Shown here: positions 1 through 64,000 of the stretch, one piece after another
Numbering within the stretch: position 1 is the stretch's first letter
Layout: every line of letters begins with the position of its first letter
Assembly: GCA_963748815.1 (NCBI GenBank)
Contig: CAVVKJ010000010.1
Coordinates: 544,001 to 608,000 of the forward strand
DNA length: 64,000 bases
From: an uncultured Gemmatimonadales bacterium
Lineage (GTDB): Bacteria; Gemmatimonadota; Gemmatimonadetes; Gemmatimonadales; GWC2-71-9
Direction: 5' to 3'
The notes under the pieces: generated by a model
Told to the model about the DNA's origin: nothing
Seen by the model: only the letters and a program-made list of their open reading frames with translations
Databases searched by the model: none
Translations under genes and position numbers: made by a program

Positions 1-169
1 GCCCAGCGCGATCACCACGCCGACCAGCTGTCGCGCCGGTGCCCGGCCCCGCAATGAGCAGCGGGAGAAGAACCAGGAGGGCGACGGTGGGGGCCGGAAA
101 ATGCGCGAGGCCGGTCGCGAGACCGGCCCCGTAGGCAAAGGCAATGATGGCGGAGAGTGGGGGCCTCAT
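1..169 (-). CDS. 5' end of a hydrophobic membrane protein running off the window edge, possibly ComEC/Rec2-like
   Basis: ATG at 169 reads MRPPLSAIIAFAYGAGLATGLAHFPAPTVALLVLLPLLIAG. Hydrophobic sequence (QLVGVVIALG) continues in an adjacent frame, suggesting a 1-nt indel near the C-run at 47-50. The ComEC identity is only a guess from the N-terminus and the adjacent comFB-family gene. Confidence 0.4.
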   Translation of the reverse strand, partial: MRPPLSAIIAFAYGAGLATGLAHFPAPTVALLVLLPLLIAGPGTGATAGRRGDRAG

Positions 170-182
170 GGCCCCGGACGGC

Positions 183-467
183 TCATGCGGGAGGCGGCGC
201 CGCCCGGCCACAGCGTGGGGTTCTCGTGACCTTCCGGAATCCCTCCATGACGTGAATCTCGATCGTCACCCGCGTCTGGTCCTTGTCGAGGTTGAGCTCG
301 GTCACGACCTTGCCCTCGACGCTCGCCACGTACCGGGCCGGCAGGCGGTTGAGCGCGTACACGAGCACGTCGCTTCGGCAGACCTCGCATCCGCAGAAGT
401 CGGGAAAATGACCCTTCAGCTGATCGTAGGCCGCCAGCACGTGCTCTTCAACGAGGTTGTGAATCAT
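183..467 (-). CDS. ComFB (late competence development) family protein
   Basis: 94 aa with N-x-x-E near the start, C-x-C-x2-C-x2-D and ALN-x-LP-x2-Y motifs typical of ComFB. ATGA overlap with the miaB stop. Confidence 0.85.
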   Translation of the reverse strand: MIHNLVEEHVLAAYDQLKGHFPDFCGCEVCRSDVLVYALNRLPARYVASVEGKVVTELNLDKDQTRVTIEIHVMEGFRKVTRTPRCGRAAPPPA

Positions 468-1792
468 AGGACCGCCAGTTGGGGGGCGACCACGGCGCCC
501 GTGAACGTGGATCCCGTGGTGCCCGTGAGCCGCACCATGTGATACTCGCCGATGCTCGTGGCCGGAAGGTCGAGCACCACCAGCGAGTTGGCGCGGGTGC
601 GCCCGAGCATCTGGCCGCCCCGCCGGGCCGGCCGCTCCACCAGTACTTCGTGCACCTCGCCGACGCGGCCGGCGTTCCGCTGGCGCGTCCCGCCCCGCAC
701 ATGCGCGATGAGGCGCTGCAGCCGCTCGGCCCCGACCTCCTCGGGGACGTGGCCCGGAATGCGAAGGGCCGGCGTGCCGTCCCGCGGCGAGTAGAGGAAG
801 GTATACGCCTCGTCGAAGCCCGCCTCGTCCACGAGGGACAGGGTGTCGGCGAGATCGCCCTCCGTCTCCCCGGGGAAGCCGACGATGAGGTCGGTGGAGA
901 TGGTGAGGCCGGGCATCGCCGAGCGCAATTGGGCCACCACCTCAAGGTAACGCGCCCGGGTGTACCGGCGCAGCATCCGGCGCAGCACGGCGTCGGATCC
1001 GCTCTGCGCCGGCAGGTGCACGTGCTCGCAGACCGCCGGCGTCTCCGCCATGGCCTCGATGACCGCTGGCGTGAAGTCCGTCGGATAGGGGCTGGTGAAG
1101 CGCAACCGGCGCACGCCCTCGACCGCTCCGACCGCCCGCAGGAGGGCGCCGAAGTCATGGGTGCCGTCGTGGTAGCTGTTGACCGTCTGGCCGAGCAGCG
1201 TCACTTCGGTGGTGCCACTGGACGCGAGCTGTGCGACCTCGGCGACCACCTCCGGCAATCTGCGACTGCGCTCGGGGCCGCGCGTGTACGGAACGATGCA
1301 GAAGGTGCACTTGTAATCGCAGCCACGCTGGACCGTCACGAAGGCCATCGGCCCCGCGTCCCGCGACTGCGGCACGTCCTCGTAGTGCTCCCAGGAGCGG
1401 AACTCGGTGTCGAGCACCCGGTCGCCGGCGAGCGCCTGCCGGATCAGGTCGGGGAGGTTGCGATAGGCGTCCGGCCCCGCGACGAGATCGACACGCGGGA
1501 CCTGCGCGAGCAGGTCGGGGCCGAGGCGCTGCGCCATGCATCCCACCACGCCAAGCACGGTCCCCGGCCGGGTGAAGCGCTGGAGTTCGCCGACCCGGCC
1601 CAGCACCCGCTGCTCCGCGTTGTCCCGGACGGCGCAGGTATTGACCAGCAGGACGTCGGCGCCTTCGGGAGTGTCCGTCGCCACGAACCCCTCGCGCCCG
1701 AGGGCGCCGAGGATGAGCGACGAGTCCGCCACGTTCATCTGGCAGCCGTACGTCTCGACGTACACCCGGCGCGGCGCGGAGGGTTGGTCCAC
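464..1792 (-). CDS. miaB: tRNA-2-methylthio-N6-isopentenyladenosine synthase
   Basis: TYGCQMN, NTCAVR, radical-SAM GCDYKCTFC motif and C-terminal TRAM domain. GTG start at 1792 lies just after the upstream stop. Confidence 0.95.
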   Translation of the reverse strand: MDQPSAPRRVYVETYGCQMNVADSSLILGALGREGFVATDTPEGADVLLVNTCAVRDNAEQRVLGRVGELQRFTRPGTVLGVVGCMAQRLGPDLLAQVPRVDLVAGPDAYRNLPDLIRQALAGDRVLDTEFRSWEHYEDVPQSRDAGPMAFVTVQRGCDYKCTFCIVPYTRGPERSRRLPEVVAEVAQLASSGTTEVTLLGQTVNSYHDGTHDFGALLRAVGAVEGVRRLRFTSPYPTDFTPAVIEAMAETPAVCEHVHLPAQSGSDAVLRRMLRRYTRARYLEVVAQLRSAMPGLTISTDLIVGFPGETEGDLADTLSLVDEAGFDEAYTFLYSPRDGTPALRIPGHVPEEVGAERLQRLIAHVRGGTRQRNAGRVGEVHEVLVERPARRGGQMLGRTRANSLVVLDLPATSIGEYHMVRLTGTTGSTFTGAVVAPQLAVL

Positions 1793-1793
1793 G

Positions 1794-2936
1794 TCAGGGC
1801 TTGAGCGTGAGCCCGATGGAGAGGACCCAGGCATCCTCGGAGAAGCCCGCGTCGTCCTTTCGCCACAGCCGCTGCAGGGCGAGGTCGGCGGCGGCGTGCC
1901 CCTTGGCGAACCGGGTGCCGGTGCCCGCCGCCACGCTGAACTCGGTGGGCTGCGCGCCCGGCGACGCCGGGAACGGCAGCGTGCGGGAGCGGAGGCCGAG
2001 CCGCAGCGGGAGCTTGCCCGGCTGCAGCGACGACGTGTAGAGCTCCGCGCCAAGGGCGACGTCGAAGGTGTTGTCCGACCCGACGCCGCCGCTGGCCATC
2101 AGGTCGTCGTTGGCGTCCCCCCAGGTCACGTAGGAGGCCTGCGCGTTGAGCGTCCCGCGTCCCTTCAACTGATATTGGGCGCTGCCGCCGAGCGTCCAGG
2201 GAAGCGGATAGGTGTAGGCCTGCAGCGAGTCGCGGTCGACGTTCAGGGTGCCATCCTTCCGGACGAGCAGCGTCAGGAGCAGCGGCTCCGTCGGGTGGTA
2301 GACCGCGCCGAGGCTCATCCCGATGGCGTTGTAGGCGAGCTCCGAGCGCTGGCGCACCGGCGCAAAGAGCGAGTCATCGAAGATGCGACTCAGGAAGAAC
2401 CGGTTGGATCCGGTCAGGAAGTGGAACCCGAACCCGAGCGCCAGCGTCCGGCCGTTGCGGTAGCCGACGGCCAGCCGGAAGTCGGACGTGCCCCCGCGCG
2501 ACTCGAGCGAATCCCGGAATCCGACGGGTTCTCCGTTGACCGGCGTCGAGTCGGTCGTGACGAAGCCGAAGTCCCGGTCGGTGTAGGAGCCGAAGCTCCC
2601 CGAGATGTAGTAGGGCGATTCCTTGACCCGGTTGACGATCGTCATGTACGGCATCCCGGCATCGGATCCGGTGCCCGTCCCGCCCGGTGTAGTGCTGGTC
2701 CGCCAGTTCTGGAACACGTTGAAACCGGCGGTCAGCCCGATGATCGAGGTGATCGCCGCGGGGTTGGTGCCCGACATCCCGTCCAGCATGCTGCCGCTGC
2801 CGGCCATGCCGACCGCCCGCGCGGAGAGCGGCGGCTGGGGAATCCCGAGCGCGCGTACGTCGAACACGGATGATTGCGCGGCGGCACTGCCGGCGGTCCC
2901 CGAGAGCAGCACCAGGCACATCACGAAGCGTCGCAC
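1794..2936 (-). CDS. Putative outer-membrane beta-barrel protein (FadL/PorV-like)
   Basis: Signal peptide (AAA/Q), SARAVGMAG and NPAA motifs resembling the FadL hatch, and alternating amphipathic beta-strands. Confidence 0.65.
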   Translation of the reverse strand: MRRFVMCLVLLSGTAGSAAAQSSVFDVRALGIPQPPLSARAVGMAGSGSMLDGMSGTNPAAITSIIGLTAGFNVFQNWRTSTTPGGTGTGSDAGMPYMTIVNRVKESPYYISGSFGSYTDRDFGFVTTDSTPVNGEPVGFRDSLESRGGTSDFRLAVGYRNGRTLALGFGFHFLTGSNRFFLSRIFDDSLFAPVRQRSELAYNAIGMSLGAVYHPTEPLLLTLLVRKDGTLNVDRDSLQAYTYPLPWTLGGSAQYQLKGRGTLNAQASYVTWGDANDDLMASGGVGSDNTFDVALGAELYTSSLQPGKLPLRLGLRSRTLPFPASPGAQPTEFSVAAGTGTRFAKGHAAADLALQRLWRKDDAGFSEDAWVLSIGLTLKP

Positions 2937-4166
2937 TCAGGGCTCCTCGAAGTCGAGCGGGGCCACGTAGGTGACGCGGAGGCGGGGAGCGCCGGCCAGG
3001 CTGCGCGTGGAGGCGAAGATCGGAACGGTGAAGGACGACGCTTCCGGCTGCAGGGACAGGAAGAACGCCTGCGCCGGCGGGTTGTCCACCACCTGCCAGG
3101 TGCGCACCAGCTCGATCACCTCGACCGTCACCGTGTCCATCGAGCCCACCGTGACCTCAGTCGCCGCGGCCAGCAACGGCACCAGGGGCGACTTCGCCCC
3201 CTGGTCGCTGAGGACGCCGCGCGCCGTGATGGTCGTCCCGATCCCCGGGACGCCGATGATCGGCTGGGTCGGGCTGAGCAGGAGTTCCGCCCGGAGAATC
3301 TCGACGCCGATCAGGACGCTGTCGGGCACGTTGAACCGCACGATGAACCGCGACGACGGCGCGCCACCCACCAGCAGCTCGTCCGGGTTCACCGCCGGCG
3401 GGTTCTGTTCGACATACGTCGAGTAGTTCGGGACTCGGCGGATTGGAGCCGGCTGCTTGGTGGAATCGACCGCGGGGACGCTGATGTACCAGGTGATCGT
3501 CGGGAGATAGGTCGCGGCCCCGATGTTCCCCAGCTCGACTCCAGTGGCCGAATCGGCGGTCATCCCGACCGCGATGGCCAGCACGCCACTGTCGGCGGCA
3601 GGAATGGCGACCAGGTCCAGGTCGGCACCCTCGAAGACCGCGCGCACGTTCCCGGTCTGGAGCGTGTCCTCCACCATGATCGTGTCGAGGAAGGTCGCCG
3701 GGGTCATGTACCCGGCCACGTCCGAGTACGTCACGCCGCTGTCCAGGGTGGCCGGGGCCCGGAAGAGCTCCAGGACGATGCCCGTGGCGGCGGGGTCGCG
3801 CGAGAGCACACCGAGGCTGATGGCCACGCTGTCGATGGTGAACGCGTACAGCGAATCGTCGATCCGCACCGAGTCCGGCAGGACACCGAAACGAATGGCC
3901 GTCAGGTACTGGTCCGCGGGCTCGGCGGTCGACACCAGGAGGCCGGTGCCCTCGCCCGCGGCGACGTAGCCCGTGTACGTGCTGTCCCCGTCGAAGACGG
4001 CGTCGATCACGGTGTCACGGATGACGACCGTGCCCCCGGGACAGGTCTGCGGGCAGGAGCCGGGAGTGGTGAAGTCTTCGGTGCATCCGACCAGCCCCAC
4101 GGCGAGCACGCCAAGGACTCCAAGGGTGACGCGCCGCAGGCCCAGCCGGGATAGAACGTTGTTCAA
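2937..4166 (-). CDS. Putative lipoprotein, beta-rich, unknown function
   Basis: Basic N-region, hydrophobic stretch and LVGC lipobox; C-terminal PRLRVTY. TTGA overlap with the cdd stop. Confidence 0.7.
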
Positions 4167-4555
4167 GGTGCCTCAAGACGGTGCGAGGTGAAGGCATCGG
4201 GCAGCAGGTCTGCCAGCGTCCACCGCTGGGACTGCCCCGGACCGACCGCGTCGACGCGGAGCCCGAGTCCGAACTCGGCGAGCATCTGGCGGCAGGCCCC
4301 GCAGGGCGAGGCCGGGGGATCGCTGTCGCTCACGACGACGATGCGACGAAACTCACGGCGCCCCGCCGCCACGGCGGACACCAGCGCGGCTCGCTCGGCG
4401 CAGATGGTCAGGCCGTAGGACGCATTCTCGACATTGCAACCGACGAAGACCTGCCCGTCCGTCGCTTCGAGGGCCGCCCCGACCCGGAACCCGGAATACG
4501 GCGCGTAGGCCCGCCGCTGCACATCGCGGGCAGCGTCGAGCAGGGCGTCAGGCAT
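4163..4555 (-). CDS. cdd: Cytidine deaminase (homotetrameric type)
   Basis: [28 protein letters not shown] and SPCGACRQ motifs. ATG at 4555. Confidence 0.95.
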
Positions 4556-5717
4556 CCCACACCTCCCCGAGGAAGGACTGCCCCGATTCCAGCGGCGCGG
4601 CGCCGAGAAATTCGGCCACGGTCTGCCCGATGTCCGCAAACGTGGGGCGCTCCCCCAACGAAACCGGCCGGACCCGCGGTCCGGACACAAGCAGCGGCAC
4701 CCGTTCACGCGAATGGTCGGTGGACGGGGTGGTCGGGTCGTTCCCGTGATCCGCCGTAAAGATAACGAGGTCGTCCTCCCGCACCCGCCCCAGGAGCTCC
4801 GGCAGGACCCTGTCGAGCTCCTTGAGGCCGGACACGAAGCCCGGTACGTCGTTGCGATGGCCCCACGTCTGGTCGAATTCGAGGATGTTCGCGAAGATCA
4901 GCCCCCGCCGAACGGTCTCCATGGCCGAGCCGACGAGGTGGTATCCCTCGGCGTTGGTGGCCGCATGCACACTCGCGATGTTCCGGCCCGCGAACAGGTC
5001 GTCCACCTTGCCGATTCCGAGCCTCGGCACGTGGCGGTCCGCCAGCCGATCCAGGAGCGTGGGGCCCGGCGGCGGAAGGCTCATGTCCTTCCGGTGGGGC
5101 GTCCGGCTCCAGGCACCAGGGCTCCCGACGAATGGCCGGGCAATGACCCGCGACACCCCGTGCGGCGGCCGAAGCAGGTCGCGCGCCGTCTCGCAGGCCG
5201 CATACAACTCGTCCAGCGGCACCACATGTTCATGCGCCGCCACCTGGAAAACGCTGTCCGCCGAGGTGTAGACGATCCACGCGCCGGTCGCCTGGTGCTC
5301 CTCGCCCAGCTGGTCGAGGATGGCGGTCCCCGAGGCGGCCACGTTGCCCAGCACCTTCCGCCCGGTCCGCCGGGAGAACTCCTCGATCACCTCGGACGGA
5401 AATCCCTTCGGGTAGGTCGGAAATGGATGAACCACCGTGTGGCCGCAGAGTTCCCAGTGCCCCGTCGTCGAATCCTTCCCGGCCCCCGCCGGCTGGCAGG
5501 TGCCCCAGGCGGCCGACGGAGTGGCCACGGCGGCGACGCCCGGGAGCGGCGCGCAACAGCCAAGGCCGAGGGCCTCGAGATTCGGCAGCGGCACGCCCCC
5601 GACCGCACGGAGCGTGTTTCCCAGGGTGTCGCTCCCGGCGTCTCCATACGCGGCGGTATCGTGCGCGGGCCCAATGCCGAGCCCGTCGAGGACGATGACG
5701 ACCGCCCGCCGCATCAT
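4548..5717 (-). CDS. deoB: Phosphopentomutase
   Basis: [33 protein letters not shown] and TADHGNDP motifs. Confidence 0.95.
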
Positions 5718-5967
5718 TTCCCCCAGCTCCCTGGACGAAGCGGAATCGGAGCGCCGTCAACGCTTCATCCAGGAGCTTCTGTTCGTCCGCCTCGAGCCGG
5801 CCGGAGGTCTTCTCCTGGAGCATGCCGAGGGTGTCGATCAGCGCTTGACCGACCTGGCGGGCATCGGCCGCACTCAGTCCTTCGGCGCCCGGCGGCAGCT
5901 TCCCGGCCAACGCCCCCTCCGCCTGTTGCGCCAGGCCGAGCACGAGCGACATGAAATGCTGGTTCAT
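5714..5967 (-). CDS. DUF1844 family small protein (stop lost to an apparent 1-nt deletion)
   Basis: IDTLGMLQEKTSGRL..E.KLL..AL..LR..FV motif. ATGA-coupled to alr. One extra G in the run at 5720-5724 gives K-TGA overlapping the deoB ATG. Confidence 0.75.
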
Positions 5968-7046
5968 GATCCCCCCGAATAGCGACGGACGACTCGCCCA
6001 CCGAGCCCCGTCAACAGGTCGTAGCTGATAGTCCCCGCCGCGGCGGCCTGCGCATCGAGCGACACGGCGCCGCCGAAGATCGTGGTGACGGTCCCGATGG
6101 GAACTTCCGCGTCTCCGACATCGATCATCGTGAAGTCCATCGTCACGCGCCCGGCGATCGGGTACACCGCTCCCAACAGCTCCACCTGTCCCCGCCCGCC
6201 CAGCGCGCGAGGCACGCCGTCGGCGTAGCCGGCGGCGATGGTGACGATGGTCGTCGCCGACGGCGCACGCCAGCTCGCGCCATAGCTGACGCTCTCCCCC
6301 GCCCCCAGACGGCGGCGTGCGACGACAGGTGCCCGAAACTGCACGACCGTCGCCGGCGTGCCGCGTCCGGGCGCTCCGCCATACAGGAAGATGCCGGGGC
6401 GGACGAGATCCGCCGCGAACCGCCGGCCCTGCAGCGCCCCTGCGCTGTTGGCCGCATGAATCAGGGCGGGCCGCCGCGGCAATGCGGCGATGACGCCCTG
6501 CATCCGCTCCCACTGGACCCCTGCCGACTCGAGGCTGGTGTCCGCCGAGTGGAAGTGGGTGAACAGCCCCTCCCACCCCGTCGCCCCGGCCAGGAGACGC
6601 CCCGCTTCGGCCAACACAGCGCGATCGTTCCAGGGGAAGCCGAGACGCGCCATGCCGGTATCGAGCTCGACATGGAAGGGGGCGTTCCCGTGCGCGAGCC
6701 ACGCTCGCAGCTGGTCCAGATCTCCGAGGACCGGCCGCAACCCCTCGCGAAGGCAGACATCGACGCCTTCGGGCGAGAGCGGGCCGAATACGACGAGAGG
6801 CCGCCGGATCCCGGCGTGCCGGAGCGCGGCGCCCTCTTCAACGGTGACGACGCCGTAGCCCCACGGGTCGACCGCCTCCAGAGCGCGCGTCGCCTCGACG
6901 GCGCCGATGCCGTAGGCGTTGGCCTTGACCATGGGTAGGAGGCGGGAGCCGGAGACCGAGAGCACGGTCCGGGCGTTGGCGACGAGGGCGCCAAGGTCGA
7001 TATCGGCCCAGGCACGGGCAGGCGGGATCGGGTTTGACGCGCTCAC
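5964..7046 (-). CDS. alr: Alanine racemase
   Basis: VKANAYG PLP lysine, DTGMARLG, HAANSAG, VRPGIFLYG, SYG, GYADG and GRVTMD motifs. Confidence 0.95.
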   Translation of the reverse strand: MSASNPIPPARAWADIDLGALVANARTVLSVSGSRLLPMVKANAYGIGAVEATRALEAVDPWGYGVVTVEEGAALRHAGIRRPLVVFGPLSPEGVDVCLREGLRPVLGDLDQLRAWLAHGNAPFHVELDTGMARLGFPWNDRAVLAEAGRLLAGATGWEGLFTHFHSADTSLESAGVQWERMQGVIAALPRRPALIHAANSAGALQGRRFAADLVRPGIFLYGGAPGRGTPATVVQFRAPVVARRRLGAGESVSYGASWRAPSATTIVTIAAGYADGVPRALGGRGQVELLGAVYPIAGRVTMDFTMIDVGDAEVPIGTVTTIFGGAVSLDAQAAAAGTISYDLLTGLGGRVVRRYSGGS

Positions 7047-7064
7047 GAGACGGCGGGTATGATA
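7034..7064. promoter_or_regulatory. Divergent sigma70-like promoter region between alr and mazG
   Basis: Plus strand: TTGACG(7034-39), 18-nt spacer, TATGAT(7058-63), then GGAGG RBS before mazG. Minus strand: TATCAT(7064-59) upstream of the alr GTG. Confidence 0.55.
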
Positions 7065-7081
7065 CCGTTCACGGAGGATAA

Positions 7082-7960
7082 ATGCAAGAGAATTCAGCGC
7101 TTGGACGCGCGATGGAAATGGTCAGGGACCTGCGTGTCCGGTGCCCATGGGACCGGGCCCAAACCCGCGACACGCTGCGGCCCTACCTGGTCGAGGAAGT
7201 CCTCGAAGTAGACCAGGCCATCGGCTCCGGCGACCCCGGATTGTTGCGGGACGAGATGGGGGACTTCCTCCTCCATCTGGCCTGGCAGTTGGTCCTCGCC
7301 GAGGAGCTCGGTGAATTCACCGCGGCGCAGGTGGCGGACGACCTCGTCGCCAAGATGCGGCGACGCCACCCCCATCTCTTCGACCTCGGTCCTGCGCAGC
7401 CGTGGGAGCAGTTGAAGCGGCGGGAACGCCGTCGAGGAACGCTGGAGGGGCTTCCCCCCACCCTGCCCCCGTTGCTGCACGCCTTTCGTCTTCAGGAGCG
7501 CGCGGCCTCCGTAGGGTTCGACTGGGACGATGTGCGGGGACCGCTGGACAAGGTGAGGGAGGAGTTGGCGGAGGTGGAAGAGCACCTCCCGGAGGCAGGG
7601 CCGCGCGGCAGCGGGGCAGCGACGGCGGGGCCGGAGGGCCGCGGGGCTGTGGGGCAGTATGTGGAGCACACAGCCGAAGCGGCGGCGTCCCCGGAACTGG
7701 TCGAGGAGATTGGCGACCTGCTCTTCGCTGTGGTGAATCTCTCGCGGAAGGCCGGCGTCGCGCCGGGTGTCGCGCTGGACAAGGCGAACCGGAAGTTCAT
7801 CGACCGGTTTCGCGAGGTGGAAACGCTGGCCGCCGAGCGGGGAATCGACCTTCACTCGGCGGGGTTGGCAGGGCTGGATGCGTTGTGGGAGGAGGTGAAG
7901 CTGGGAGAGGAACGAGAAAGAGGACTTGAGGACTTGGAGGGGCGTCAGGAGAAAAGCTGA
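7082..7960 (+). CDS. mazG: Nucleoside triphosphate pyrophosphohydrolase
   Basis: CPWDRAQT, EEVLE, EMGD, RRHPHLF, GFDW, EIGDLLF and ANRKF motifs; GGAGG RBS. Confidence 0.93.
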   Translation: MQENSALGRAMEMVRDLRVRCPWDRAQTRDTLRPYLVEEVLEVDQAIGSGDPGLLRDEMGDFLLHLAWQLVLAEELGEFTAAQVADDLVAKMRRRHPHLFDLGPAQPWEQLKRRERRRGTLEGLPPTLPPLLHAFRLQERAASVGFDWDDVRGPLDKVREELAEVEEHLPEAGPRGSGAATAGPEGRGAVGQYVEHTAEAAASPELVEEIGDLLFAVVNLSRKAGVAPGVALDKANRKFIDRFREVETLAAERGIDLHSAGLAGLDALWEEVKLGEERERGLEDLEGRQEKS

Positions 7961-8040
7961 AGGAGGGTGGCAGCCCTGCCCTCCTCCTTTCTCCTTCCGC
8001 ATTCCACCCCTCCAAGTCCAAAGTCTCTTTCTCTTTTCCC
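7903..8040. repeat. Long imperfect inverted repeat between convergent mazG and asnS (bidirectional terminator or MITE/REP-like element)
   Basis: The left arm contains gagaaagaggacttgaggacttggagggg. The reverse complement of the right arm contains gagaaagagactttggacttggagggg. The centre is ggcag-cc-ctgcc. Confidence 0.7.
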
Positions 8041-9336
8041 CTATGGATAGAGCCGATGAATCTGCCTCGGAAACGCAATCGACTCCCTGATATGCGAATT
8101 GCCACAGATCCAGGCCACCGTCCGCTCGAGGCCAAGCCCGAACCCGCTGTGCACGAAGGTGCCATACTTCCGCAGATCGAGATACCACCGATACGCCTCG
8201 GGATCGAGTCCCTGCGCCACGATGCGCGCCAGCAGGCGGTCGTGGTCGTCCTCCCGCTGTGACCCGCCGATGATCTCCCCATACCCCTCGGGGGCAAGGC
8301 AGTCGTTGTTCAGCACCGTCCGGGGGTCGTCGGGATTTTCCTTCATGTAGAAGGCCTTGACCTCCTTCGGGTAGTTGAACACGAAGAGCGGCCGGTCATA
8401 CTCCTTGGCCAGGAGCGTCTCGTCGTCTCCACCGAGGTCCTTCCCCCAGGTGATGTCCGACCCGAGGCCCTGCAGCCTGGCGACCGCGTCGGTATAGCTG
8501 ATGCGCGGGAAGGGACCGGTCACCCGCTCGAGCGGTGCCGTGTCACGCTCGAGCTCCTTCAGCTCCTCCTGCCGACGGTCGAGCACGCGAGCCACGACGG
8601 CGGAAATGAATTCCTCCTGAAGCCGCATGTTGGCATCGGAGTCGTTCCACGCCACCTCCGGTTCCACCATCCAGAATTCCGTCAGGTGACGGCGCGTCTT
8701 CGATTTTTCCGCCCGGAATGTCGGCCCGAAGCAGTAGACCTTTCCCAGCGCCGCCGCCCCCGCCTCGACGTACAGCTGGCCGGTCTGGGCGAGGTAGGCC
8801 TTGCCCAGGTCGAAATAGTCGGTACTGAAGAGATTGCCCGCTTCCTCGCCGATGGAGCCCGTCAGGATCGGCGTGTCCACGAGCACGAAGTCGCGCTCGT
8901 AGAAGAAGTCGCGGATGCCCTGCACCACCTCGTTCCGGACCTTGGCGATGGCCACCTGGCGGCGGCTCCGCAACCAGAGATGGCGGTGCTCGAAGAGAAA
9001 ACCGCTCCCGTGCTCCTTGGGCGAGATGGGAAAGTCCGGGCTGGCCCCGAGGATCTCCACGTCGGTGGCCGTCAGCTCATGCCCGCCGGGCGCGCGCGCG
9101 TCGGCCCGCACCTCGCCTGTCACGGCGACCGACGCCTCCTGCGTGAGCTCGGCGAGCCGGAGCCAGGTCGCCTCCGGCACCTCCCGCTTCGAGAAGACCG
9201 TCTGCAGGTACCCCGATCCGTCGCGGAGCACCGCGAAGGCGATCTTCCCGCTGGAGCGGGTGGTCACCACCCAGCCGCGGACGGTGACGGACTGACCGAC
9301 GTGGCGGTCCAATTCGTTGATGCGAACGTAGGGCAT
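8041..9336 (-). CDS. asnS: Asparagine--tRNA ligase
   Basis: OB-fold N-terminus, RHLWLRS, YLAQTGQLY, FRAEKSKTRRHLTEFWMVEPE, EIIGGSQRE and GFGLGLER motifs. Confidence 0.96.
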   Translation of the reverse strand: MPYVRINELDRHVGQSVTVRGWVVTTRSSGKIAFAVLRDGSGYLQTVFSKREVPEATWLRLAELTQEASVAVTGEVRADARAPGGHELTATDVEILGASPDFPISPKEHGSGFLFEHRHLWLRSRRQVAIAKVRNEVVQGIRDFFYERDFVLVDTPILTGSIGEEAGNLFSTDYFDLGKAYLAQTGQLYVEAGAAALGKVYCFGPTFRAEKSKTRRHLTEFWMVEPEVAWNDSDANMRLQEEFISAVVARVLDRRQEELKELERDTAPLERVTGPFPRISYTDAVARLQGLGSDITWGKDLGGDDETLLAKEYDRPLFVFNYPKEVKAFYMKENPDDPRTVLNNDCLAPEGYGEIIGGSQREDDHDRLLARIVAQGLDPEAYRWYLDLRKYGTFVHSGFGLGLERTVAWICGNSHIRESIAFPRQIHRLYP

Positions 9337-9383
9337 GGGACTCGGCTGCGGTAAGGGTCGTCGACGGTAGGATTGTACACCCG

Positions 9384-11471
9384 CTACCCGATGCGGAACA
9401 ACTCCGTGGCCCTCGGAAAGCGGGCCAGCGCACGGGCCCGGATCGGCTGGTTGGCCGTGCGCTGCAGCATCGGGTCGGCGGCGAGCACCTGCGCCGCCAA
9501 CTCCCGCGCCCGCTGCAAGAGCGGCGTGTCCTCGGGAAGCCGCGCATGCCGCACTTCGATCCCACCCGACTGGCGCGCGCCGATCAGGTCGCCCATCCCC
9601 CGCTCCTTCAGGTCCAGTTCCGCGATGGCAAACCCGTCATTGGTTGCGGCGAACGCCTTCAACCGGTCGGGGGTTCGCCCGCCGGGAAGCAGGATGCAGT
9701 GACTGTCGCCCGCCCCGCGGCCGATCCGCCCCCGCAACTGGTGCAGCTGCGCCAGCCCGAATCGCTCCGGATGCTCGATCACCATCACCGTCGCGTTCGG
9801 GACGTCGATGCCGACCTCGATGACCGTGGTGGCCACGAGCACCTGCACCGACCCGTCGCGGAACCGGCGCATGACCCGGTCACGCTCGTCCGCCTTGAGC
9901 CGCCCGTGCACCAGCGCGACCGAGAGGTCGGGCCACCGCGCGATCAGCATCTCGGCCATGGTGGTCGCCGCGCGCAGGTCGGCCTTTTCCGATTCCTCGA
10001 TGATCGGCAGCACCACGTAGGCCTGCCGTCCGGCGCGGCATTCCGCCTCGACGAAGGAAAGGACCCGTTCCCGGTGCTGCTCGCCACGAATGGTGGTGCG
10101 CACCGTGCCGCGCCCCGGGGGCCGCTCCCGCAGCCGGGACTGGTCCAGATCGCCGTAGAGCGTCAGCGCCAGCGACCGCGGGATCGGCGTGGCCGACAGC
10201 AGTAACACGTCTGGCGCGGAACCCTTGCCGATGAGCGCCGCCCGCTGCTCCACGCCGAAGCGATGCTGCTCGTCGATGACGACCAGCCCCAGCCGCCGGA
10301 ACGCCACGCTCTCCTGCATCAGGGCGTGCGTCCCCACCGCGATCCGGGCCCCGCCCTGCCCCAGCCGCAGCTTCGCCGCCTTCTTGGCGGCGGCGGTCAT
10401 CTTGCCGAGCAGGAGTTCGGGTACGATGCCGAGGGGCGCGAGGAGGTCCGTGAGGGTGCGCACGTGCTGCTCGGCCAGCAGTTCGGTCGGCGCCATCAGC
10501 GCGGCCTGGAAGTCGTTCTCGACCGCGAGGAGCATCGCGAACAGCGCCACCACGGTCTTGCCGGTCCCCACGTCGCCCATGAGCAGGCGGTGCATGCGCT
10601 CCGGCGCGGTCATGTCGGCCGTGATCTCCCGGATGGCCTGCTTCTGGTCGTCGGTCAGTTCATACGGGAGCGCCGCCTTGAGCGCGGAGGTGAGGTCACG
10701 CTTCACCTCGAACGCGATGCCGCTCCGCTGGCGCTTGGCGAGGGTGCGGGCGCGGACCAGCATCAGCTGCAGGTCGAACAACTCGTCGAACGCCAGCCGC
10801 CGCCGTCCCCGCTCGGCGTCCGCCACCGTCGCGGGGCGGTGCACGTCGCGGAGCGCCTCGGGCAGACCGGGGAGCGCGAGCTCCGACTGGATCACGGCGG
10901 GGAGGACGTCTTTCACCAACGGCAGCAGATGGTCCAGGTGCCGATCCACCAGCGACCGGATCATCTTGTGGCTCAGCCCCTCGGTGGCCGGATAGACCGG
11001 CAGGACCCGACCGCTCTCCGGTGCGAGCGCCTCATCCTCGTCCGCGAGTACCAGGAATTCGGTGGGCGCGAGCTGCCGGCCGTGATAAAACCGCACCGTG
11101 CCGGCAACCAGCAGCGTCTGCCCGACCTCGATCGTTCGGTCAAGGAACGCCTGGCCCGGCCACGCGCACTCCAGGACGCCGGACGCGTCGCGGAGCACCG
11201 CGCGGAAGATGCGGAGACCCCGCCGCGTCGGCACCACGCCCTTGTCCACCACCCGGCCGATGCACGCGACCTCGTCACCCACACGCGCGCGCGCGAGCGG
11301 GATGACCGAGGAGGCGTCGAGATACCGGTGGGGGAGGTGCCAGAGGAGGTCCTGCGCCGTTACGACGCCGAGCCGCGCGAACGCGTCGGCGCGTCGCTCG
11401 CCCACCCCCTTGAGAAACTTGACGGGAGTGTCGAGCCGGAGTGCGGGCGGTGCGCTACCCTTCGTCGGCAA
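9384..11471 (-). CDS. recG: ATP-dependent DNA helicase RecG
   Basis: GDVGTGKT, DEQHRFGV, SATPIPRS, ATTVIEVG and QLRGRIGRG motifs plus wedge domain. Confidence 0.96.
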   Translation of the reverse strand: MPTKGSAPPALRLDTPVKFLKGVGERRADAFARLGVVTAQDLLWHLPHRYLDASSVIPLARARVGDEVACIGRVVDKGVVPTRRGLRIFRAVLRDASGVLECAWPGQAFLDRTIEVGQTLLVAGTVRFYHGRQLAPTEFLVLADEDEALAPESGRVLPVYPATEGLSHKMIRSLVDRHLDHLLPLVKDVLPAVIQSELALPGLPEALRDVHRPATVADAERGRRRLAFDELFDLQLMLVRARTLAKRQRSGIAFEVKRDLTSALKAALPYELTDDQKQAIREITADMTAPERMHRLLMGDVGTGKTVVALFAMLLAVENDFQAALMAPTELLAEQHVRTLTDLLAPLGIVPELLLGKMTAAAKKAAKLRLGQGGARIAVGTHALMQESVAFRRLGLVVIDEQHRFGVEQRAALIGKGSAPDVLLLSATPIPRSLALTLYGDLDQSRLRERPPGRGTVRTTIRGEQHRERVLSFVEAECRAGRQAYVVLPIIEESEKADLRAATTMAEMLIARWPDLSVALVHGRLKADERDRVMRRFRDGSVQVLVATTVIEVGIDVPNATVMVIEHPERFGLAQLHQLRGRIGRGAGDSHCILLPGGRTPDRLKAFAATNDGFAIAELDLKERGMGDLIGARQSGGIEVRHARLPEDTPLLQRARELAAQVLAADPMLQRTANQPIRARALARFPRATELFRIG

Positions 11472-12384
11472 GGAGGTGCCTGGCGAACGCTCTCGGTTCG
11501 AACAGGTCGAGGTCGGCGACCCCTTCGCCCCGGCCCAGGAACCGGATCGGCACCCCGAGCTCGCGGCGGAGCGCCACGACCGCCCCGCCCCTGGCGGTCC
11601 CGTCGAGCTTGGTGACGATGAGGCCGGTGAGCTGAACCGCCTCGGCGAAGAGCCGGCCCTGCTGCACGGCGTTCTGGCCGACGGTCCCGTCCAGAACGAG
11701 CAGCGCTTCGTGCGGGGCGCCCGGCGCGCGCCGGCCGACCACCCGCGCCACCTTGCGCAGCTCGTCCATCAGCCCCTCCTGGGTGTGCAGGCGTCCGGCC
11801 GTGTCGATCAACACGGTGTCGGCACCCCGCGCGGCAGCGGCCTCGACCGCGTCGAAGGCGACCGCGGCCGGGTCGCCCCCCGATGCGCCGGATACGCAGG
11901 GCACGCCGAGCCGCTCGGCCCACACCTCGAGCTGGGTGACCGCGCCGGCGCGCCAGGTGTCGGCGGCGCCCAGCAGGACGTGGCGACCCTCGCGCTTGAG
12001 CCGATGCGCGAGCTTCGCGACCGTCGTCGTCTTGCCGACGCCGTTGACGCCCATGACGAGCACCACGGTCGGCCCCGACTCGGCGCGAGTGATTTCCCCG
12101 GAGCCCTCGCTCGGTGCGAGCAGCTCCGCGAGGCGCTCGACCAGCGCCTCCTTCAGGTCGGCCTCGCTCTTCCAGGTGCCGCGACGGACCCCGTCCTCCA
12201 GGACTGCCATCAACTCCATCGTCGCGGGCACGCCGAAGTCGGCTTCAAGCAGGAGGCGCTCGACCGACTCCAGGTCCGCGGCGTTGAAGCCGCGCACCAT
12301 GGCGCCCACGTCGGTGAGGGCCAGCCGCTTCAGTCGGCCCCAGAGTCCGAGCTTCTTCTGTTCGGTGACGCGATCGCGTTTCAT
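11455..12384 (-). CDS. ftsY: SRP receptor FtsY (NG domain only)
   Basis: GVNGVGKTT, DTAGR and TKLDGTARGG motifs. Confidence 0.95.
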   Translation of the reverse strand: MKRDRVTEQKKLGLWGRLKRLALTDVGAMVRGFNAADLESVERLLLEADFGVPATMELMAVLEDGVRRGTWKSEADLKEALVERLAELLAPSEGSGEITRAESGPTVVLVMGVNGVGKTTTVAKLAHRLKREGRHVLLGAADTWRAGAVTQLEVWAERLGVPCVSGASGGDPAAVAFDAVEAAAARGADTVLIDTAGRLHTQEGLMDELRKVARVVGRRAPGAPHEALLVLDGTVGQNAVQQGRLFAEAVQLTGLIVTKLDGTARGGAVVALRRELGVPIRFLGRGEGVADLDLFEPRAFARHLLADEG

Positions 12385-12406
12385 GCGGGAAATCTAACGC
12401 CGGCGC

Positions 12407-14194
12407 TCAGCGCAGACCGAGCCGGCGGCGGCTCACCCACTCCGCCGCGAGCGCCAGCAGGACCAGCAGGTACATCCACGGCCACTGGCGGAGGGTCCGC
12501 CGCTCGCCGGCGCCGGCCGCGGGAATGCCCCGTGACTCGACGGTCACCGGCTTGGCCAGCCATTCCCGGGACCAGACGTCGACCGCCACGAGGCCGGTGC
12601 CGCGCTGCGGCCCGCCCAGCCGGTAGCGGTACGTCCCCGGCGCCAGCCAGATCGCGGCGCGGCCGTCGCCTCCGAAGCGCAGGGTGTCCTGCCGCGCCTG
12701 GCCCCCGGACTCGAAGGTCACGGGGAGCTGCGCGGTCGAATCGTCGGTCCGCTCGAAGGTGAGCGGCATGCCCTGCTCCACGACCCGCTGGAGCACCCGG
12801 GCCTCGGAACTGCCGCGGTCAGGTTCCGCCAGGAGCCACGAAACGGTGGCGGCGATCATCGCACGGTAGACGTCGGCGCTCGGCCCACCCCGGAACCCCC
12901 AGCGCCAGAGGCCCTCGGCGCCGACCACGACCTCGCGCCGGCGCCCGACCTGGCGACCGAGGAGGACCGGTCGTGCGGCGCCACGCCGCCCCACCTGCAC
13001 CGTCAGCCCGACCCACTCCCCGTCCGACACCGCCAGGGCACGGATGCCGGTCAGCGGCGGCAACGATTCCACCGGCACCCCCAGGAAGGCCATCGCAATC
13101 GGCGAAACCGGCGTCCCGGACGCATACCATTCACCGTCGGTGGCGCCTGATTCCGGCCAACGCCATACGCCGCGGGCCTTCGACCCCTCCACCATCGACC
13201 CCGCCTCGCCCCGCACGACGAGCAGGTCGGCTCCCCTAGCGGCAGCCCGGACCGCCGAGACCGTAACCTCGCGCAGCCCGTCCATGTCACGCCACCGATC
13301 CCCTTCGAGGCGGACGTACCCTTTCACCGGAAGGTCGGCCACATCGCGGAGCGCCCGGTAGAGGAATCGCGCATCCCAATCCCCTGGGCTCGCGAGCAGC
13401 ACCACGCCGGGCGTCCCGCTGAAGTCGACCGCCAGCATTCGGGCGTCGTTGCGAGGCTCCGCGTCATCCGCCCCCTCGATTCCGATTGTGAGGAGCTGAG
13501 TCCCGACCGCGAGCCCGCGGGTCCCGGCACCGACCCGTACCGGCACGGCGGTCCCGGACTGAACCGCCGTCCTGGTTCGTCCGAGGATGCGACTCCCGGC
13601 GCTGAGCAGCACCGTCACGCTCTCGGCCGCGGTGCCAGTCGTGGTCAGTTCCGCCGTGACCAGGATGCTGTCCCCGACGGTCGCTCGAGCGGGCGCGTGC
13701 AGCCCGGTGACGGCGAGATCGCGGCCCGCTGGCCGCGGCAGCACAACAAATCCCACGGAGGCGAGGAGGTCCGCTGGCACGTCCGCCAGGCCATCGAGCT
13801 CTCCGTCGGTGACCACGACGGTGCGGCGGCCGAGCGCACTCGCCGCGGCAAGCGCGGTGCCGACCTCACTCCGGCCGCGCGCAGCGACGGAATCGGTCCA
13901 GGGGCGCGCATCTCCAAACCACCGCACGCGCCCCAGGGAGCGGGCTGTGTCGTCCGCGGCCCGCCACTGCATCGAATCGGCGCGCATGCTGAGCGAGGCA
14001 TCCAGCAGAACCAGGGGCGGCCGGCTGTCGATCGGCCCAGGGCACCCCGGGTTCGCCACTAAGGCGCCCATGCCGGCCCAGGCGACCGCCCGAAACAGCA
14101 TCGGCACCCAAGTCCGGGGGCCCCGGCCTTCCAGGCGCAGGTAGGTGACCAGGGCGAGGGAGGCCGCAAGCGGGACGAGGAGGAGTGGAAGCAT
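12407..14194 (-). CDS. Membrane protein with degenerate vWA (DxSxS) and Ig-like domains
   Basis: Two N-terminal TM segments, LLDASLSM and VTDG, a CARDB/Ig-like segment, and a C-terminal TM ending in EW..RRR.G. Confidence 0.65.
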   Translation of the reverse strand: MLPLLLVPLAASLALVTYLRLEGRGPRTWVPMLFRAVAWAGMGALVANPGCPGPIDSRPPLVLLDASLSMRADSMQWRAADDTARSLGRVRWFGDARPWTDSVAARGRSEVGTALAAASALGRRTVVVTDGELDGLADVPADLLASVGFVVLPRPAGRDLAVTGLHAPARATVGDSILVTAELTTTGTAAESVTVLLSAGSRILGRTRTAVQSGTAVPVRVGAGTRGLAVGTQLLTIGIEGADDAEPRNDARMLAVDFSGTPGVVLLASPGDWDARFLYRALRDVADLPVKGYVRLEGDRWRDMDGLREVTVSAVRAAARGADLLVVRGEAGSMVEGSKARGVWRWPESGATDGEWYASGTPVSPIAMAFLGVPVESLPPLTGIRALAVSDGEWVGLTVQVGRRGAARPVLLGRQVGRRREVVVGAEGLWRWGFRGGPSADVYRAMIAATVSWLLAEPDRGSSEARVLQRVVEQGMPLTFERTDDSTAQLPVTFESGGQARQDTLRFGGDGRAAIWLAPGTYRYRLGGPQRGTGLVAVDVWSREWLAKPVTVESRGIPAAGAGERRTLRQWPWMYLLVLLALAAEWVSRRRLGLR

Positions 14195-14262
14195 GAGGGT
14201 CTGCGGAATCCTACGCGGGACGCGGCGTCAGGATTCGAACGGCGCTGGCGGTGGGGGGAATG

Positions 14263-15507
14263 TCAGTCGCCGAGATGGGCGATCGCGGGGGCGGGCCCCG
14301 GATACAGCTGCGCGGCGAGTCGGCCCCGTTCCATGTCGAAGGCGGGCCGGTCGGCTGCCGCGACGGGTTTTCCGTTGCCGAGGTCCAGGCGGCGGGAGTC
14401 GCGTGCGACGCCGTTGACGCGAAATTCGTAGTGCAGGTGGGAGGCGGTGGCGAGCCCCGTGGCTCCGACCCGGCCGATGACCTCGCCCTGGCTCACGCGT
14501 TCGCCGGTCCGCACGAGGATGGCGCTCAGGTGACCGTACCTTGTCGTGATGCCGTTCGCGTGCCGGACCTCGATCAGGTTGCCGTAGCCGCCGGAGCGAC
14601 CCGCCTTGACGACGGTGCCCTCGCCGGCGGCGAGGACGGGCGTGCCGGTGGCGGCGGAGTAGTCGGTCCCTTCGTGCCGTCGGGCATAGCCGAGAATCGG
14701 GTGGCGGCGCGACCGATTGAAGCTGGAGGAGATCCGGCGGAACTGAAGCGGCGCGCGGAGGAAGGCGCGCTTGAGCGATTCGCCGTCGGCATCGTAATAG
14801 GAAGGATTGCCGTCCGCCGCCTCGAACCGGAAGGCGGTGAGGCTGCGCCCGTTGACGGAGAGGTCGCTGGCCAGGATGCGCCCGAACCGGACCTCCCCCT
14901 CCTCCGACACTTCGCGTTCAAAGACGACCTGGAAGCGGTCGCCCGCCCGGATGTCCCGGGTAAAGTCCACCGACCAGGCGTAGACGTCGGCGAGGTCCCA
15001 CGCCAGCCGCTCCCGCTCCCCCGGGCCCAGCAGCTGGGCATCGACGCCCTCGTCGAGCGCCACATACAGCGAATTGTCGATCGGCCCGTCGATCCGCACC
15101 ACTTCCGGACGCCAGGAAATCGGCTGGACCTCCGTGGTCCAGCCGCCGCTGTCAGCGCGCAGGAACTGGAGGCGCTGCTCGGCACCGGTGCGGACGGTGA
15201 AGGCGTTCGGGAATGAGTCGAGCCGGGCGCGGCGGAAGCTGAACACCATCCCGCTCCGGGCGCGCCGCGGATCGAAACTCGAGCGGGCGACGACGTCCTG
15301 CAGGTTAAGGCCGACGATGCCCTGGCGGGCGAGCAGATCGGAAATCGTCTCGCCGCGGCGGAGGGTGTCCGCGTTTTCGGTCCAGGCGTTGCTGACCACG
15401 ATCGGGGGCGCCACGAGGACGCGCTGCCATGGCCAGGAGCCGGTCAGCGAGGCCCACGCCCCGAGGAGAACGATCGCGAGCGCGACGAGGAACCGCGTGA
15501 CCTTCAT
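14263..15507 (-). CDS. M23 family peptidoglycan endopeptidase (MepM-like)
   Basis: N-terminal TM, HEGTD (HxxxD), YGHL and HLHYE (HxH) motifs. TGATG-coupled to ftsZ. Confidence 0.9.
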   Translation of the reverse strand: MKVTRFLVALAIVLLGAWASLTGSWPWQRVLVAPPIVVSNAWTENADTLRRGETISDLLARQGIVGLNLQDVVARSSFDPRRARSGMVFSFRRARLDSFPNAFTVRTGAEQRLQFLRADSGGWTTEVQPISWRPEVVRIDGPIDNSLYVALDEGVDAQLLGPGERERLAWDLADVYAWSVDFTRDIRAGDRFQVVFEREVSEEGEVRFGRILASDLSVNGRSLTAFRFEAADGNPSYYDADGESLKRAFLRAPLQFRRISSSFNRSRRHPILGYARRHEGTDYSAATGTPVLAAGEGTVVKAGRSGGYGNLIEVRHANGITTRYGHLSAILVRTGERVSQGEVIGRVGATGLATASHLHYEFRVNGVARDSRRLDLGNGKPVAAADRPAFDMERGRLAAQLYPGPAPAIAHLGD

Positions 15508-16661
15508 CAGTCCATCTGGCGCCGGATGAAGGTCGGAATTTCCATGTCCGGCACATCCGACGGCGCGGCGTTCCGGCGCGGCTCCGGCCGGACGCCGGAC
15601 GCCGGGGTCGGGGCGCTGAGGGGTGGCGGCGCGGCCGCCCGGCGCGGCGTCGGGAACGGAAGGATGCCGGCGGCGGACCGCCCGCCGACATCGTGGGCGA
15701 TGGTCCGGTCGAAGCCGGTGGCGATGACCGTGACCCGCACCTCGCCCTCCATGGCCGGATCGTTGTGGGCGCCGAAGATGATCTCCGCGTCGTCGCCCGC
15801 GGCGTCGTGGATGATCTGGTTGATCGTGCTCGCTTCGCCGAGCGTCAGGTCGTTGCCGCCGGTGATGTTGATCAGCACGCCGGTGGCGCCGGTGATCGAC
15901 ACGTTGTCGAGCAGCGGGCTCGAAATGGCCTGCTGGGCGGCTTCCATGGCGCGGTTGTCTCCGCGGCCGGTGCCGGTGCCCATCAGCGCGGCCCCGCCGT
16001 TCTGCATGATGGTCCGCACGTCGGCAAAGTCCACGTTGATGATCCCGGTGGAGGTGATCAGCCCGGCGATGCCCTGGGTGGCGTGCAGCAACACCTCGTC
16101 GGCCTTCTTGAGGGCGTCCTGGAACGGAATTCCCTTCCCGACCACCGCGAGGAGCCGCTCGTTGGGCACCACGATCATGGTGTCGACGTTGTTGCGCAAT
16201 TCGGCGATGCCCATCTCGGCCTGCCGCATCCGCTTCCGGCCCTCGAAGAGGAACGGCTTGGTCACGATGCCGACGGTTAGGGCGCCGATATCCCGCGCCA
16301 CCTGGGCCACGATCGGCGCCGCGCCGGTGCCGGTGCCGCCGCCCATGCCGCAGGTCACGAAGACGAGGTCCGCCCCCTGCACCGCGGCGATGATCTCGTC
16401 ACGGTTCTCCTCGACCGCCTGGCGGCCGATTTCCGGCCGCGCGCCGGCGCCGAGCCCGCGGGTGAGCTTCTTCCCGATCTGGACCTTGAGGTCCGAGCGC
16501 GATGCGGTGAGCGCCTGGGCGTCGGTGTTCACCGAGATGAACTCCACGCCGAGGAGTCGCTCCTCGATCATCCGGTTCACCGCGTTGCCGCCGCCGCCGC
16601 CGACGCCAATGACCTTCATCTTGGCGCTTTGGGTGACCGTTTCTTCGAGCTCGAAGATCAT
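15507..16661 (-). CDS. ftsZ: Cell division protein FtsZ
   Basis: [24 protein letters not shown] and C-terminal IPTFIRRQ motifs. Confidence 0.98.
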
Positions 16662-16684
16662 GGGTGTGTCCTCTCAGGACCGGA

Positions 16685-17938
16685 TCAGAAGAAGTCTTGC
16701 AACCAACGCTTGACGGGGGCGAGGTACTTCTCAACCTGGGTGCCGCGGCGTCCACCGGTGCCGAACCCGCTGCCCACGGCGAGCTGCCGGGCGCCATACA
16801 GCGCCAGCCCCGCGGGGACGACCATCCGCGGCGACTCCACGCTGTCGGCGAGACCCGTGAGTTCCTGCTTCGGCACGCCGACCCGCACCGGCATGGCGAA
16901 CACTTCGCGGCCCAGCTCCACGATGCCGGTCGCCTGGGCGCCGCCGCCGGTCAGGATCACGCCGGCCGGCAGCCGCTGGTGGTAGCCCGCACGGGTGATC
17001 TCGTCGAGGGCATACTCCAACACTTCCTGCAGGCGCATGTGCATTATATGCGCAAGCACCCGGCGGTGCGCGCTCCGCGCCCCTTGCCCCGGCGTGCTCG
17101 GCAACTGGATGACGTCGTCTTCCGGCACCAGCGGCTCGTACGCGGCCCCGAACCGCTCCTTGATCCGCTCGGCGTCCTGCTGCGTCACCTGCAGCCCGTG
17201 CACCAGGTCGGCGGTGACATGGCCGCCGGCGCAGAGGAGCGACGCGGTGTGCCGGATCTTGCCGCCGTGGAAGATCGAGACGTTGGTGGAGCCGCCGCCG
17301 AGTTCGACGATGGCGCACCCGAGTTCGCGTTCGTCGGGGGTGAGCACCGCGAGGGACGCCGCCAGCGGCTCGAGCACGAATTCGCCCACGTGATACCCGG
17401 CCCGCTCCACCGCCCGCCGCAGGTTCTGCAGCACGCTGGAGAGCACCGTGACCAGGTACACCTCGGCCTCGAGCCGCGAGCCGGTCATCCCGATCGGCTC
17501 GCTGATCCCCGGCTGCTGATCGATGATGTAATCCTGCGGAATGGCGTGCAGGAGCTCGTGGTCGCGGCCGAACGAGACGTTGCTGGCCATGTCGTTGACC
17601 CGCGCGACGTCGCCGGTGCGGATTTCGTCGCCGGTGACGGAGACCATGCCGTGCGAACTGCGGCCGGCGACGTGTTCCCCGGCGATGCCGCAGTACACGG
17701 TGCCGACCTCGACGCCGGCCATCCGCTGGGCGTCGGTCATCGCCTTGGTAATGGCGCGGGTGGTCTCTTCGAGGTCGCGAACCACGCCGCGGCGCATGCC
17801 GCCGGACCGCTCGATGCCCACGCCGAGGATCCGCGCCATCGGATGCCGGGAGTCGCCAGTCGCCTCGCCGATGATCGCGATGGTGCGGGTGGAGCCGAGG
17901 TCGAGCGCGGCGACCAGCCGCTGCGGAGCGGCGCTCAT
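16685..17938 (-). CDS. ftsA: Cell division protein FtsA
   Basis: ALDLGS, ELGGGST, LTGGG and a C-terminal amphipathic helix (WLQDFF). Confidence 0.96.
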   Translation of the reverse strand: MSAAPQRLVAALDLGSTRTIAIIGEATGDSRHPMARILGVGIERSGGMRRGVVRDLEETTRAITKAMTDAQRMAGVEVGTVYCGIAGEHVAGRSSHGMVSVTGDEIRTGDVARVNDMASNVSFGRDHELLHAIPQDYIIDQQPGISEPIGMTGSRLEAEVYLVTVLSSVLQNLRRAVERAGYHVGEFVLEPLAASLAVLTPDERELGCAIVELGGGSTNVSIFHGGKIRHTASLLCAGGHVTADLVHGLQVTQQDAERIKERFGAAYEPLVPEDDVIQLPSTPGQGARSAHRRVLAHIMHMRLQEVLEYALDEITRAGYHQRLPAGVILTGGGAQATGIVELGREVFAMPVRVGVPKQELTGLADSVESPRMVVPAGLALYGARQLAVGSGFGTGGRRGTQVEKYLAPVKRWLQDFF

Positions 17939-18627
17939 GCCGGACGCCCCCGTCCGCGCACGACCACTTGGCCGGCAAAGCGGCCGTCCAGCTCAACCCA
18001 CGCGCGGCCCTGCTGGCCGAGTACCTGTTCTGCTGCCATCACCGCGCGAATGACCTCCGCTGACACGTCGGGGCGGAGCCACAGTTGGCGTCCGCCGAGA
18101 TCCACCAGCACGTCCCCCTTCACCTGCGAGGCCGTGACCACCCGGGAAAATAACTCGGGATCGAGTTCCTGCAGCCGGCCGAGGACCCGCGCGACGATCG
18201 CGTCAGGCTCGTCCACCACCGGCAGGTCAGGCGCCGAGACCGCCGGGTCAAAGGGGAGGAACTTCCCGTTCCTGCCCACCATCGCCAGCCGCCCGTTCCT
18301 GGGTGCCAGCGCGACGGCGCGTGCCTCCGTCACCTCAACCACGAGCGTCCCGGGAAGACGACGGTGCACTTCGGCGCTGCGGATCCCGGGGAACGCGTAG
18401 ACCCTGGCCTGGTAGGGACCGAGATCGTCGAAGAGATTCCCCCGGGGCGGAATCTTCATGGCGGCCACGAGATCGGCAGGACGGACCGCCTCGACACCGA
18501 CAAATTCCACCCGCCGCACCGTGAAGAACCCCACCCGCCGCAGCACGGTCGGCGCACCGAACCAGAGGAGCGCCCCAATCGCTGCCCCACCGAGCGCCTT
18601 GAGCGCCGGCCGAACCCAGGGTCGCAT
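17935..18627 (-). CDS. ftsQ: Cell division protein FtsQ/DivIB
   Basis: N-terminal TM, POTRA domain (RRLPGTLVVEVTE), C-terminal D-x-RF; positioned before ftsA. Confidence 0.85.
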   Translation of the reverse strand: MRPWVRPALKALGGAAIGALLWFGAPTVLRRVGFFTVRRVEFVGVEAVRPADLVAAMKIPPRGNLFDDLGPYQARVYAFPGIRSAEVHRRLPGTLVVEVTEARAVALAPRNGRLAMVGRNGKFLPFDPAVSAPDLPVVDEPDAIVARVLGRLQELDPELFSRVVTASQVKGDVLVDLGGRQLWLRPDVSAEVIRAVMAAEQVLGQQGRAWVELDGRFAGQVVVRGRGRPA

Positions 18628-19997
18628 CAGCCCCGCAAACCGGCCGCGACTTCCGGACCCAATCGCGTGATGTCGCCGGCCCCGAGCGTCAGGAGGACGT
18701 CGCCGGGGGCGAGCAACCCGAGGACCAGTTCGCCGACCGCCGAACGGATCGGGGCGAAGTGCACGTTCGCCCCTGCCGCGCGCGCCGCCTCGGCCACCAG
18801 CACGCCGCTGACCCCGGGGACCGGCTGTTCCCGTGCGGCGTAGATCTCGGTGACCACGGCGACATCCGCCGCGGCCAGCGCCCGCCCCATTTCGGCGCTG
18901 TGCGCCTGGGTACGGCTGAAGAGGTGCGGCTGGAACACCGCCACCAGGCGCCGGCCCGGATACGCCTGCCGCGCCGCCTCGAGCGTGGCGACCAGCTCCG
19001 TCGGGTGGTGGGCGTAGTCGTCGACCAGAGTGACCCCGCCAGCGTCGCCCAGGCGCTCGAAGCGCCGCCCGACGCCCTGAAACTCTGCCAGCGCCTCGAC
19101 CGCCGCGTCCATCGAACCCTCGAGCGCGTGCACGACGCCGAGCGCGGCGGTGGCGTTGCGGAGGTTGTGCACTCCCGGCACCCGGAGCCGCAGCGTGACC
19201 GCCTTTCGCCCCGGCAGGCTCACCGAGGCCGTCGTCATCGACGCCTCCTGCCGCACGTCCGAAATCCGGAGGTCGGCGCCGGCGGACAATCCAAACTTGA
19301 GCGTGCCAGCCCCGAGACGGGTCGCGAGGCGCGCGGCGCCGGCGTCATCCACGCCCACCAGGCGCGCCCGGGCTCGGCCGGCGAACGTGGCAAACGCTTC
19401 TTCCAGCGCCTCGAACGAGCCGTAGCACTCGAGGTGATCGGCTTCCACGTTGTTCACGACCGCCACCGTCGGGTGGAGAGCCAGAAAGGCCTTGTCGTAC
19501 TCGTCGGCTTCGACCACGAAGAGGGCGTCGCCATCGAGTCGCGCGTTGCCGCCCCACTGCCCGACCCGTCCGCCGGCCAGACCCGTCGGCGCCAGCCCGG
19601 CCGCCGCGAGCGCCTCCGTCGTCATGACCGTCGTGGTGGTCTTGCCGTGGGTCCCGGCAATGCCCACCACCGTGCCCCCCGAAACCAGTCCGGCAAGCGC
19701 CTCTTTCCGGGGGATGACCGGGATCCCGAGCGCGCGCGCCCGGGCCAATTCCGGATGCTCTGCCGACACGGCGGCGGTGTAGACCAGGGCGCGTGCCCCC
19801 TCGGCGTGCGCCGGATCGTGGCCGCCGTGGACCACCGCCCCCGCGGCGGCCACATCGCTGGCCCCGGACGGGTCCGGATCACACCCGGTCACCGAGACCC
19901 CCCGCCTGCGCGCAATCAACGCGAGGGCGCTCATCCCGGCCCCGCCGATGCCGACGAAGTGCACAGGCCGTGGATCCGACGGGTTGAATAAGTCCAT
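18627..19997 (-). CDS. murC: UDP-N-acetylmuramate--L-alanine ligase
   Basis: HFVGIGGAGMS, GTHGKTTT, EADEYD, DDYAHHPTE and FQPH motifs. Confidence 0.97.
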   Translation of the reverse strand: MDLFNPSDPRPVHFVGIGGAGMSALALIARRRGVSVTGCDPDPSGASDVAAAGAVVHGGHDPAHAEGARALVYTAAVSAEHPELARARALGIPVIPRKEALAGLVSGGTVVGIAGTHGKTTTTVMTTEALAAAGLAPTGLAGGRVGQWGGNARLDGDALFVVEADEYDKAFLALHPTVAVVNNVEADHLECYGSFEALEEAFATFAGRARARLVGVDDAGAARLATRLGAGTLKFGLSAGADLRISDVRQEASMTTASVSLPGRKAVTLRLRVPGVHNLRNATAALGVVHALEGSMDAAVEALAEFQGVGRRFERLGDAGGVTLVDDYAHHPTELVATLEAARQAYPGRRLVAVFQPHLFSRTQAHSAEMGRALAAADVAVVTEIYAAREQPVPGVSGVLVAEAARAAGANVHFAPIRSAVGELVLGLLAPGDVLLTLGAGDITRLGPEVAAGLRG

Positions 19998-20009
19998 TGG
20001 AATTGAGCT

Positions 20010-20037
20010 AATGTAAAATCTTATCGAGAGTTGCGAA
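20010..20037 (-). promoter_or_regulatory. Putative internal promoter upstream of murC-ftsQAZ
   Basis: Locally AT-rich 49-nt gap containing TTCGCA(20037-32), 16-nt spacer, TACATT(20015-10). Confidence 0.45.
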
Positions 20038-20046
20038 AGAGCGAGG

Positions 20047-21135
20047 CTACCCCAAAAGCGTCAAAAGATGCGACACGATGTCGCTCGCAGCAGCCGGTCG
20101 GCCCCGGGCCAGAGCCGCGGCCGACATCCTGGCCCTGCGGGCCGGGTCGCCGATCAACCCCGATATCGCCAGCCCCAGGGTGTCGGCCGTCAGGTCCTTC
20201 TGGAGGAGGACGGCGGAGGCCCCCGATGCCTCGAGGGCCCGAGCATTGGCGGTCTGGTGGTCGGCGGCCGCCGTCGGGAGTGGAATGAGGAGGCTGGGGA
20301 GGCCCCAGGCGCAAATCTCGGCGCACGTCATCATCCCCGCCCTGCCGATCACCAAGTCCGCCACGGCAAAGGCGTCAGCGATCGGGTCGAGAAAGTCGAA
20401 GAGCTGCAGGTTGGGCGGCTGCCGAAGCGACTCGAATCGACTGAAGGATCCCCTGCCGGTGGCCCACAGCACCTGGATTCCGGCTCCGCCGCCGCCGGAC
20501 AGCCACGCTGCGGTGGCCTCGTTAATGGCCACCGCCCCCTGGCTCCCGCCCGTGACGAGCACCACCGGTCGGTCTCCGGAGAGCGCGAACCGCTGGCGTG
20601 CCGCGGCCGCGCGACCTGTATCGGGGGGAGTGATCGGGTTGCCGGTGTCGTGGACAACGGTGCCCCGCCCGATCCGGAGGTGGCGTTCGGCCTCGGGAGC
20701 TCCGAGGTAGATGTGGCGCACCCGCCGGCTCAGCAGTCGGGTGGCGAGCCCGGGGAAGGCGTTCTGTTCCTGGATGGCCGTCGGGATGCCCCGGCGTGCC
20801 GCGACGTACACCACCGGGGCGGAGGCGTACCCGCCGGTGCCGAGGACGGCCACCGGACGCTCCTCATCGAGGAGCCGACCGACCGAACGGAGCAATCCAC
20901 CGGCAACGAAGGGCCAGCGCCAGTTCTTCCACCACTGCCGGCGATAGAGCGGCTCGGCGGGGAGCAGGACGTGTCGGAACTCCCGGGTGGGGAGCAGGGT
21001 CCGTTCGATGCCGCGTTCCGCGCCGACCAGCACCGGCTCGAGATTCGGGCGCTGACGGCGGAGCTCGGCAGCGAGCGCCAGCGCGGGCATCAGATGCCCA
21101 CCGGTGCCTCCGCCGGCGATGAGCACGGTCCTCAT
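20047..21135 (-). CDS. murG: Lipid I GlcNAc transferase MurG
   Basis: GGGTGGH, GTGGY, EQN, GGSQGA and HQTANA motifs. ATG at 21135 overlaps the ftsW stop. Confidence 0.96.
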   Translation of the reverse strand: MRTVLIAGGGTGGHLMPALALAAELRRQRPNLEPVLVGAERGIERTLLPTREFRHVLLPAEPLYRRQWWKNWRWPFVAGGLLRSVGRLLDEERPVAVLGTGGYASAPVVYVAARRGIPTAIQEQNAFPGLATRLLSRRVRHIYLGAPEAERHLRIGRGTVVHDTGNPITPPDTGRAAAARQRFALSGDRPVVLVTGGSQGAVAINEATAAWLSGGGGAGIQVLWATGRGSFSRFESLRQPPNLQLFDFLDPIADAFAVADLVIGRAGMMTCAEICAWGLPSLLIPLPTAAADHQTANARALEASGASAVLLQKDLTADTLGLAISGLIGDPARRARMSAAALARGRPAAASDIVSHLLTLLG

Positions 21136-22277
21136 TCGGCGGTGCTCTGCCGGGCCGGGCGCCCGCGCATGCGGCCCACATTGATGAGGATGCCGGTCGC
21201 GACCAGCGACATGACGAGGCTCGACCGCCCGTAGGACATGAAAGGCAAGGTCAGCCCGGTCGTGGGCATGAGCGCCAGGGAGACGGCCATGTGCATCACC
21301 GCGGTCATGCCGATCATCGCGGTGATGCCGACAGCGAGAAACTGTCCAAAGGGATCCGGCGCGCTCCGGGCAATGCGCATGCCCAGCCAGAGGAAGAGCC
21401 CGAACAGGACCGCCACGAGCACGACGCCGACGAAGCCCCATTCTTCGCCGATGGTGCTGAAGATGAAGTCCGAGTAGGCGTACGGGAGGAAGAGCTTCTG
21501 TTGCCCTTCGCCGAAGCCGACGCCGAGCAGTCGGCCTGACCCGATCCCGACGAGCGACTGGTGGATCTGCATCCCGGCGGCGTCGGTCGCCTCGCCGGGA
21601 TTGAGGAAGGTGGTGAGGCGCGCGGCGCGATACTGGACGTTCTGAATCTTCTCGAAGAGGAGGATCAGACCCGCGAAGCCGAGCAGGATGAAATGCCCGA
21701 TCTTGGCGCCGGCCGAGAAGAGGACGATCAAGCCGAGGAGCGCAACCAGCGTCGCCATGGAGAGGTTGGGTTGGCCGAGGATGAGAAGCGACACGACACC
21801 GATCCCGACCAGGAAGGGCATCACCCCTTTCTTGAACTCCCGCACCTGCGTCCCCTTCTTGGCCGCCAGCGCCGCACACCAGACGATGATGGCGAGCCGC
21901 GCGATTTCCGAGGGCTGGAAATTCAGCGGACCGATGTCCACCCACCGGCGCGCCCCGTTGATCCTGGGCGCGATCGACTCGGTACCGGGAAGCAGCGGGA
22001 TGAGCAGCACGGCGATCGTGGCGAAGAGGAGCGGCCAGGCGAGCCGGCGCCAGAGGTGATAGTCGATGCGGGAAACGATGCTCAGGCCGAGGAGCCCGAG
22101 CAGGGCTCCGACGAACTGACGGAGCGCAAACCCCGCCCCACCGCCGCCCGCAGTCTGGAGGCTCAGCGCCCCGTACGTATTGGCAATGCCGAAGACCACC
22201 ATCGTGGCCGTCACCACCGTCAGGAGACGGGTCTCCCAGCGCAACTCGCCCGGGTGCCGCGCGACCGGCGCGCTCAC
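21132..22277 (-). CDS. ftsW: SEDS peptidoglycan polymerase FtsW
   Basis: NGARRW, FQPSE, QPNL, DFIFSTIGEEWG and PFMSYG motifs. GTG at 22277 overlaps the murD stop. Confidence 0.93.
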   Translation of the reverse strand: MSAPVARHPGELRWETRLLTVVTATMVVFGIANTYGALSLQTAGGGGAGFALRQFVGALLGLLGLSIVSRIDYHLWRRLAWPLLFATIAVLLIPLLPGTESIAPRINGARRWVDIGPLNFQPSEIARLAIIVWCAALAAKKGTQVREFKKGVMPFLVGIGVVSLLILGQPNLSMATLVALLGLIVLFSAGAKIGHFILLGFAGLILLFEKIQNVQYRAARLTTFLNPGEATDAAGMQIHQSLVGIGSGRLLGVGFGEGQQKLFLPYAYSDFIFSTIGEEWGFVGVVLVAVLFGLFLWLGMRIARSAPDPFGQFLAVGITAMIGMTAVMHMAVSLALMPTTGLTLPFMSYGRSSLVMSLVATGILINVGRMRGRPARQSTAE

Positions 22278-23624
22278 AGCGCCTCCACCGCCGCCCGGAA
22301 GTCCGCGCCGCGCTGTTCGTAGTTCCGGAACATGTCGTAGCTGGAGCACGCCGGCGAGAGAAGGACCGCGTCGCCTGGCTCCACCAGCCCCCGCGCGGTG
22401 GCGAGCACCTCCGCAAAGGCGCCCGCGCGGACCACGCGGATGGCCCCGCCGAGATCCGCCTCCACCATCGGCGCGGCTTCGCCATACGCCACGACCGCCC
22501 GGCACCCTCCGGCGAGGAGCGGCGCCAGCCGGGTGTACGGCTCGCCCTTGTGCCTCCCCCCGAGGAGGAGGACGTACCGCCGGTCGAGCGCGCTCAGCGC
22601 CACCTCCGTCGAGGCGATGTTCGTGGCCTTGCTGTCGTTGATCCAGAGCACGCCGTCGACCTCGCGAATCGGTTCCAGGCGGTGGGGAAGCGCACGGAAC
22701 GAGCGAAGCCCCTCGGCCACCGCCTCCAGGCGTACGCCGGCCATCCGGACCGCGAGCGCGGCCGCCAGGGCATTCGCCACGTTGTGGTCGCCCAGGAGGA
22801 GCAGTTCCCGGCGCGCCAGGATCGGCACATCGTCGAGCATCAGCTGGTCCGCGCCGCGGTCGTACCAGGCGTCGGCGTGTCCGCGGACAGAAAAGCGCTG
22901 GTGCGTGCCCGGGGCGCCCCCGGCCATGCGCTGGACTTCCGGGTCGTCGGCGTTGGTGATCCAGGTCGAGCCGGGCGTGGCATTGCGGAAGAGCAGCGCC
23001 TTGTCGGCGTAGTACTCCGCCAGCGTGGCGTAGCGGTCGAGGTGGTCGGGGGCGAGGTTGGTCAGCACGCCGGCCGTCGGCGCGAGGCTCGGCATGTCGT
23101 GCAACTGAAAGGACGAGAGCTCGACGGCCAGCCACTCCGGGGGCGCGGCCTCGAGCGCGACGGCCGACAGCGGCAGGCCGATGTTGCCGGCCGAGACCGC
23201 ACGGAGACCGCCGGCCAAGCAGCAGGTGCGCCGTCAACGCGGTCGTGGTCGTCTTGCCGTTCGTGCCCGTGATGGCGAGCACCCGTGCGTGAGGCAGGCA
23301 GCGAAGCCCGACCTCCGCCTCCGCAAGCACCGTCACCCCGGCCGCCCGCGCCGCCATTAGCGGCGCAGCGTCCGGCGGGACACCAGGCGAGACCACCGCG
23401 GCGGCCGCGCGGCCAATGCGCCCCAGGTCGTGACCGCCGACCTCGGCGTCGACCCCGAGACCACGCAGGACGGCCGCCTGGGCGTCGAGCCCCACGCCGC
23501 TCCCGCCGTCGGAGGCATACACCGCGATCCCGTGGTGGCGCAGCAGCCGGGCCGCGGCGCCACCGCTCTTGCCGAGCCCGATGACCGCCACCTCCAGCCC
23601 GGGGCCGCGCCACTCCGGGAACAT
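22274..23624 (-). CDS. murD: UDP-MurNAc-L-Ala--D-Glu ligase (split by a +1 frameshift near 23217)
   Basis: The N-part (GLGKSG, SPGVP, GTNGKTTT) and C-part (GNIG, ELSSFQL, DHLDRY, NDSKATN, SPACSSYD) are in different frames. The span is 1351 nt (3n+1). Confidence 0.93.
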
Positions 23625-24751
23625 CAGCGCACCTTCAGCGTGGCCAGCGCCACCAGCGCGCAGAGGATGCCGAGGATCCAGAAACGGGTGACGACGGTGG
23701 TTTCGGCCCAGCCGTGCTTCTCGAAGTGATGATGGAGCGGCGCCATCCGGAACACCTTGTGGGCGTCGGCATATTCCCGCCCGCGCGTCCGCTTGAACCA
23801 CTTGTAGACCGACGTCTGCAGCATGACCGAGACCGCCTCGGCCACGAAGACGCCGCCGATGAGCACGAGCAGGAATTCGGCCTTGAGCAGGATGGCGACG
23901 GTACCAAACGCCCCGCCGATGGCGAGGCTGCCGGTGTCGCCCATGAAGACTTCCGCCGGATGGGAATTGAACCAGAGGAATCCGAGCGCGGCGCCCATCA
24001 GGGCCGCGCAGAAGACCGCCAGCTCCCCCGCCCCCGGCAGGTAGATGAGGTTGAGGTAGGAGGTGAAGTCCACCCGCCCGAAGAGATAGGCAAAGGCCGC
24101 GAACGCCGCCGCCGCGATGGCCGTGAGCCCCGTGGCCAGGCCGTCCAGCCCGTCCGTCAGGTTGACGGCGTTGCTCCAGGCCGTGATCACGAAGACGACG
24201 AAGGCGACGAACAGGAGCGGGGCGAAGTTGACGACCAGGTACTTGAAAAACGGGACCGTGGTGGCAGTCGCCGGGATGATGGTGGCGGGCACCACCGGGA
24301 AGAACAGCAGGTACAGCCCGAGCGCCAGGCCGAAGGTGCACTGCCCCGCCAGCTTCCACTTGGCCACCAGCCCGCGCGACTTCCCCTGCACAATCTTCAG
24401 GTAGTCATCGAGGAAGCCGATCGCCCCCATCCAGACCGTGGCGAGCATCGCCACCACCACCATCCGGTTGTCAATGCGCGCCCAGAGCAGCGTCGGCAGG
24501 ATGGTCGCGAGGATGATGACCAGGCCGCCCATCGTCGGGGTCCCGCGCTTTCCCTGGTGGCTCGCCGGCCCCTCGGCACGGATCACCTGCCCGATCTTGT
24601 GCGCACGGAGCCGGCGGATGACCGCGGGGCCCACGATGAAGGACAGGATCAGCGCCGTCACCCCGGCGCCGGTCGCGCGGAAGGCGATGTAGTTGAACAG
24701 GTTGAACAGGATGAACTGCTTGCCGAGCGGGGCCAGCCAGAAGTAGAACAT
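23624..24751 (-). CDS. mraY: Phospho-MurNAc-pentapeptide transferase
   Basis: GTPTMGG, DDYLK, NAVNLTDGLDGL, FMGDTGS and APLHHHFE motifs. Confidence 0.97.
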   Translation of the reverse strand: MFYFWLAPLGKQFILFNLFNYIAFRATGAGVTALILSFIVGPAVIRRLRAHKIGQVIRAEGPASHQGKRGTPTMGGLVIILATILPTLLWARIDNRMVVVAMLATVWMGAIGFLDDYLKIVQGKSRGLVAKWKLAGQCTFGLALGLYLLFFPVVPATIIPATATTVPFFKYLVVNFAPLLFVAFVVFVITAWSNAVNLTDGLDGLATGLTAIAAAAFAAFAYLFGRVDFTSYLNLIYLPGAGELAVFCAALMGAALGFLWFNSHPAEVFMGDTGSLAIGGAFGTVAILLKAEFLLVLIGGVFVAEAVSVMLQTSVYKWFKRTRGREYADAHKVFRMAPLHHHFEKHGWAETTVVTRFWILGILCALVALATLKVR

Positions 24752-24757
24752 CGCGCC

Positions 24758-26110
24758 TCAGGATCCGTGGGCTGCTCGCGGGGTGAGCAGGGGAATTATA
24801 CGCTCAAGGGCGACGCCGCGGGACGCCTTCAGGACCACCAGCTCCGACCCGTCAAGCTTCGGGGCCAGTTGCCGGCCGAGCGACATCACGTCGTCGGCCA
24901 GGAGAAGCCGTGAACCGAGCTCGGCGCGGAAGCCCTCCAGCGCCGGGACGAAGTCGCCCACGGCGGCGAGCAGGTCAGGCCCGAGGGCGACGAGGTCGCG
25001 CGCCACCGCCTCGTGCAGCGCCGCCGACGCCTCCCCAAGCTCGCGCATCGACCCCGCCACGAAGACGAGCCGGCGGGTCGATCGCATTGCCGCGGCCGTA
25101 GCGATGGCGGCGCGGAAAGAGAGGGGGTTGGCGTTGTAGCAATCGTTCAGGATCGTCAGCGAACCGACGTCGACCACCTGCCCCCGTCCCCCCGGCACCT
25201 CCAGCCGTTCGAGCGCGCGGGCGACGGCCCTCGGATCGAGACCGAGGTGAATTGCCACGCCCCAGGCCAGCATGGCGTTGGCCGCCAGGTGGCGGCCGGG
25301 AAGCGGGAGGGTGAAGCGGGCCTGGTCGGTCACGACGGTGGCGCGCCCCGCCCCGTCGAGCGTCACCGATTCCGGCCGGAGTTCCGCCCCCTCGAGACCG
25401 GCGGTGACGACGCGCCGCGCCAGCTTGCGCGCTCCGGCGGTCAGCGCCGGAGGCTCCGTCCCCACCACCGCCAGCGCCACCCCTTCCACCAGGGAGAGCT
25501 TTTCACGCAGTACCCCCTCGATCGACCCGAACCCCTCGAGATGACCGGACGACACGTTCGTCACCACCACGACCGTCGGTTCGATGATCTGCCGGTACCG
25601 GCCGATTTCGCCCGGCACGCTGGCGCCCGCCTCGATGACCAGCGCCTGGGTGTCGGCCGGCGCCTCCAGGATCGTGAGCGGCACGCCGATCAGGTTGTTG
25701 AGATTGGCGCGCGTGGCGTGGACCCGGTAGCGGGTGCCGAGCGCCAGGGCGAGCATTTCTTTGGTGCTCGTCTTCCCGTTGGTGCCGGTCACGGCCACCA
25801 CCGGCCCGGTGATCTGGCGGCGACGGGCGCGCGCCAGCCAGCCCAGCGCCTCGACCGTATCGCCGACCTCGAAGAGCTCGAGTCCCGGCACGGCGGGCGT
25901 GCCCCGGCGAACCACCGCGCCGAGCGCCCCCCGCGCGCACGCCTCGTCGAGGTGTGCGTGACCGTCGAACCGCTCGCCGGCGATCGCCACGAAGAGCGCG
26001 CCCGCCGCGAGCGAGCGACTGTCGGTGGAGACCCCGGTGAAGGTCACGCCGCCGGAGTCGGCCGGAGGAAGGCCGAGAGCCTCCCGCACGGCCGTGCCGG
26101 TCCAGTTCAT
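24758..26110 (-). CDS. murF: UDP-MurNAc-tripeptide--D-Ala-D-Ala ligase
   Basis: TDSR, GERFDGH, GTNGKTSTKE, NNLIGVP, DCYNANP and KASRG motifs. ATG at 26110. Confidence 0.95.
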   Translation of the reverse strand: MNWTGTAVREALGLPPADSGGVTFTGVSTDSRSLAAGALFVAIAGERFDGHAHLDEACARGALGAVVRRGTPAVPGLELFEVGDTVEALGWLARARRRQITGPVVAVTGTNGKTSTKEMLALALGTRYRVHATRANLNNLIGVPLTILEAPADTQALVIEAGASVPGEIGRYRQIIEPTVVVVTNVSSGHLEGFGSIEGVLREKLSLVEGVALAVVGTEPPALTAGARKLARRVVTAGLEGAELRPESVTLDGAGRATVVTDQARFTLPLPGRHLAANAMLAWGVAIHLGLDPRAVARALERLEVPGGRGQVVDVGSLTILNDCYNANPLSFRAAIATAAAMRSTRRLVFVAGSMRELGEASAALHEAVARDLVALGPDLLAAVGDFVPALEGFRAELGSRLLLADDVMSLGRQLAPKLDGSELVVLKASRGVALERIIPLLTPRAAHGS

Positions 26111-27570
26111 GACCGGCCCGCCAGGGCGGAGCGCACGATGGTCCGTTCGTCGAACGGGTGCTTGGTCTTCCCGATGATCTGGTAGGTCTCGTGCCCCTTC
26201 CCGGCGAGCAACACCGTGTCTCCGGGACCGGCATCGGCCAGCACGCGATGGATGGCGACCTCGCGATCGTCGAACCTGAGGTGGTGCGCGCCCCCCATCC
26301 CGGCCTCCATGTCGTCCATGATGCGCGCCGGATCCTCCGTACGGGGATTGTCCGGCGTGATGGCGACGAGGTCCGCCCCCTCGACCGCAATCCGGGCCAT
26401 CTCGGGGCGCTTCGTCCGGTCCCGGTCGCCGCCGCAGCCGAAAATGAGGATCAGCCGACCGCGGGTGAGCGGGCGCAGCGTGGCGAGCACCCGGGTCATC
26501 GCGTCCGGCGTGTGGGCGTAGTCGCGCAGCACCACCATCGGCGCGTCGGCCAGCCGTTCCATCCGTCCGGGCACCTGGGGCGCCACACCCAGTCGACCCA
26601 CGACCTCGGCGAGTGGTTTGCCGAGCGCCAGCGCGGTGGCGGCCGCGGCCAGCGCGTTGGAGACGTTGAACGAGCCCATGAGCGGGATGCGGACGTCGGC
26701 CCGGCCGAACCGGCCAGTGAGGCGAAAGCTGCTGCCGCCGGCCTCCAGCTGGACTTCCTCGGCGCGCACATCCGCGCCGGCCGATTCTCCGAAGGTCACC
26801 CGCCGCGGAAACGCCGGCAACGCAGCCCACGCCGGATCGTCCGCATTGACGATTTCGAACCCGGCCGGCCCCAACAGCGCGCTGAGCCGCATCTTCGCGG
26901 CGAGGTACGCCTCCATGGTGCGGTGATAGTCGAGATGCTCGTGGGTCAGGTTGGTGAACACGCCGGCCGCGAAGTGGAGTCCGTCAAGCCGGCCCTGGTC
27001 GAGGCTGTGCGAGGAGGTTTCCATCACGATGTGCGTCACGCCGCGGTTCCGGAACTCGGCGAACGTCGCGTGCAGGTCGACCGGGCCGGGCGTGGTCAGG
27101 CTGCCCGCCGTCGAGGGGACCCGTTCTCCCGCCCCGTCGAAGGCGCCGAGCGTGCCGATGCTCCCCGCGGTTCCGTCGGCATTGAAGAGGTGGCGGACCA
27201 GGCCCGTGGTCGTGGTCTTGCCGTTCGTCCCGGTGATGCCGACGAGAGTCATGGCAGCGGCAGGGTTGCCGTACCAGGCGCGCGCCGCGACGCTGGCCGC
27301 CTTCCGGCCGTCTGCCACGAGAATCTCTGGGACACCCACCGACACGCTGCGCTCCACCATCACGGCCGAGGCGCCCCGCGCCACGGCCTCACCGGCAAAG
27401 TCGTGCCCGTCGACCGTGGTGCCCCGCACGGCGCAATAGAGCTGTCCGGGGCCCATGGTCCGCGTGTCGACACCGAGCCCGGTAAGGGCGACCCCCTCCG
27501 CCGGCGCGCTGACCAGCTGTCCCTCGCGCCGCAGCGCCGTCAGCAACTCGCTCCAGTCCACCATGGTCAC
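26107..27570 (-). CDS. murE: UDP-MurNAc-dipeptide--meso-DAP ligase
   Basis: GTNGKTTT, TTPG, DYAHTPD, DNPR (DAP specificity motif) and AGKGHE. GTG at 27570 or ATG at 27564. Confidence 0.95.
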   Translation of the reverse strand: MTMVDWSELLTALRREGQLVSAPAEGVALTGLGVDTRTMGPGQLYCAVRGTTVDGHDFAGEAVARGASAVMVERSVSVGVPEILVADGRKAASVAARAWYGNPAAAMTLVGITGTNGKTTTTGLVRHLFNADGTAGSIGTLGAFDGAGERVPSTAGSLTTPGPVDLHATFAEFRNRGVTHIVMETSSHSLDQGRLDGLHFAAGVFTNLTHEHLDYHRTMEAYLAAKMRLSALLGPAGFEIVNADDPAWAALPAFPRRVTFGESAGADVRAEEVQLEAGGSSFRLTGRFGRADVRIPLMGSFNVSNALAAAATALALGKPLAEVVGRLGVAPQVPGRMERLADAPMVVLRDYAHTPDAMTRVLATLRPLTRGRLILIFGCGGDRDRTKRPEMARIAVEGADLVAITPDNPRTEDPARIMDDMEAGMGGAHHLRFDDREVAIHRVLADAGPGDTVLLAGKGHETYQIIGKTKHPFDERTIVRSALAGRS

Positions 27571-29519
27571 TCCACCTGAAGGCGTACAGTTGTGCCCGCC
27601 GCCACCGATGCGCCGGCCGCCGGATTCGACCCGCGCACGATGCCCGCGCTCGACGCCCCGACCTCCAATCCACGTCGGTGAAGCGCCGCGGCGGCGGCGC
27701 GGACCGAGAGTCCGACCACCGCGGGCACGACGATCGGCTCGCTGTCGGCGTTCGTCGGCGGCACGGGCCACGACACCACGACGCGCGGCGGCGTCGGGAG
27801 GCCGGGACGGCCGCGGCGAGGCGTGGGTGCCACCGGGGCCATGGGCTGCCCACCGAGCAGCCGTCCCCGGTCGAACGACACCCGCTTCGACGCGAGCGCC
27901 TGCTCGAGCATCGTCCGGACGACCGGAGCCGCCACGTCTCCGCCGTAGATGCCGCCCATGGTCGGGCTGTCGATCTTCACGACCACGATCAGCTGCGGGT
28001 CGTCCGCCGGAAACATCGACGCAAACGACGCCACGTACTCGTCCACGTACTTCCCGTCCCGGAGGCGGCGGGCGGTGCCCGTCTTCCCGAGCACGCCATA
28101 GCTCCCGACCTGTGCCCTGCTCCCGGTGCCTCCCGCCCCGGTGGCCCCGCGGAGGAACTCGCGGAGCTGCGCGGCGACCTCCGGCGAGACCGCCCGCCGG
28201 ACCGGCTCGGGCTGATGCCGGTAGAGCACCGTGCCATCGGGCGCCCGCACTTCGCGGATCAGCGTGGGAGTCAGGAGGATGCCGTCATTGGCGATGGCGG
28301 CGTAGGCGGCGGCCAGCTGGAGCGCAGTCACCTCGAAGTAATATCCCATGGCGACGCTCACCCGGTCATACTCCGGCTGCCATCGTTCCGGCCGGTGCAC
28401 CACCCCGCGGGATTCCGAGGGCAGCTCCACGCCGGTGGGCGCCCCGAAACCGAAGTCCCGGAGCTGCTGGTACTGCTCGACCGGCGTCAGGCGATCCGAC
28501 AGTTTCGCCATGGCCACGTTACTGGACACCTCGATCGCCTGCGCCAGGGTGAGCATGCCGGGCTTGGCGTGCTCGTCGTTGATTTCCCGGATCCGGCCGT
28601 TGGAAAGCGCCATCTTCCAGTGGCCGGCCTCGTTGTCCACGCGGTCGCTGCTGTCCACCCGCTCGAGGGTGAGGAGGGCAGCGGCGGTGAAGAGCTTGGC
28701 GGTGGACCCGGGCTCGAACGGCTCGGTGAACGCCATCAGGTCCGGCCGGCCGTTCTTCTGCGACGCGACCGCCAGGATTTCGCCGGTGCGCGGGTCAAGG
28801 AAGACGACGTCGCCACCCTGCGCGTCGAATTCGGCCACCGTTTCCGCGAGCGCCTGCTCGGCGATGTCCTGCAGCTCGGCGTCGATCGTGAGCACGACAT
28901 CGTTGCCCGGCACCGGGTCCTTCCGCAGGCGCCCCGGGGATTCGTAGCGCCGCCCGCGGCGGTCCTTCAACACCACTTCCTCGCCGGCGGTGCCGGTCAC
29001 GAGCGGGTCGAGCGCCCGCTCCAGACCGGAAGCCGATTCCCCGTCGGCGCCCATGCGCCCGATGACGCGGCCGGCCAGCCGCTGCGACGGGTAGAACCGC
29101 AGGAACACCCCCTCGATGTGCACGCCCTTGAACGCCCGGAGCGGCTCCACGTCGGTGGCGGTGAACGGCCCGTAAAAATAGAGGTAGGGTTTCCGGGCAA
29201 AGTCCCGCTTGAGCGCCGCGGCCGGCACCTCGAGCTGCCGCGCGGCGACGCGCAGGAGCGCCGTCCGCTCCTCGACCTCGTTCGGGGCGATGCCGACCCG
29301 GTAGAACTCCTGGGTGACCGCCATCGGTAGCCCGCCCCTGTCGTACAGCGTCCCGCGCCGTGCCTCGAGGGTCCGCAGTTCCGTCCGGCTCCTCGCGGCT
29401 TCTGCGGCGTACTCCCCGCCCCGGAGGAGTTGCACCTGGGCGGCGCGGCCCACGACGAGGAGCAGGCTCGCGGCGAGCACGACCTGGATGAGCCCGATCC
29501 GGGCCTGGACCCGCGCCAT
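27567..29519 (-). CDS. ftsI: Class B PBP FtsI with C-terminal PASTA-like domain
   Basis: RRGTLYDR, STAK (SxxK), SSN and KTG motifs; C-terminal VPAVVG. Confidence 0.93.
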   Translation of the reverse strand: MARVQARIGLIQVVLAASLLLVVGRAAQVQLLRGGEYAAEAARSRTELRTLEARRGTLYDRGGLPMAVTQEFYRVGIAPNEVEERTALLRVAARQLEVPAAALKRDFARKPYLYFYGPFTATDVEPLRAFKGVHIEGVFLRFYPSQRLAGRVIGRMGADGESASGLERALDPLVTGTAGEEVVLKDRRGRRYESPGRLRKDPVPGNDVVLTIDAELQDIAEQALAETVAEFDAQGGDVVFLDPRTGEILAVASQKNGRPDLMAFTEPFEPGSTAKLFTAAALLTLERVDSSDRVDNEAGHWKMALSNGRIREINDEHAKPGMLTLAQAIEVSSNVAMAKLSDRLTPVEQYQQLRDFGFGAPTGVELPSESRGVVHRPERWQPEYDRVSVAMGYYFEVTALQLAAAYAAIANDGILLTPTLIREVRAPDGTVLYRHQPEPVRRAVSPEVAAQLREFLRGATGAGGTGSRAQVGSYGVLGKTGTARRLRDGKYVDEYVASFASMFPADDPQLIVVVKIDSPTMGGIYGGDVAAPVVRTMLEQALASKRVSFDRGRLLGGQPMAPVAPTPRRGRPGLPTPPRVVVSWPVPPTNADSEPIVVPAVVGLSVRAAAAALHRRGLEVGASSAGIVRGSNPAAGASVAAGTTVRLQVE

Positions 29520-29812
29520 CAGCGGCCTCCTGCGAATGGCGGGAGCGGGAGGGGGGCCTGTTCGGAATCCCGGGGGAAGTGGAGTCCGAGGTCGACGACG
29601 GCCTTCTTCCCGAGCACCGGGCGGCTGGACGCGTCACGGATTCTCCGTTCCAGGTCCGCCTGCCGCGCCTCCAGGTTCGCGCGCTCCTGCCGGAGCGCGG
29701 CGACTCGGCGCGCCATGCGGATGCTCGCCGTCTGCCGCACCTGGACGACCGTCGCGACAAAGAGAAACAGCGCGAGCCAGAGCATGACCCAGTGGCGACC
29801 CTTAAGCGTCAT
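29519..29812 (-). CDS. ftsL: FtsL-like cell division protein
   Basis: Short cytoplasmic tail, TM and coiled coil; located between rsmH and ftsI. ATG at 29812. Confidence 0.7.
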   Translation of the reverse strand: MTLKGRHWVMLWLALFLFVATVVQVRQTASIRMARRVAALRQERANLEARQADLERRIRDASSRPVLGKKAVVDLGLHFPRDSEQAPLPLPPFAGGR

Positions 29813-30710
29813 CAGCGACCTGGAAACCGCGGAGCCTCGCGCTCCGCGCCCGGGGGTTGGCGGCAATTTCGTCGGACGAGGGAAGCACGGACTTCCGCGG
29901 CGCGACCTTTCCGAGCGCCCGTCCGCGACAGGTGCAGATCGGCTGGACGGGCGGACAGATGCATGCGGTGCCCCACTCACGGAACGCGTGCTTGACGAGC
30001 CGATCCTCGCCCGAATGATAACTGATCACCGCGAGGCGCCCGCCTGGGACGAGGCTCTCTCGCATGGCGGGCAGCGCGAGGGCGAGCCCCGGTAGTTCGT
30101 CGTTGACGGCAATCCGCACCGCCTGGAACAGCCGGGCGAAGTCGCCCGGGCCGGAACGGGGGCCCAGCACGCGCCGAATGGCGTTGACGAAGTCGTCGCT
30201 GGTGGCGAACGGCGCCTGTGCCCGGCGCTCGACGACCTCGGCGGCCAGCCGGCGCGCGCGCGGCTCGTCGCCGAATTCCTTGAAGATCCGCGCGAGTGCT
30301 TCGGCCGGGGCCTGGTTCAGCAGGTCGGCGGCGGACTCGCCGGCGCGGGACATTCGCATGTCGAGCGCGGCGCCGCGTCGAAAGGTGAATCCCAGCGCCT
30401 CGTCATCGAGTTGCCGAGACGACACGCCGAGATCCAGCAGGATGAAGTCGGGACGGAATTCGGCGATCGCCTGGAGCGCCTCGGGTGAGGCGTAGGGCGC
30501 CGTGAGGAAACGGACACCGACGTCACCGAGGCGAGCGCGGGCCCGCGCGATGGCGTCGGGATCCCGGTCGATGCCGAGCACGGTGGCGCCGGCGGCGCGC
30601 AACGCCGCGGTGTGCCCACCGTCCCCGAGGGTGCAGTCCACCGCGCGCCGGGCGCCGGCCGCCAGGTCCAGCACGGCGTCGAGCAGCACGGGGAGATGGA
30701 ATTCGGTCAC
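29802..30710 (-). CDS. rsmH: 16S rRNA m4C1402 methyltransferase
   Basis: HLPVLL, DCTLGDGGH, DLGVSS, LDMRM, SYHSGEDR and NPRARSARLR motifs. GTG at 30710. Confidence 0.96.
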   Translation of the reverse strand: MTEFHLPVLLDAVLDLAAGARRAVDCTLGDGGHTAALRAAGATVLGIDRDPDAIARARARLGDVGVRFLTAPYASPEALQAIAEFRPDFILLDLGVSSRQLDDEALGFTFRRGAALDMRMSRAGESAADLLNQAPAEALARIFKEFGDEPRARRLAAEVVERRAQAPFATSDDFVNAIRRVLGPRSGPGDFARLFQAVRIAVNDELPGLALALPAMRESLVPGGRLAVISYHSGEDRLVKHAFREWGTACICPPVQPICTCRGRALGKVAPRKSVLPSSDEIAANPRARSARLRGFQVADDA

Positions 30711-30734
30711 CGGAGGTCCTGGGCGGGAGCGTCC

Positions 30735-30770
30735 AAAGCGAACACCCCGTCCGCCAAGGCGAACGGGGTG
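30735..30770 (-). terminator. Stem-loop downstream of tRNA-Asp
   Basis: Minus strand CACCCCGTTCGCC-TT-GGCGGACGGGGTG followed by TTCGCTTT. Confidence 0.6.
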
Positions 30771-30786
30771 CCGGGTGTTCTGGGAG

Positions 30787-30861
30787 CGGGGCTGACGGGG
30801 CTCGAACCCGCGACCTCCGCAGTGACAGTGCGGCACTCTAACCAAGCTGAGCTACAGCCCC
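30787..30861 (-). tRNA. tRNA-Asp(GTC)
   Basis: GGGGCTG/CAGCCCC acceptor stem, anticodon arm CCGCA-CTGTCAC-TGCGG, GGTTCGAGCCC T-arm. CCA not encoded. Confidence 0.96.
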
Positions 30862-30875
30862 CGATACAGCGCACC

Positions 30876-30904
30876 ATAATAACCGGAGGCGGCTCCGGGT
30901 GGAA
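30876..30904 (-). promoter_or_regulatory. Putative promoter for tRNA-Asp (and possibly dcw)
   Basis: TTCCAC(30904-899), 17-nt spacer, TATTAT(30881-76). The spacer contains a ccggag/ctccgg hairpin. Confidence 0.5.
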
Positions 30905-30908
30905 GTCC

Positions 30909-32621
30909 TTACTTGCAGTACGCCTTGATCATGGACGCGACCCGCGGCTCATACTGGGCGACGTAGCCGAGATAGCGCGCGACATCCTCCGGCTTGGCCG
31001 ACCGGCCAAGGGTGAAGGCGGTCTTGGCCTCGATCAGGAGTCCCTCTTCCTTGCGGGCCAGCTCGCACGACTTGTTGAACTCCGCGTCCTTGTCCACGTC
31101 CGGAATCTGGAGGAACGTCGCCAGGCCAAGCACGTAGTTGGCCGTGGGCGCGACCGGCCCCGTCGGGTTGGCCGCCGCGACGGCGCTCCGCAGCACGTCG
31201 GCGGCCAGGGGCAGGTTCTTCCCCTCCGCCTGCAGCAGCGGCAGGGCGCCGTTGGTCAGGACCGCGGCCGCGGCTTCCTTGGCCTGCTCGTCGCCGTTCT
31301 TGATGACGAAGTCGGCAAAGATGAGCGACTCCGACATCCGCTTCTGTTCGGCGAGGGACTTGGCGGCGGCCAGCGCCGGCGCGACGGCGGTCGGGTCGAT
31401 CGCCATGAGCCGGCTGGTCACGGCCACCAGGCTGTCGGTCGGGCCGGCGAGGCTGTACGCCGTGACCAGCTGCCCGAGCAGCGTGGCATTGTCCGGATAC
31501 TTGTCGACGCCGAGCCGCGACCACTTGAGCAGCGCCGCAGTGTCCGGCTGGACGGCGGCGAAGACCGTCACCTTCAGGAAGTAGGTCGAGTCGGCGCGGT
31601 CCGGCGCCTCGGTGTAGACGTGCTCGAGGGCCTCGATGGCCTGGCCGTAGTCACCCGAGGTGGCGTAGGCGTTGCTGAGGAGGTCCCAGAGGTCGGCGTT
31701 GGAGGGGTCGAGCCGCAGGCCCTCCTTGGCCACCTGGACCGCCGCGTCGGGCCGGCCGTACTGCAGGAAGAGCTTGAACGCGGCTTCGCGGAGGGCCTGA
31801 TTGGTCGGCGCCGCGAGCAGCATGCGCTGGTAGGCATCGATGACCTGGGCGCTGTCGCCCTGCGCCTCGTATTCCTTGGCAAGTTCGGTCCAGGCGTGCA
31901 GGCTCTGCGGGTCGCCCTTGACCGATTCACGCAGGCTCGCGATCACCTCGGTGGACGGCGCCTTGCGGTCCAGCGCGAGCATGGCGAGGCAGTACTGGGC
32001 CAGGCCGTTCGTCGGGAGAATACCGATGGCTTTGCGCGCGGCGTCGGCGGCCTTGTCCGGCTTGGTGGTGCGTTCGTCGATGCACTGCTTGGCCGCGTCG
32101 GCGGACTTGACGGCCGGCGAGAAGGCGTCGGCCACCAGTTCGCCGAACTGCTTCGAGGACTGCCCCGGTGCCTGCCGCACCACGACCACGTTGCCGGCGT
32201 CGTCGTTGAGCCCGGCGAGCCGGGCGGTCACCACGTACACCCCGGATTCGTTCTTGCTCAGCGAGGACGACAGCATGACGCGCGCCTGCAGCTGCTGCGC
32301 GAGGACGCGCGCGACGACCGGCTGCAGGATGGCGTCGGCCGGATACCCGTACTGGACGAGCGCGGACTGCATCTGCTCGAGCGGCACCACGCGGTAGGTG
32401 GTGCCGGCGACCCGCTCCATGCGGTTCCGAAGCGCGTTGCCCACCTCGACGGCCAGACTGGAATCGCCCTCGACGAAGGCGAACGGCGTGGCGACCATCA
32501 ACTTGGGTGCGGCAGCCACCGGAGCGCCGAGGCGCCGGGCCCCCGACGGGATCTGGGCGCTGACCGATGAGGCACCCAACAAGGCGATGGCGGCGAGCGG
32601 GGCGAAGCGGTTCAGGCGCAT
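30909..32621 (-). CDS. Exported TPR-repeat protein
   Basis: AGGA(G) RBS and ATG at 32621, signal peptide (VSA/Q), several TPR helices (e.g. LRLDPSNADLWDLLSNAY). Confidence 0.8.
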   Translation of the reverse strand: MRLNRFAPLAAIALLGASSVSAQIPSGARRLGAPVAAAPKLMVATPFAFVEGDSSLAVEVGNALRNRMERVAGTTYRVVPLEQMQSALVQYGYPADAILQPVVARVLAQQLQARVMLSSSLSKNESGVYVVTARLAGLNDDAGNVVVVRQAPGQSSKQFGELVADAFSPAVKSADAAKQCIDERTTKPDKAADAARKAIGILPTNGLAQYCLAMLALDRKAPSTEVIASLRESVKGDPQSLHAWTELAKEYEAQGDSAQVIDAYQRMLLAAPTNQALREAAFKLFLQYGRPDAAVQVAKEGLRLDPSNADLWDLLSNAYATSGDYGQAIEALEHVYTEAPDRADSTYFLKVTVFAAVQPDTAALLKWSRLGVDKYPDNATLLGQLVTAYSLAGPTDSLVAVTSRLMAIDPTAVAPALAAAKSLAEQKRMSESLIFADFVIKNGDEQAKEAAAAVLTNGALPLLQAEGKNLPLAADVLRSAVAAANPTGPVAPTANYVLGLATFLQIPDVDKDAEFNKSCELARKEEGLLIEAKTAFTLGRSAKPEDVARYLGYVAQYEPRVASMIKAYCK

Positions 32622-32690
32622 TCCTGCGGCCTCCTGAGAATCTTGACGAATGACAAACCAGCTGTGGCCGCGGGCGTGCCCCGGGCCAGA

Positions 32691-32764
32691 TGGGCGAAGA
32701 GGGATTCGAACCCCCGACATCCTGCGTGTAAGGCAGGCGCTCTAACCAGCTGAGCTATTCGCCC
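32691..32764 (-). tRNA. tRNA-Val(TAC)
   Basis: GGGCGAA/TTCGCCC acceptor stem, anticodon arm CCTGC-CTTACAC-GCAGG, GGTTCGAATCC T-arm. CCA not encoded. Confidence 0.96.
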
Positions 32765-32785
32765 GGCTGCGCGTGCCGGCAACGG

Positions 32786-32977
32786 CTAGAGCGCGATCCC
32801 CAATGGAAGTAGGACGCAATAACCGAGCACCAGCAACACGGCGGCAAGACTGGTGCTCCCCGACGACAGGAGCAGGTAGCCCGCGACGAGCGAAACAGCC
32901 CCCGCGGCCAGCAGGGCCAAGTTTCGAGGCCCCAGCGGGATAGCACGTGCCTTGCGCGGCTTGGAAGTTTCGGGCAT
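32786..32977 (-). CDS. Small two-TM protein (DUF3098-like)
   Basis: 63 aa: basic N-tail, N...GYLLL first helix, LLVLGY...P.GI second helix. Confidence 0.65.
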   Translation of the reverse strand: MPETSKPRKARAIPLGPRNLALLAAGAVSLVAGYLLLSSGSTSLAAVLLVLGYCVLLPLGIAL

Positions 32978-32986
32978 AAGCTATGA

Positions 32987-33015
32987 ACCCTAGCCGGGTG
33001 GCCCACGGTGGTCAA
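32987..33015 (-). promoter_or_regulatory. Putative promoter for the small TM gene and tRNA-Val
   Basis: TTGACC(33015-10), 17-nt spacer, TAGGGT(32992-87). Confidence 0.5.
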
Positions 33016-33895
33016 GCGCATTTGCGTCGCTCGGCGGCGCCGGATCAGCCAGCGGCTCCTCGGGCGGATAGGTCCAGTCGAGGTTTAGCGCGGCCCGGCG
33101 CGGGGCGTCCCTGCGGCGGCGGGCCTCGTACCCCAGCGCCACGAGGAGCGCCATCCCGAGCCAGATGCCGGTCCCCAGCAACCAGGTCACGATCCCGAAC
33201 CGGGCCCGCACGCTCTTCCGCCAGGCCTCGTCGAACCGGTCGAGCGTCAACCCGGTCGTGGCCACGACCGCGTCCTCGAAGCCGACACCCTCCCCCAGCC
33301 GCTCGAAGAGCGGTTGCAGGGAGCCCGTTGGATTCCGCCGCGCCAGCTCCATGACCGCCGTGGCGGCCAGGGCATAGGCGGCGTCGGCGGATGGCTGGGA
33401 GGCCCGGAGTTCCCCGTCGAGCGCCCGGAGCCCGGGGATCGTCCCCTTGGCCACGGCGAGGTTGATCCCAACTCGGTCCAGGAGGTCCCACTGTCCGCTC
33501 GCCATCGTGGCGTATCCCTCGTCGAACCAGAGGGGCACTCGGCCGCGCACCGCCTGGTGCAGCGCGAGGTGGGCCAGCTCGTGACGCAGGGTCCCCATCA
33601 CGTCGCCCGCATCGGCGCGGAGTACGATGGTCCGGCCGCCTGGGAAGGCTGCGCCAGCGCCCCACCCCGGGAGCCGCCCACGCGTGAACTCGCGGAACGT
33701 CACCGAGTCGGCGGTGACGACCAGGCGAATCTCCCCGAGGTCGAGGGGACCGAGCCCAGGCCAGGGACCGGGCTGATCGGCGACCTCCGCCAATCCGATC
33801 GCCAGCGCCTCCTGCGCCGGCCAGGCCACGGCGGTTACCCGGCCGACCGTGACCGCGGAGGGCTGCCCCTGCCAGAGGGCCAGCGCGAGAATCAG
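32990..33895 (-). CDS. Membrane-anchored peptidase MA-like zinc metalloprotease
   Basis: HELAH plus downstream PLWFDEGYA (gluzincin); C-terminal TM. The in-frame hydrophobic N-terminus extends to a CTG at 33895 (first canonical start is GTG at 33829). Confidence 0.8.
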   Translation of the reverse strand: MILALALWQGQPSAVTVGRVTAVAWPAQEALAIGLAEVADQPGPWPGLGPLDLGEIRLVVTADSVTFREFTRGRLPGWGAGAAFPGGRTIVLRADAGDVMGTLRHELAHLALHQAVRGRVPLWFDEGYATMASGQWDLLDRVGINLAVAKGTIPGLRALDGELRASQPSADAAYALAATAVMELARRNPTGSLQPLFERLGEGVGFEDAVVATTGLTLDRFDEAWRKSVRARFGIVTWLLGTGIWLGMALLVALGYEARRRRDAPRRAALNLDWTYPPEEPLADPAPPSDANALDHRGPPG

Positions 33896-34764
33896 GCTGG
33901 CGAATGTCGAGGGATATCTCCTCCCGCGGCGGCCACTTCAAGCAACTCCCGGCACCGCTTGCCCCAGGGGTTGAACTTGTTGGCCTTGTGCCCGTCGGTC
34001 CACGCCTGTCGCGCATCGTCCGCCCGCCCGAGAAACCAGAGCGCCCGGCCCAGTTCGTAGTACGCCTCAATCAGGTTGGGCCCGAGGGCCAGCGCCTTGC
34101 GGAAGAAGGCGTCCGCATCCTCGTACATTTCCCGCTCCTGGTACACCAGCCCCAGGTAGAAGTGCGCGTAGAGCGTGGCCTTCCGGTCGTTGTCCAGGCG
34201 GATGGCACGGGACAGATGCTCGATGGCCTCCCCGAAGATCCCCTTCTTGAGGCAGATATACCCGACGTTGATGCGCGCGAGCGCATTGGCCGGCTCCCGC
34301 ATGAGGACCTTGGAGAAGGTGCCGAGCGCCTCGTCATACTGCTCGGACAGCATCTGGGCCCAGCCGAGGAGCGAGAGCGCCTGCGTATCCTCCGGCGATA
34401 GTGCGAGGGCCTTCTCGAGCGACTGGATGGCCGCGGGGAAGTCGCCCAGGGAGATCAGGCTCCACCCCTTCTCGATGAAGGTGGAAGCGCCGAGGTGATC
34501 GGCCTGCAGGACCGGCCTGGCCCCGGAGAATTGCGGCGCCGCCCCGCCCTCCGCGTCGGCGGACAGCTGCTTATACTGCTCCACCAATCCCCGAATCTGT
34601 TCCTTCAGCGCGGTGAGTTCGCCGAGCGCCCCATCCACGCGCTTGAAATAGGCGACGATGTCGCGCTTGACCGCCTGGCGCTCCCCGCCGGCGGGGCTCG
34701 CGTCGAGCCGGGCGGCGAGCGCGGCGTATTCGTCACGCATGCCGGCGAGCCAGTCCTCGGTCAC
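33892..34764 (-). CDS. Coiled-coil + TPR protein
   Basis: N-terminal helical coiled coil followed by about 5 TPRs. GTGA-coupled to cheW. Confidence 0.85.
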   Translation of the reverse strand: MTEDWLAGMRDEYAALAARLDASPAGGERQAVKRDIVAYFKRVDGALGELTALKEQIRGLVEQYKQLSADAEGGAAPQFSGARPVLQADHLGASTFIEKGWSLISLGDFPAAIQSLEKALALSPEDTQALSLLGWAQMLSEQYDEALGTFSKVLMREPANALARINVGYICLKKGIFGEAIEHLSRAIRLDNDRKATLYAHFYLGLVYQEREMYEDADAFFRKALALGPNLIEAYYELGRALWFLGRADDARQAWTDGHKANKFNPWGKRCRELLEVAAAGGDIPRHSPA

Positions 34765-35222
34765 GTGGCGGCGGCCTCGAGCTGGAGGCGTTCCTCGCTG
34801 CTGAAGAGGCGGCCCGCCTGCAGCAGGATGACCGTCCGGTCCTCGAGGGTCAGCACGCCCAGGATGTATTTCGCGGCCAGGCCGCGGACCATGGGCGGCG
34901 AGGGTGCGATCCGGCGGCTGTCCACGCGGAGCACCTCCCGGACTCCGTCCACCACCATCCCGACACGCTGGCCGTCCATCGTGACGATCATGACGCGGGT
35001 CTCTTCCACCTGGGTGGCGGGGAGTTCGAGCCGTTTGCGCAGGTCCACGACCGGCACGACGCCGTCCCCGTACGGAAGGACCCCCTCGAGGAAGTCCGGT
35101 GCGCTGGGCACCGGGGAGGGCGCCTGATACCGGAGGATCCGGTCCACCTGGGAAATTTCCAGGGCGAACTCCTGGCTTCCCCCGCGAAAGATCACCACCT
35201 GAATGTCGTCACCGGTCGTCAT
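34761..35222 (-). CDS. cheW: Chemotaxis adaptor CheW
   Basis: QVVIF..G.QEFALEI, PVPSAPDFLEGV, PVVDLRKRL and GMVVDGV motifs. Confidence 0.9.
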   Translation of the reverse strand: MTTGDDIQVVIFRGGSQEFALEISQVDRILRYQAPSPVPSAPDFLEGVLPYGDGVVPVVDLRKRLELPATQVEETRVMIVTMDGQRVGMVVDGVREVLRVDSRRIAPSPPMVRGLAAKYILGVLTLEDRTVILLQAGRLFSSEERLQLEAAAT

Positions 35223-35653
35223 GGACCGCGCTTCCCCCCCAGGAGTCGGACTCCCAGGGCCTTGAGGTCAAGAATCGGCACCAGCACACCGTCGCGCCGC
35301 GCCACGCCGAGCGCCCAGGGCAGCGACTCTCCCGCGGGGACCGGCACCACCTCCTCGGCGAGCACCGCCTCGGCGCCGTCGACTTCCAGGCAGATCCGCT
35401 GGCGGCCCGCCCGAGCGAGCACTCCCACCGCGCCGACCGTTGCCGGGCAGGCGCCGCCCCAGAGCACCGTCGAGAGGTTCACCACGGGCACCAGGCGTTC
35501 CCGCACCGCCACAACGCCCCGCACCGCCGCATCGGTCGTCGGGACCGGAAAGGTCGTCGCGAGGTCCACGACTTCCAGCACTTCGGCCACTTCCAGGCCG
35601 ACGTCCCGCCCTCCCACCTGCACGAGGAGGTACTGGCAGGTCCCGGCGGTCAC
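35219..35653 (-). CDS. cheW: CheW-like protein (divergent)
   Basis: VLEVV, PVP....[15 protein letters not shown] and LVPILDL motifs. Confidence 0.75.
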
Positions 35654-36714
35654 GCGACGTTCATCCGCGCGAGCAGGGTGGAGACCCGCTCGCCGACATC
35701 GGAGACCGGGAGCACGAGGTCGGCCCCGCCGGCCGCCTGCGCCTCCTTCGGCATCCCGAAAATCGTGGAGCTCTCCTTGTCCTGCGCGATGCCCTTCCCG
35801 CCGGCGTCGTGAATCTGGCGGAGTCCCTCCGCGCCGTCCCGGCCCAGGCCGGTGAGCACGACGCCGATGGCGCGCCGCCCGAACAGCTGCGCCACGGAGC
35901 GAAAGAGGGGATCCGCGGCCGGGCGGACGCCCCAGAGCGGCGGCTCCTGGTCCAGCGCGAGCGCCAGCCCGTCGCTCCCCTCGGTCACTCGCATATGATA
36001 ATCCCCCGGGGCGATGTAGGCGGTGTCGGAGACGAGCGGCGCCCCGTGCTCCGCCTCGACCACCGCCAGGTCGCTCTGCGCCGAGAGTCGCTCGGCCAGG
36101 CTCCGGGTAAACCGGGGCGGCATATGCTGCACGATGACCACCGCCGCGTTGTGGCCGCGGGTGATCCGGGGAACGACCTCCGCCAGCGCGCGCGGGCCGC
36201 CAGTGGACGCCGCGATGGCCACGCAGAAGCGCGCCCGGCCCGGCAGCGCGAAGAGTCCGGCGGGCAGGTCGGGCCGGTTCGGGCGGGCAAGCATCGGCAG
36301 GCGGTAGATGTCCGCCGCGCGCGCGGCCCGCAGCGCCTCGAGCACCCGCGCCCCGAACCGGCCGCGCGAGGCCTCGTCGCGGCCCGCCTCCTTGGCCACC
36401 AGTTCGACCGCGCCGAGCTCGAGCGCGCGGATGGCGCCCGCTGTGCCTGGCCCGGCGTACGAACTGACGACCACGACGGGGCGCGGCGCCTCCGACATCA
36501 GGTAGCCGATGGCCCCGAGGCCATCGAGTTCGGGCATCTCGAGGTCCATGGTCACCAGGTCGGGCTGGTACTCGTGGACCTTTCGAAGCGCGTCCAGCCC
36601 GTTCCGCGCCGTGGTCACCACGCGAAACTCGCCGGAGCCGTCGATGATCTCGGTGAGGAGCCGCCGGATCAGGGCGCTGTCGTCCGCCACGAGCACCGTC
36701 GGGAGGCTAGAGAT
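35650..36714 (-). CDS. cheB: Chemotaxis methylesterase CheB (REC + esterase)
   Basis: ADDS..TMDLEMP receiver; ASTGGP, VQHMP and GLGRDG catalytic motifs. Start is either GTG 36696 or a non-canonical ATC at 36714. Confidence 0.95.
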
Positions 36715-37195
36715 GCGTCACTCCCCGGCGGACCGTCGACACTTCAATGCGGCCGTCGGCCACGAAGAGCCGCACCGTGCGTCCGAAGTCGCCGCCGACT
36801 TCGCTCCCGACCAGCGGGATCGCGTGGTGGGCGAGCGCCGCCCGCACCGCCACCAGGTTTCGCTCCCCCATCTGGATGGTGCCGACCGGCTGCAGGTTGG
36901 TGAACATCGACGCGCCGCCGGCGAGCCGCGCGGTGATCCGCGATGCCCGCGCCCCCAGGCCGACCATGTCCTGCAGCAGGAGCGGAATGGCCGTCTGCGG
37001 GAACTTGCCTGGGCTCTGGTCTCGCCGACTGAGCGCGGGCGACGGCAGCAGGATGTGCGCCAGCCCGCCCACCTTCGCCTCGGCGTCGTGGAGCATCACG
37101 GCGACACAACTTCCCAGGCCGATGGTCAGCAGGACATCGCCGTGACCCCCGGCCTTGTATTCCGCCACGTGCACCACAATTTCGCCCGAACTCAT
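36707..37195 (-). CDS. cheD: Chemoreceptor glutamine deamidase CheD
   Basis: [24 protein letters not shown] and VGG.FGR motifs. Confidence 0.95.
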
Positions 37196-38013
37196 GCCGC
37201 CCTCCGAAAGATGCGTTCACGGGCGTCGACCAGGGTCAGGCGTTCCCGGGCGACGCCCAGCAGCGTTTCGACCTTGCCCAGCACGAGGATGCCGCCGGGC
37301 AGCAGCGCCTCGGCGAACTGCGCGAAGAGCCGTTCCTGCATCGGGCGATCGAAATAGATCACCACGTTTCGGCAGAAGATGAGGTCGTACGCCGCCGAGG
37401 GGATGGGTTCCCGCGTGAGGTCCAGCCGGCGCACCGTGACCATCCGCCGGACGGCCTCGCTGACCTGCCAGGACGCCCCGGCCGGCGTGCAGTACTTCTC
37501 GGTGATCCACGCCGGGGCCTCGAGAAACGCGGCCTGCGGGTAGAGCCCGGCTGCGGCGCGTTCGAGGCTCCCCCGGTCGATGTCCGTGGCGTCGATGCGC
37601 ACCCGATCGGACCAGGAGGGATGCCCGATCGCCGCCGCGGCCTCCGCGCAGAGCATGGCCAGGGTGTACGGCTCCTCGCCGGAGGAGCAGCCGGCGCTCC
37701 AGGCGACCAGCCGCCCGCTCCGCGCCTCGAGCAACCCGGGCAACAAGTCGGTCCGCAGTCGATCCCACGTTTCCGAATTCCGGTAGAAGCGCGTCACGTT
37801 GATGGTGAGCGCATCCTTGAGCTTGTCCCACTCGTCCGGCTTCCGGTCGAGCACCGTCATGTACTCGGCGTACGTGTGCACTCCGCACGCGCGCATCCGG
37901 ACGAGGAGACGGCGCCGGAGACACTTGTCCTTGTAGGCGTCGAGTGTAAGTCCCGCCTCGCGGGACACCCGGCGCGTCAGGGACTTGAACCCCTCCTCGT
38001 CGTCCATGGTCAT
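37192..38013 (-). CDS. cheR: Chemotaxis methyltransferase CheR
   Basis: TINVTRFYR, WSAGCSSGEEPYT, ATDID and CRNVVIYF motifs. Confidence 0.95.
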   Translation of the reverse strand: MTMDDEEGFKSLTRRVSREAGLTLDAYKDKCLRRRLLVRMRACGVHTYAEYMTVLDRKPDEWDKLKDALTINVTRFYRNSETWDRLRTDLLPGLLEARSGRLVAWSAGCSSGEEPYTLAMLCAEAAAAIGHPSWSDRVRIDATDIDRGSLERAAAGLYPQAAFLEAPAWITEKYCTPAGASWQVSEAVRRMVTVRRLDLTREPIPSAAYDLIFCRNVVIYFDRPMQERLFAQFAEALLPGGILVLGKVETLLGVARERLTLVDARERIFRRAA

Positions 38014-39629
38014 GCCGGCACGTCCAGGATCTCGAGGTTGGAGCGCGCGAGCTGATGGCCGGGGTTCAGCTCGGCGGCCCGGCGCCAGCAGTCCCGGGCC
38101 CGATCGCGATCGCGCTGCCGGAACGCCAGGTTTCCCAGCTTGAAGTAGAGGTCATCGCCGAGGTCGGGCGCCAGCTTGGCGGCGCGATCGAAGGCGGCCT
38201 GCGCATCGTCATACCGCCCCGCGCGGTAGAGCAAGTCGCCCAGGTTCTTCGAAAGCTGGGGGAGGCTCGGCTCGTCGGCGAGCGCCGCGCGGAGCAGCCG
38301 TTCCGCCTCGGGCAGGTCGCCGGTCGCCTCGAGGAGCATCGCGAGATTGTTGCGCAGCACCGGATGCTGGGGCCACGCCTTCACGCCCTCCTGGGCGAGG
38401 GTGACCGCCCGCGGCAGGTCTCCGGCGGACCCCGCGGCGAGGGCGGCCGCCCAGAACCAGAGCGCAGGCACCGGCCGGTTCCCGAGCAGTTCCCGCGCCT
38501 TGGCCAACCGCCCCTCGGCCACCTCGGGGTCTTCTCGCTTGAGCGCGATGACGCCCCAGAGCAACATCGGCCGCGCATCCTCGCGCGCGCGCGACACCGC
38601 CTCCGCACCCGCCGCCTCCGCCTCGGCGAGCCGCCCCGCCCGCTCGAGCGCCAGCGCCAGGTTGTGCAGCCCAGCCGGCCGCGCCCCCCCGAGGTCGATC
38701 GCGCTCTGGAAGGCGGCCACGGCGTCGTCCCACCGCGCCTGCCGCAGCGCGATCAGGCCGAGGTAGAACGGCGCGTTGCCTTCCGCAGGGCGCAAATCCG
38801 CCACGCGGCGAAACTCCCGTTCCGCCTCCTCGAACATGCCGGTCTTGTAGAACGCGATGCCGAGGTTCCGATGCTCCTCCACCCGCGCGTCGTTGACCCG
38901 CTCCGACTGCTGCGTGGCGGAGGTCCCGACGCGGCGGACGAAGCCGGCGGAGAGGAGGCCGTAGATGGCCTTGCCGACCTCGAACTCCACCAGGCCGGAG
39001 GCGTCCACGACGTCCTGCACGTCGTTACGGCCGTTGAGGAGGGTGAGGATGGCCTCCTGCTCGTCGCTGAGCCGGACACCGGCCTCCTGCAGCCGCGGTT
39101 GGTCCACCTCGAACACGATGTCGAGCGTGGGAATCTTCTTGGCGATCAGGCTCCACTCGTCCACCCGCCGCGCCCCTTCGAGAAGCAGCGACTCCGGGTT
39201 GATGGACACCAGGAAGTCCTCGCGCTCCGGCCGCACGCCGGCCTCGAAGTTGAAGGTCCCGCTGCTCCACGTGAAGAGGTAGTACACCGCCTCCTCGACC
39301 TGCACCCGGATGTGGTCCTCGAGTTCGGCGCGGGTGATGTGCCCGAGCTCGACGAGGATCTCGCCGATCTTGCGATCCCGGTCCCCGGCCTGCCGATCCA
39401 CTGCGGCGCGGAGCTGCGCGTCGGTGATCCGCCCGTTGCGGACCAGCAGGTCGCCGATCCGGTCGCGCCGGTTGACGATCGAGGCGTAGATGATCCGGCC
39501 GTCGTCGAAGTAGGTATAGCCGAAGTTCTGCCGGTCGGCGACGGCCAGGCAGCCGGTCTTGCGGCCCAGCGCCAGGAGCTGGATCACGTCGGGGAGGCTG
39601 GCTTCCTTGAGGCTGCCCTTGATGGCCAT
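38010..39629 (-). CDS. DUF4388 (PatA_N-like) + MshEN-like + TPR protein
   Basis: GSL...SLPDVIQLL....KTG.L, W.SG.F.F and LLLEGARRVDE motifs; tandem RIG/KIG motifs; many C-terminal TPRs. ATG at 39629. Confidence 0.85.
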   Translation of the reverse strand: MAIKGSLKEASLPDVIQLLALGRKTGCLAVADRQNFGYTYFDDGRIIYASIVNRRDRIGDLLVRNGRITDAQLRAAVDRQAGDRDRKIGEILVELGHITRAELEDHIRVQVEEAVYYLFTWSSGTFNFEAGVRPEREDFLVSINPESLLLEGARRVDEWSLIAKKIPTLDIVFEVDQPRLQEAGVRLSDEQEAILTLLNGRNDVQDVVDASGLVEFEVGKAIYGLLSAGFVRRVGTSATQQSERVNDARVEEHRNLGIAFYKTGMFEEAEREFRRVADLRPAEGNAPFYLGLIALRQARWDDAVAAFQSAIDLGGARPAGLHNLALALERAGRLAEAEAAGAEAVSRAREDARPMLLWGVIALKREDPEVAEGRLAKARELLGNRPVPALWFWAAALAAGSAGDLPRAVTLAQEGVKAWPQHPVLRNNLAMLLEATGDLPEAERLLRAALADEPSLPQLSKNLGDLLYRAGRYDDAQAAFDRAAKLAPDLGDDLYFKLGNLAFRQRDRDRARDCWRRAAELNPGHQLARSNLEILDVPA

Positions 39630-41626
39630 CAGCGCCACTCCTCGATCAGTCGCTCACCGAGGTCGGGCCATTCCCACACGCCCTTTTCCGGGCTGCGGAA
39701 GCCGCCCGCGCCCACGCCGCTGGTGCGGACGCCGGCGGCCGGCCGCGGCGCCTTCGGTGCGGCCCCTTCGAGCACCTCCCGCGCGAGGGCGACGTCCGGC
39801 TCGGCGTGGCGCGCGTCGGCGGCGGCCTCGATCCGCTGGACCAGCGCCTGCACCGCGCGCACCGACTCGGCGGGGCGGCCGGCGAGGTAACTCGCCAGCT
39901 CGGCGTCGGGCCGGTCGTACCGCGCGCCGAGGAGCCGCTCGATGACCGCCTGGCGCACCTCCCGCTCCGGTGGGGGAAGGTGCACCACGAGCCCACCCGT
40001 CAGCCGACTGGCGAGCCGCTCCTCGAGGCCCTCGATGGCGCCCGGCTCGTCGGAAGCGGTGAACACGAGCTGCGCACCCTGGTCGACGAGGTGGTTGAAG
40101 AGCAGGTACAGCTCCTCCTGCGTCCGCTCCCGATGGGCAAGGAGTTGGACGTCGTCGAGCAGCAGGGCGTTCACCCGCCGGTAGCGCGCGCGCCAGGGCG
40201 CGACCCGCTCCCGTTCGATGGCCTCGATGAGTTCCTCGGTGAAGTCCTGCGCATTCAGGCAGGCGACCACCGCGCCCGGCGCCGCCTGCAGCTGGTTTCC
40301 GACGGCGTGCAGGAGGTGCGTCTTCCCGACGCCGGCGCCGCCCACGATGACCAGCGGGTTGTAGGCGACGCCGGGCCGACCCGCCACCTCACGCGCGGAG
40401 CGCAGCGCCACCCGGTTCCCCTCGGACTCGACCAGGTCCTCGAAGACCCAGACTCCCTCGGGCCCCGGCGGAGGCGCGCCCCCCTCGCGCGCCCGGGCCA
40501 GGAACGCCTCGGCGGCGGGGACGCCGTCGGGGTCGCGGAACACCGGGTCGCGGCCCAGTTCCTCCGCCAGCGACGCCGCCTCCGCCTGCAACGCCTGGAG
40601 CCGCTCCACGTCGGCCACGAAGGACGAGAGCGCCTCCGCCGGGTCGCCATCGACGCTCCGCTCGAGGAGGCCGCGCAACCGGTCGGTGCGGTAGCCCTGT
40701 CCCTCCCAGCGCGCGACCGCCTCCTCCACCCGGCGCCGCCACCCTTCGACCTGCCGGGTGAGCGTGTCGGCCACCTCACTGAGGAACTCGCCGAACTCGT
40801 CGGCGGGCGGCTCCGGGTCGGCCGACGGCGAGGCGGTCGCCGCCACGGCCTCGGGACTCGGGACCTCCGCCGCGCTCGTTTCGGTGGCGGGGACATCCGC
40901 GGCCGTCGCACGGACGCCGAGCACCAGGCGCGCCTGCTCCGCATCGAGCGGGGCGTTCCCAACGGCCTGGAAAGCGACCAGCCGGTTCAGCGCGCCGACC
41001 AGTTCGCGCACGCTCTCGAGCGCGAGCGCCGCCACCGCCTCGAGGACGCCGGCCAGGAAGCTGACGCCGCGCTCCTCCGCCTTCCGGCGCAGGATCGCGA
41101 CGCGGGTCTCATAATCGGGCGCCGCGATGTCGATGACGAGACCGCCCGCCACTCGGCGGAGGAGCCGCTCGTCGAACGCCTCGATGTCCGCGGGGGGGCG
41201 GTCGCTGGTGAGGACGATTTGCCGACCCGCCGTCTGCATCTGGTCCACGAGGCGAAGGAGTTCGGCCTGCGTCTCCCGACGGTGGGTGACGAACTGCACG
41301 TCGTCGAGCAGGAGGATGTCGGCCTCGGCGAAGCGGCGACGGTAGGCGTCGCCCTGCCCTGCCCCGACCGCCGTGTGGAACGCCTCGACGAAGTCGTCGA
41401 GGGTCACGTACTCGACGCTGAGGGCCGGATCGATGGCCTGCGCCGCGTGGCCGATGGCCATGAGGAGGTGCGTCTTCCCCAACCCGGGCCGGGCGTAGAT
41501 GAAGAGGGGGTTGTAACCGGTGCCCGGCGATTCCGCGACCGTGCGCGCCGCCGTGGCGGCGAGGCGGTTGGCGGCGCCCACGACGAACCCGTCGAACCGC
41601 AGCTGCGGGCTCAGCTGGGTGGTCAC
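39629..41626 (-). CDS. Tandem DnaA/Hda-family AAA+ protein lacking DnaA domains I and IV
   Basis: Two copies of N..A...A.....YNPL, Walker A (ARPGLGKT; GGAGVGKT), Walker B LLDDVQ, RL..R..GG and sensor II SVR. No C-terminal HTH. Confidence 0.85.
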   Translation of the reverse strand: MTTQLSPQLRFDGFVVGAANRLAATAARTVAESPGTGYNPLFIYARPGLGKTHLLMAIGHAAQAIDPALSVEYVTLDDFVEAFHTAVGAGQGDAYRRRFAEADILLLDDVQFVTHRRETQAELLRLVDQMQTAGRQIVLTSDRPPADIEAFDERLLRRVAGGLVIDIAAPDYETRVAILRRKAEERGVSFLAGVLEAVAALALESVRELVGALNRLVAFQAVGNAPLDAEQARLVLGVRATAADVPATETSAAEVPSPEAVAATASPSADPEPPADEFGEFLSEVADTLTRQVEGWRRRVEEAVARWEGQGYRTDRLRGLLERSVDGDPAEALSSFVADVERLQALQAEAASLAEELGRDPVFRDPDGVPAAEAFLARAREGGAPPPGPEGVWVFEDLVESEGNRVALRSAREVAGRPGVAYNPLVIVGGAGVGKTHLLHAVGNQLQAAPGAVVACLNAQDFTEELIEAIERERVAPWRARYRRVNALLLDDVQLLAHRERTQEELYLLFNHLVDQGAQLVFTASDEPGAIEGLEERLASRLTGGLVVHLPPPEREVRQAVIERLLGARYDRPDAELASYLAGRPAESVRAVQALVQRIEAAADARHAEPDVALAREVLEGAAPKAPRPAAGVRTSGVGAGGFRSPEKGVWEWPDLGERLIEEWR

Positions 41627-42225
41627 GCCGCGGTGTTCCCCGCCGCGAGGCGCTGGAGCACGAGTTCCGAAATCCCCTTGAGCGTCTCGAAGACGCCATG
41701 CCCGTGCAGGCAGTCGGCGCCGAAACTCCGGACGCCGCGGAAATTGAGGGCGTCGTCGAGTTCGGCCGGACTGAGGATCAGGTCCCGCGGGAGGTCTTGC
41801 TTGTTGTACTGGAAGACGACCGGCAGCTGCCGGATGTCGACCCCCTGGGCCAGGAGGTTTTCCTGCAGGTTCTGGAGGCTTTCCACATTGTCGTCGTACC
41901 GCCGGGCCTGGCTGTCGCCGACGAACACCACGCCGTCGGCGCCCTGAAGGACCAGCTTGCGGGTCGCGTTGTAGTACACCTGCCCCGGCACGGTGTAGAG
42001 CTGGAAGCGGGTGGTGAACCCGCTGATGCTGCCGAGATCGATCGGCAGGAAGTCGAAGAAGAGGGTGCGGTCGGACTGCGTGGCCAGCGACACCATCCGG
42101 CCGCGCCGCCCCTCGGGCACCCGGCCGTAGATGTATTGCAGGTTCGTCGTCTTGCCGGACCGCCCAGGTCCGTAATAGACGATCTTGCAGGTGATTTCCC
42201 TGGTCGTGAAGTTGACGAGCGACAT
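41623..42225 (-). CDS. mglA: MglA-family small GTPase
   Basis: KIVYYGPGRSGKTTNL, DRTLFFDF, LYTVPGQV and NKQD motifs. Confidence 0.95.
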   Translation of the reverse strand: MSLVNFTTREITCKIVYYGPGRSGKTTNLQYIYGRVPEGRRGRMVSLATQSDRTLFFDFLPIDLGSISGFTTRFQLYTVPGQVYYNATRKLVLQGADGVVFVGDSQARRYDDNVESLQNLQENLLAQGVDIRQLPVVFQYNKQDLPRDLILSPAELDDALNFRGVRSFGADCLHGHGVFETLKGISELVLQRLAAGNTAA

Positions 42226-42228
42226 CCG

Positions 42229-42690
42229 TTACCGTCCGAACAGCGAGCGGAGGCTCGCGTTGAGTTCATTTTCGAAGTCCGCCGCGAGCACCTCGCGCGC
42301 GGGCGTGTCCGCTGGAGCCACCGCGCGGAGCTCCTCGACGAGCCGATCGAAGAAGAGCCGCACCAGGCCGAGCGAGCTGTCGCGGTCGTAGACCACCAGC
42401 CCGATCCATCGGCCCTGTGGGAGGTCGAACCCGGCCAGGAAGAGCCCCCGCGACGGCCCCTGGTGGCTGAGTGAACGCGAGGCGCCGGAGGCGGTGAGCC
42501 GTCCCAGCTCCTCGGTGCTGGCCATGATCGCGGCCCCGAGCGCGGAAGCTGACATCACATCGAGCGCGCGGGTGAACCCGTGCTGCGCCACCACCTGACC
42601 CGACGAGGTGGTCAGGAGCACCACCCGGGCGGAGGATTCGGTGAGGAAGCGTTGCAAGGGTTCGGCCACCCAGGGCTCGATGACGCGCAT
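42229..42690 (-). CDS. mglB: MglB-like roadblock protein (putative MglA GAP)
   Basis: Roadblock fold pattern, HQG, SSLGLVRL and an acidic C-terminal helix ending in LF; immediately upstream of mglA. ATG at 42690. Confidence 0.8.
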   Translation of the reverse strand: MRVIEPWVAEPLQRFLTESSARVVLLTTSSGQVVAQHGFTRALDVMSASALGAAIMASTEELGRLTASGASRSLSHQGPSRGLFLAGFDLPQGRWIGLVVYDRDSSLGLVRLFFDRLVEELRAVAPADTPAREVLAADFENELNASLRSLFGR

Positions 42691-43040
42691 CAGCCGACCT
42701 GGTCCGCGGCCCGCCGCAGTTCGAGTCGCACCAGGCCGACATTCACCTCGGGGTCCGTCACCGCCACGACCAGCAGGTCTCCCGGGGCTGGCACCGCCAT
42801 CAGGCCGCCGCCGTTGGCGCGGAGATGCACGAAGGCCGGAGCCGTCCGCCCGGCCGCCTCCGTGGCGCGCGCCAGCCGGGCCACGACGCCGGCGGTCAGC
42901 GCGGCCACCGCCGCGCCGTCGATCCCCTCCATCGACGACTCCGCCACCACCAGCCCCTCCTCGGCCGATACAACCATGGCACCCCGCACCCCGCGCACCC
43001 GGGTGATCGACTCCAGCGAGGCGGTGATGTCGGTCCTCAT
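42690..43040 (-). CDS. Roadblock/LC7 domain protein
   Basis: GV.GAMVV...GL, AVAAL and NVGLVRLEL motifs; 116 aa. ATG at 43040. Confidence 0.85.
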   Translation of the reverse strand: MRTDITASLESITRVRGVRGAMVVSAEEGLVVAESSMEGIDGAAVAALTAGVVARLARATEAAGRTAPAFVHLRANGGGLMAVPAPGDLLVVAVTDPEVNVGLVRLELRRAADQVG

Positions 43041-43888
43041 GCCGCCCCCTCCAGCCACCGGCGCGCGGCCTCGGAGGCACGTTCCGCCTGGAGCGCCAGC
43101 CGGCCGATCGGCACACTGTTGTCGCGGACGAGCAGGAGGAGCGACTCCGACGTCGGGGCGCAGAGGAAGAGGTTCGCGTCGGCGGTTTCCGCGGCGACGC
43201 TGGTCCATGACCCCAGCGAGAGCAGCCGGGCCGCCCGCTCGGCGTCGCGGAACACACCCGCGAGATGCGCCGACACCGCATCGCCGACGGCAGTGCCGTC
43301 GGGTGCCGAGAGGCCGCCCCCGAGCCGCAACCCCTCGCCGTCGAGCAGCAGCAGGCCGTCGTGCGCCCCTTCCAGCCCGGCGAAAATGGCGGGACGATCC
43401 ACCTCGCCACCGGCGCGCAGCGTGGCGGCCACGGGGCCGCTGTCCACCGGGCCGCGGGGCGGCGGGGCGGCGGCACCAGGAACCGCGAGGGCCTCACGCA
43501 CGCGCTCGACCGCCGCGGCCACACCTTCGGCCTCGGGATCGGCCTTCAACGCCGACTCCAGATGTTCAAGCGCCTTGGGCAGGTCGCCCGCCACGTAATA
43601 GAGGAACCCGATCCCCTTGTGCGCCCCCGCATGCCGGCCATCGAGTCGGAGGGCAATGTCCCACTCGTCGAAGGCGCGCTCGAGGTCACCCTGGTCGCCG
43701 AGGATTCGGGCCAGGAGGTCGTGCGCGTCGGCCAGCTCCGGATACCGGGTGAGCCCGGCGATCGCGACCTTTCCCGCCGCCTCCAGCTGCCCGCGGCGGC
43801 GCAGCGCCTCCCCGAGCGGCAGGAAGACCAGGCTCGACGGATCGGCCGCAAGCCGCGCGGTCAGGACGCGGATGTCTTCATTGCTCAC
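43037..43888 (-). CDS. TPR + roadblock/LC7 fusion protein
   Basis: N-terminal TPRs (DPSSLVFLPLGEALR...), Pro/Ala linker, C-terminal LLLDGEGL...IGRL roadblock domain. GTG at 43888. Confidence 0.8.
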   Translation of the reverse strand: MSNEDIRVLTARLAADPSSLVFLPLGEALRRRGQLEAAGKVAIAGLTRYPELADAHDLLARILGDQGDLERAFDEWDIALRLDGRHAGAHKGIGFLYYVAGDLPKALEHLESALKADPEAEGVAAAVERVREALAVPGAAAPPPRGPVDSGPVAATLRAGGEVDRPAIFAGLEGAHDGLLLLDGEGLRLGGGLSAPDGTAVGDAVSAHLAGVFRDAERAARLLSLGSWTSVAAETADANLFLCAPTSESLLLLVRDNSVPIGRLALQAERASEAARRWLEGAA

Positions 43889-45035
43889 GGCGTCCTCCCA
43901 ATGCGTCCTTGAGGGTGTGCACGGCGGCGCGCCAGCGGCGCACCGTCTCTTCCCGGCCCCGTTCACCGTCGGGCCAGGACTCCAGCGCTTCCCAGCGCGC
44001 CCAGGCCTCGAGCGCCGCACCGAACTGCGCCCGGCCCGCCTCCGCCAGCCCAAGCAAGCGAAGCGCAGCGGGGGCGTCCGGCTCGCAGCGCAACGCCTGG
44101 TTCAAGCGAAGCACCGCCTCGTCGTACCGCGCCTCCTGCAGCAGCACCCGCCCAAGCACCAGGTGGGCGGCCCCCTCCTCCGGGAAGGCCAGCACCGCCT
44201 CCTCCGCGGTGAAGCGGGCCCGCGCCACCTCGCCGAGCAGCAACGCCTCCTCCGTCGCGGCGACCAGCACCGCCAGGTCGTGCACCGGCGACTCGGCCTC
44301 CTGGCCGGAGGGCGTCGGCTCCGCCACGCCGATGACCCCGGCCGAGGCCAGGCCGAAAAGCGTCCGCGCCACGTCGAAGTCCGACCGCCCCAGCTGTGCC
44401 GCAAGGGAGCGGACGTCGGTCATCCCGTCGATCCCGGCGAGCACCTCCCACTCGAAGGGGAGGAGGTCGAGCTGCCCGCCGTCGTCGGCGGCCGACCCGG
44501 TGAAGCGGGGGATGACGCCGAGGTGCGGGACCTTGGCCTCGATCCGGGACCACTCGTCGATCCGACGGGCCGCTTCCATCAGCAGCGACTCGGTGGGAAT
44601 GCGAATCGTCGCTTCCCCCAACGAGTCGGGGAGCGGCCCGTCCTCGAACGAAAAATAGCCTTCCGACCAGCTCATCAGCTCAAAAATGACCTCCTCGACC
44701 TGGATCCGGATCTGGCGCTCCAGCTCCTTCTTGGGCAGCGCCCCGATTTCCACCAGAATGTCGCCCAGGCGATGCCCAGGTCGCGTGCGCTGGATGGCCG
44801 CCGCCCGGGCGACGTCGTCTTCCCGGACCTTTCCGGTACGGACGAGTAACGCCCCGAGCGGGTGCGGATTGCTTCGAATCTCGGCGGCAATGACGCCGCC
44901 CACGTTGAAGTACACGACCCCCGCGTTCTGGCGCAGCTCGGAGGTGACCCGCAACACCCCTGTCTTCCGGCCCAGGTCGAGTAGCTGGAAGACGTCATGG
45001 ATCTGCAGTTCCTTCAGCGGGCCTTCGATCGGCAC
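43878..45035 (-). CDS. DUF4388 + MshEN-like + TPR protein
   Basis: GPL..L.I.DVFQLL....KTGVL, WSEGYFSF and LLMEAARRIDEW motifs; PLG/RLG motifs; C-terminal TPRs. Confidence 0.85.
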   Translation of the reverse strand: MPIEGPLKELQIHDVFQLLDLGRKTGVLRVTSELRQNAGVVYFNVGGVIAAEIRSNPHPLGALLVRTGKVREDDVARAAAIQRTRPGHRLGDILVEIGALPKKELERQIRIQVEEVIFELMSWSEGYFSFEDGPLPDSLGEATIRIPTESLLMEAARRIDEWSRIEAKVPHLGVIPRFTGSAADDGGQLDLLPFEWEVLAGIDGMTDVRSLAAQLGRSDFDVARTLFGLASAGVIGVAEPTPSGQEAESPVHDLAVLVAATEEALLLGEVARARFTAEEAVLAFPEEGAAHLVLGRVLLQEARYDEAVLRLNQALRCEPDAPAALRLLGLAEAGRAQFGAALEAWARWEALESWPDGERGREETVRRWRAAVHTLKDALGGRREQ

Positions 45036-45038
45036 CGG

Positions 45039-47732
45039 TTACTCCGCCGCGGCGGTGAAGATGTGCACCAGGTCCCGCGTCGAGCGGAGCTGGTTGCGCG
45101 CCGCCGAGGCCAGCGCGCCCCCCGGATCGGTGCGCACCACGCGTTCCCACTGGTCCGAGGCCTCGCGGTAGCGTCGGACGCGCACCAGCGCCGCCCCATA
45201 GGCGAGTCGGGCCTGGCCCGCCTCGGGATCGAACCGGAGGACGCGCTCGAACGCCTCGATCGCCTTGTCGGCGCGACCATCCTCGAGCAGCAGCTCGCCG
45301 AGCAGCGTCAGCGCCTCGAGATCCCACGGGTCGGCGCCGAGCAGGGCGATCAGCGGCGCCATCGCGGTCTTCGGCGTGTCGATCCGTCGGAGCAGCCGGG
45401 CGAGGGCGCGCGCCGCCTCGGAGTATGTCGGCAGCAGGTCCAGGGCCCGCTGGAAGGCGAGGCGCGCGCCGGTCCAGTTGCTCCGTTCCTCCTCGAGCGT
45501 TCCCAGTTCAAGCCAGACCTGGACGAGTCCGCTGTCGAGTTGCAGCGCCGCCTGGTACGCGTCGAGCGCGGCTTCCCGCTCGCCGAGGCGGCGGGACACC
45601 CCGGCCTGGAGCTGCAGGAGGTCGGGCCGGCCGGGGGCGCGCGACTGCGCCTCGCGCAGCGCGTCGAGCGCACGGACCGGATCGCCGGTGGCCAGGCGGA
45701 CCCGGGCACAGGCAACAAGCGCCTCGACGTGGTTCGGCGCGAGCTGGGCCAGTCCTTCCGCCCCCGCCGCCGCCTCCTCCGCCCGGTCGAGGGCGAGGAG
45801 GGAGCGGACCTCTCCCAGCAGCGCGTTCACGTCGGCGGGATCGGCGGTGCGCGCCTCGCGATAGCGCTCGAGCGCTTCGCCGTGCAGCCCGCGCTTGCCG
45901 AAGATGTCGCCGAGGAGCACGGCCACCCGGGCGCGGGAGGCGCCGCGGCTGATGGCCCGCGTCAGCTCTGCGGAGGCCAGCTCGAGCAGGCCCTTGCTGA
46001 TGTAGTCGCGCGCGAGCGACAGCGCCGCGTCCTCGGCCGCCGGCGGCGTGGCCGCGACAGGCGCTTCGGGCGCCAGGTCCTCGAAGATGCCCTCGAGCAG
46101 CGTGGCGTCGAAGACGAAGGAGTCGCCGAGGTCGGTCGCCGTCACGTCGGCGCTGATCTCCGGGACGATGGCGATCAGCGGGTCCTCGTACTGCAGGTCG
46201 ATGGAGAGCTGGAACTTCTGTTGGATGTAGTAGGGCTCGAGCTCCAGGGCGCGCTTGGTGGCGCGGAGGGCACCATCGAAATCGCCCAGCTGGCTGAGGG
46301 TGAAGCTCAGGTTGTAGTGCGCCGAGGCGTACTCGGGGGACGCGTCCACCGCGCGGGCAAAGGCGTTCTTCGCGTCCGCGTACCGATGGAGCTCCATCAG
46401 CACGAGGCCGATGCCGTTCCAGGCGGCGGCGTTGGTGGGATGGTCGCCCAGCACGGCGCGATAGGTCTCCAGCGCCGGCTGGAACCGCCGGAGCTGAAAG
46501 AGCAGCAGCGCGAGATTCAGGCGTGGCGCCGCGAGATCGCGCCGGACCTGCAGGGCGGCGCGGAACGCGGCCTCCGCCTCGCCGCTTCCCGGGTCGTGGG
46601 CCAGGAGCACGCCGAGATTGTTCCAGGCGAGCGCGTAGTCGGCGTCCAGCGAGATGGCGTGCTCGTAGGAATCGCGTGCCGCGTCCCGGCGCCCCGCCTG
46701 GTGCAGGCAGACGCCGCGCTCGTTCCAGACCTTCGGCGAGTCGGCGTGCTCCTCGACAAGGGCGTCGTACAACTCCAGCGCCCCGGCGAGGTCCCGCCGC
46801 AGGAGGTGCACCTCGGCCATGGCCTGCAGGGTCAGGCGGCGGTCTTCCCCGTGGTCCAGCGCCATCCGGTACTCGCGGAGCGCCTCGGGGTAGTAGCCCT
46901 TTTGCCGGAAGGCGAGCCCGAGGTTGAAATGCGCCAGCGTGCTGCCCTCGGCGAGCGCGGGACGCATCGAATCGGCCAGCGACTGCCGGCCCGGCATGGA
47001 GCCGTCGTCGGGATGCTCGATGGTGAGGTTGGCCTGGGCGCGCCCGAGGGTGGGATTGAGCGCGATGGCCCGCTTGGTCGAGGCGCGGGCGTCGTCGTGC
47101 AGCCCCATGTCGCCGAGGACGAAGGCCAGGAGGTAGTGCGCGTCGGCGTAGTCGGGGTTGCGGTGCACCGCCTGCCGCAGCGTTTCGAGCGCCGCCTCGT
47201 TCAGCCCGCGGTTGTAAAGCGCCTCCCCGTAGTAGAAGAGCGCGACGGGGCTGTCGGGATCCTGCTCCGCCGCCTGGCGGAACCAGTCCTCCGCCACTTC
47301 CACGCGCCCCCGGGCCTTTTCGGCGAGGCCGAGCTGGAGCAGCGCGGGGATGTCATCGGGGTGCCAGGCGAGGAGTGCCTCGAACTCGGCGACCGCCTCG
47401 TCGGTGTGCCCGAGCGCGGCATAGGCGCGCGCCAGCTCCCACCGGGCTTCCCGGTCGCCGGCCTCGCGGCGGAGCCGCTCGCGGAGTTCCGTGACCCGCT
47501 GGTCGTAGTACCCGCTGGCCCGGTAGGTGATTTCGAGGTTGCCCTGCGCCACCTGCATGCGGGGATCGAGCTCGAGGGCGCGGGAGAATTCGGCGACGGC
47601 CTCGGGGATGAGGCCCTTCTGGTAGTACAGGACGCCGAGGTTGTTGTGCGCCCCGGCGTCGGACGGGTCGATGCGGCGGGCGAACGACCGCAGGACCGCG
47701 AGGTCCCGTTCGGGCAGCGCCGGACCGCCCAT
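45039..47732 (-). CDS. Large multi-TPR protein (897 aa)
   Basis: Many canonical TPRs (AHNNLGVLY, AWNNLGVL, AHYNLS) with an acidic internal linker. Confidence 0.9.
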   Translation of the reverse strand: MGGPALPERDLAVLRSFARRIDPSDAGAHNNLGVLYYQKGLIPEAVAEFSRALELDPRMQVAQGNLEITYRASGYYDQRVTELRERLRREAGDREARWELARAYAALGHTDEAVAEFEALLAWHPDDIPALLQLGLAEKARGRVEVAEDWFRQAAEQDPDSPVALFYYGEALYNRGLNEAALETLRQAVHRNPDYADAHYLLAFVLGDMGLHDDARASTKRAIALNPTLGRAQANLTIEHPDDGSMPGRQSLADSMRPALAEGSTLAHFNLGLAFRQKGYYPEALREYRMALDHGEDRRLTLQAMAEVHLLRRDLAGALELYDALVEEHADSPKVWNERGVCLHQAGRRDAARDSYEHAISLDADYALAWNNLGVLLAHDPGSGEAEAAFRAALQVRRDLAAPRLNLALLLFQLRRFQPALETYRAVLGDHPTNAAAWNGIGLVLMELHRYADAKNAFARAVDASPEYASAHYNLSFTLSQLGDFDGALRATKRALELEPYYIQQKFQLSIDLQYEDPLIAIVPEISADVTATDLGDSFVFDATLLEGIFEDLAPEAPVAATPPAAEDAALSLARDYISKGLLELASAELTRAISRGASRARVAVLLGDIFGKRGLHGEALERYREARTADPADVNALLGEVRSLLALDRAEEAAAGAEGLAQLAPNHVEALVACARVRLATGDPVRALDALREAQSRAPGRPDLLQLQAGVSRRLGEREAALDAYQAALQLDSGLVQVWLELGTLEEERSNWTGARLAFQRALDLLPTYSEAARALARLLRRIDTPKTAMAPLIALLGADPWDLEALTLLGELLLEDGRADKAIEAFERVLRFDPEAGQARLAYGAALVRVRRYREASDQWERVVRTDPGGALASAARNQLRSTRDLVHIFTAAAE

Positions 47733-47735
47733 TGA

Positions 47736-48356
47736 TCAGCCGACGCGAATGGCGTCGAAAATGGCCCGCAGCGACGCCAAGTCGGGCAGGAGGAGGAAGT
47801 GCCCCTTCAGGTTGGACGTGTCCCCCTCGAACTGGAACTCGGACTCGACGCAGAAGACGTAGTCGCGCTCCGAGCCGAAGTTGAGGTAGGTCGAGGTCAG
47901 CACCGCGGCGCTGAGGTCCACGACGAGGCTGGGCACCGAGGGCACCAGCATCATCCCCATGAAGTCGCTGAGCGCGTTCAGGTAGGCGCTGCTCAGGATG
48001 TTGCCGACCTCCTTGATGCCCGACTGCTCCATCACGCCGAACTCGGTGGTGGTGCCGGGCGGGCGCCGAAGCAGTATATCGCAGAGGGCGTAGGCGGACG
48101 GTTCCGGGAAGAGGAGGAGGGTCCGCCCGGTCAGGTCGCCCATCATGTGCATCAGGACGGCGGCCACCACTTCCTCGGGGTCGCCGAGGACCTCGGGCAC
48201 TTCCTCGAGCGGCGTGACCGTGACCTCGGGCACGCTGATCATGATCTTCTTGTTGGTCATCTGGGAGAGCGCCGTGGCGGCGTGCCCCGCCCCGATGTTC
48301 GCCACCTCCTTGAGGGCGTCGAACTGGAGCTCCTTCAGATCGCGCACGTCTTCCAT
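47736..48356 (-). CDS. cheC: CheY-P phosphatase CheC
   Basis: Two D/S-x3-E-x2-N motifs (DALKEVAN, SGIKEVGN). ATG at 48356. Confidence 0.93.
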   Translation of the reverse strand: MEDVRDLKELQFDALKEVANIGAGHAATALSQMTNKKIMISVPEVTVTPLEEVPEVLGDPEEVVAAVLMHMMGDLTGRTLLLFPEPSAYALCDILLRRPPGTTTEFGVMEQSGIKEVGNILSSAYLNALSDFMGMMLVPSVPSLVVDLSAAVLTSTYLNFGSERDYVFCVESEFQFEGDTSNLKGHFLLLPDLASLRAIFDAIRVG

Positions 48357-48366
48357 ACGAGTCTCC

Positions 48367-50334
48367 CTAGACGAGGGCCGCGGCATCCAGGATCAGCGCC
48401 GGCGTGCCGTCCGCGAGGATGGTCGCGCCGCTGAACAGCGGGGCGGTTCCCTTCGGGGCATCGAACGGCTCGACCACGACTTCCTGTTGTCCCATCAGCG
48501 AATCCACCACCACGGCCGACCGACGGTCGCCCACTTCCAGCACCAGCCCGGGCCGCCGCAGGGGAACCTCCCCGCCGTCCACGCCGAGCAGCGCGCGCAG
48601 ATGCACCGTCGGAATGACCCGGTCGCGCAGCACGATGGCCTCGCGCCCGTTGACCTCCGTGGCCGGCTGGGCGTCGAACTCCACCGTTTCCGCCACGTAC
48701 GACAGCGGCAGGAGGTAGCGCTCCGTTCCGACTCGGGCCGTCAGCACCCGCAGGATGGCGAGCGTCAGCGGGAGCCGCAGGGTGAAGGTCGTGCCCGTCC
48801 CGGGCGCGCTCGAGATTTCCACCGCGCCGCCGTGCGCCCGGACCCGGGTCAGCACGACGTCGATGCCGACGCCCCGGCCCGAGACGCTGCTCACCCGTTC
48901 CGCCGTGCTGAACCCCGGCCGGCCGAGCACCTTGAGCAGGAGGTCGTCGGTGAGGGTCTCCACCTCGACGCCGATGACCCCTTCCCGCTTCGCCTTGGCC
49001 AGGATGGCGCGGCGGTCGATGCCGCGCCCGTCGTCCTGGATCCGGATCGCAACGCTGCTGTGTTCGCGGGCCGCGGAGAGCACCAGCCGCCCCTCCGCCG
49101 GCTTCCCGTGCCGCTGGCGCTCCTCGGGGGACTCGAGGCCGTGATCCACCGCATTCCGCAAGAGATGAAGGAGCGGGTCGCCGAGTTCGTCGAGGATGGC
49201 CCGGTCGAGCTCGATGCCCTCCCCCTCCATCTCGAACCGCACCTGCTTGCCCAGCTGGCGGGCGAGGTCCCGGACCGCGCGCGGGAAGCGGTCGAACACC
49301 TGCCAGACCGGAGTCATCCGCGCCTCGATGATTTCCGCCTGCAGGTCCGAGACCAACCGGCTGATCCGCGCCCCGAGCGCCTCGAGTTCGCCGCCGGGGT
49401 CGAGCTGGGCGAGCTCCACCAGCCGGTTCCGGGCGACGACGAGCTCGCCGACCTGGCTCATGAGGGCGTCGAGCCGGCGGCGGTCGACCCGAATTTGCCC
49501 GCTGCGTGCCGAGGGCACGGCCGGCGCCGCGGGCGCGGCTGCCGTGGGGATTCGCCACTCCGCCGTCTGGACGGTATCGGCGTCCACCGCGACGCTGGCG
49601 ATTTCACCGGCCGCCTCGATGGCCGCCACGATCTGCGACTCGCCGATCGGGGCGTCGAGCCGGAAGGTGAAGCGTCCATCGAACCCCTGCCCATCGAACG
49701 ACGCGGCAGGCGGCATCACGCCCGTCACCTTGCCCAGCTGCTCCGCGCGCCGCAGGGCCAGATGGGCCCTCGCGCCGAGGAGCGGCGCGTCCGGCCGGAT
49801 CTCGACGCGAACCACCCGGCCCCCCTCGTCGCCAAAATCCGCCAGCTGGATCGGCATCGACGCGGGGGGTGCCACGGCCGGCTCGGGTTCGGGTGCAGCG
49901 CCCTTCTTCCCTTTGCGCGTTCCCGATTTCCTGGCCGGCGCCGCCTTCACGGTCGAGGCGGTGGCCGCCGCCTCGAGCGCGGCCTGCAGTTCCCCCGCGT
50001 CGAAGCCGGCGTCCGCCCCGGCCGCCGCCTCGTCGACGCCTCGTTCCAGGGCATCGACCGCCTTGAGCAGCAGATCCACCACTTGGGGGCCGCCGGTGGC
50101 GCGCCCACCGCGGATCGCGTCAAGCAGGTGTTCGGTCCGGTGGGCCAGGTCGGCGAGCCGCCCGTACCCCATGGTGGCCGCCATGCCCTTGAGCGAATGG
50201 ATGGCCCGGAACAGCCCGGCCACCGGTTCCGTCGCGCCAGGCTCCCGCTCCCAATCGAGCAGCAGCCGGTTGCAGGTGGTCAGGTGTTCGCGGCTCTCGG
50301 CAAGAAAGAGGGCGGCGTACTTGTTGAGGTCCAT
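48367..50334 (-). CDS. cheA: Chemotaxis histidine kinase CheA
   Basis: Hpt IHSLKG, P2-like domain, dimerisation domain, HLLRNAVDHG, DDGRG, GFSTA, SGRGVG and C-terminal CheW domain. Confidence 0.97.
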   Translation of the reverse strand: MDLNKYAALFLAESREHLTTCNRLLLDWEREPGATEPVAGLFRAIHSLKGMAATMGYGRLADLAHRTEHLLDAIRGGRATGGPQVVDLLLKAVDALERGVDEAAAGADAGFDAGELQAALEAAATASTVKAAPARKSGTRKGKKGAAPEPEPAVAPPASMPIQLADFGDEGGRVVRVEIRPDAPLLGARAHLALRRAEQLGKVTGVMPPAASFDGQGFDGRFTFRLDAPIGESQIVAAIEAAGEIASVAVDADTVQTAEWRIPTAAAPAAPAVPSARSGQIRVDRRRLDALMSQVGELVVARNRLVELAQLDPGGELEALGARISRLVSDLQAEIIEARMTPVWQVFDRFPRAVRDLARQLGKQVRFEMEGEGIELDRAILDELGDPLLHLLRNAVDHGLESPEERQRHGKPAEGRLVLSAAREHSSVAIRIQDDGRGIDRRAILAKAKREGVIGVEVETLTDDLLLKVLGRPGFSTAERVSSVSGRGVGIDVVLTRVRAHGGAVEISSAPGTGTTFTLRLPLTLAILRVLTARVGTERYLLPLSYVAETVEFDAQPATEVNGREAIVLRDRVIPTVHLRALLGVDGGEVPLRRPGLVLEVGDRRSAVVVDSLMGQQEVVVEPFDAPKGTAPLFSGATILADGTPALILDAAALV

Positions 50335-50338
50335 GGCG

Positions 50339-50701
50339 TCAGCCGAGGACGCGCTGTACCGCCTCGAGCACCCGGGATGGTTGGAAGGGCTTCACGACGA
50401 AATCCTTGGCGCCGGCCTGGATCGCCTCGACGACGAGGGCCTGCTGCCCCATGGCGCTGCACATCAGGATCCTGGCCTCGGGCGATTCCCGACAGATTTC
50501 GCGGACGGCGTCGATACCGCCCATATCGGGCATGACAATGTCCATGGTGACGAGATCGGGCTTGAGCTGGCGGTACTTCTCGACCGCCTGCACCCCGGTC
50601 TCGGCTTCACCCACCACCTCGAAGCCCGCCTGGGTGAGAATGTCGCTGATCATCGTCCGCATGAAGATGGCATCGTCGCACACCAGGACCGTGTGGCTCA
50701 C
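50339..50701 (-). CDS. cheY: Chemotaxis response regulator CheY
   Basis: DDAIFMR, TMDIVMP, CSAMGQQ and KPF motifs (Bacillus/Thermotoga-like CheY). Confidence 0.93.
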   Translation of the reverse strand: MSHTVLVCDDAIFMRTMISDILTQAGFEVVGEAETGVQAVEKYRQLKPDLVTMDIVMPDMGGIDAVREICRESPEARILMCSAMGQQALVVEAIQAGAKDFVVKPFQPSRVLEAVQRVLG

Positions 50702-50719
50702 AGGTCAGTCTCCAGGCGT

Positions 50720-51193
50720 CTAAGAGGGTCGTGAAAAGGAGCGGTCGGCGCCGCTGGCGGCGCTGAGCAGTGGTGCCAGCAGCGCCTCGGTATCGAGTAC
50801 CACAAAATGGCGGCCATCCCTGCGTCCAACCGCCTTGACCAGCCTGACATCGACCCCCGGTAGCGCCTCGCGCGCCTCCAACTGGTCGGCCGGGAGTTCG
50901 AAGAGGTCGTCCACCCGCCCCACCGCAAGCCCGAGACGGCGCGTCCCAACATCGACGATCAGCAGGGCGCCCTCGTGCTCGGGCAACCGCGGCCGGTCAA
51001 GCAGGCGATGGGCGTCCACCACGGTCAACAGCGTACCCCGCACGTTCACCAGCCCGATGATGGTATCGGGGGCTCCGGGGATCCGGGTTGTCGGAAGGGG
51101 CGCCAGGATTTCGCGGGCACGGCTGGCGAGCATCCCGCAGGCCAGGTTGCCCACCTGAAATACCACGACGCGCACCGCCTGAGAGTCAGCCAT
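50720..51193 (-). CDS. cheW: Chemotaxis adaptor CheW
   Basis: TRIPGAP...GLVNVRG.LLTVVD and GLAV motifs. ATG at 51193. Confidence 0.9.
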   Translation of the reverse strand: MADSQAVRVVVFQVGNLACGMLASRAREILAPLPTTRIPGAPDTIIGLVNVRGTLLTVVDAHRLLDRPRLPEHEGALLIVDVGTRRLGLAVGRVDDLFELPADQLEAREALPGVDVRLVKAVGRRDGRHFVVLDTEALLAPLLSAASGADRSFSRPS

Positions 51194-52196
51194 CTCTATT
51201 AAAGAAAAGAAGATAGCGAAGAGCCTCGGCGGGAGCAACCGAGATCGAGTCCCCCGCCGCCAGCACCAGGGACGCCTGCAGATCGGCGGGCCATTCCGCC
51301 CGGAATTCGAGGGCCTCTTCGGTGACCGGATGCTTGAACGCCAGCAGTGCCGCATGCAGCGCCTGCCGCGTCGCGGCCCGCTCCACCGCTTCGGCGATCA
51401 GCCGGGCCGACCCCGAGATGCGGCGGCTCCCGCCGGCGCCGTACACCGGGTCGCCAATGACCGGATGGCCGATATGGGCCAGGTGCACCCGAATCTGGTG
51501 GGTCCGGCCCGAGTGCAGCTCCAGCCGGAGGAGGTCGGCCACCTGGAAACGGGCGATGCACCAGGCATCGGTGCGGGCCGGGCGCCCGTCCGCCAGCACG
51601 GCCATCCGCTTCCGATCCCCGGGATGGCGTCCGAGCGGCGCCTCGATTCGGGTCGGGCTCTCGTCGAGGTGGCCCCAGACCAGGGCCGCGTACACCCGGC
51701 GGATCCGGCGGGCGGAGAGCATGTGCCCGAGCCGGCGATGTGCCAGGTCGGTCTTGGCCACCAGCATCAGCCCGGAGGTGTCCTTGTCCAGCCGGTGCAC
51801 GATGCCGGGCCGTCCCTCGGCTCCACCCGAGAGCGTGGTGCCGCGCGCCACGAGGGCGTTGACCAGGGTGTCGTCCCAGTGCCCGGGCGCGGGATGCACG
51901 ACGAGGCCCGCGGGCTTGTCGATGACGGCGAGGTGCTCGTCCTCGTAGATCACCGTGAGCGGGATGTCGGCGGGCCGGATCTGGCGTGGTGGCTCGCCCT
52001 CCGGCAGCGTGACCTCCACCGCGTCGCCGCGGACCAGCAGCCGGGAGGCGCGGGCCACCTTGCCGTTGACGGTCACCCGCTTGTCGGCCACCAGGCGCGC
52101 CGCCTGGGTCCGGGAATACTGGAGCTGATCGGCGAGAAATCGGTCGAGTCGCTCGGTACCGTCGGCGAGGACCGTGAAACGCTGGGGTGCGGTCAT
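51186..52196 (-). CDS. rluD: RluA/RluD family pseudouridine synthase with S4 domain
   Basis: RLD S4 domain, KPAGLVVHP, VHRLDKDTSG, GRTHQIRVH and QALHA motifs. ATG at 52196. Confidence 0.9.
   Translation of the reverse strand: MTAPQRFTVLADGTERLDRFLADQLQYSRTQAARLVADKRVTVNGKVARASRLLVRGDAVEVTLPEGEPPRQIRPADIPLTVIYEDEHLAVIDKPAGLVVHPAPGHWDDTLVNALVARGTTLSGGAEGRPGIVHRLDKDTSGLMLVAKTDLAHRRLGHMLSARRIRRVYAALVWGHLDESPTRIEAPLGRHPGDRKRMAVLADGRPARTDAWCIARFQVADLLRLELHSGRTHQIRVHLAHIGHPVIGDPVYGAGGSRRISGSARLIAEAVERAATRQALHAALLAFKHPVTEEALEFRAEWPADLQASLVLAAGDSISVAPAEALRYLLFFNRDG
51210..51238 (-). promoter_or_regulatory. Putative promoter of the che-mgl operon, embedded in the 3' end of rluD
   Basis: TTGCTC(51238-33), 17-nt spacer, TATCTT(51215-10), then an AT-rich leader to the cheW ATG. 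Confidence 0.55.
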
Positions 52197-52206
52197 GGGG
52201 CCGGCC

Positions 52207-52716
52207 TCAGCCGGCCGACGCAGCTTCGTGGCGGGCCTGCCGGTTGTCTTCCATCCAGAGCGAGATCGCGAGCGCCACGGCGCCACACGTCACCGCGATG
52301 TCGGCCACGTTGAACGTGGGCCAGCGGAGGCTGCCGATGCCGAAATCGAGGAAGTCCACCACGCCGCGAGGACTCCGGATCCGGTCCACGAGGTTGCCCG
52401 CCGCCCCGCCGGCCACGAGGCCGAGGGCCAGCTGGCGCAACCGATCGCCGGTCTCGGCGACGGCCGACATCCGGGTCAGCAGCACCACCGCTCCGAGCGC
52501 CAGCACGAGGAAGATCCAGCGGGAATACGAGCCGAGGTGCAGGCCGAAGGCGGCGCCGGGATTGTACACGAGGGTGAGCTGGAACCACTCCCCCACGACG
52601 GGAATGCCGGTGGTCCGGAGCAGGTACGCTTCGGCCACGAGCTTCGTCAGGGCATCGAGGAGGAGTACGCCGAGGGCGGTCGCGAAGTACAGCCGCCGCT
52701 CACCGGCGCTTGGCAT
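52207..52716 (-). CDS. lspA: Lipoprotein signal peptidase
   Basis: D..TK, NPGAAF, GNLVDR, VVDF and FNVAD motifs. Confidence 0.95.
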   Translation of the reverse strand: MPSAGERRLYFATALGVLLLDALTKLVAEAYLLRTTGIPVVGEWFQLTLVYNPGAAFGLHLGSYSRWIFLVLALGAVVLLTRMSAVAETGDRLRQLALGLVAGGAAGNLVDRIRSPRGVVDFLDFGIGSLRWPTFNVADIAVTCGAVALAISLWMEDNRQARHEAASAG

Positions 52717-53083
52717 CCTCTTCCTTTTCCTTGCAGCTGATGCAGAGGCGGGCGTGCGGCAGCGCGTCGAGGCGCTCGAAGTTGATGGCCGAGCCGCAGC
52801 TCTCGCAGGTGCCGAACTTCTCGGGGTTGTTGTAGAGCCGCCCCAGCGCCTGGTTGACGTGCCAGAGGTATCGGCCCTCCTTGGACGCCATCAGGAACTG
52901 CTTCTCGCGCTCCATGGCGTCGGTCCCCTGGTCGGCCATGTGGAACGAGTAGGAGCTGAGGTCGCCGTCGGCGCCCTGCAGGGTGGAGTTGAAGGACTCG
53001 TCGTAGTGGCCGAGTTCCTTCATCACGCGGGCCCGTTCCTCGATGAGTCGCTTCTCGAAATACGTCAGCTGCTTCTTGTTCAT
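52700..53083 (-). CDS. TraR/DksA C4 zinc-finger protein
   Basis: Coiled coil with HMADQGTD; C-x2-C...RL.ALP...C-x2-C zinc finger. Confidence 0.9.
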   Translation of the reverse strand: MNKKQLTYFEKRLIEERARVMKELGHYDESFNSTLQGADGDLSSYSFHMADQGTDAMEREKQFLMASKEGRYLWHVNQALGRLYNNPEKFGTCESCGSAINFERLDALPHARLCISCKEKEEDAKRR

Positions 53084-56000
53084 GCCCTGTCCGTGTCTGT
53101 GTGCCGGCCGGTGGGCCGGACATCGTCGTGTCGTTGAATGCCGATGACCGCGTCGTGCCCGTCGAGCGTCACGCGCTGCTCGCGGTCCGGGCGGTCGGCC
53201 CGTGATCCTACCACCAATGCGCGGGCGAGGGTCTCGCCCTGGATGAACTCCGCGTGCGCCTGCACCGCGGCCAGCAGCTCGGGCGCGCCGTCAATGGCCA
53301 GCGCCACCCGGGTCGAGAGGTCGTACCCCGCTTCCTTGCGGAGGCGCTGGATGCGATTGACCATTTCGCGCGCCACCCCCTCCTGCCGGAGGGCCGCGGT
53401 GAGTACGGGATCGAGCGCCGCCACGAAGGGTCCGTCGCTCTGGACCGCCAGGTCGCTGGCCACCTCCCTGCTCACTGCCACATCCTCGGAAAGATACTCA
53501 AATCGCCGCCCGTCCACCTCCACCGAGGCCACCCCGCCTCCCTCGAGCTCCCGGAGTTGATCCGGGTCGAGGCGGGCGGCGGCGGCCGCGGCCAGCGGGG
53601 TGTCCTTGCCGTAGCGCTTCCCGAGTGACCGGAAATTCGGCTTGGCGCGGAGGGTGACGAGGTCGGCGTCCGAGGCCACGATCTCCACCGCCTTCACGTT
53701 GACCTCGCGGCCGAGCAGCCCGAGCAGCGAGGTGAAGGCGGGGCCCTGCACCGTGGACGGCACCGCGACCACCATCCGGGCCAGCGGTTGCCGCACGCCA
53801 GAGCCGATCTCCTCCCGCGCGGCGCGAGCCAGCGAGGCCAGCCGCCGCACCGCATCCATCGCCGCTTCAAGCGGTTCGTCGCGCGCCCCGCCCGGCGCCG
53901 GAAACCGGGCCAGGTGAACCGACGAACCGGCCAGGCCGCGATGCATCCAGTCGGAGAGGAACGGCGCCGCCGGCGCGAGGAGGCGCGAGACGGTGACGAG
54001 ACAGGTATGGAGGGTGGCGAGCGCCTCCGGGTCGGCCTCGGCGTCCGCCGCCCAGAAGCGGGCCCGGTTCAGGCGAACGTACCAGTTCGACAGGTCGTCG
54101 ACCACGAACCCCATCAGCGCCCTGGTCCCGGCGGTGACATCGTAGCCGTCCCACGCGGCGTTCACCTCGTCGACGACGGCGGCCAGCCGGCTCATGATCC
54201 ACCGGTCGGCGAGCGACGCCGGCGCGGCGGGCGGCGCCTCGGCGGGCCGCCACTCGCCGGCATACTGGGCAAAGAACCGGTAGGTGTTGCGCAGCGTGTT
54301 CACGAAGCCGCCCGCCACCTCCGGAATGGTCCGCGCGTCGAACTTTTTCGGGAGCCAGACCTGGCTCGACACCAGCAGGTAGAGCCGCACCACGTCGGCC
54401 CCGTGCTCCGCCAGCAGCTCGCTCGGGTTCACGACGTTGCCGCGGCTCTTGGACATCTTCTGGCCGTCGGCGTCGAGGACCAGCTCGTTGACGATGACGT
54501 TGCGATACGCCGGCGCGTCGAACGCCGCGGTGGAGATGGCGAGCAGCGAGTAGAACCACCCGCGGGTCTGGTCGATCCCCTCGCAGATGAAGTCCGCGGG
54601 GAACTGCGCCTGGAATTCCGCCTCGTGCTCGAACGGGTAGTGCCATTGCGCGTAGGGCATCGAGCCGGAATCGAACCAGGTGTCGATGACCTCGGTGGCA
54701 CGCGTCATCGTGCCGCCGCAGTCGCAGCTCCAGCGGTACTCGTCGATGAACGGCTTGTGGGGGTCAAAGTCCGCCGGCAGCTCCCTGCCCCACCGCCTGG
54801 CAAGCTCCGCGTAGCTGCCGATGACCGTCACGTGCGAGGGGTCCTGGTCGCAAGACCAGACCGGCAGCGGCGTCCCCCAGTACCGGTCGCGGCTCAGCGC
54901 CCAGTCCACGTTGTTCGACAGCCACTCGCCGAACCGTCCCGCACCGACCTCGGGGGGATGCCACGCGACCTCGGCGTTGAGCGCGAGCATCCGCTCGCGG
55001 AGCGACGAGGTCCGGACGAACCAGGAATCCCGGGCGTAGTAGATCAGCTTGCTGCGACACCGCCAGCAGTGGGGATAGGTGTGGACGTACTGCTCGGTCA
55101 GGAGGTGGCGCCCGTCGGCCTTGAGCCGCCGGATGATCAGCTCGTTGGTCTGGTCGTCGGTGACCAGCAGACCGTCGAGCTCGGGCCAGGTGGTGCCGAC
55201 GAAGGTCCCGTCCGCCGCCACGGGCCGGAGCAGCGCCAGGCCGTGGGTCTGTCCGGCGGCGTAGTCGTCGGCGCCGAAGGCCGGCGCCATGTGCACGATG
55301 CCGGAGCCGTCGGTGGCGGTCACGAAATCGCCGGCCACCACGACGCTGTGCGCCCGGTCGTCCGGCAAGGGGACGACATCGAGCGGGCGGACATACCGGA
55401 GGCCGACCAGGTCCGCGCCCAGCAGAGTTCGGACCGGCTCGGTCACGCCCCCCTCCCCGAAGAGCCGCGCCAGCAATTTCGGCGCGAGGCTCGTGGCCAT
55501 CACCAGCCGGCGGCCCGGCGCCCGCGGATCGGCATACTCACCGTACTCGAGCTCCGGGTGGACCGCGGCCGCCACGTTGGAGGGGAGCGTCCACGGCGTC
55601 GTCGTCCAGACGACCAGCTCGCGGCCGGAGCCGTCCTCCAGCGGGAAGGTCACGAAGATGGCGCGGTCCCGCACCTCCTCGTACCCCTGCGCCAGCTCGT
55701 GGCTCGAGAGGACGGTACCGCAGCGCGGACAGTACGGCAGGACCCGGTGCCCCCGGTAGAGCAGGTCGCGGTCGTGCAGCCGGCGGAGGATCGACCAGAC
55801 CGATTCCACGTACTCATTGCTGAAGGTGATGTAGGGATGGTCGTAGTCGAGCCAGTACCCGATCCGGTCGGACAGCGCCTCCCAGTCGGACTTGTAGGTG
55901 AAGACGCTGCTCCGGCACAGCGCGTTGAACCGCTCGACGCCGTATTCCTCGATGGCCTTCTTCCCCTTCAGGCCCAGCTGCTTTTCCACCTCGATTTCGA

Positions 56001-56274
56001 CCGGCAGCCCGTGCGTGTCCCACCCCGCGATGCGGGTGACCGACCGCCCCTGCATGGCGCGGAACCGGCAGACGAGGTCCTTGATGGTCCGGGAGAAGAC
56101 GTGGTGGATGCCCGGCCGGCCGTTGGCGGTCGGCGGACCCTCGAAGAAGACGAACGGCGTCCCCCCCTTCCCCACCGCAAGGCTCTGACGGAAGAGGTCT
56201 TCCGCCTTCCAGGTCGCGAGCAACTGCTGCTCGAGCTGGTCCGCGGCAAGATCGGGAAGGAGGGGAAAGGCCAT
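53080..56274 (-). CDS. ileS: Isoleucine--tRNA ligase, type 2
   Basis: GPPTANG, GWDTHGLP, WTTTPWTLP, SRDRYWGTP, EGIDQTRGWF and KMSKS motifs; long IleRS2-type C-terminus. ATG at 56274. Confidence 0.96.
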   Translation of the reverse strand: MAFPLLPDLAADQLEQQLLATWKAEDLFRQSLAVGKGGTPFVFFEGPPTANGRPGIHHVFSRTIKDLVCRFRAMQGRSVTRIAGWDTHGLPVEIEVEKQLGLKGKKAIEEYGVERFNALCRSSVFTYKSDWEALSDRIGYWLDYDHPYITFSNEYVESVWSILRRLHDRDLLYRGHRVLPYCPRCGTVLSSHELAQGYEEVRDRAIFVTFPLEDGSGRELVVWTTTPWTLPSNVAAAVHPELEYGEYADPRAPGRRLVMATSLAPKLLARLFGEGGVTEPVRTLLGADLVGLRYVRPLDVVPLPDDRAHSVVVAGDFVTATDGSGIVHMAPAFGADDYAAGQTHGLALLRPVAADGTFVGTTWPELDGLLVTDDQTNELIIRRLKADGRHLLTEQYVHTYPHCWRCRSKLIYYARDSWFVRTSSLRERMLALNAEVAWHPPEVGAGRFGEWLSNNVDWALSRDRYWGTPLPVWSCDQDPSHVTVIGSYAELARRWGRELPADFDPHKPFIDEYRWSCDCGGTMTRATEVIDTWFDSGSMPYAQWHYPFEHEAEFQAQFPADFICEGIDQTRGWFYSLLAISTAAFDAPAYRNVIVNELVLDADGQKMSKSRGNVVNPSELLAEHGADVVRLYLLVSSQVWLPKKFDARTIPEVAGGFVNTLRNTYRFFAQYAGEWRPAEAPPAAPASLADRWIMSRLAAVVDEVNAAWDGYDVTAGTRALMGFVVDDLSNWYVRLNRARFWAADAEADPEALATLHTCLVTVSRLLAPAAPFLSDWMHRGLAGSSVHLARFPAPGGARDEPLEAAMDAVRRLASLARAAREEIGSGVRQPLARMVVAVPSTVQGPAFTSLLGLLGREVNVKAVEIVASDADLVTLRAKPNFRSLGKRYGKDTPLAAAAAARLDPDQLRELEGGGVASVEVDGRRFEYLSEDVAVSREVASDLAVQSDGPFVAALDPVLTAALRQEGVAREMVNRIQRLRKEAGYDLSTRVALAIDGAPELLAAVQAHAEFIQGETLARALVVGSRADRPDREQRVTLDGHDAVIGIQRHDDVRPTGRHTDTDRA

Positions 56275-56299
56275 CAGGAACGGCGGCGCGGGAGCGCGC

Positions 56300-56818
56300 T
56301 CACGCCTGCTTCTTGAGGACGGGCTCGGTCTGCGACTGGGCGGCCGTCTGGGCGTAGGCCTGCAACCCGTCGACTTCACCGAGCTGCCGCTCCAGCAGGG
56401 CCCGGAAATTCGCGAGGAAGGCGGCAAACTGACGCTTGCCGACGTCAGTGCGTTCGCGGAGGAGTCGCTCCTCTCCCTGGGTTTCGTTCAACAGTTGCAG
56501 CGCCTCGGTCCTGGCCTCGCGGAGGATCAGCTCGGCGTCCTTGCGGGCCTGCTGCTCCGCGTCGACGCGCAATTGCTGCGCCGCCAGGAGCGCCTCGTTC
56601 ATGGCGCGCTCCCGGTCGCGGAAGGCGCGCAGCTGCTCCTGGAATCCCCGCATCCGCTCCTCGAGCTGCGCCCGCTCGCGGAGCGCCCGCTCGAACTCCT
56701 CCGACACCCGCTGCTGGAACGACTCCACCAGCGCAGGGTCGTAGCCGCGGAAGGTGCGCGGGAACTCGTGGCCCCGGATGTCGTGCGGGGTAAGCTGGAA
56801 GCTGTCATCGGTCGTCAT
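56300..56818 (-). CDS. divIVA: DivIVA domain protein
   Basis: LTP.DI...EF....RGYD..V..F followed by a long coiled coil. Confidence 0.88.
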   Translation of the reverse strand: MTTDDSFQLTPHDIRGHEFPRTFRGYDPALVESFQQRVSEEFERALRERAQLEERMRGFQEQLRAFRDRERAMNEALLAAQQLRVDAEQQARKDAELILREARTEALQLLNETQGEERLLRERTDVGKRQFAAFLANFRALLERQLGEVDGLQAYAQTAAQSQTEPVLKKQA

Positions 56819-57501
56819 GCGGGTCGTCCCCCGAACAGAATCGTTCCCAACCTGACCATCGTGGCCCCCTCCTCCACCGCCACTTCGAAATCTCCGGACA
56901 TCCCCATCGAGAGCTCCGGCAGGGCGTGCCCACGGGCGGTGGCGTCATCGCGCAGGCGGCGGAGCATCCCGAACGCCCGTCGCTGGAGCGCCTCGTCGTC
57001 GGTGAGTTCCGCCATGGTCATCAGGCCGCGGAGCTCCAGCCGGCGGCAGTCGCGCACCGCGTCGAGCAACGCCGGCAATTCCGCCGGCTCGACGCCGCCC
57101 TTCTGCGGCTCCGCCGAGCAGTTGACCTGCACGAGGACCGCCTGGCGGGCGCCTTCCGCCGTGCGACGGTCAAGTTCGTGGGCCAGTCCGAGACGATCGA
57201 CGGAGTGCACCAGGGAAAACCGCCCGACGACACGCCGCGCCTTGTTCTGCTGCAGCGTCCCGATCAGGTGCCAGTGGACGGACAGCTCCGGCAGGGCATC
57301 CTGCTTCGGCAACGCCTCCTGGACGCGATTTTCGCCGACATCATGCAGCCCGGCCGCAACCGCGGCGCGCACCGCCTCCGGCCCGAAGGTCTTGGTGACC
57401 GCCACGACCGTCACGGCCTGCGACCGGCCGGCGCGCGCCTGGGCCGCCGCGATCCGCTCCCGGACCGACGCGAGCCGTCCGGGAAGCTCCGGGAATGTCA
57501 T
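56815..57501 (-). CDS. yggS: PLP homeostasis protein YggS
   Basis: VAVTKT, GENRVQE, WHLIGTLQ, SMGMSGD and VRLGT motifs. Confidence 0.95.
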   Translation of the reverse strand: MTFPELPGRLASVRERIAAAQARAGRSQAVTVVAVTKTFGPEAVRAAVAAGLHDVGENRVQEALPKQDALPELSVHWHLIGTLQQNKARRVVGRFSLVHSVDRLGLAHELDRRTAEGARQAVLVQVNCSAEPQKGGVEPAELPALLDAVRDCRRLELRGLMTMAELTDDEALQRRAFGMLRRLRDDATARGHALPELSMGMSGDFEVAVEEGATMVRLGTILFGGRPA

Positions 57502-57546
57502 AACCGCGAAAAATACAACGAGTTGGCAGGGATTTGCAGGGAGCGG

Positions 57547-59922
57547 TCAGGGAGCATCCGCGCTCGGCAGGAGGGGACGGAGGCGGGCCTGCGAGAGCGC
57601 GGCCGCGAGCGCGGGGTTCGGCGAAAGCGCGAACGCCAGTTCGAGGTTCCGGATCATCATCGGCTCGTCGCCGGCGTCCTGGAAGGCATAGGCCAACTGG
57701 GTCGGCGGCAAGGCGAGCGTCGAGGCGAACGAACGGCTGGTCACCTCGAGCCCGGAAGACGTCCCGGTCCGCAGTCCTGCGTAGCGGTAGGTCTCCCACA
57801 CCAGTCGTTCGGTGAGCGGCAGGTCGAGCAGCGCCCCCGCAAGACGCTGCCGGTCGATGCCGGGGGCGAGCGAGTCCGGCGCGGTGGGCTGCAGGTGGAA
57901 CACCAGCCCCGCCTGCAGGAGGTAGGGATCGAGCGAGAGGAAGTTCCTCCCGGTGGTCACCGACCAGGCGACGGGACGGCGGCCGAGGTTCTGCTGGATG
58001 ACCCGGGCCACGATGAAGTCGCTTTGGTAGAAGATCGTGCCCGCCTGGTAGGTGCGCCGGTAGGGACCAAAGGTGACGGTGACCGGCTTGTCGAGCTGCC
58101 GGGGATACGCGGCCTCGATGTCGGCGTCACTCATCGGCGAGGTGGGCCAGTCCGGGCGCGTGGCCGCAAGGCCCTGCCAGACCGCGGGGGCCGCCGCCTC
58201 GTCAAACGGACGAATGGGCGCCTCGCGGAGCTGGCGGGCGTACCAGCCGGTGTTGGCCAGGGCCAGGCAGACGACGGTGACGTCCTGGCGAATCCCCTCG
58301 ACCTCCTGGGCCCACCAGAGGGGGAAGGTGTCGTTGTCGCCGTAGGTGAAGAGGACGCCGTAGGGCGGCACCGAGTTCAGGAGATCATAGGCAAAATCCG
58401 CGGCCAGGCGCGCGTCAGGGCCATGCCGGCGGCTCGCTGCGCTGAGGTTGGCGGCGGCGGGCGCGAAGGCGAGCAGGAAGAGCAACGGCACGGCCGCGCG
58501 GAGCGGCGGACTCGTGACACGTGCGAGCGCCTCGCGCACCAGCGACGCCAGTCCAATGCCTGCCCAGACGCCCCAGACCAGGAAACTCACCACGAAGAAG
58601 TAGTCCCGCTCCCGGACTTCGTGCTGCGATCCCTCGGGGAAGAGGGCGTATCCGAGCGAGGCGCCGGGCTTGAAATTCATGTAGGCCACGAGCCCGAACC
58701 CGGTCACCAGGAAGAGAGTGAGGAGCATCCACCACCCGGCGCGGTCGGCGCGCCGCTGCGCGAAGAGCCCGCGGAGGCCGAGCACGGTCACGAACACGGC
58801 GCCGAGGAGCTGGCCGGTGACGAGCCCCGACCCCCACTTTGCCAGGCCGCGCCCCCACTGCCAGTTGAAGTACTGCAGGTAGTTCTGGATTTGCAGCGCC
58901 ATGATGGTGAGGCTGCGGCCGGGGTTGGACGGCCCGTGGGCGACCGTGGGATCGTCGAGCGGCGTCCGGACCGGATACTGCTCGCGACGGATGACGGCCA
59001 GGAGGGCGTCCCAGGTGGAGGGATCGGCCTCGTTCGGCACCGGCGACTGGCCGGCGCGGATGTAGAGGAAGAGGTAGGTCGTCACGCCGATCGCGGCGAC
59101 GCCGAACGCGAGGAGGGCAAAGGGAAGCATCCCCGCCATCGCCGCGAAGACGACCGCCACGAGGAAGCAGAGTCCGCCCAGCACGATGAGCGGCGTGCTC
59201 CCCAGGCCGGTGCCGATGAGCAGCGCCCACAGACCCGCCACGACCGCCACGGTGGCCCACTCCTGGCGGCGGACCGAATCCGACACGGCGGGAGCGCCGT
59301 GAATCGTGGCCACGAGGAACATCACTACCGCCGGTCCCGCCAGGAGGGCCAGGAGGTGGTTCCCCATCGAGATGCCGGCGAGATACACGATGAGGAGGAT
59401 CAGTCGGAGGGAGCGCTCGGTTCCGCGCGCCGCGCGCCACCGGAGGCAGAGCCAGCAGATCAGCGCGATGGTGAACGTCGCGACGCTGTAGACCTCGGTC
59501 TCGTTCGAGTTCTGCCACTGGGTGAAGCTGAAGGCGGACAGGAGCCCGGCGGCCATGGCGCCGCCGGTGGCCACGAGCTTTCGCGTCGACTCGGTCAGAT
59601 CACCGCCGGCGCGCCAGAGCGCCTCGTGCGCCACGAGAAAGAAGAACCCCGCCGCCGCCGCGCTGAACGTGGCGCTCATGAGATTGGTGCGCCAGGCGTA
59701 CTCGCCCACCGGGAAGAGCGCGGCCCAGACGTGGCCCAACATCACGAAGAGCGGGGTGCCCGGCGGGTGCGGGATGCCGAGATTGTGGATGGAGGCAATC
59801 AATTCCCCCGCGTCCCAGAAGGTGACGCTGGGAGCGAGCGTAAGCACGTACCCGGTCAGCACCAGGGCAAAGAGGGCGAGCGCCGCGAAGTAGGGCGGCC
59901 GGTTGTCGTCGCGAGGGGTCAG
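57547..59922 (-). CDS. DUF2723 multi-TM protein (TMEM260-like)
   Basis: TLAPSV.FWDAGE, HPPGTPL, ETEVY, RERDYFF and GDNDTFP motifs. The first TM extends in frame to a CTG at 59922 (first canonical start is GTG 59862). Confidence 0.88.
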   Translation of the reverse strand: MTPRDDNRPPYFAALALFALVLTGYVLTLAPSVTFWDAGELIASIHNLGIPHPPGTPLFVMLGHVWAALFPVGEYAWRTNLMSATFSAAAAGFFFLVAHEALWRAGGDLTESTRKLVATGGAMAAGLLSAFSFTQWQNSNETEVYSVATFTIALICWLCLRWRAARGTERSLRLILLIVYLAGISMGNHLLALLAGPAVVMFLVATIHGAPAVSDSVRRQEWATVAVVAGLWALLIGTGLGSTPLIVLGGLCFLVAVVFAAMAGMLPFALLAFGVAAIGVTTYLFLYIRAGQSPVPNEADPSTWDALLAVIRREQYPVRTPLDDPTVAHGPSNPGRSLTIMALQIQNYLQYFNWQWGRGLAKWGSGLVTGQLLGAVFVTVLGLRGLFAQRRADRAGWWMLLTLFLVTGFGLVAYMNFKPGASLGYALFPEGSQHEVRERDYFFVVSFLVWGVWAGIGLASLVREALARVTSPPLRAAVPLLFLLAFAPAAANLSAASRRHGPDARLAADFAYDLLNSVPPYGVLFTYGDNDTFPLWWAQEVEGIRQDVTVVCLALANTGWYARQLREAPIRPFDEAAAPAVWQGLAATRPDWPTSPMSDADIEAAYPRQLDKPVTVTFGPYRRTYQAGTIFYQSDFIVARVIQQNLGRRPVAWSVTTGRNFLSLDPYLLQAGLVFHLQPTAPDSLAPGIDRQRLAGALLDLPLTERLVWETYRYAGLRTGTSSGLEVTSRSFASTLALPPTQLAYAFQDAGDEPMMIRNLELAFALSPNPALAAALSQARLRPLLPSADAP

Positions 59923-61093
59923 TGGGCCACTCCGAGGGCGTGGGCGATGGCGAGCGCATCGCGCACCGCCGCAGGTTCGTGAACGCGGAAGAGCCGGGCG
60001 CCCCGCGCGTAGGTCAGGGCGCAGAGGGCGGCGGTGGCCCGGTCCCGGTCCGCGACGTCGCGGTCGGCGACCGCGCCGAGAAATCGCTTGCGTGAGGGTC
60101 CCACGAGAATCGGCCGGCCGAGCGCGTGCAACGCCGCCAGCTGGTCGGCGAGCAAAATATTTTGGTCGACGGTCTTGGAGAAGCCGAACCCCGGGTCCAC
60201 GACAATCCGGTCGGCGCCGATCCCGGCCGACGTGGCCCGATCCACCGCCTGCCGCAGTTCTCCGACGACTTCCCCGACGACGTCACCGCCGTAGTCGGCG
60301 CCGTCGTAGGTGGCCATCGACGCGAGGTCGCCGCGGGAATGCATCACGATGATGCCCGCGCCCGCCGCGGCGACGACGCCCGCAAGCTCCGGATCGAGCC
60401 GCAAGCCGGACACGTCGTTGATCGCGCTGGCCCCGGCGGCCAGCGCCACGCGGGCCGTCGCCGACTTCACCGTATCCACCGAGATCGGGAGTGCGGGCCA
60501 CCGCGCCCGGAGCGCCTCCACCACCGGCACCACGCGGGCGATTTCCTCTTCCGCCGGGACGGGGGCGGGCCGTCCCGGCCGCGTGGACTCGCCGCCGACG
60601 TCGAGCATCGTGGCACCAGCGGCGATCATCTCCTCCGCCCGTGCCAGGGCCGCCGCCACCGTCGGGAGCCGCCCGCCATCGCTGAAGCTGTCCGGCGTCG
60701 CGTTGAGGATGCCGACAATGACTGGCCGGTCGAGATCGAGGCTCCCCGACGCCGTGATCCACACCGCCGGAAGTTCCATCGGGAGGGCGAGGCCCACCTG
60801 GAACGCCACCTCGGCGAGTTCGGGGGGACCGACCCATGGCCGGGCCAGCGCCTGCAGCCGGGCCCGGCTGCCGCTGATGAGCGCGCCCGTCTCCGTAGTC
60901 AGGATGTCGAGCCCCAGCTTGCCACCGGCGTAGGCCACCAGCGCCTCCCGGGTGGCGTCGTCGAGTCCCGACAAATGCAATGCGGCCGGCTCAGTGCCCT
61001 GAGCGGCCGCATCGGCCTTCCACTCTTCGAAGCCCCCTGCCCGGAGCACCGCCCGCACCGCCTCCCGCGAGGCCGCGGCGAGCGGAGTCACCT

Positions 61094-61097
<4 letters not shown>
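59919..61097 (-). CDS. folP: Dihydropteroate synthase with N-terminal extension
   Basis: GILNATPDSFSDGG, GGESTRPG, DPGFGF, SRKRF and RVH motifs. Confidence 0.95.
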
Positions 61098-63080
<1,983 letters not shown>

Positions 63081-63083
63081 TCG

Positions 63084-63629
63084 TCAGTCCAGGTCAACAA
63101 TGTAGGGTAAGTGCCGGCAGTCCTCGGCGTGGTCCAGCCCGTAGCCGACCAGGAAAGCCGGTGGGGCGTGGAATCCGACGAATCGGAGTTCCGGCGGAGG
63201 CACCGGGGCGATCTGCTTGTCCAGCAAGGTGCAGATGGCCAGACTGGCCGGGTGCCGGGCGCGGAGCAATTCGACCAGCCGCGTCAGCGTCCTCCCGCTA
63301 TCAATTATATCCTCAACGACCACAATATGTTTGCCGGCGAGGTCGGTGGCCGGATCGTAGAGGAGCCGGACGTTGCCGCTCGAGACGGTGCCCGTCCCGT
63401 AGCTGCTCACCACCAGGAAGTCGACCTGGAGCGGCCGCTCGATGGCGCGGGCGAGATCCGCGAGGAAGATGAAGCTTCCCTTGAGGAGTCCCAGGAGCAG
63501 GAGGTCGCCGTCCGGGTAGGCCTCGGTGATCTCCCGGCCCAGCGACGCCACCCGTTCCGCGATCTGCTCGGCGGTGAAGATGACCGACTTCGCCTTGCGC
63601 CCCCCGCTCCGCCGTGCCAGGTCACCCAC
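63084..63629 (-). CDS. hpt: Hypoxanthine phosphoribosyltransferase
   Basis: LKGS, SSYG, VEDIIDSGRT and GYGLD motifs. Confidence 0.94.
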   Translation of the reverse strand: MGDLARRSGGRKAKSVIFTAEQIAERVASLGREITEAYPDGDLLLLGLLKGSFIFLADLARAIERPLQVDFLVVSSYGTGTVSSGNVRLLYDPATDLAGKHIVVVEDIIDSGRTLTRLVELLRARHPASLAICTLLDKQIAPVPPPELRFVGFHAPPAFLVGYGLDHAEDCRHLPYIVDLD

Positions 63630-64000
63630 CGCTCACCTCGATCCGTAGTGCATTGTCACCCGCGCTGGGAAGCGCCCCGGCCCCCCGACAGATCCCTCCG
63701 AGCCAGACGATCGTCCCGTCGATCTCCAGCACCGGCCACCCCGCCCGGCGGCTCCGCGCGATCCGGGCCTCCTGGAGCAGCCGCGCCAGCAGGCGCCGGC
63801 CTCGGCCCCCGAGGGGGAGGAGCCGGTCCCCTGGCATCGGGGCGCGTACGGTGGCCTCTTCCCCGATGAACCAGCCGACCCAGCCGTCGCGCCGGTCGAC
63901 TTGGGGCGCCGGGGCCCGGTTCCACGAGATGCTCCACGGCCCCCATCGCGCCCGGCCCTGCGCCCCATGCAGGTGCAGCGGCGCCGGCGGTTCGGTGACG
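63622..64000 (-). CDS. tilS: tRNA(Ile)-lysidine synthase, C-terminal part (continues beyond the window)
   Basis: Open frame from the window edge with R...PGDR, L.RLLQEARI...R..WPVL and IVW TilS-C motifs; tilS-hpt-ftsH synteny. Confidence 0.85.
   Translation of the reverse strand, partial: VTEPPAPLHLHGAQGRARWGPWSISWNRAPAPQVDRRDGWVGWFIGEEATVRAPMPGDRLLPLGGRGRRLLARLLQEARIARSRRAGWPVLEIDGTIVWLGGICRGAGALPSAGDNALRIEVSGG

Follow-up and report, generated by a model that had tools for sequence, protein, structure and literature searches.

The stretch of Gemmatimonadales DNA that we analysed (the window, 64,000 nt) carries a conserved 19-gene operon that, with about an even chance in our judgement, turns chemoreceptor signals into a change of cell polarity steering type IV pili and not a flagellum. 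Its gene content points to a circuit leading from chemosensing to polarity, with type IV pili as the most likely target. The original prediction is partly confirmed as an observation, with the corrections given below, and partly supported in its interpretation: that the circuit acts as a polarity 'switch' is something we infer.

Gene content and packing of the operon

The 19 genes are co-oriented on the minus strand, from 32990 to about 51193-51355. Pfam, NCBIfam and PDB sequence searches identified them and confirmed in full the content and order first claimed: cheW1-cheY-cheA-cheC-TPR897-PATANa-TPR-roadblock-Robl2-mglB1-mglA1-DnaA2-PATANb-cheR-cheD-cheB-cheW2-cheW3-TPR290-Peptidase_MA_2. From upstream to downstream, the features are:

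51186..52286, minus: rluD-like pseudouridine synthase (PseudoU_synth_2 and S4), upstream neighbour, outside the system
50720..51193, minus: cheW1, 157 aa from ATG 51193 (Pfam CheW 3.8e-25)
50339..50701, minus: cheY, 120 aa, single receiver domain (Response_reg 2.8e-31)
48367..50334, minus: cheA, 655 aa, Hpt-P2-dimerisation-HATPase-CheW, no receiver domain (Pfam)
47736..48356, minus: cheC, 206 aa from ATG 48356, CheY-P phosphatase family (Pfam CheC 4.7e-21)
45039..47732, minus: TPR897, 897 aa, all-TPR with many TPR families, predicted cytoplasmic
43878..45035, minus: PATANa, 385 aa, DUF4388/PATAN with MshEN-like helical insert, then TPR (DUF4388 9.6e-32)
43037..43888, minus: TPR-roadblock fusion, 283 aa from GTG 43888 (TPR_2 1.4e-8, Robl_LC7 4.4e-5)
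42690..43040, minus: Robl2, stand-alone roadblock/LC7, 116 aa (Robl_LC7 1.7e-9)
42229..42690, minus: mglB1, corrected gene model, 153 aa, GC3 0.88
41623..42225, minus: mglA1, Ras-like GTPase of the MglA family, 200 aa (M. xanthus MglA 5ymx, E=1e-70, 240 bits)
39629..41626, minus: DnaA2, 665 aa, two DnaA-type AAA+ modules at about aa 4-236 and 395-620
38010..39638, minus: PATANb, 542 aa, DUF4388/PATAN with tandem MshEN-like 24-mers at aa 60-113, then TPR (DUF4388 8.1e-38)
37192..38013, minus: cheR methyltransferase (CheR 8.7e-48, and CheR_N)
36707..37195, minus: cheD (CheD 1e-26)
35650..36696, minus: cheB, receiver and methylesterase (CheB_methylest 3.3e-61, and Response_reg)
35219..35653, minus: cheW2 (CheW 1.6e-17)
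34761..35222, minus: cheW3 (CheW 2.8e-31)
33892..34764, minus: TPR290, 290 aa, TPR families
32990..33829, minus: Peptidase_MA_2 protein, HELAH, one C-terminal hydrophobic helix (Peptidase_MA_2 1.2e-14)

With the best starts chosen, 17 of the 18 internal junctions either overlap or leave at most 18 nt, as expected from the claim that all gaps are under about 20 nt or overlaps; the exception is the 62-nt gap between TPR290 and the peptidase gene, the last of the string. At the module borders, cheC and TPR897 lie 3 nt apart, while PATANb/cheR and mglA1/DnaA2 overlap by 4 nt each. The inner block is interleaved, with the kinase half of the Che pathway on one side and the adaptation half on the other. 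Upstream there is no separation from the string: cheW1, read from ATG 51193 (preceded by an AT-rich 20-mer), overlaps the 3' end of rluD by 8 nt, and its alternative in-frame starts (TTG 51238 and ATG 51355) both lie within rluD. The upstream genes, rluD, lspA, a DksA/TraR zinc-finger gene and ileS, all abut or overlap, and rluD holds the same position in 19 of 20 related loci. A PBP gene and the dcw cluster are found about 3 kb from the operon, and a secreted TPR protein comes after the string in 19 of 20 genomes.

Promoters had been predicted to bound both ends. We recovered sigma-70-like sites at neither end (0 in 32000-51999, 0 in 50500-57000, none on the minus strand in 29500-33500), by scans for promoters and terminators that use E. 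coli-type consensus and carry little weight for Gemmatimonadota. The coding strand holds no terminator-like site within the 19-gene string; the first on the minus strand past it (30898-30883) lies beyond the next gene.

Conservation of the interleaved order

We compared gene neighbourhoods across four families (20 genomes, split 10, 8, 1 and 1) and at 80 further Gemmatimonadales loci, where each gene was counted only if the flank sufficed. Among the 20, cheW1, cheY, cheA, cheC and TPR897 are present in 19 (the remaining locus is cut off by a contig end), PATANa, mglA1, DnaA2, PATANb and cheD in all, and the roadblock trio (TPR-roadblock, Robl2, mglB1) in 17. Further downstream we found cheR in 15/20, cheB in 18/20, cheW2 in 9/20, cheW3 in 13/20, and both TPR290 (50-91% identity) and the peptidase gene in 19/20. 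The further loci gave cheW1 38/39, cheY 40/40, cheA 40/40, TPR897 44/44, TPR-roadblock 65/65, mglB1 77/77, DnaA2 70/70 and PATANb 58/58, and two genomes of a fifth family, f8, also have the full cluster. The inner mgl/PATAN/DnaA-like block was syntenic with che genes in every related genome examined with enough flank, and the genetic linkage first proposed holds. Kept across families at 40-60% protein identity, this arrangement is far beyond chance.

These data bear on an improbable alternative: that the mgl/PATAN/DnaA-like block has nothing to do with the che genes, the two units sharing a transcription string by inertia and not signalling to each other. Tight packing alone proves little, since housekeeping genes of unrelated function (rluD, lspA, ileS) adjoin the string just as gaplessly, and two reduced remnants, mglA1-PATANb in G168 and mglA1-PATANb-cheR in G114, lack cheA, cheW and cheY; mglA-PATAN-TPR persists even in such remnants. 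Yet the interleaved order is kept in five families, at protein identities as low as 40-50%, and in all informative loci among the 80 others, both module borders have overlapping start and stop codons, the G114 remnant retains cheR beside PATANb, and the PATAN-receiver fusions described from other phyla argue for a PATAN-CheY link.

Thermotoga/Bacillus-type features and a probable non-flagellar output

By PDB sequence search, the nearest solved relative of CheY is T. maritima CheY (1tmy, 172 bits, E=3e-50); 20 orthologues all keep D9, D10, D54, S82, F101 and K104, with a mean column identity of 90%. CheC scores 187 bits against the NCBIfam model CheC_Thtogales, below its cut-off of 250. The top NCBIfam model for CheA is CheA_Halo (447 bits, under the model cut-off), and its PDB matches include 6s1k and 1b3q. 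The NCBIfam and PDB comparisons support the Thermotoga/Bacillus-type flavour already noticed for CheY, CheC and CheD. This CheA is the genome's sole PF02895 match; the 19-gene operon contains no receptor gene, and three receptors are encoded elsewhere.

Such a pathway could belong to an operon for ordinary flagellar chemotaxis as in Thermotoga or Bacillus, with accessory polarity genes serving, for example, the placement of a polar flagellum. The CheY affinity, the presence of CheC and CheD, and the one polar flagellum reported for cultured Gemmatimonas all fit this reading, which we nevertheless consider very unlikely from the distribution of flagellar genes. FlhA gave no match in this genome (G000, 86% complete, family f1), in five other genomes of the genus (95-98% complete) or in the closed genome G142, and PF02895 gave one match each in G000, G138 and G142. 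Family f1 has FlhA in 21 of 96 genomes against 95 of 96 for the DnaA2 marker, and 74 of the 95 marker-bearing genomes show no FlhA match. At E<=1e-5, the 76 f1 genomes that give no FlhA match, G000 among them, have exactly one CheA-domain match in 52 cases, two in 14 and none in 10, while 14 of the 21 with FlhA have two or more. The extra CheA belongs to a self-contained che cluster in all four flagellated genomes examined, at 28-42% identity to the window proteins and 16-70 kb from flhA. Conversely, family f10 is flagellated (FlhA in 13/13) yet has neither MglA (0/13) nor the DnaA2 marker. Only one CheA match is found in 6 of the 21 flagellated f1 genomes and in G027, so there the cluster may also feed the flagellum. 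Altogether, the sole CheA, the lack of FlhA matches in 6/6 genomes of the genus and the separate che genes near flhA in flagellated relatives support an output other than the flagellar motor, as originally suggested.

An extra MglA/MglB pair and the adjoining roadblock genes

The alignment of MglA1 with 5ymx shows the P-loop, DRTLFFDF and TVPGQ. The gene for its partner had to be corrected: the ORF at 42266-42742 (158 aa), although the longest one separating the roadblock gene from mglA, is an artefact read in the wrong frame, with GC3 0.55, no family and junk composition. The corrected mglB1 matches MglB of M. xanthus (6h5b, E=1.8e-8) and T. thermophilus (3t1r, 2e-4), scores 25 bits against the NCBIfam MglB model, below cut-off, overlaps the Robl2 stop by 1 nt with its ATG and stops 3 nt ahead of mglA1. 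Robl2 itself matches 7f8m (2.2e-6) and MglB 6h5b (1.5e-5), and the start of the TPR-roadblock gene overlaps the PATANa stop by 11 nt.

About 200 kb from the operon, the same genome carries a more canonical mglB-mglA pair, which reaches 290 bits against MglA of M. xanthus and 82 bits against the MglB model, compared to 240 and 25 for the nested copies. MglA1 forms its own clade apart from this second copy (support 100/100), on a long branch (1.26) in the three genomes that miss the roadblock trio. The cell has a polarity module besides the nested MglA/MglB, which is an additional paralogue; the canonical pair could be the real polarity switch, and this counts against our reading of the nested module.

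PATAN-TPR scaffolds and a DnaA-like ATPase

TPR897 has only generic TPR matches in NCBIfam and no hydrophobic segment. The two PATAN-TPR proteins are more telling. Against the c-di-GMP motif NF053729 (cut-off of 38), PATANb scores 47.3 bits and PATANa 32.6 bits, below it; the second 24-mer of PATANa fits a relaxed MshEN pattern, a motif kept in 16 orthologues. The tandem 24-mers are conserved in 36 sequences and match the motif described by Wang et al. 2016. The PATAN N-domain profile hits PilF (6f8l, 4e-16) and MshE-N (5htl, 1.7e-8), and in the predicted structure of PATANb (pLDDT 82) the insert consists of four helices, with 5htl as top Foldseek match (rmsd 1.3 over 51 columns, E 0.22). Judged by sequence, the insert is a homologue of the N-domain that binds c-di-GMP in the pilus-type ATPases MshE/PilB/PilF, and both proteins are predicted to sense cyclic di-GMP. 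The genome has 12 GGDEF matches, 11 of them above the family cut-off.

DnaA2 consists of two modules joined by an Ala/Pro/Glu-rich linker, without domain I or IV. Pfam finds Bac_DnaA in two stretches (1e-94) and no Bac_DnaA_C domain; the match to domain III of B. subtilis DnaA (8bv3) reaches E=6.6e-52, and each module shows Walker A/B, sensor I, box VII and sensor II. The true dnaA of this genome lies elsewhere, at C19. Among lineages the DnaA-like gene is tandem, split, single or absent, and hence is not an obligatory part of the system.

Type IV pili and the possible outputs of the pathway

The genome carries PilB-like and adjacent PilT-like genes plus PilM. The latter does not discriminate, since it is present in 195 of 201 genomes of the phylum with or without the cluster. 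The operon and its immediate neighbours include no pilus gene, and pilus genes do not co-vary with the cluster. Our counts for family f2 take in one unpublished genome, G157, which none of our claims depends on.

A non-flagellar pathway with an output other than pilus motility is somewhat unlikely in our view. It would control a different polar or envelope process: exopolysaccharide or biofilm matrix (Dif-type), or the pole of growth, division or budding, where the DnaA-type ATPase in the operon would link the pathway to the cell cycle. The dif genes run in a cheW-cheY-cheA-cheC-like order. The upstream cheW-cheY-cheA-cheC order here, together with cheD, recalls Dif-like clusters, for which that che content has been reported and which regulate exopolysaccharide. 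The membrane-anchored HExxH peptidase and secreted TPR protein ending the string, the nearby PBP and dcw genes and the missing pilus co-variation speak for it too. On the other hand, the operon has no exopolysaccharide, division or receptor gene, DnaA2 lacks a DNA-binding domain and is dispensable in several lineages, and the literature on PATAN and MglA favours pili or gliding.

For the pilus reading that we favour, receptors would control CheA via the three CheW proteins, and CheR, CheB, CheD and CheC would handle adaptation and the turnover of CheY-P, in the manner of Thermotoga/Bacillus-type systems. CheY-P would then act on an operon-encoded partner, PATAN being the likeliest candidate since PATAN is fused to receiver domains in the PatA-type regulators described from cyanobacteria. 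This step would shift the GTP/GDP state or location of MglA1, whose cycle would be set by MglB1 plus the two extra roadblock proteins. Together with the TPR and PATAN-TPR scaffolds, MglA1-GTP may act on the pilus motor, a step that c-di-GMP on the MshEN-like inserts would gate. The DnaA-type double ATPase might be a lineage-specific, nucleotide-dependent accessory of MglA1/PATANb.

Comparison with known systems

Our literature search found no paper on the che/mgl/PATAN/DnaA-like combination or on a DnaA-type ATPase with MglA, in line with the original statement that no such characterisation, and no such ATPase in Mgl systems, was known. The neighbourhood of PATAN and MglAB has itself been published before, and there MglA/MglB homologues are said to be 'regularly' encoded beside PATAN proteins. 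The operon shares its CheY, CheC and CheD type with Thermotoga/Bacillus-type chemotaxis, which normally serves flagella, and unlike Dif clusters it includes no receptor. The published parallels for its inner block lie with pili: in Synechocystis, PATAN-REC regulators are reported to bind PilB1, an ATPase of the pilus, and in Myxococcus MglA is reported to activate pili together with SgmX, a TPR protein.

Gene content and limits of the operon

The window (C10:544001-608000, G+C content 70%) belongs to a genome of 3.16 Mb in 19 contigs, 86% complete, and carries what is apparently an undescribed variant of a chemosensory-to-MglA polarity circuit, encoded by an operon that is real and deeply conserved. 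All 19 genes named in the original prediction were confirmed by Pfam, NCBIfam and PDB sequence searches, and eight non-Che genes are nested within the Che pathway. In order of transcription, the string and its flanks read:

51186-56427, minus strand: block from ileS to rluD, its genes abutting or overlapping each other and cheW1
52700-53083, minus strand: DksA/TraR-type zinc-finger gene
52207-52716, minus strand: lspA
string, minus strand, part 1: cheW1, cheY, cheA (Hpt-P2-dimerisation-HATPase-CheW), cheC
string, minus strand, part 2: 897-aa TPR protein (TPR897), PATAN(DUF4388)-TPR protein 'a' (PATANa), TPR-roadblock fusion (TPR-Robl), stand-alone roadblock (Robl2), mglB (mglB1), mglA (mglA1)
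string, minus strand, part 3: DnaA2 (665 aa, two DnaA-type AAA+ modules, no DnaA_C), PATAN-TPR protein 'b' (PATANb)
string, minus strand, part 4: cheR, cheD, cheB, cheW2, cheW3, 290-aa TPR protein (TPR290), Peptidase_MA_2 protein
30909-32720, minus strand: TPR protein with a signal peptide, 603 aa, 269 nt downstream of the string

The Peptidase_MA_2 protein shows a HELAH motif and a C-terminal hydrophobic helix. The true gene model of mglB1 is 42229-42690 (153 aa, GC3 0.88). An ORF of 158 aa at 42266-42742 on the minus strand, considered as mglB, lies in a different and wrong frame: its GC3 is 0.55, it matches no family and its translation is Arg/Gly/Pro-rich junk. It is gene-like by length only, and automatic callers could choose it in DNA of this G+C content.

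The genes had been described as separated by gaps under about 20 nt or overlapping. With start codons that fit the neighbouring genes, 17 of the 18 internal junctions overlap or span at most 18 nt, but TPR290 and the peptidase gene are 62 nt apart. The promoters predicted to bound both ends were not recovered: scans for sigma-70-type promoters and intrinsic terminators gave no site bounding the operon. Upstream, cheW1 (ATG at 51193) overlaps rluD by 8 nt and follows a gapless run of ileS, the DksA/TraR-type gene, lspA and rluD; downstream, the first coding-strand terminator-like hairpin (30898-30883) lies directly after the secreted TPR gene. Without a bounding promoter, with this upstream run and with a terminator only beyond the next gene, the transcription unit cannot be delimited from sequence. 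The secreted 603-aa TPR gene, kept in 19 of 20 related genomes, may be part of the same unit.

Three further observations concern the surroundings. Within the 3' end of rluD, an AT-rich 20-mer, unusual in this genome, immediately precedes the cheW1 ATG and might be an internal promoter or a ribosome-loading site. The division and cell-wall (dcw) cluster (15507-29633, minus strand; ftsZ, ftsA, Mur ligases, mraY and a PBP with a PASTA domain) lies only about 3 kb past the downstream neighbour of the operon. Beyond it, an ORF of 606 aa (12407-14227, minus strand) has a GC3 of 0.86 and good coding statistics, without a Pfam family.

Conservation and erosion of the cluster

We compared 20 genomes by aligning the proteins of the window, with tblastn, to 30 kb around the DnaA-like gene (10 genomes from f1, the family of the window, eight from family f2, and one each from f3 and f4). 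The order ileS-rluD-[19 genes]-secreted TPR was kept throughout the 20 loci, with the gene counts tabulated below.

Presence of the operon genes at the 20 compared loci
cheW1, cheY, cheA, cheC, TPR897: 19/20, the single miss being a contig end
PATANa, mglA1, DnaA2, PATANb, cheD: 20/20
TPR-Robl, Robl2, mglB1: 17/20, missing in three closed genomes of 4.6-5.3 Mb from genus g45
cheR: 15/20
cheB: 18/20
cheW2: 9/20
cheW3: 13/20
TPR290, peptidase: 19/20

The full cluster was also found in two genomes of a fifth family (f8, same class but another order). Among the best 80 loci matching MglA1, and restricting each count to loci with enough flank, every locus had cheA (40/40), cheY (40/40), TPR897 (44/44), mglB1 (77/77), DnaA2 (70/70), PATANb (58/58) and TPR290 (42/42). 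By title, 77 of these 80 loci are Gemmatimonad*, two are Acidimicrobiia or Solirubrobacterales and one is simply 'bacterium'. The two loci with foreign titles (L073 and L076, from MAGs) encode an MglA 86-87% identical to that of the window, and are probably Gemmatimonadales DNA placed in wrong bins. CheY orthologues are 81-99% identical, and all the residues of their phospho-acceptor pocket are invariant. Tallies for f2 include one unpublished genome (G157), on which no claim depends.

The cluster is not homogeneous. Some genomes have the DnaA-like gene as two separate ORFs (G127, locus L042, and G016, locus L067, are examples); in f8 (L162-L163) and in G084 (L160) it is reduced to about one module, and G036 (L157) has a cluster that can still be recognised but lacks it. 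The neighbours of the gene keep their places. Two genomes hold eroded remnants at the same site after rluD, namely mglA1-PATANb-cheR-TPR290 in G114 (L158) and mglA1-PATANb only in G168 (L159), and cheA, cheW and cheY are absent from both. We take from this that the persistent core is MglA1 plus PATANb, and that the DnaA-type ATPase is an accessory. The flagellated g45 genomes (L055, L057, L069) carry a reduced cluster devoid of the roadblock trio, cheR and the extra cheW; their PATANa has no helical insert, the second MshEN-like repeat of their PATANb is degenerate, and their MglA1 is fast-evolving and sits on a long branch of the MglA tree. Cultured Gemmatimonas may also carry a reduced form that has no roadblock genes.

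Comparison of neighbourhoods across relatives, proposed as a check of the original prediction, thus clearly showed the inner block to be syntenic with the che genes. That both sets of genes are merely co-located would be an improbable reading of a string kept in order at 20 loci, even with remnants in which mglA1-PATANb outlasts cheA, cheW and cheY. We find it probable that che genes and inner block act jointly, in a pathway that is not flagellar.

A chemotaxis pathway probably outside the flagellar context

The association of CheC and CheD with a CheY of Thermotoga/Bacillus type had been read correctly: both proteins are present, and CheY is closest to that of T. maritima (172 bits). The best NCBIfam matches (CheA_Halo, CheY_Halo and CheC_Thtogales) all fall under their model cut-offs. 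The domains of CheA are limited to Hpt, P2, dimerisation, HATPase and CheW, and the sole receivers in the operon are CheY and CheB. The genome has three MCPsignal genes, none of them in the operon (on contigs C8 and C5, and on C10 at about 93 kb).

A pathway of this kind could simply be a flagellar operon with accessory genes, and cultured Gemmatimonas is described as having one polar flagellum. However, FHIPEP/FlhA had no match in the genome studied (86% complete), in five of five other genomes of the genus, or in the closed genome G142. The CheA dimerisation domain (PF02895) gave one match each in the genome studied, in G138 (same genus) and in G142. Among 96 other f1 genomes, a DnaA2 match at a best E<=1e-60, used as marker of the cluster, was present in 95 and FlhA in 21, leaving 74 that have the marker without FlhA. 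Counting CheA-domain matches at E<=1e-5, a search in which the short PF02895 domain misses divergent copies, we found one in 52, two in 14 and none in 10 of the 76 f1 genomes without FlhA (the genome studied included). The 21 with FlhA had at least two matches in 14 cases, one in six and none in one.

Four flagellated genomes were examined, and in each of them the additional CheA belongs to a self-contained cheA-cheW-cheY-cheB-cheR cluster, whose proteins are 28-42% identical to those of the window and which lies tens of kb from flhA. Conversely, FlhA is found in all 13 genomes of family f10, which show neither MglA nor the DnaA2 marker. Judged from these domain matches, the operon is usually the sole Che pathway, and there is no flagellum, in most carriers. 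The proposal that the output is not necessarily the flagellar motor is therefore well founded (a sole CheA in this genome, no FlhA in the genus, and a separate che cluster in flagellated relatives), and a flagellar operon with accessory genes appears very unlikely.

A dedicated second MglA

In the MglA family, Thr (Thr78 in published work) stands where Ras has Asp in the third phosphate-binding motif, TxxGQ, and the DRTLFFDF segment supplies an intrinsic Arg. MglA1 matches M. xanthus MglA over residues 1-196 (5ymx; E=1.1e-70, 240 bits) and T. thermophilus MglA (3t12; E=3e-68), and is identical to the former in YTVPGQ and DRTLFFDF. MglB1, encoded 3 nt upstream of mglA1, matches the solved MglB of M. 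xanthus (6h5b_B; E=1.8e-8) and of T. thermophilus (3t1r; 2e-4). Its weak scores in family models (Pfam Robl_LC7, E=0.011; NCBIfam MglB, 25 bits against a cut-off of 200) mark it as a divergent member of MglB. It would act as the GAP of MglA1.

Two MglA matches are found in almost all genomes of families f1-f5 (94/96 for f1). In the genome studied, the second mglB-mglA pair lies about 200 kb from the window and adjoins recR (C10:793743-794925, MglA copy at 793743-794636); a roadblock gene precedes this mglA. It is the more canonical of the two pairs: its MglA scores 290 bits in the match with M. xanthus MglA, against 240 for MglA1, and its MglB 82 bits in the NCBIfam MglB model, against 25 for MglB1. 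In f1 and f2 the second MglA type bears a roughly 30-aa insertion. In a maximum-likelihood phylogeny, 25 MglA copies from the cluster and 13 from elsewhere fell into the two types with 100/100 support, and branching on each side of the split followed taxonomy; genomes without the che-mgl cluster keep only the second type. Hence the MglA of the operon is a dedicated, old paralogue and not the sole polarity switch. The proposed nested MglAB polarity module stands as to the identities of MglA and MglB, but it is not the only such module in the cell.

Wuichet & Søgaard-Andersen (2014) report group 1 MglA from Gemmatimonadetes, PATAN genes in the vicinity of some mglA genes and, for Myxococcus and Bdellovibrio, an mglA located away from its signalling partners. 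For the TPR proteins of the operon, NCBIfam gave generic TPR matches only, with none SgmX-like or otherwise named.

The double DnaA-type ATPase

Both modules of DnaA2 match Bac_DnaA and keep Walker A and B, sensor I, box VII and sensor II, and the first aligns over 230 residues with domain III of B. subtilis DnaA. In the alignment, the N-terminus of the protein coincides with the start of domain III; neither Bac_DnaA_C (domain IV) nor the N-terminal domain I gave a match in it. The true dnaA of this genome is on another contig. The tandem DnaA-like ATPase that had been announced is thus made of two initiator-clade modules with all their motifs, but some lineages have it split, single or not at all. 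A candidate beta-clamp-binding motif at its N-terminus (QLSPQL) was rejected, as its counterpart in the DnaA alignment is LNPKYTFDTF, where domain III starts.

PATAN proteins, c-di-GMP and pili

PATANa and PATANb score 110 bits and 129.6 bits against PF14332 (cut-off 25), and Pfam found no Response_reg domain in either, both being composed of PATAN and TPR. In each PATAN domain a helical insert is made of two 24-residue repeats of the type RLGxx(L/V/I)(L/V/I)xxG...LxxxLxxQ, close to the c-di-GMP motif of MshEN as given by Wang et al. 2016, with a position 11 that is not hydrophobic. In the NCBIfam c-di-GMP domain model (cut-off 38) PATANb lies above the threshold with 47.3 bits and PATANa below it with 32.6. 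Searches with the strict MshEN pattern gave no match and with a relaxed one a single match, in PATANa. A profile of 36 PATAN N-domains matched PilF (6f8l; 4e-16) of T. thermophilus and PilB (1.7e-7), as well as V. cholerae MshE-N (5htl; 1.7e-8), the last exactly over the binding motif. In the AlphaFold model of PATANb (pLDDT 82, pTM 0.71) the insert forms four helices, and the top Foldseek row was MshE with c-di-GMP (5htl; rmsd 1.3 Å over 51 columns, 37% identity), at a non-significant E of 0.22. The genome has 12 GGDEF matches, 11 of them above the family cut-off. PATAN is, on motifs and profiles, a predicted c-di-GMP sensor. Complex prediction of CheY with the N-terminal PATAN domains of PATANa and PATANb scored 0.00, which speaks neither for nor against binding.

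Co-occurrence with pilus genes had been suggested as a check. PilB-like, adjoining PilT-like and PilM genes are present in the genome, but PilM, found in 195 of 201 genomes of the phylum, does not discriminate carriers of the cluster. Work on these domains (bioRxiv 2021.06.11.447907; eLife 73405) reports binding of PATAN-receiver regulators to PilB1, a regular occurrence of MglA/MglB homologues near PATAN genes, and a requirement for SgnC, a PATAN protein of Myxococcus, in social motility. For an output to pili and polarity, every step of which is inferred, we see roughly even chances. An output to a different polar or envelope process (matrix, for instance, or a division or budding pole) is possible but distinctly less likely; a 2008 paper has Dif-type clusters, which share CheC and CheD with the operon, regulating exopolysaccharide.

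A possible circuit and its significance

If the output is the pilus, orphan receptors would signal to CheA via CheW, with CheR, CheB, CheD and CheC providing adaptation and turnover of CheY-P. CheY-P would act on a partner encoded in the operon; fusions of PATAN with receiver domains elsewhere make PATAN the foremost candidate. This action would shift the cycle of MglA1, which MglB1 would set together with both additional roadblock proteins, and MglA1-GTP, with the TPR and PATAN-TPR scaffolds gated by c-di-GMP, would then reach the pilus motor. The double DnaA-type ATPase may be a nucleotide-dependent accessory of MglA1 and PATANb. We hold only tentatively, and think it on balance doubtful, that all this amounts to a self-contained chemosensory polarity circuit gated by c-di-GMP, in which the dedicated second MglA has a DnaA-derived double AAA+ protein as its nucleotide-driven partner. 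If it did, bacterial Ras-like GTPases would have in the DnaA-derived ATPase a regulator or effector of a new class, and Gemmatimonadales devoid of flagella would steer their pili, or pick a growth or budding pole, by chemical signals.

The chemosensory route to MglA is still argued in Myxococcus, where its parts are scattered over the genome. Here one conserved operon brings together all candidate parts (kinase, CheY, phosphatase, GTPase, three roadblocks, TPR and PATAN scaffolds, and ATPase), a compact and genetically tractable list of proteins for the missing link from CheY to MglA. It also gives the poorly understood PATAN domain a testable role as a c-di-GMP-sensing adaptor, the DnaA ATPase module a first non-replicative context, and the widespread but little-studied Gemmatimonadota a first lead on the control of motility and polarity. 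Searches of published full text returned no paper on the operon and none uniting MglA, DnaA and AAA+; neighbourhoods of this kind may be listed in supplementary table S2 of Wuichet & Søgaard-Andersen (2014).

Comparison with known systems

The operon shares elements with several known systems and differs from each of them. With the Thermotoga/Bacillus (F1-like) pathway it has in common a CheA with P1-P5, CheW, CheY, CheC, CheD, CheR and CheB; it differs in its eight nested non-Che genes, and no flagellar export gene was found in the genome or genus. Dif and Dif-like clusters of Myxococcus and Geobacter likewise combine CheW, CheY, CheA, CheC and CheD (plus CheR in Geobacter) with a non-flagellar output, but they include a receptor, while here the MCPsignal genes are outside the operon, and MglA, roadblock or TPR genes are mentioned nowhere in the 2008 paper. 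DnaA2 resembles DnaA domain III and Hda (initiator-clade AAA+) in the Bac_DnaA motifs of both modules, and departs from them in having two modules in one chain, no domains I and IV, and a gene beside mglA1 and PATANb instead of at the origin. The tandem 24-residue repeats recall the MshEN/GSPII domain of MshE, PilB and PilF, which is N-terminal on a secretion ATPase; here they are inserted into the PATAN domain.

In the cyanobacterial Tax/Pix systems, whose PatA-type regulators bind the pilus ATPase PilB1, a Che-like pathway and PATAN proteins govern type IV pilus polarity. There PATAN is fused to a receiver; here it is fused to TPR and CheY is a separate protein. The operon also includes an MglA/MglB module and an AAA+ ATPase.

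Frz-type systems are marked by the CheA-receiver fusion FrzE, the double receiver FrzZ and the cytoplasmic receptor FrzCD; Pfam found in the operon no CheA-fused receiver, no FrzZ-like double receiver and no receptor. The likeness to Frz/MglAB (with RomR and MglC) of Myxococcus xanthus lies in a Che-type pathway thought to control a Ras-like MglA with the roadblock MglB. It extends to additional roadblock paralogues, MglC in Myxococcus and Robl2 with TPR-Robl in the operon, and to a large TPR effector, which is SgmX in Myxococcus and may be the 897-aa TPR protein in the operon. In contrast, frz and mglBA are unlinked in Myxococcus, as stated by Wuichet & Søgaard-Andersen (2014), and here both modules are interleaved in one string. 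This string further differs in its Thermotoga-like CheY, CheC and CheD and in the addition of PATAN-TPR proteins and a double DnaA-type ATPase, and the genome has a canonical pair besides the nested MglA, a second paralogue.
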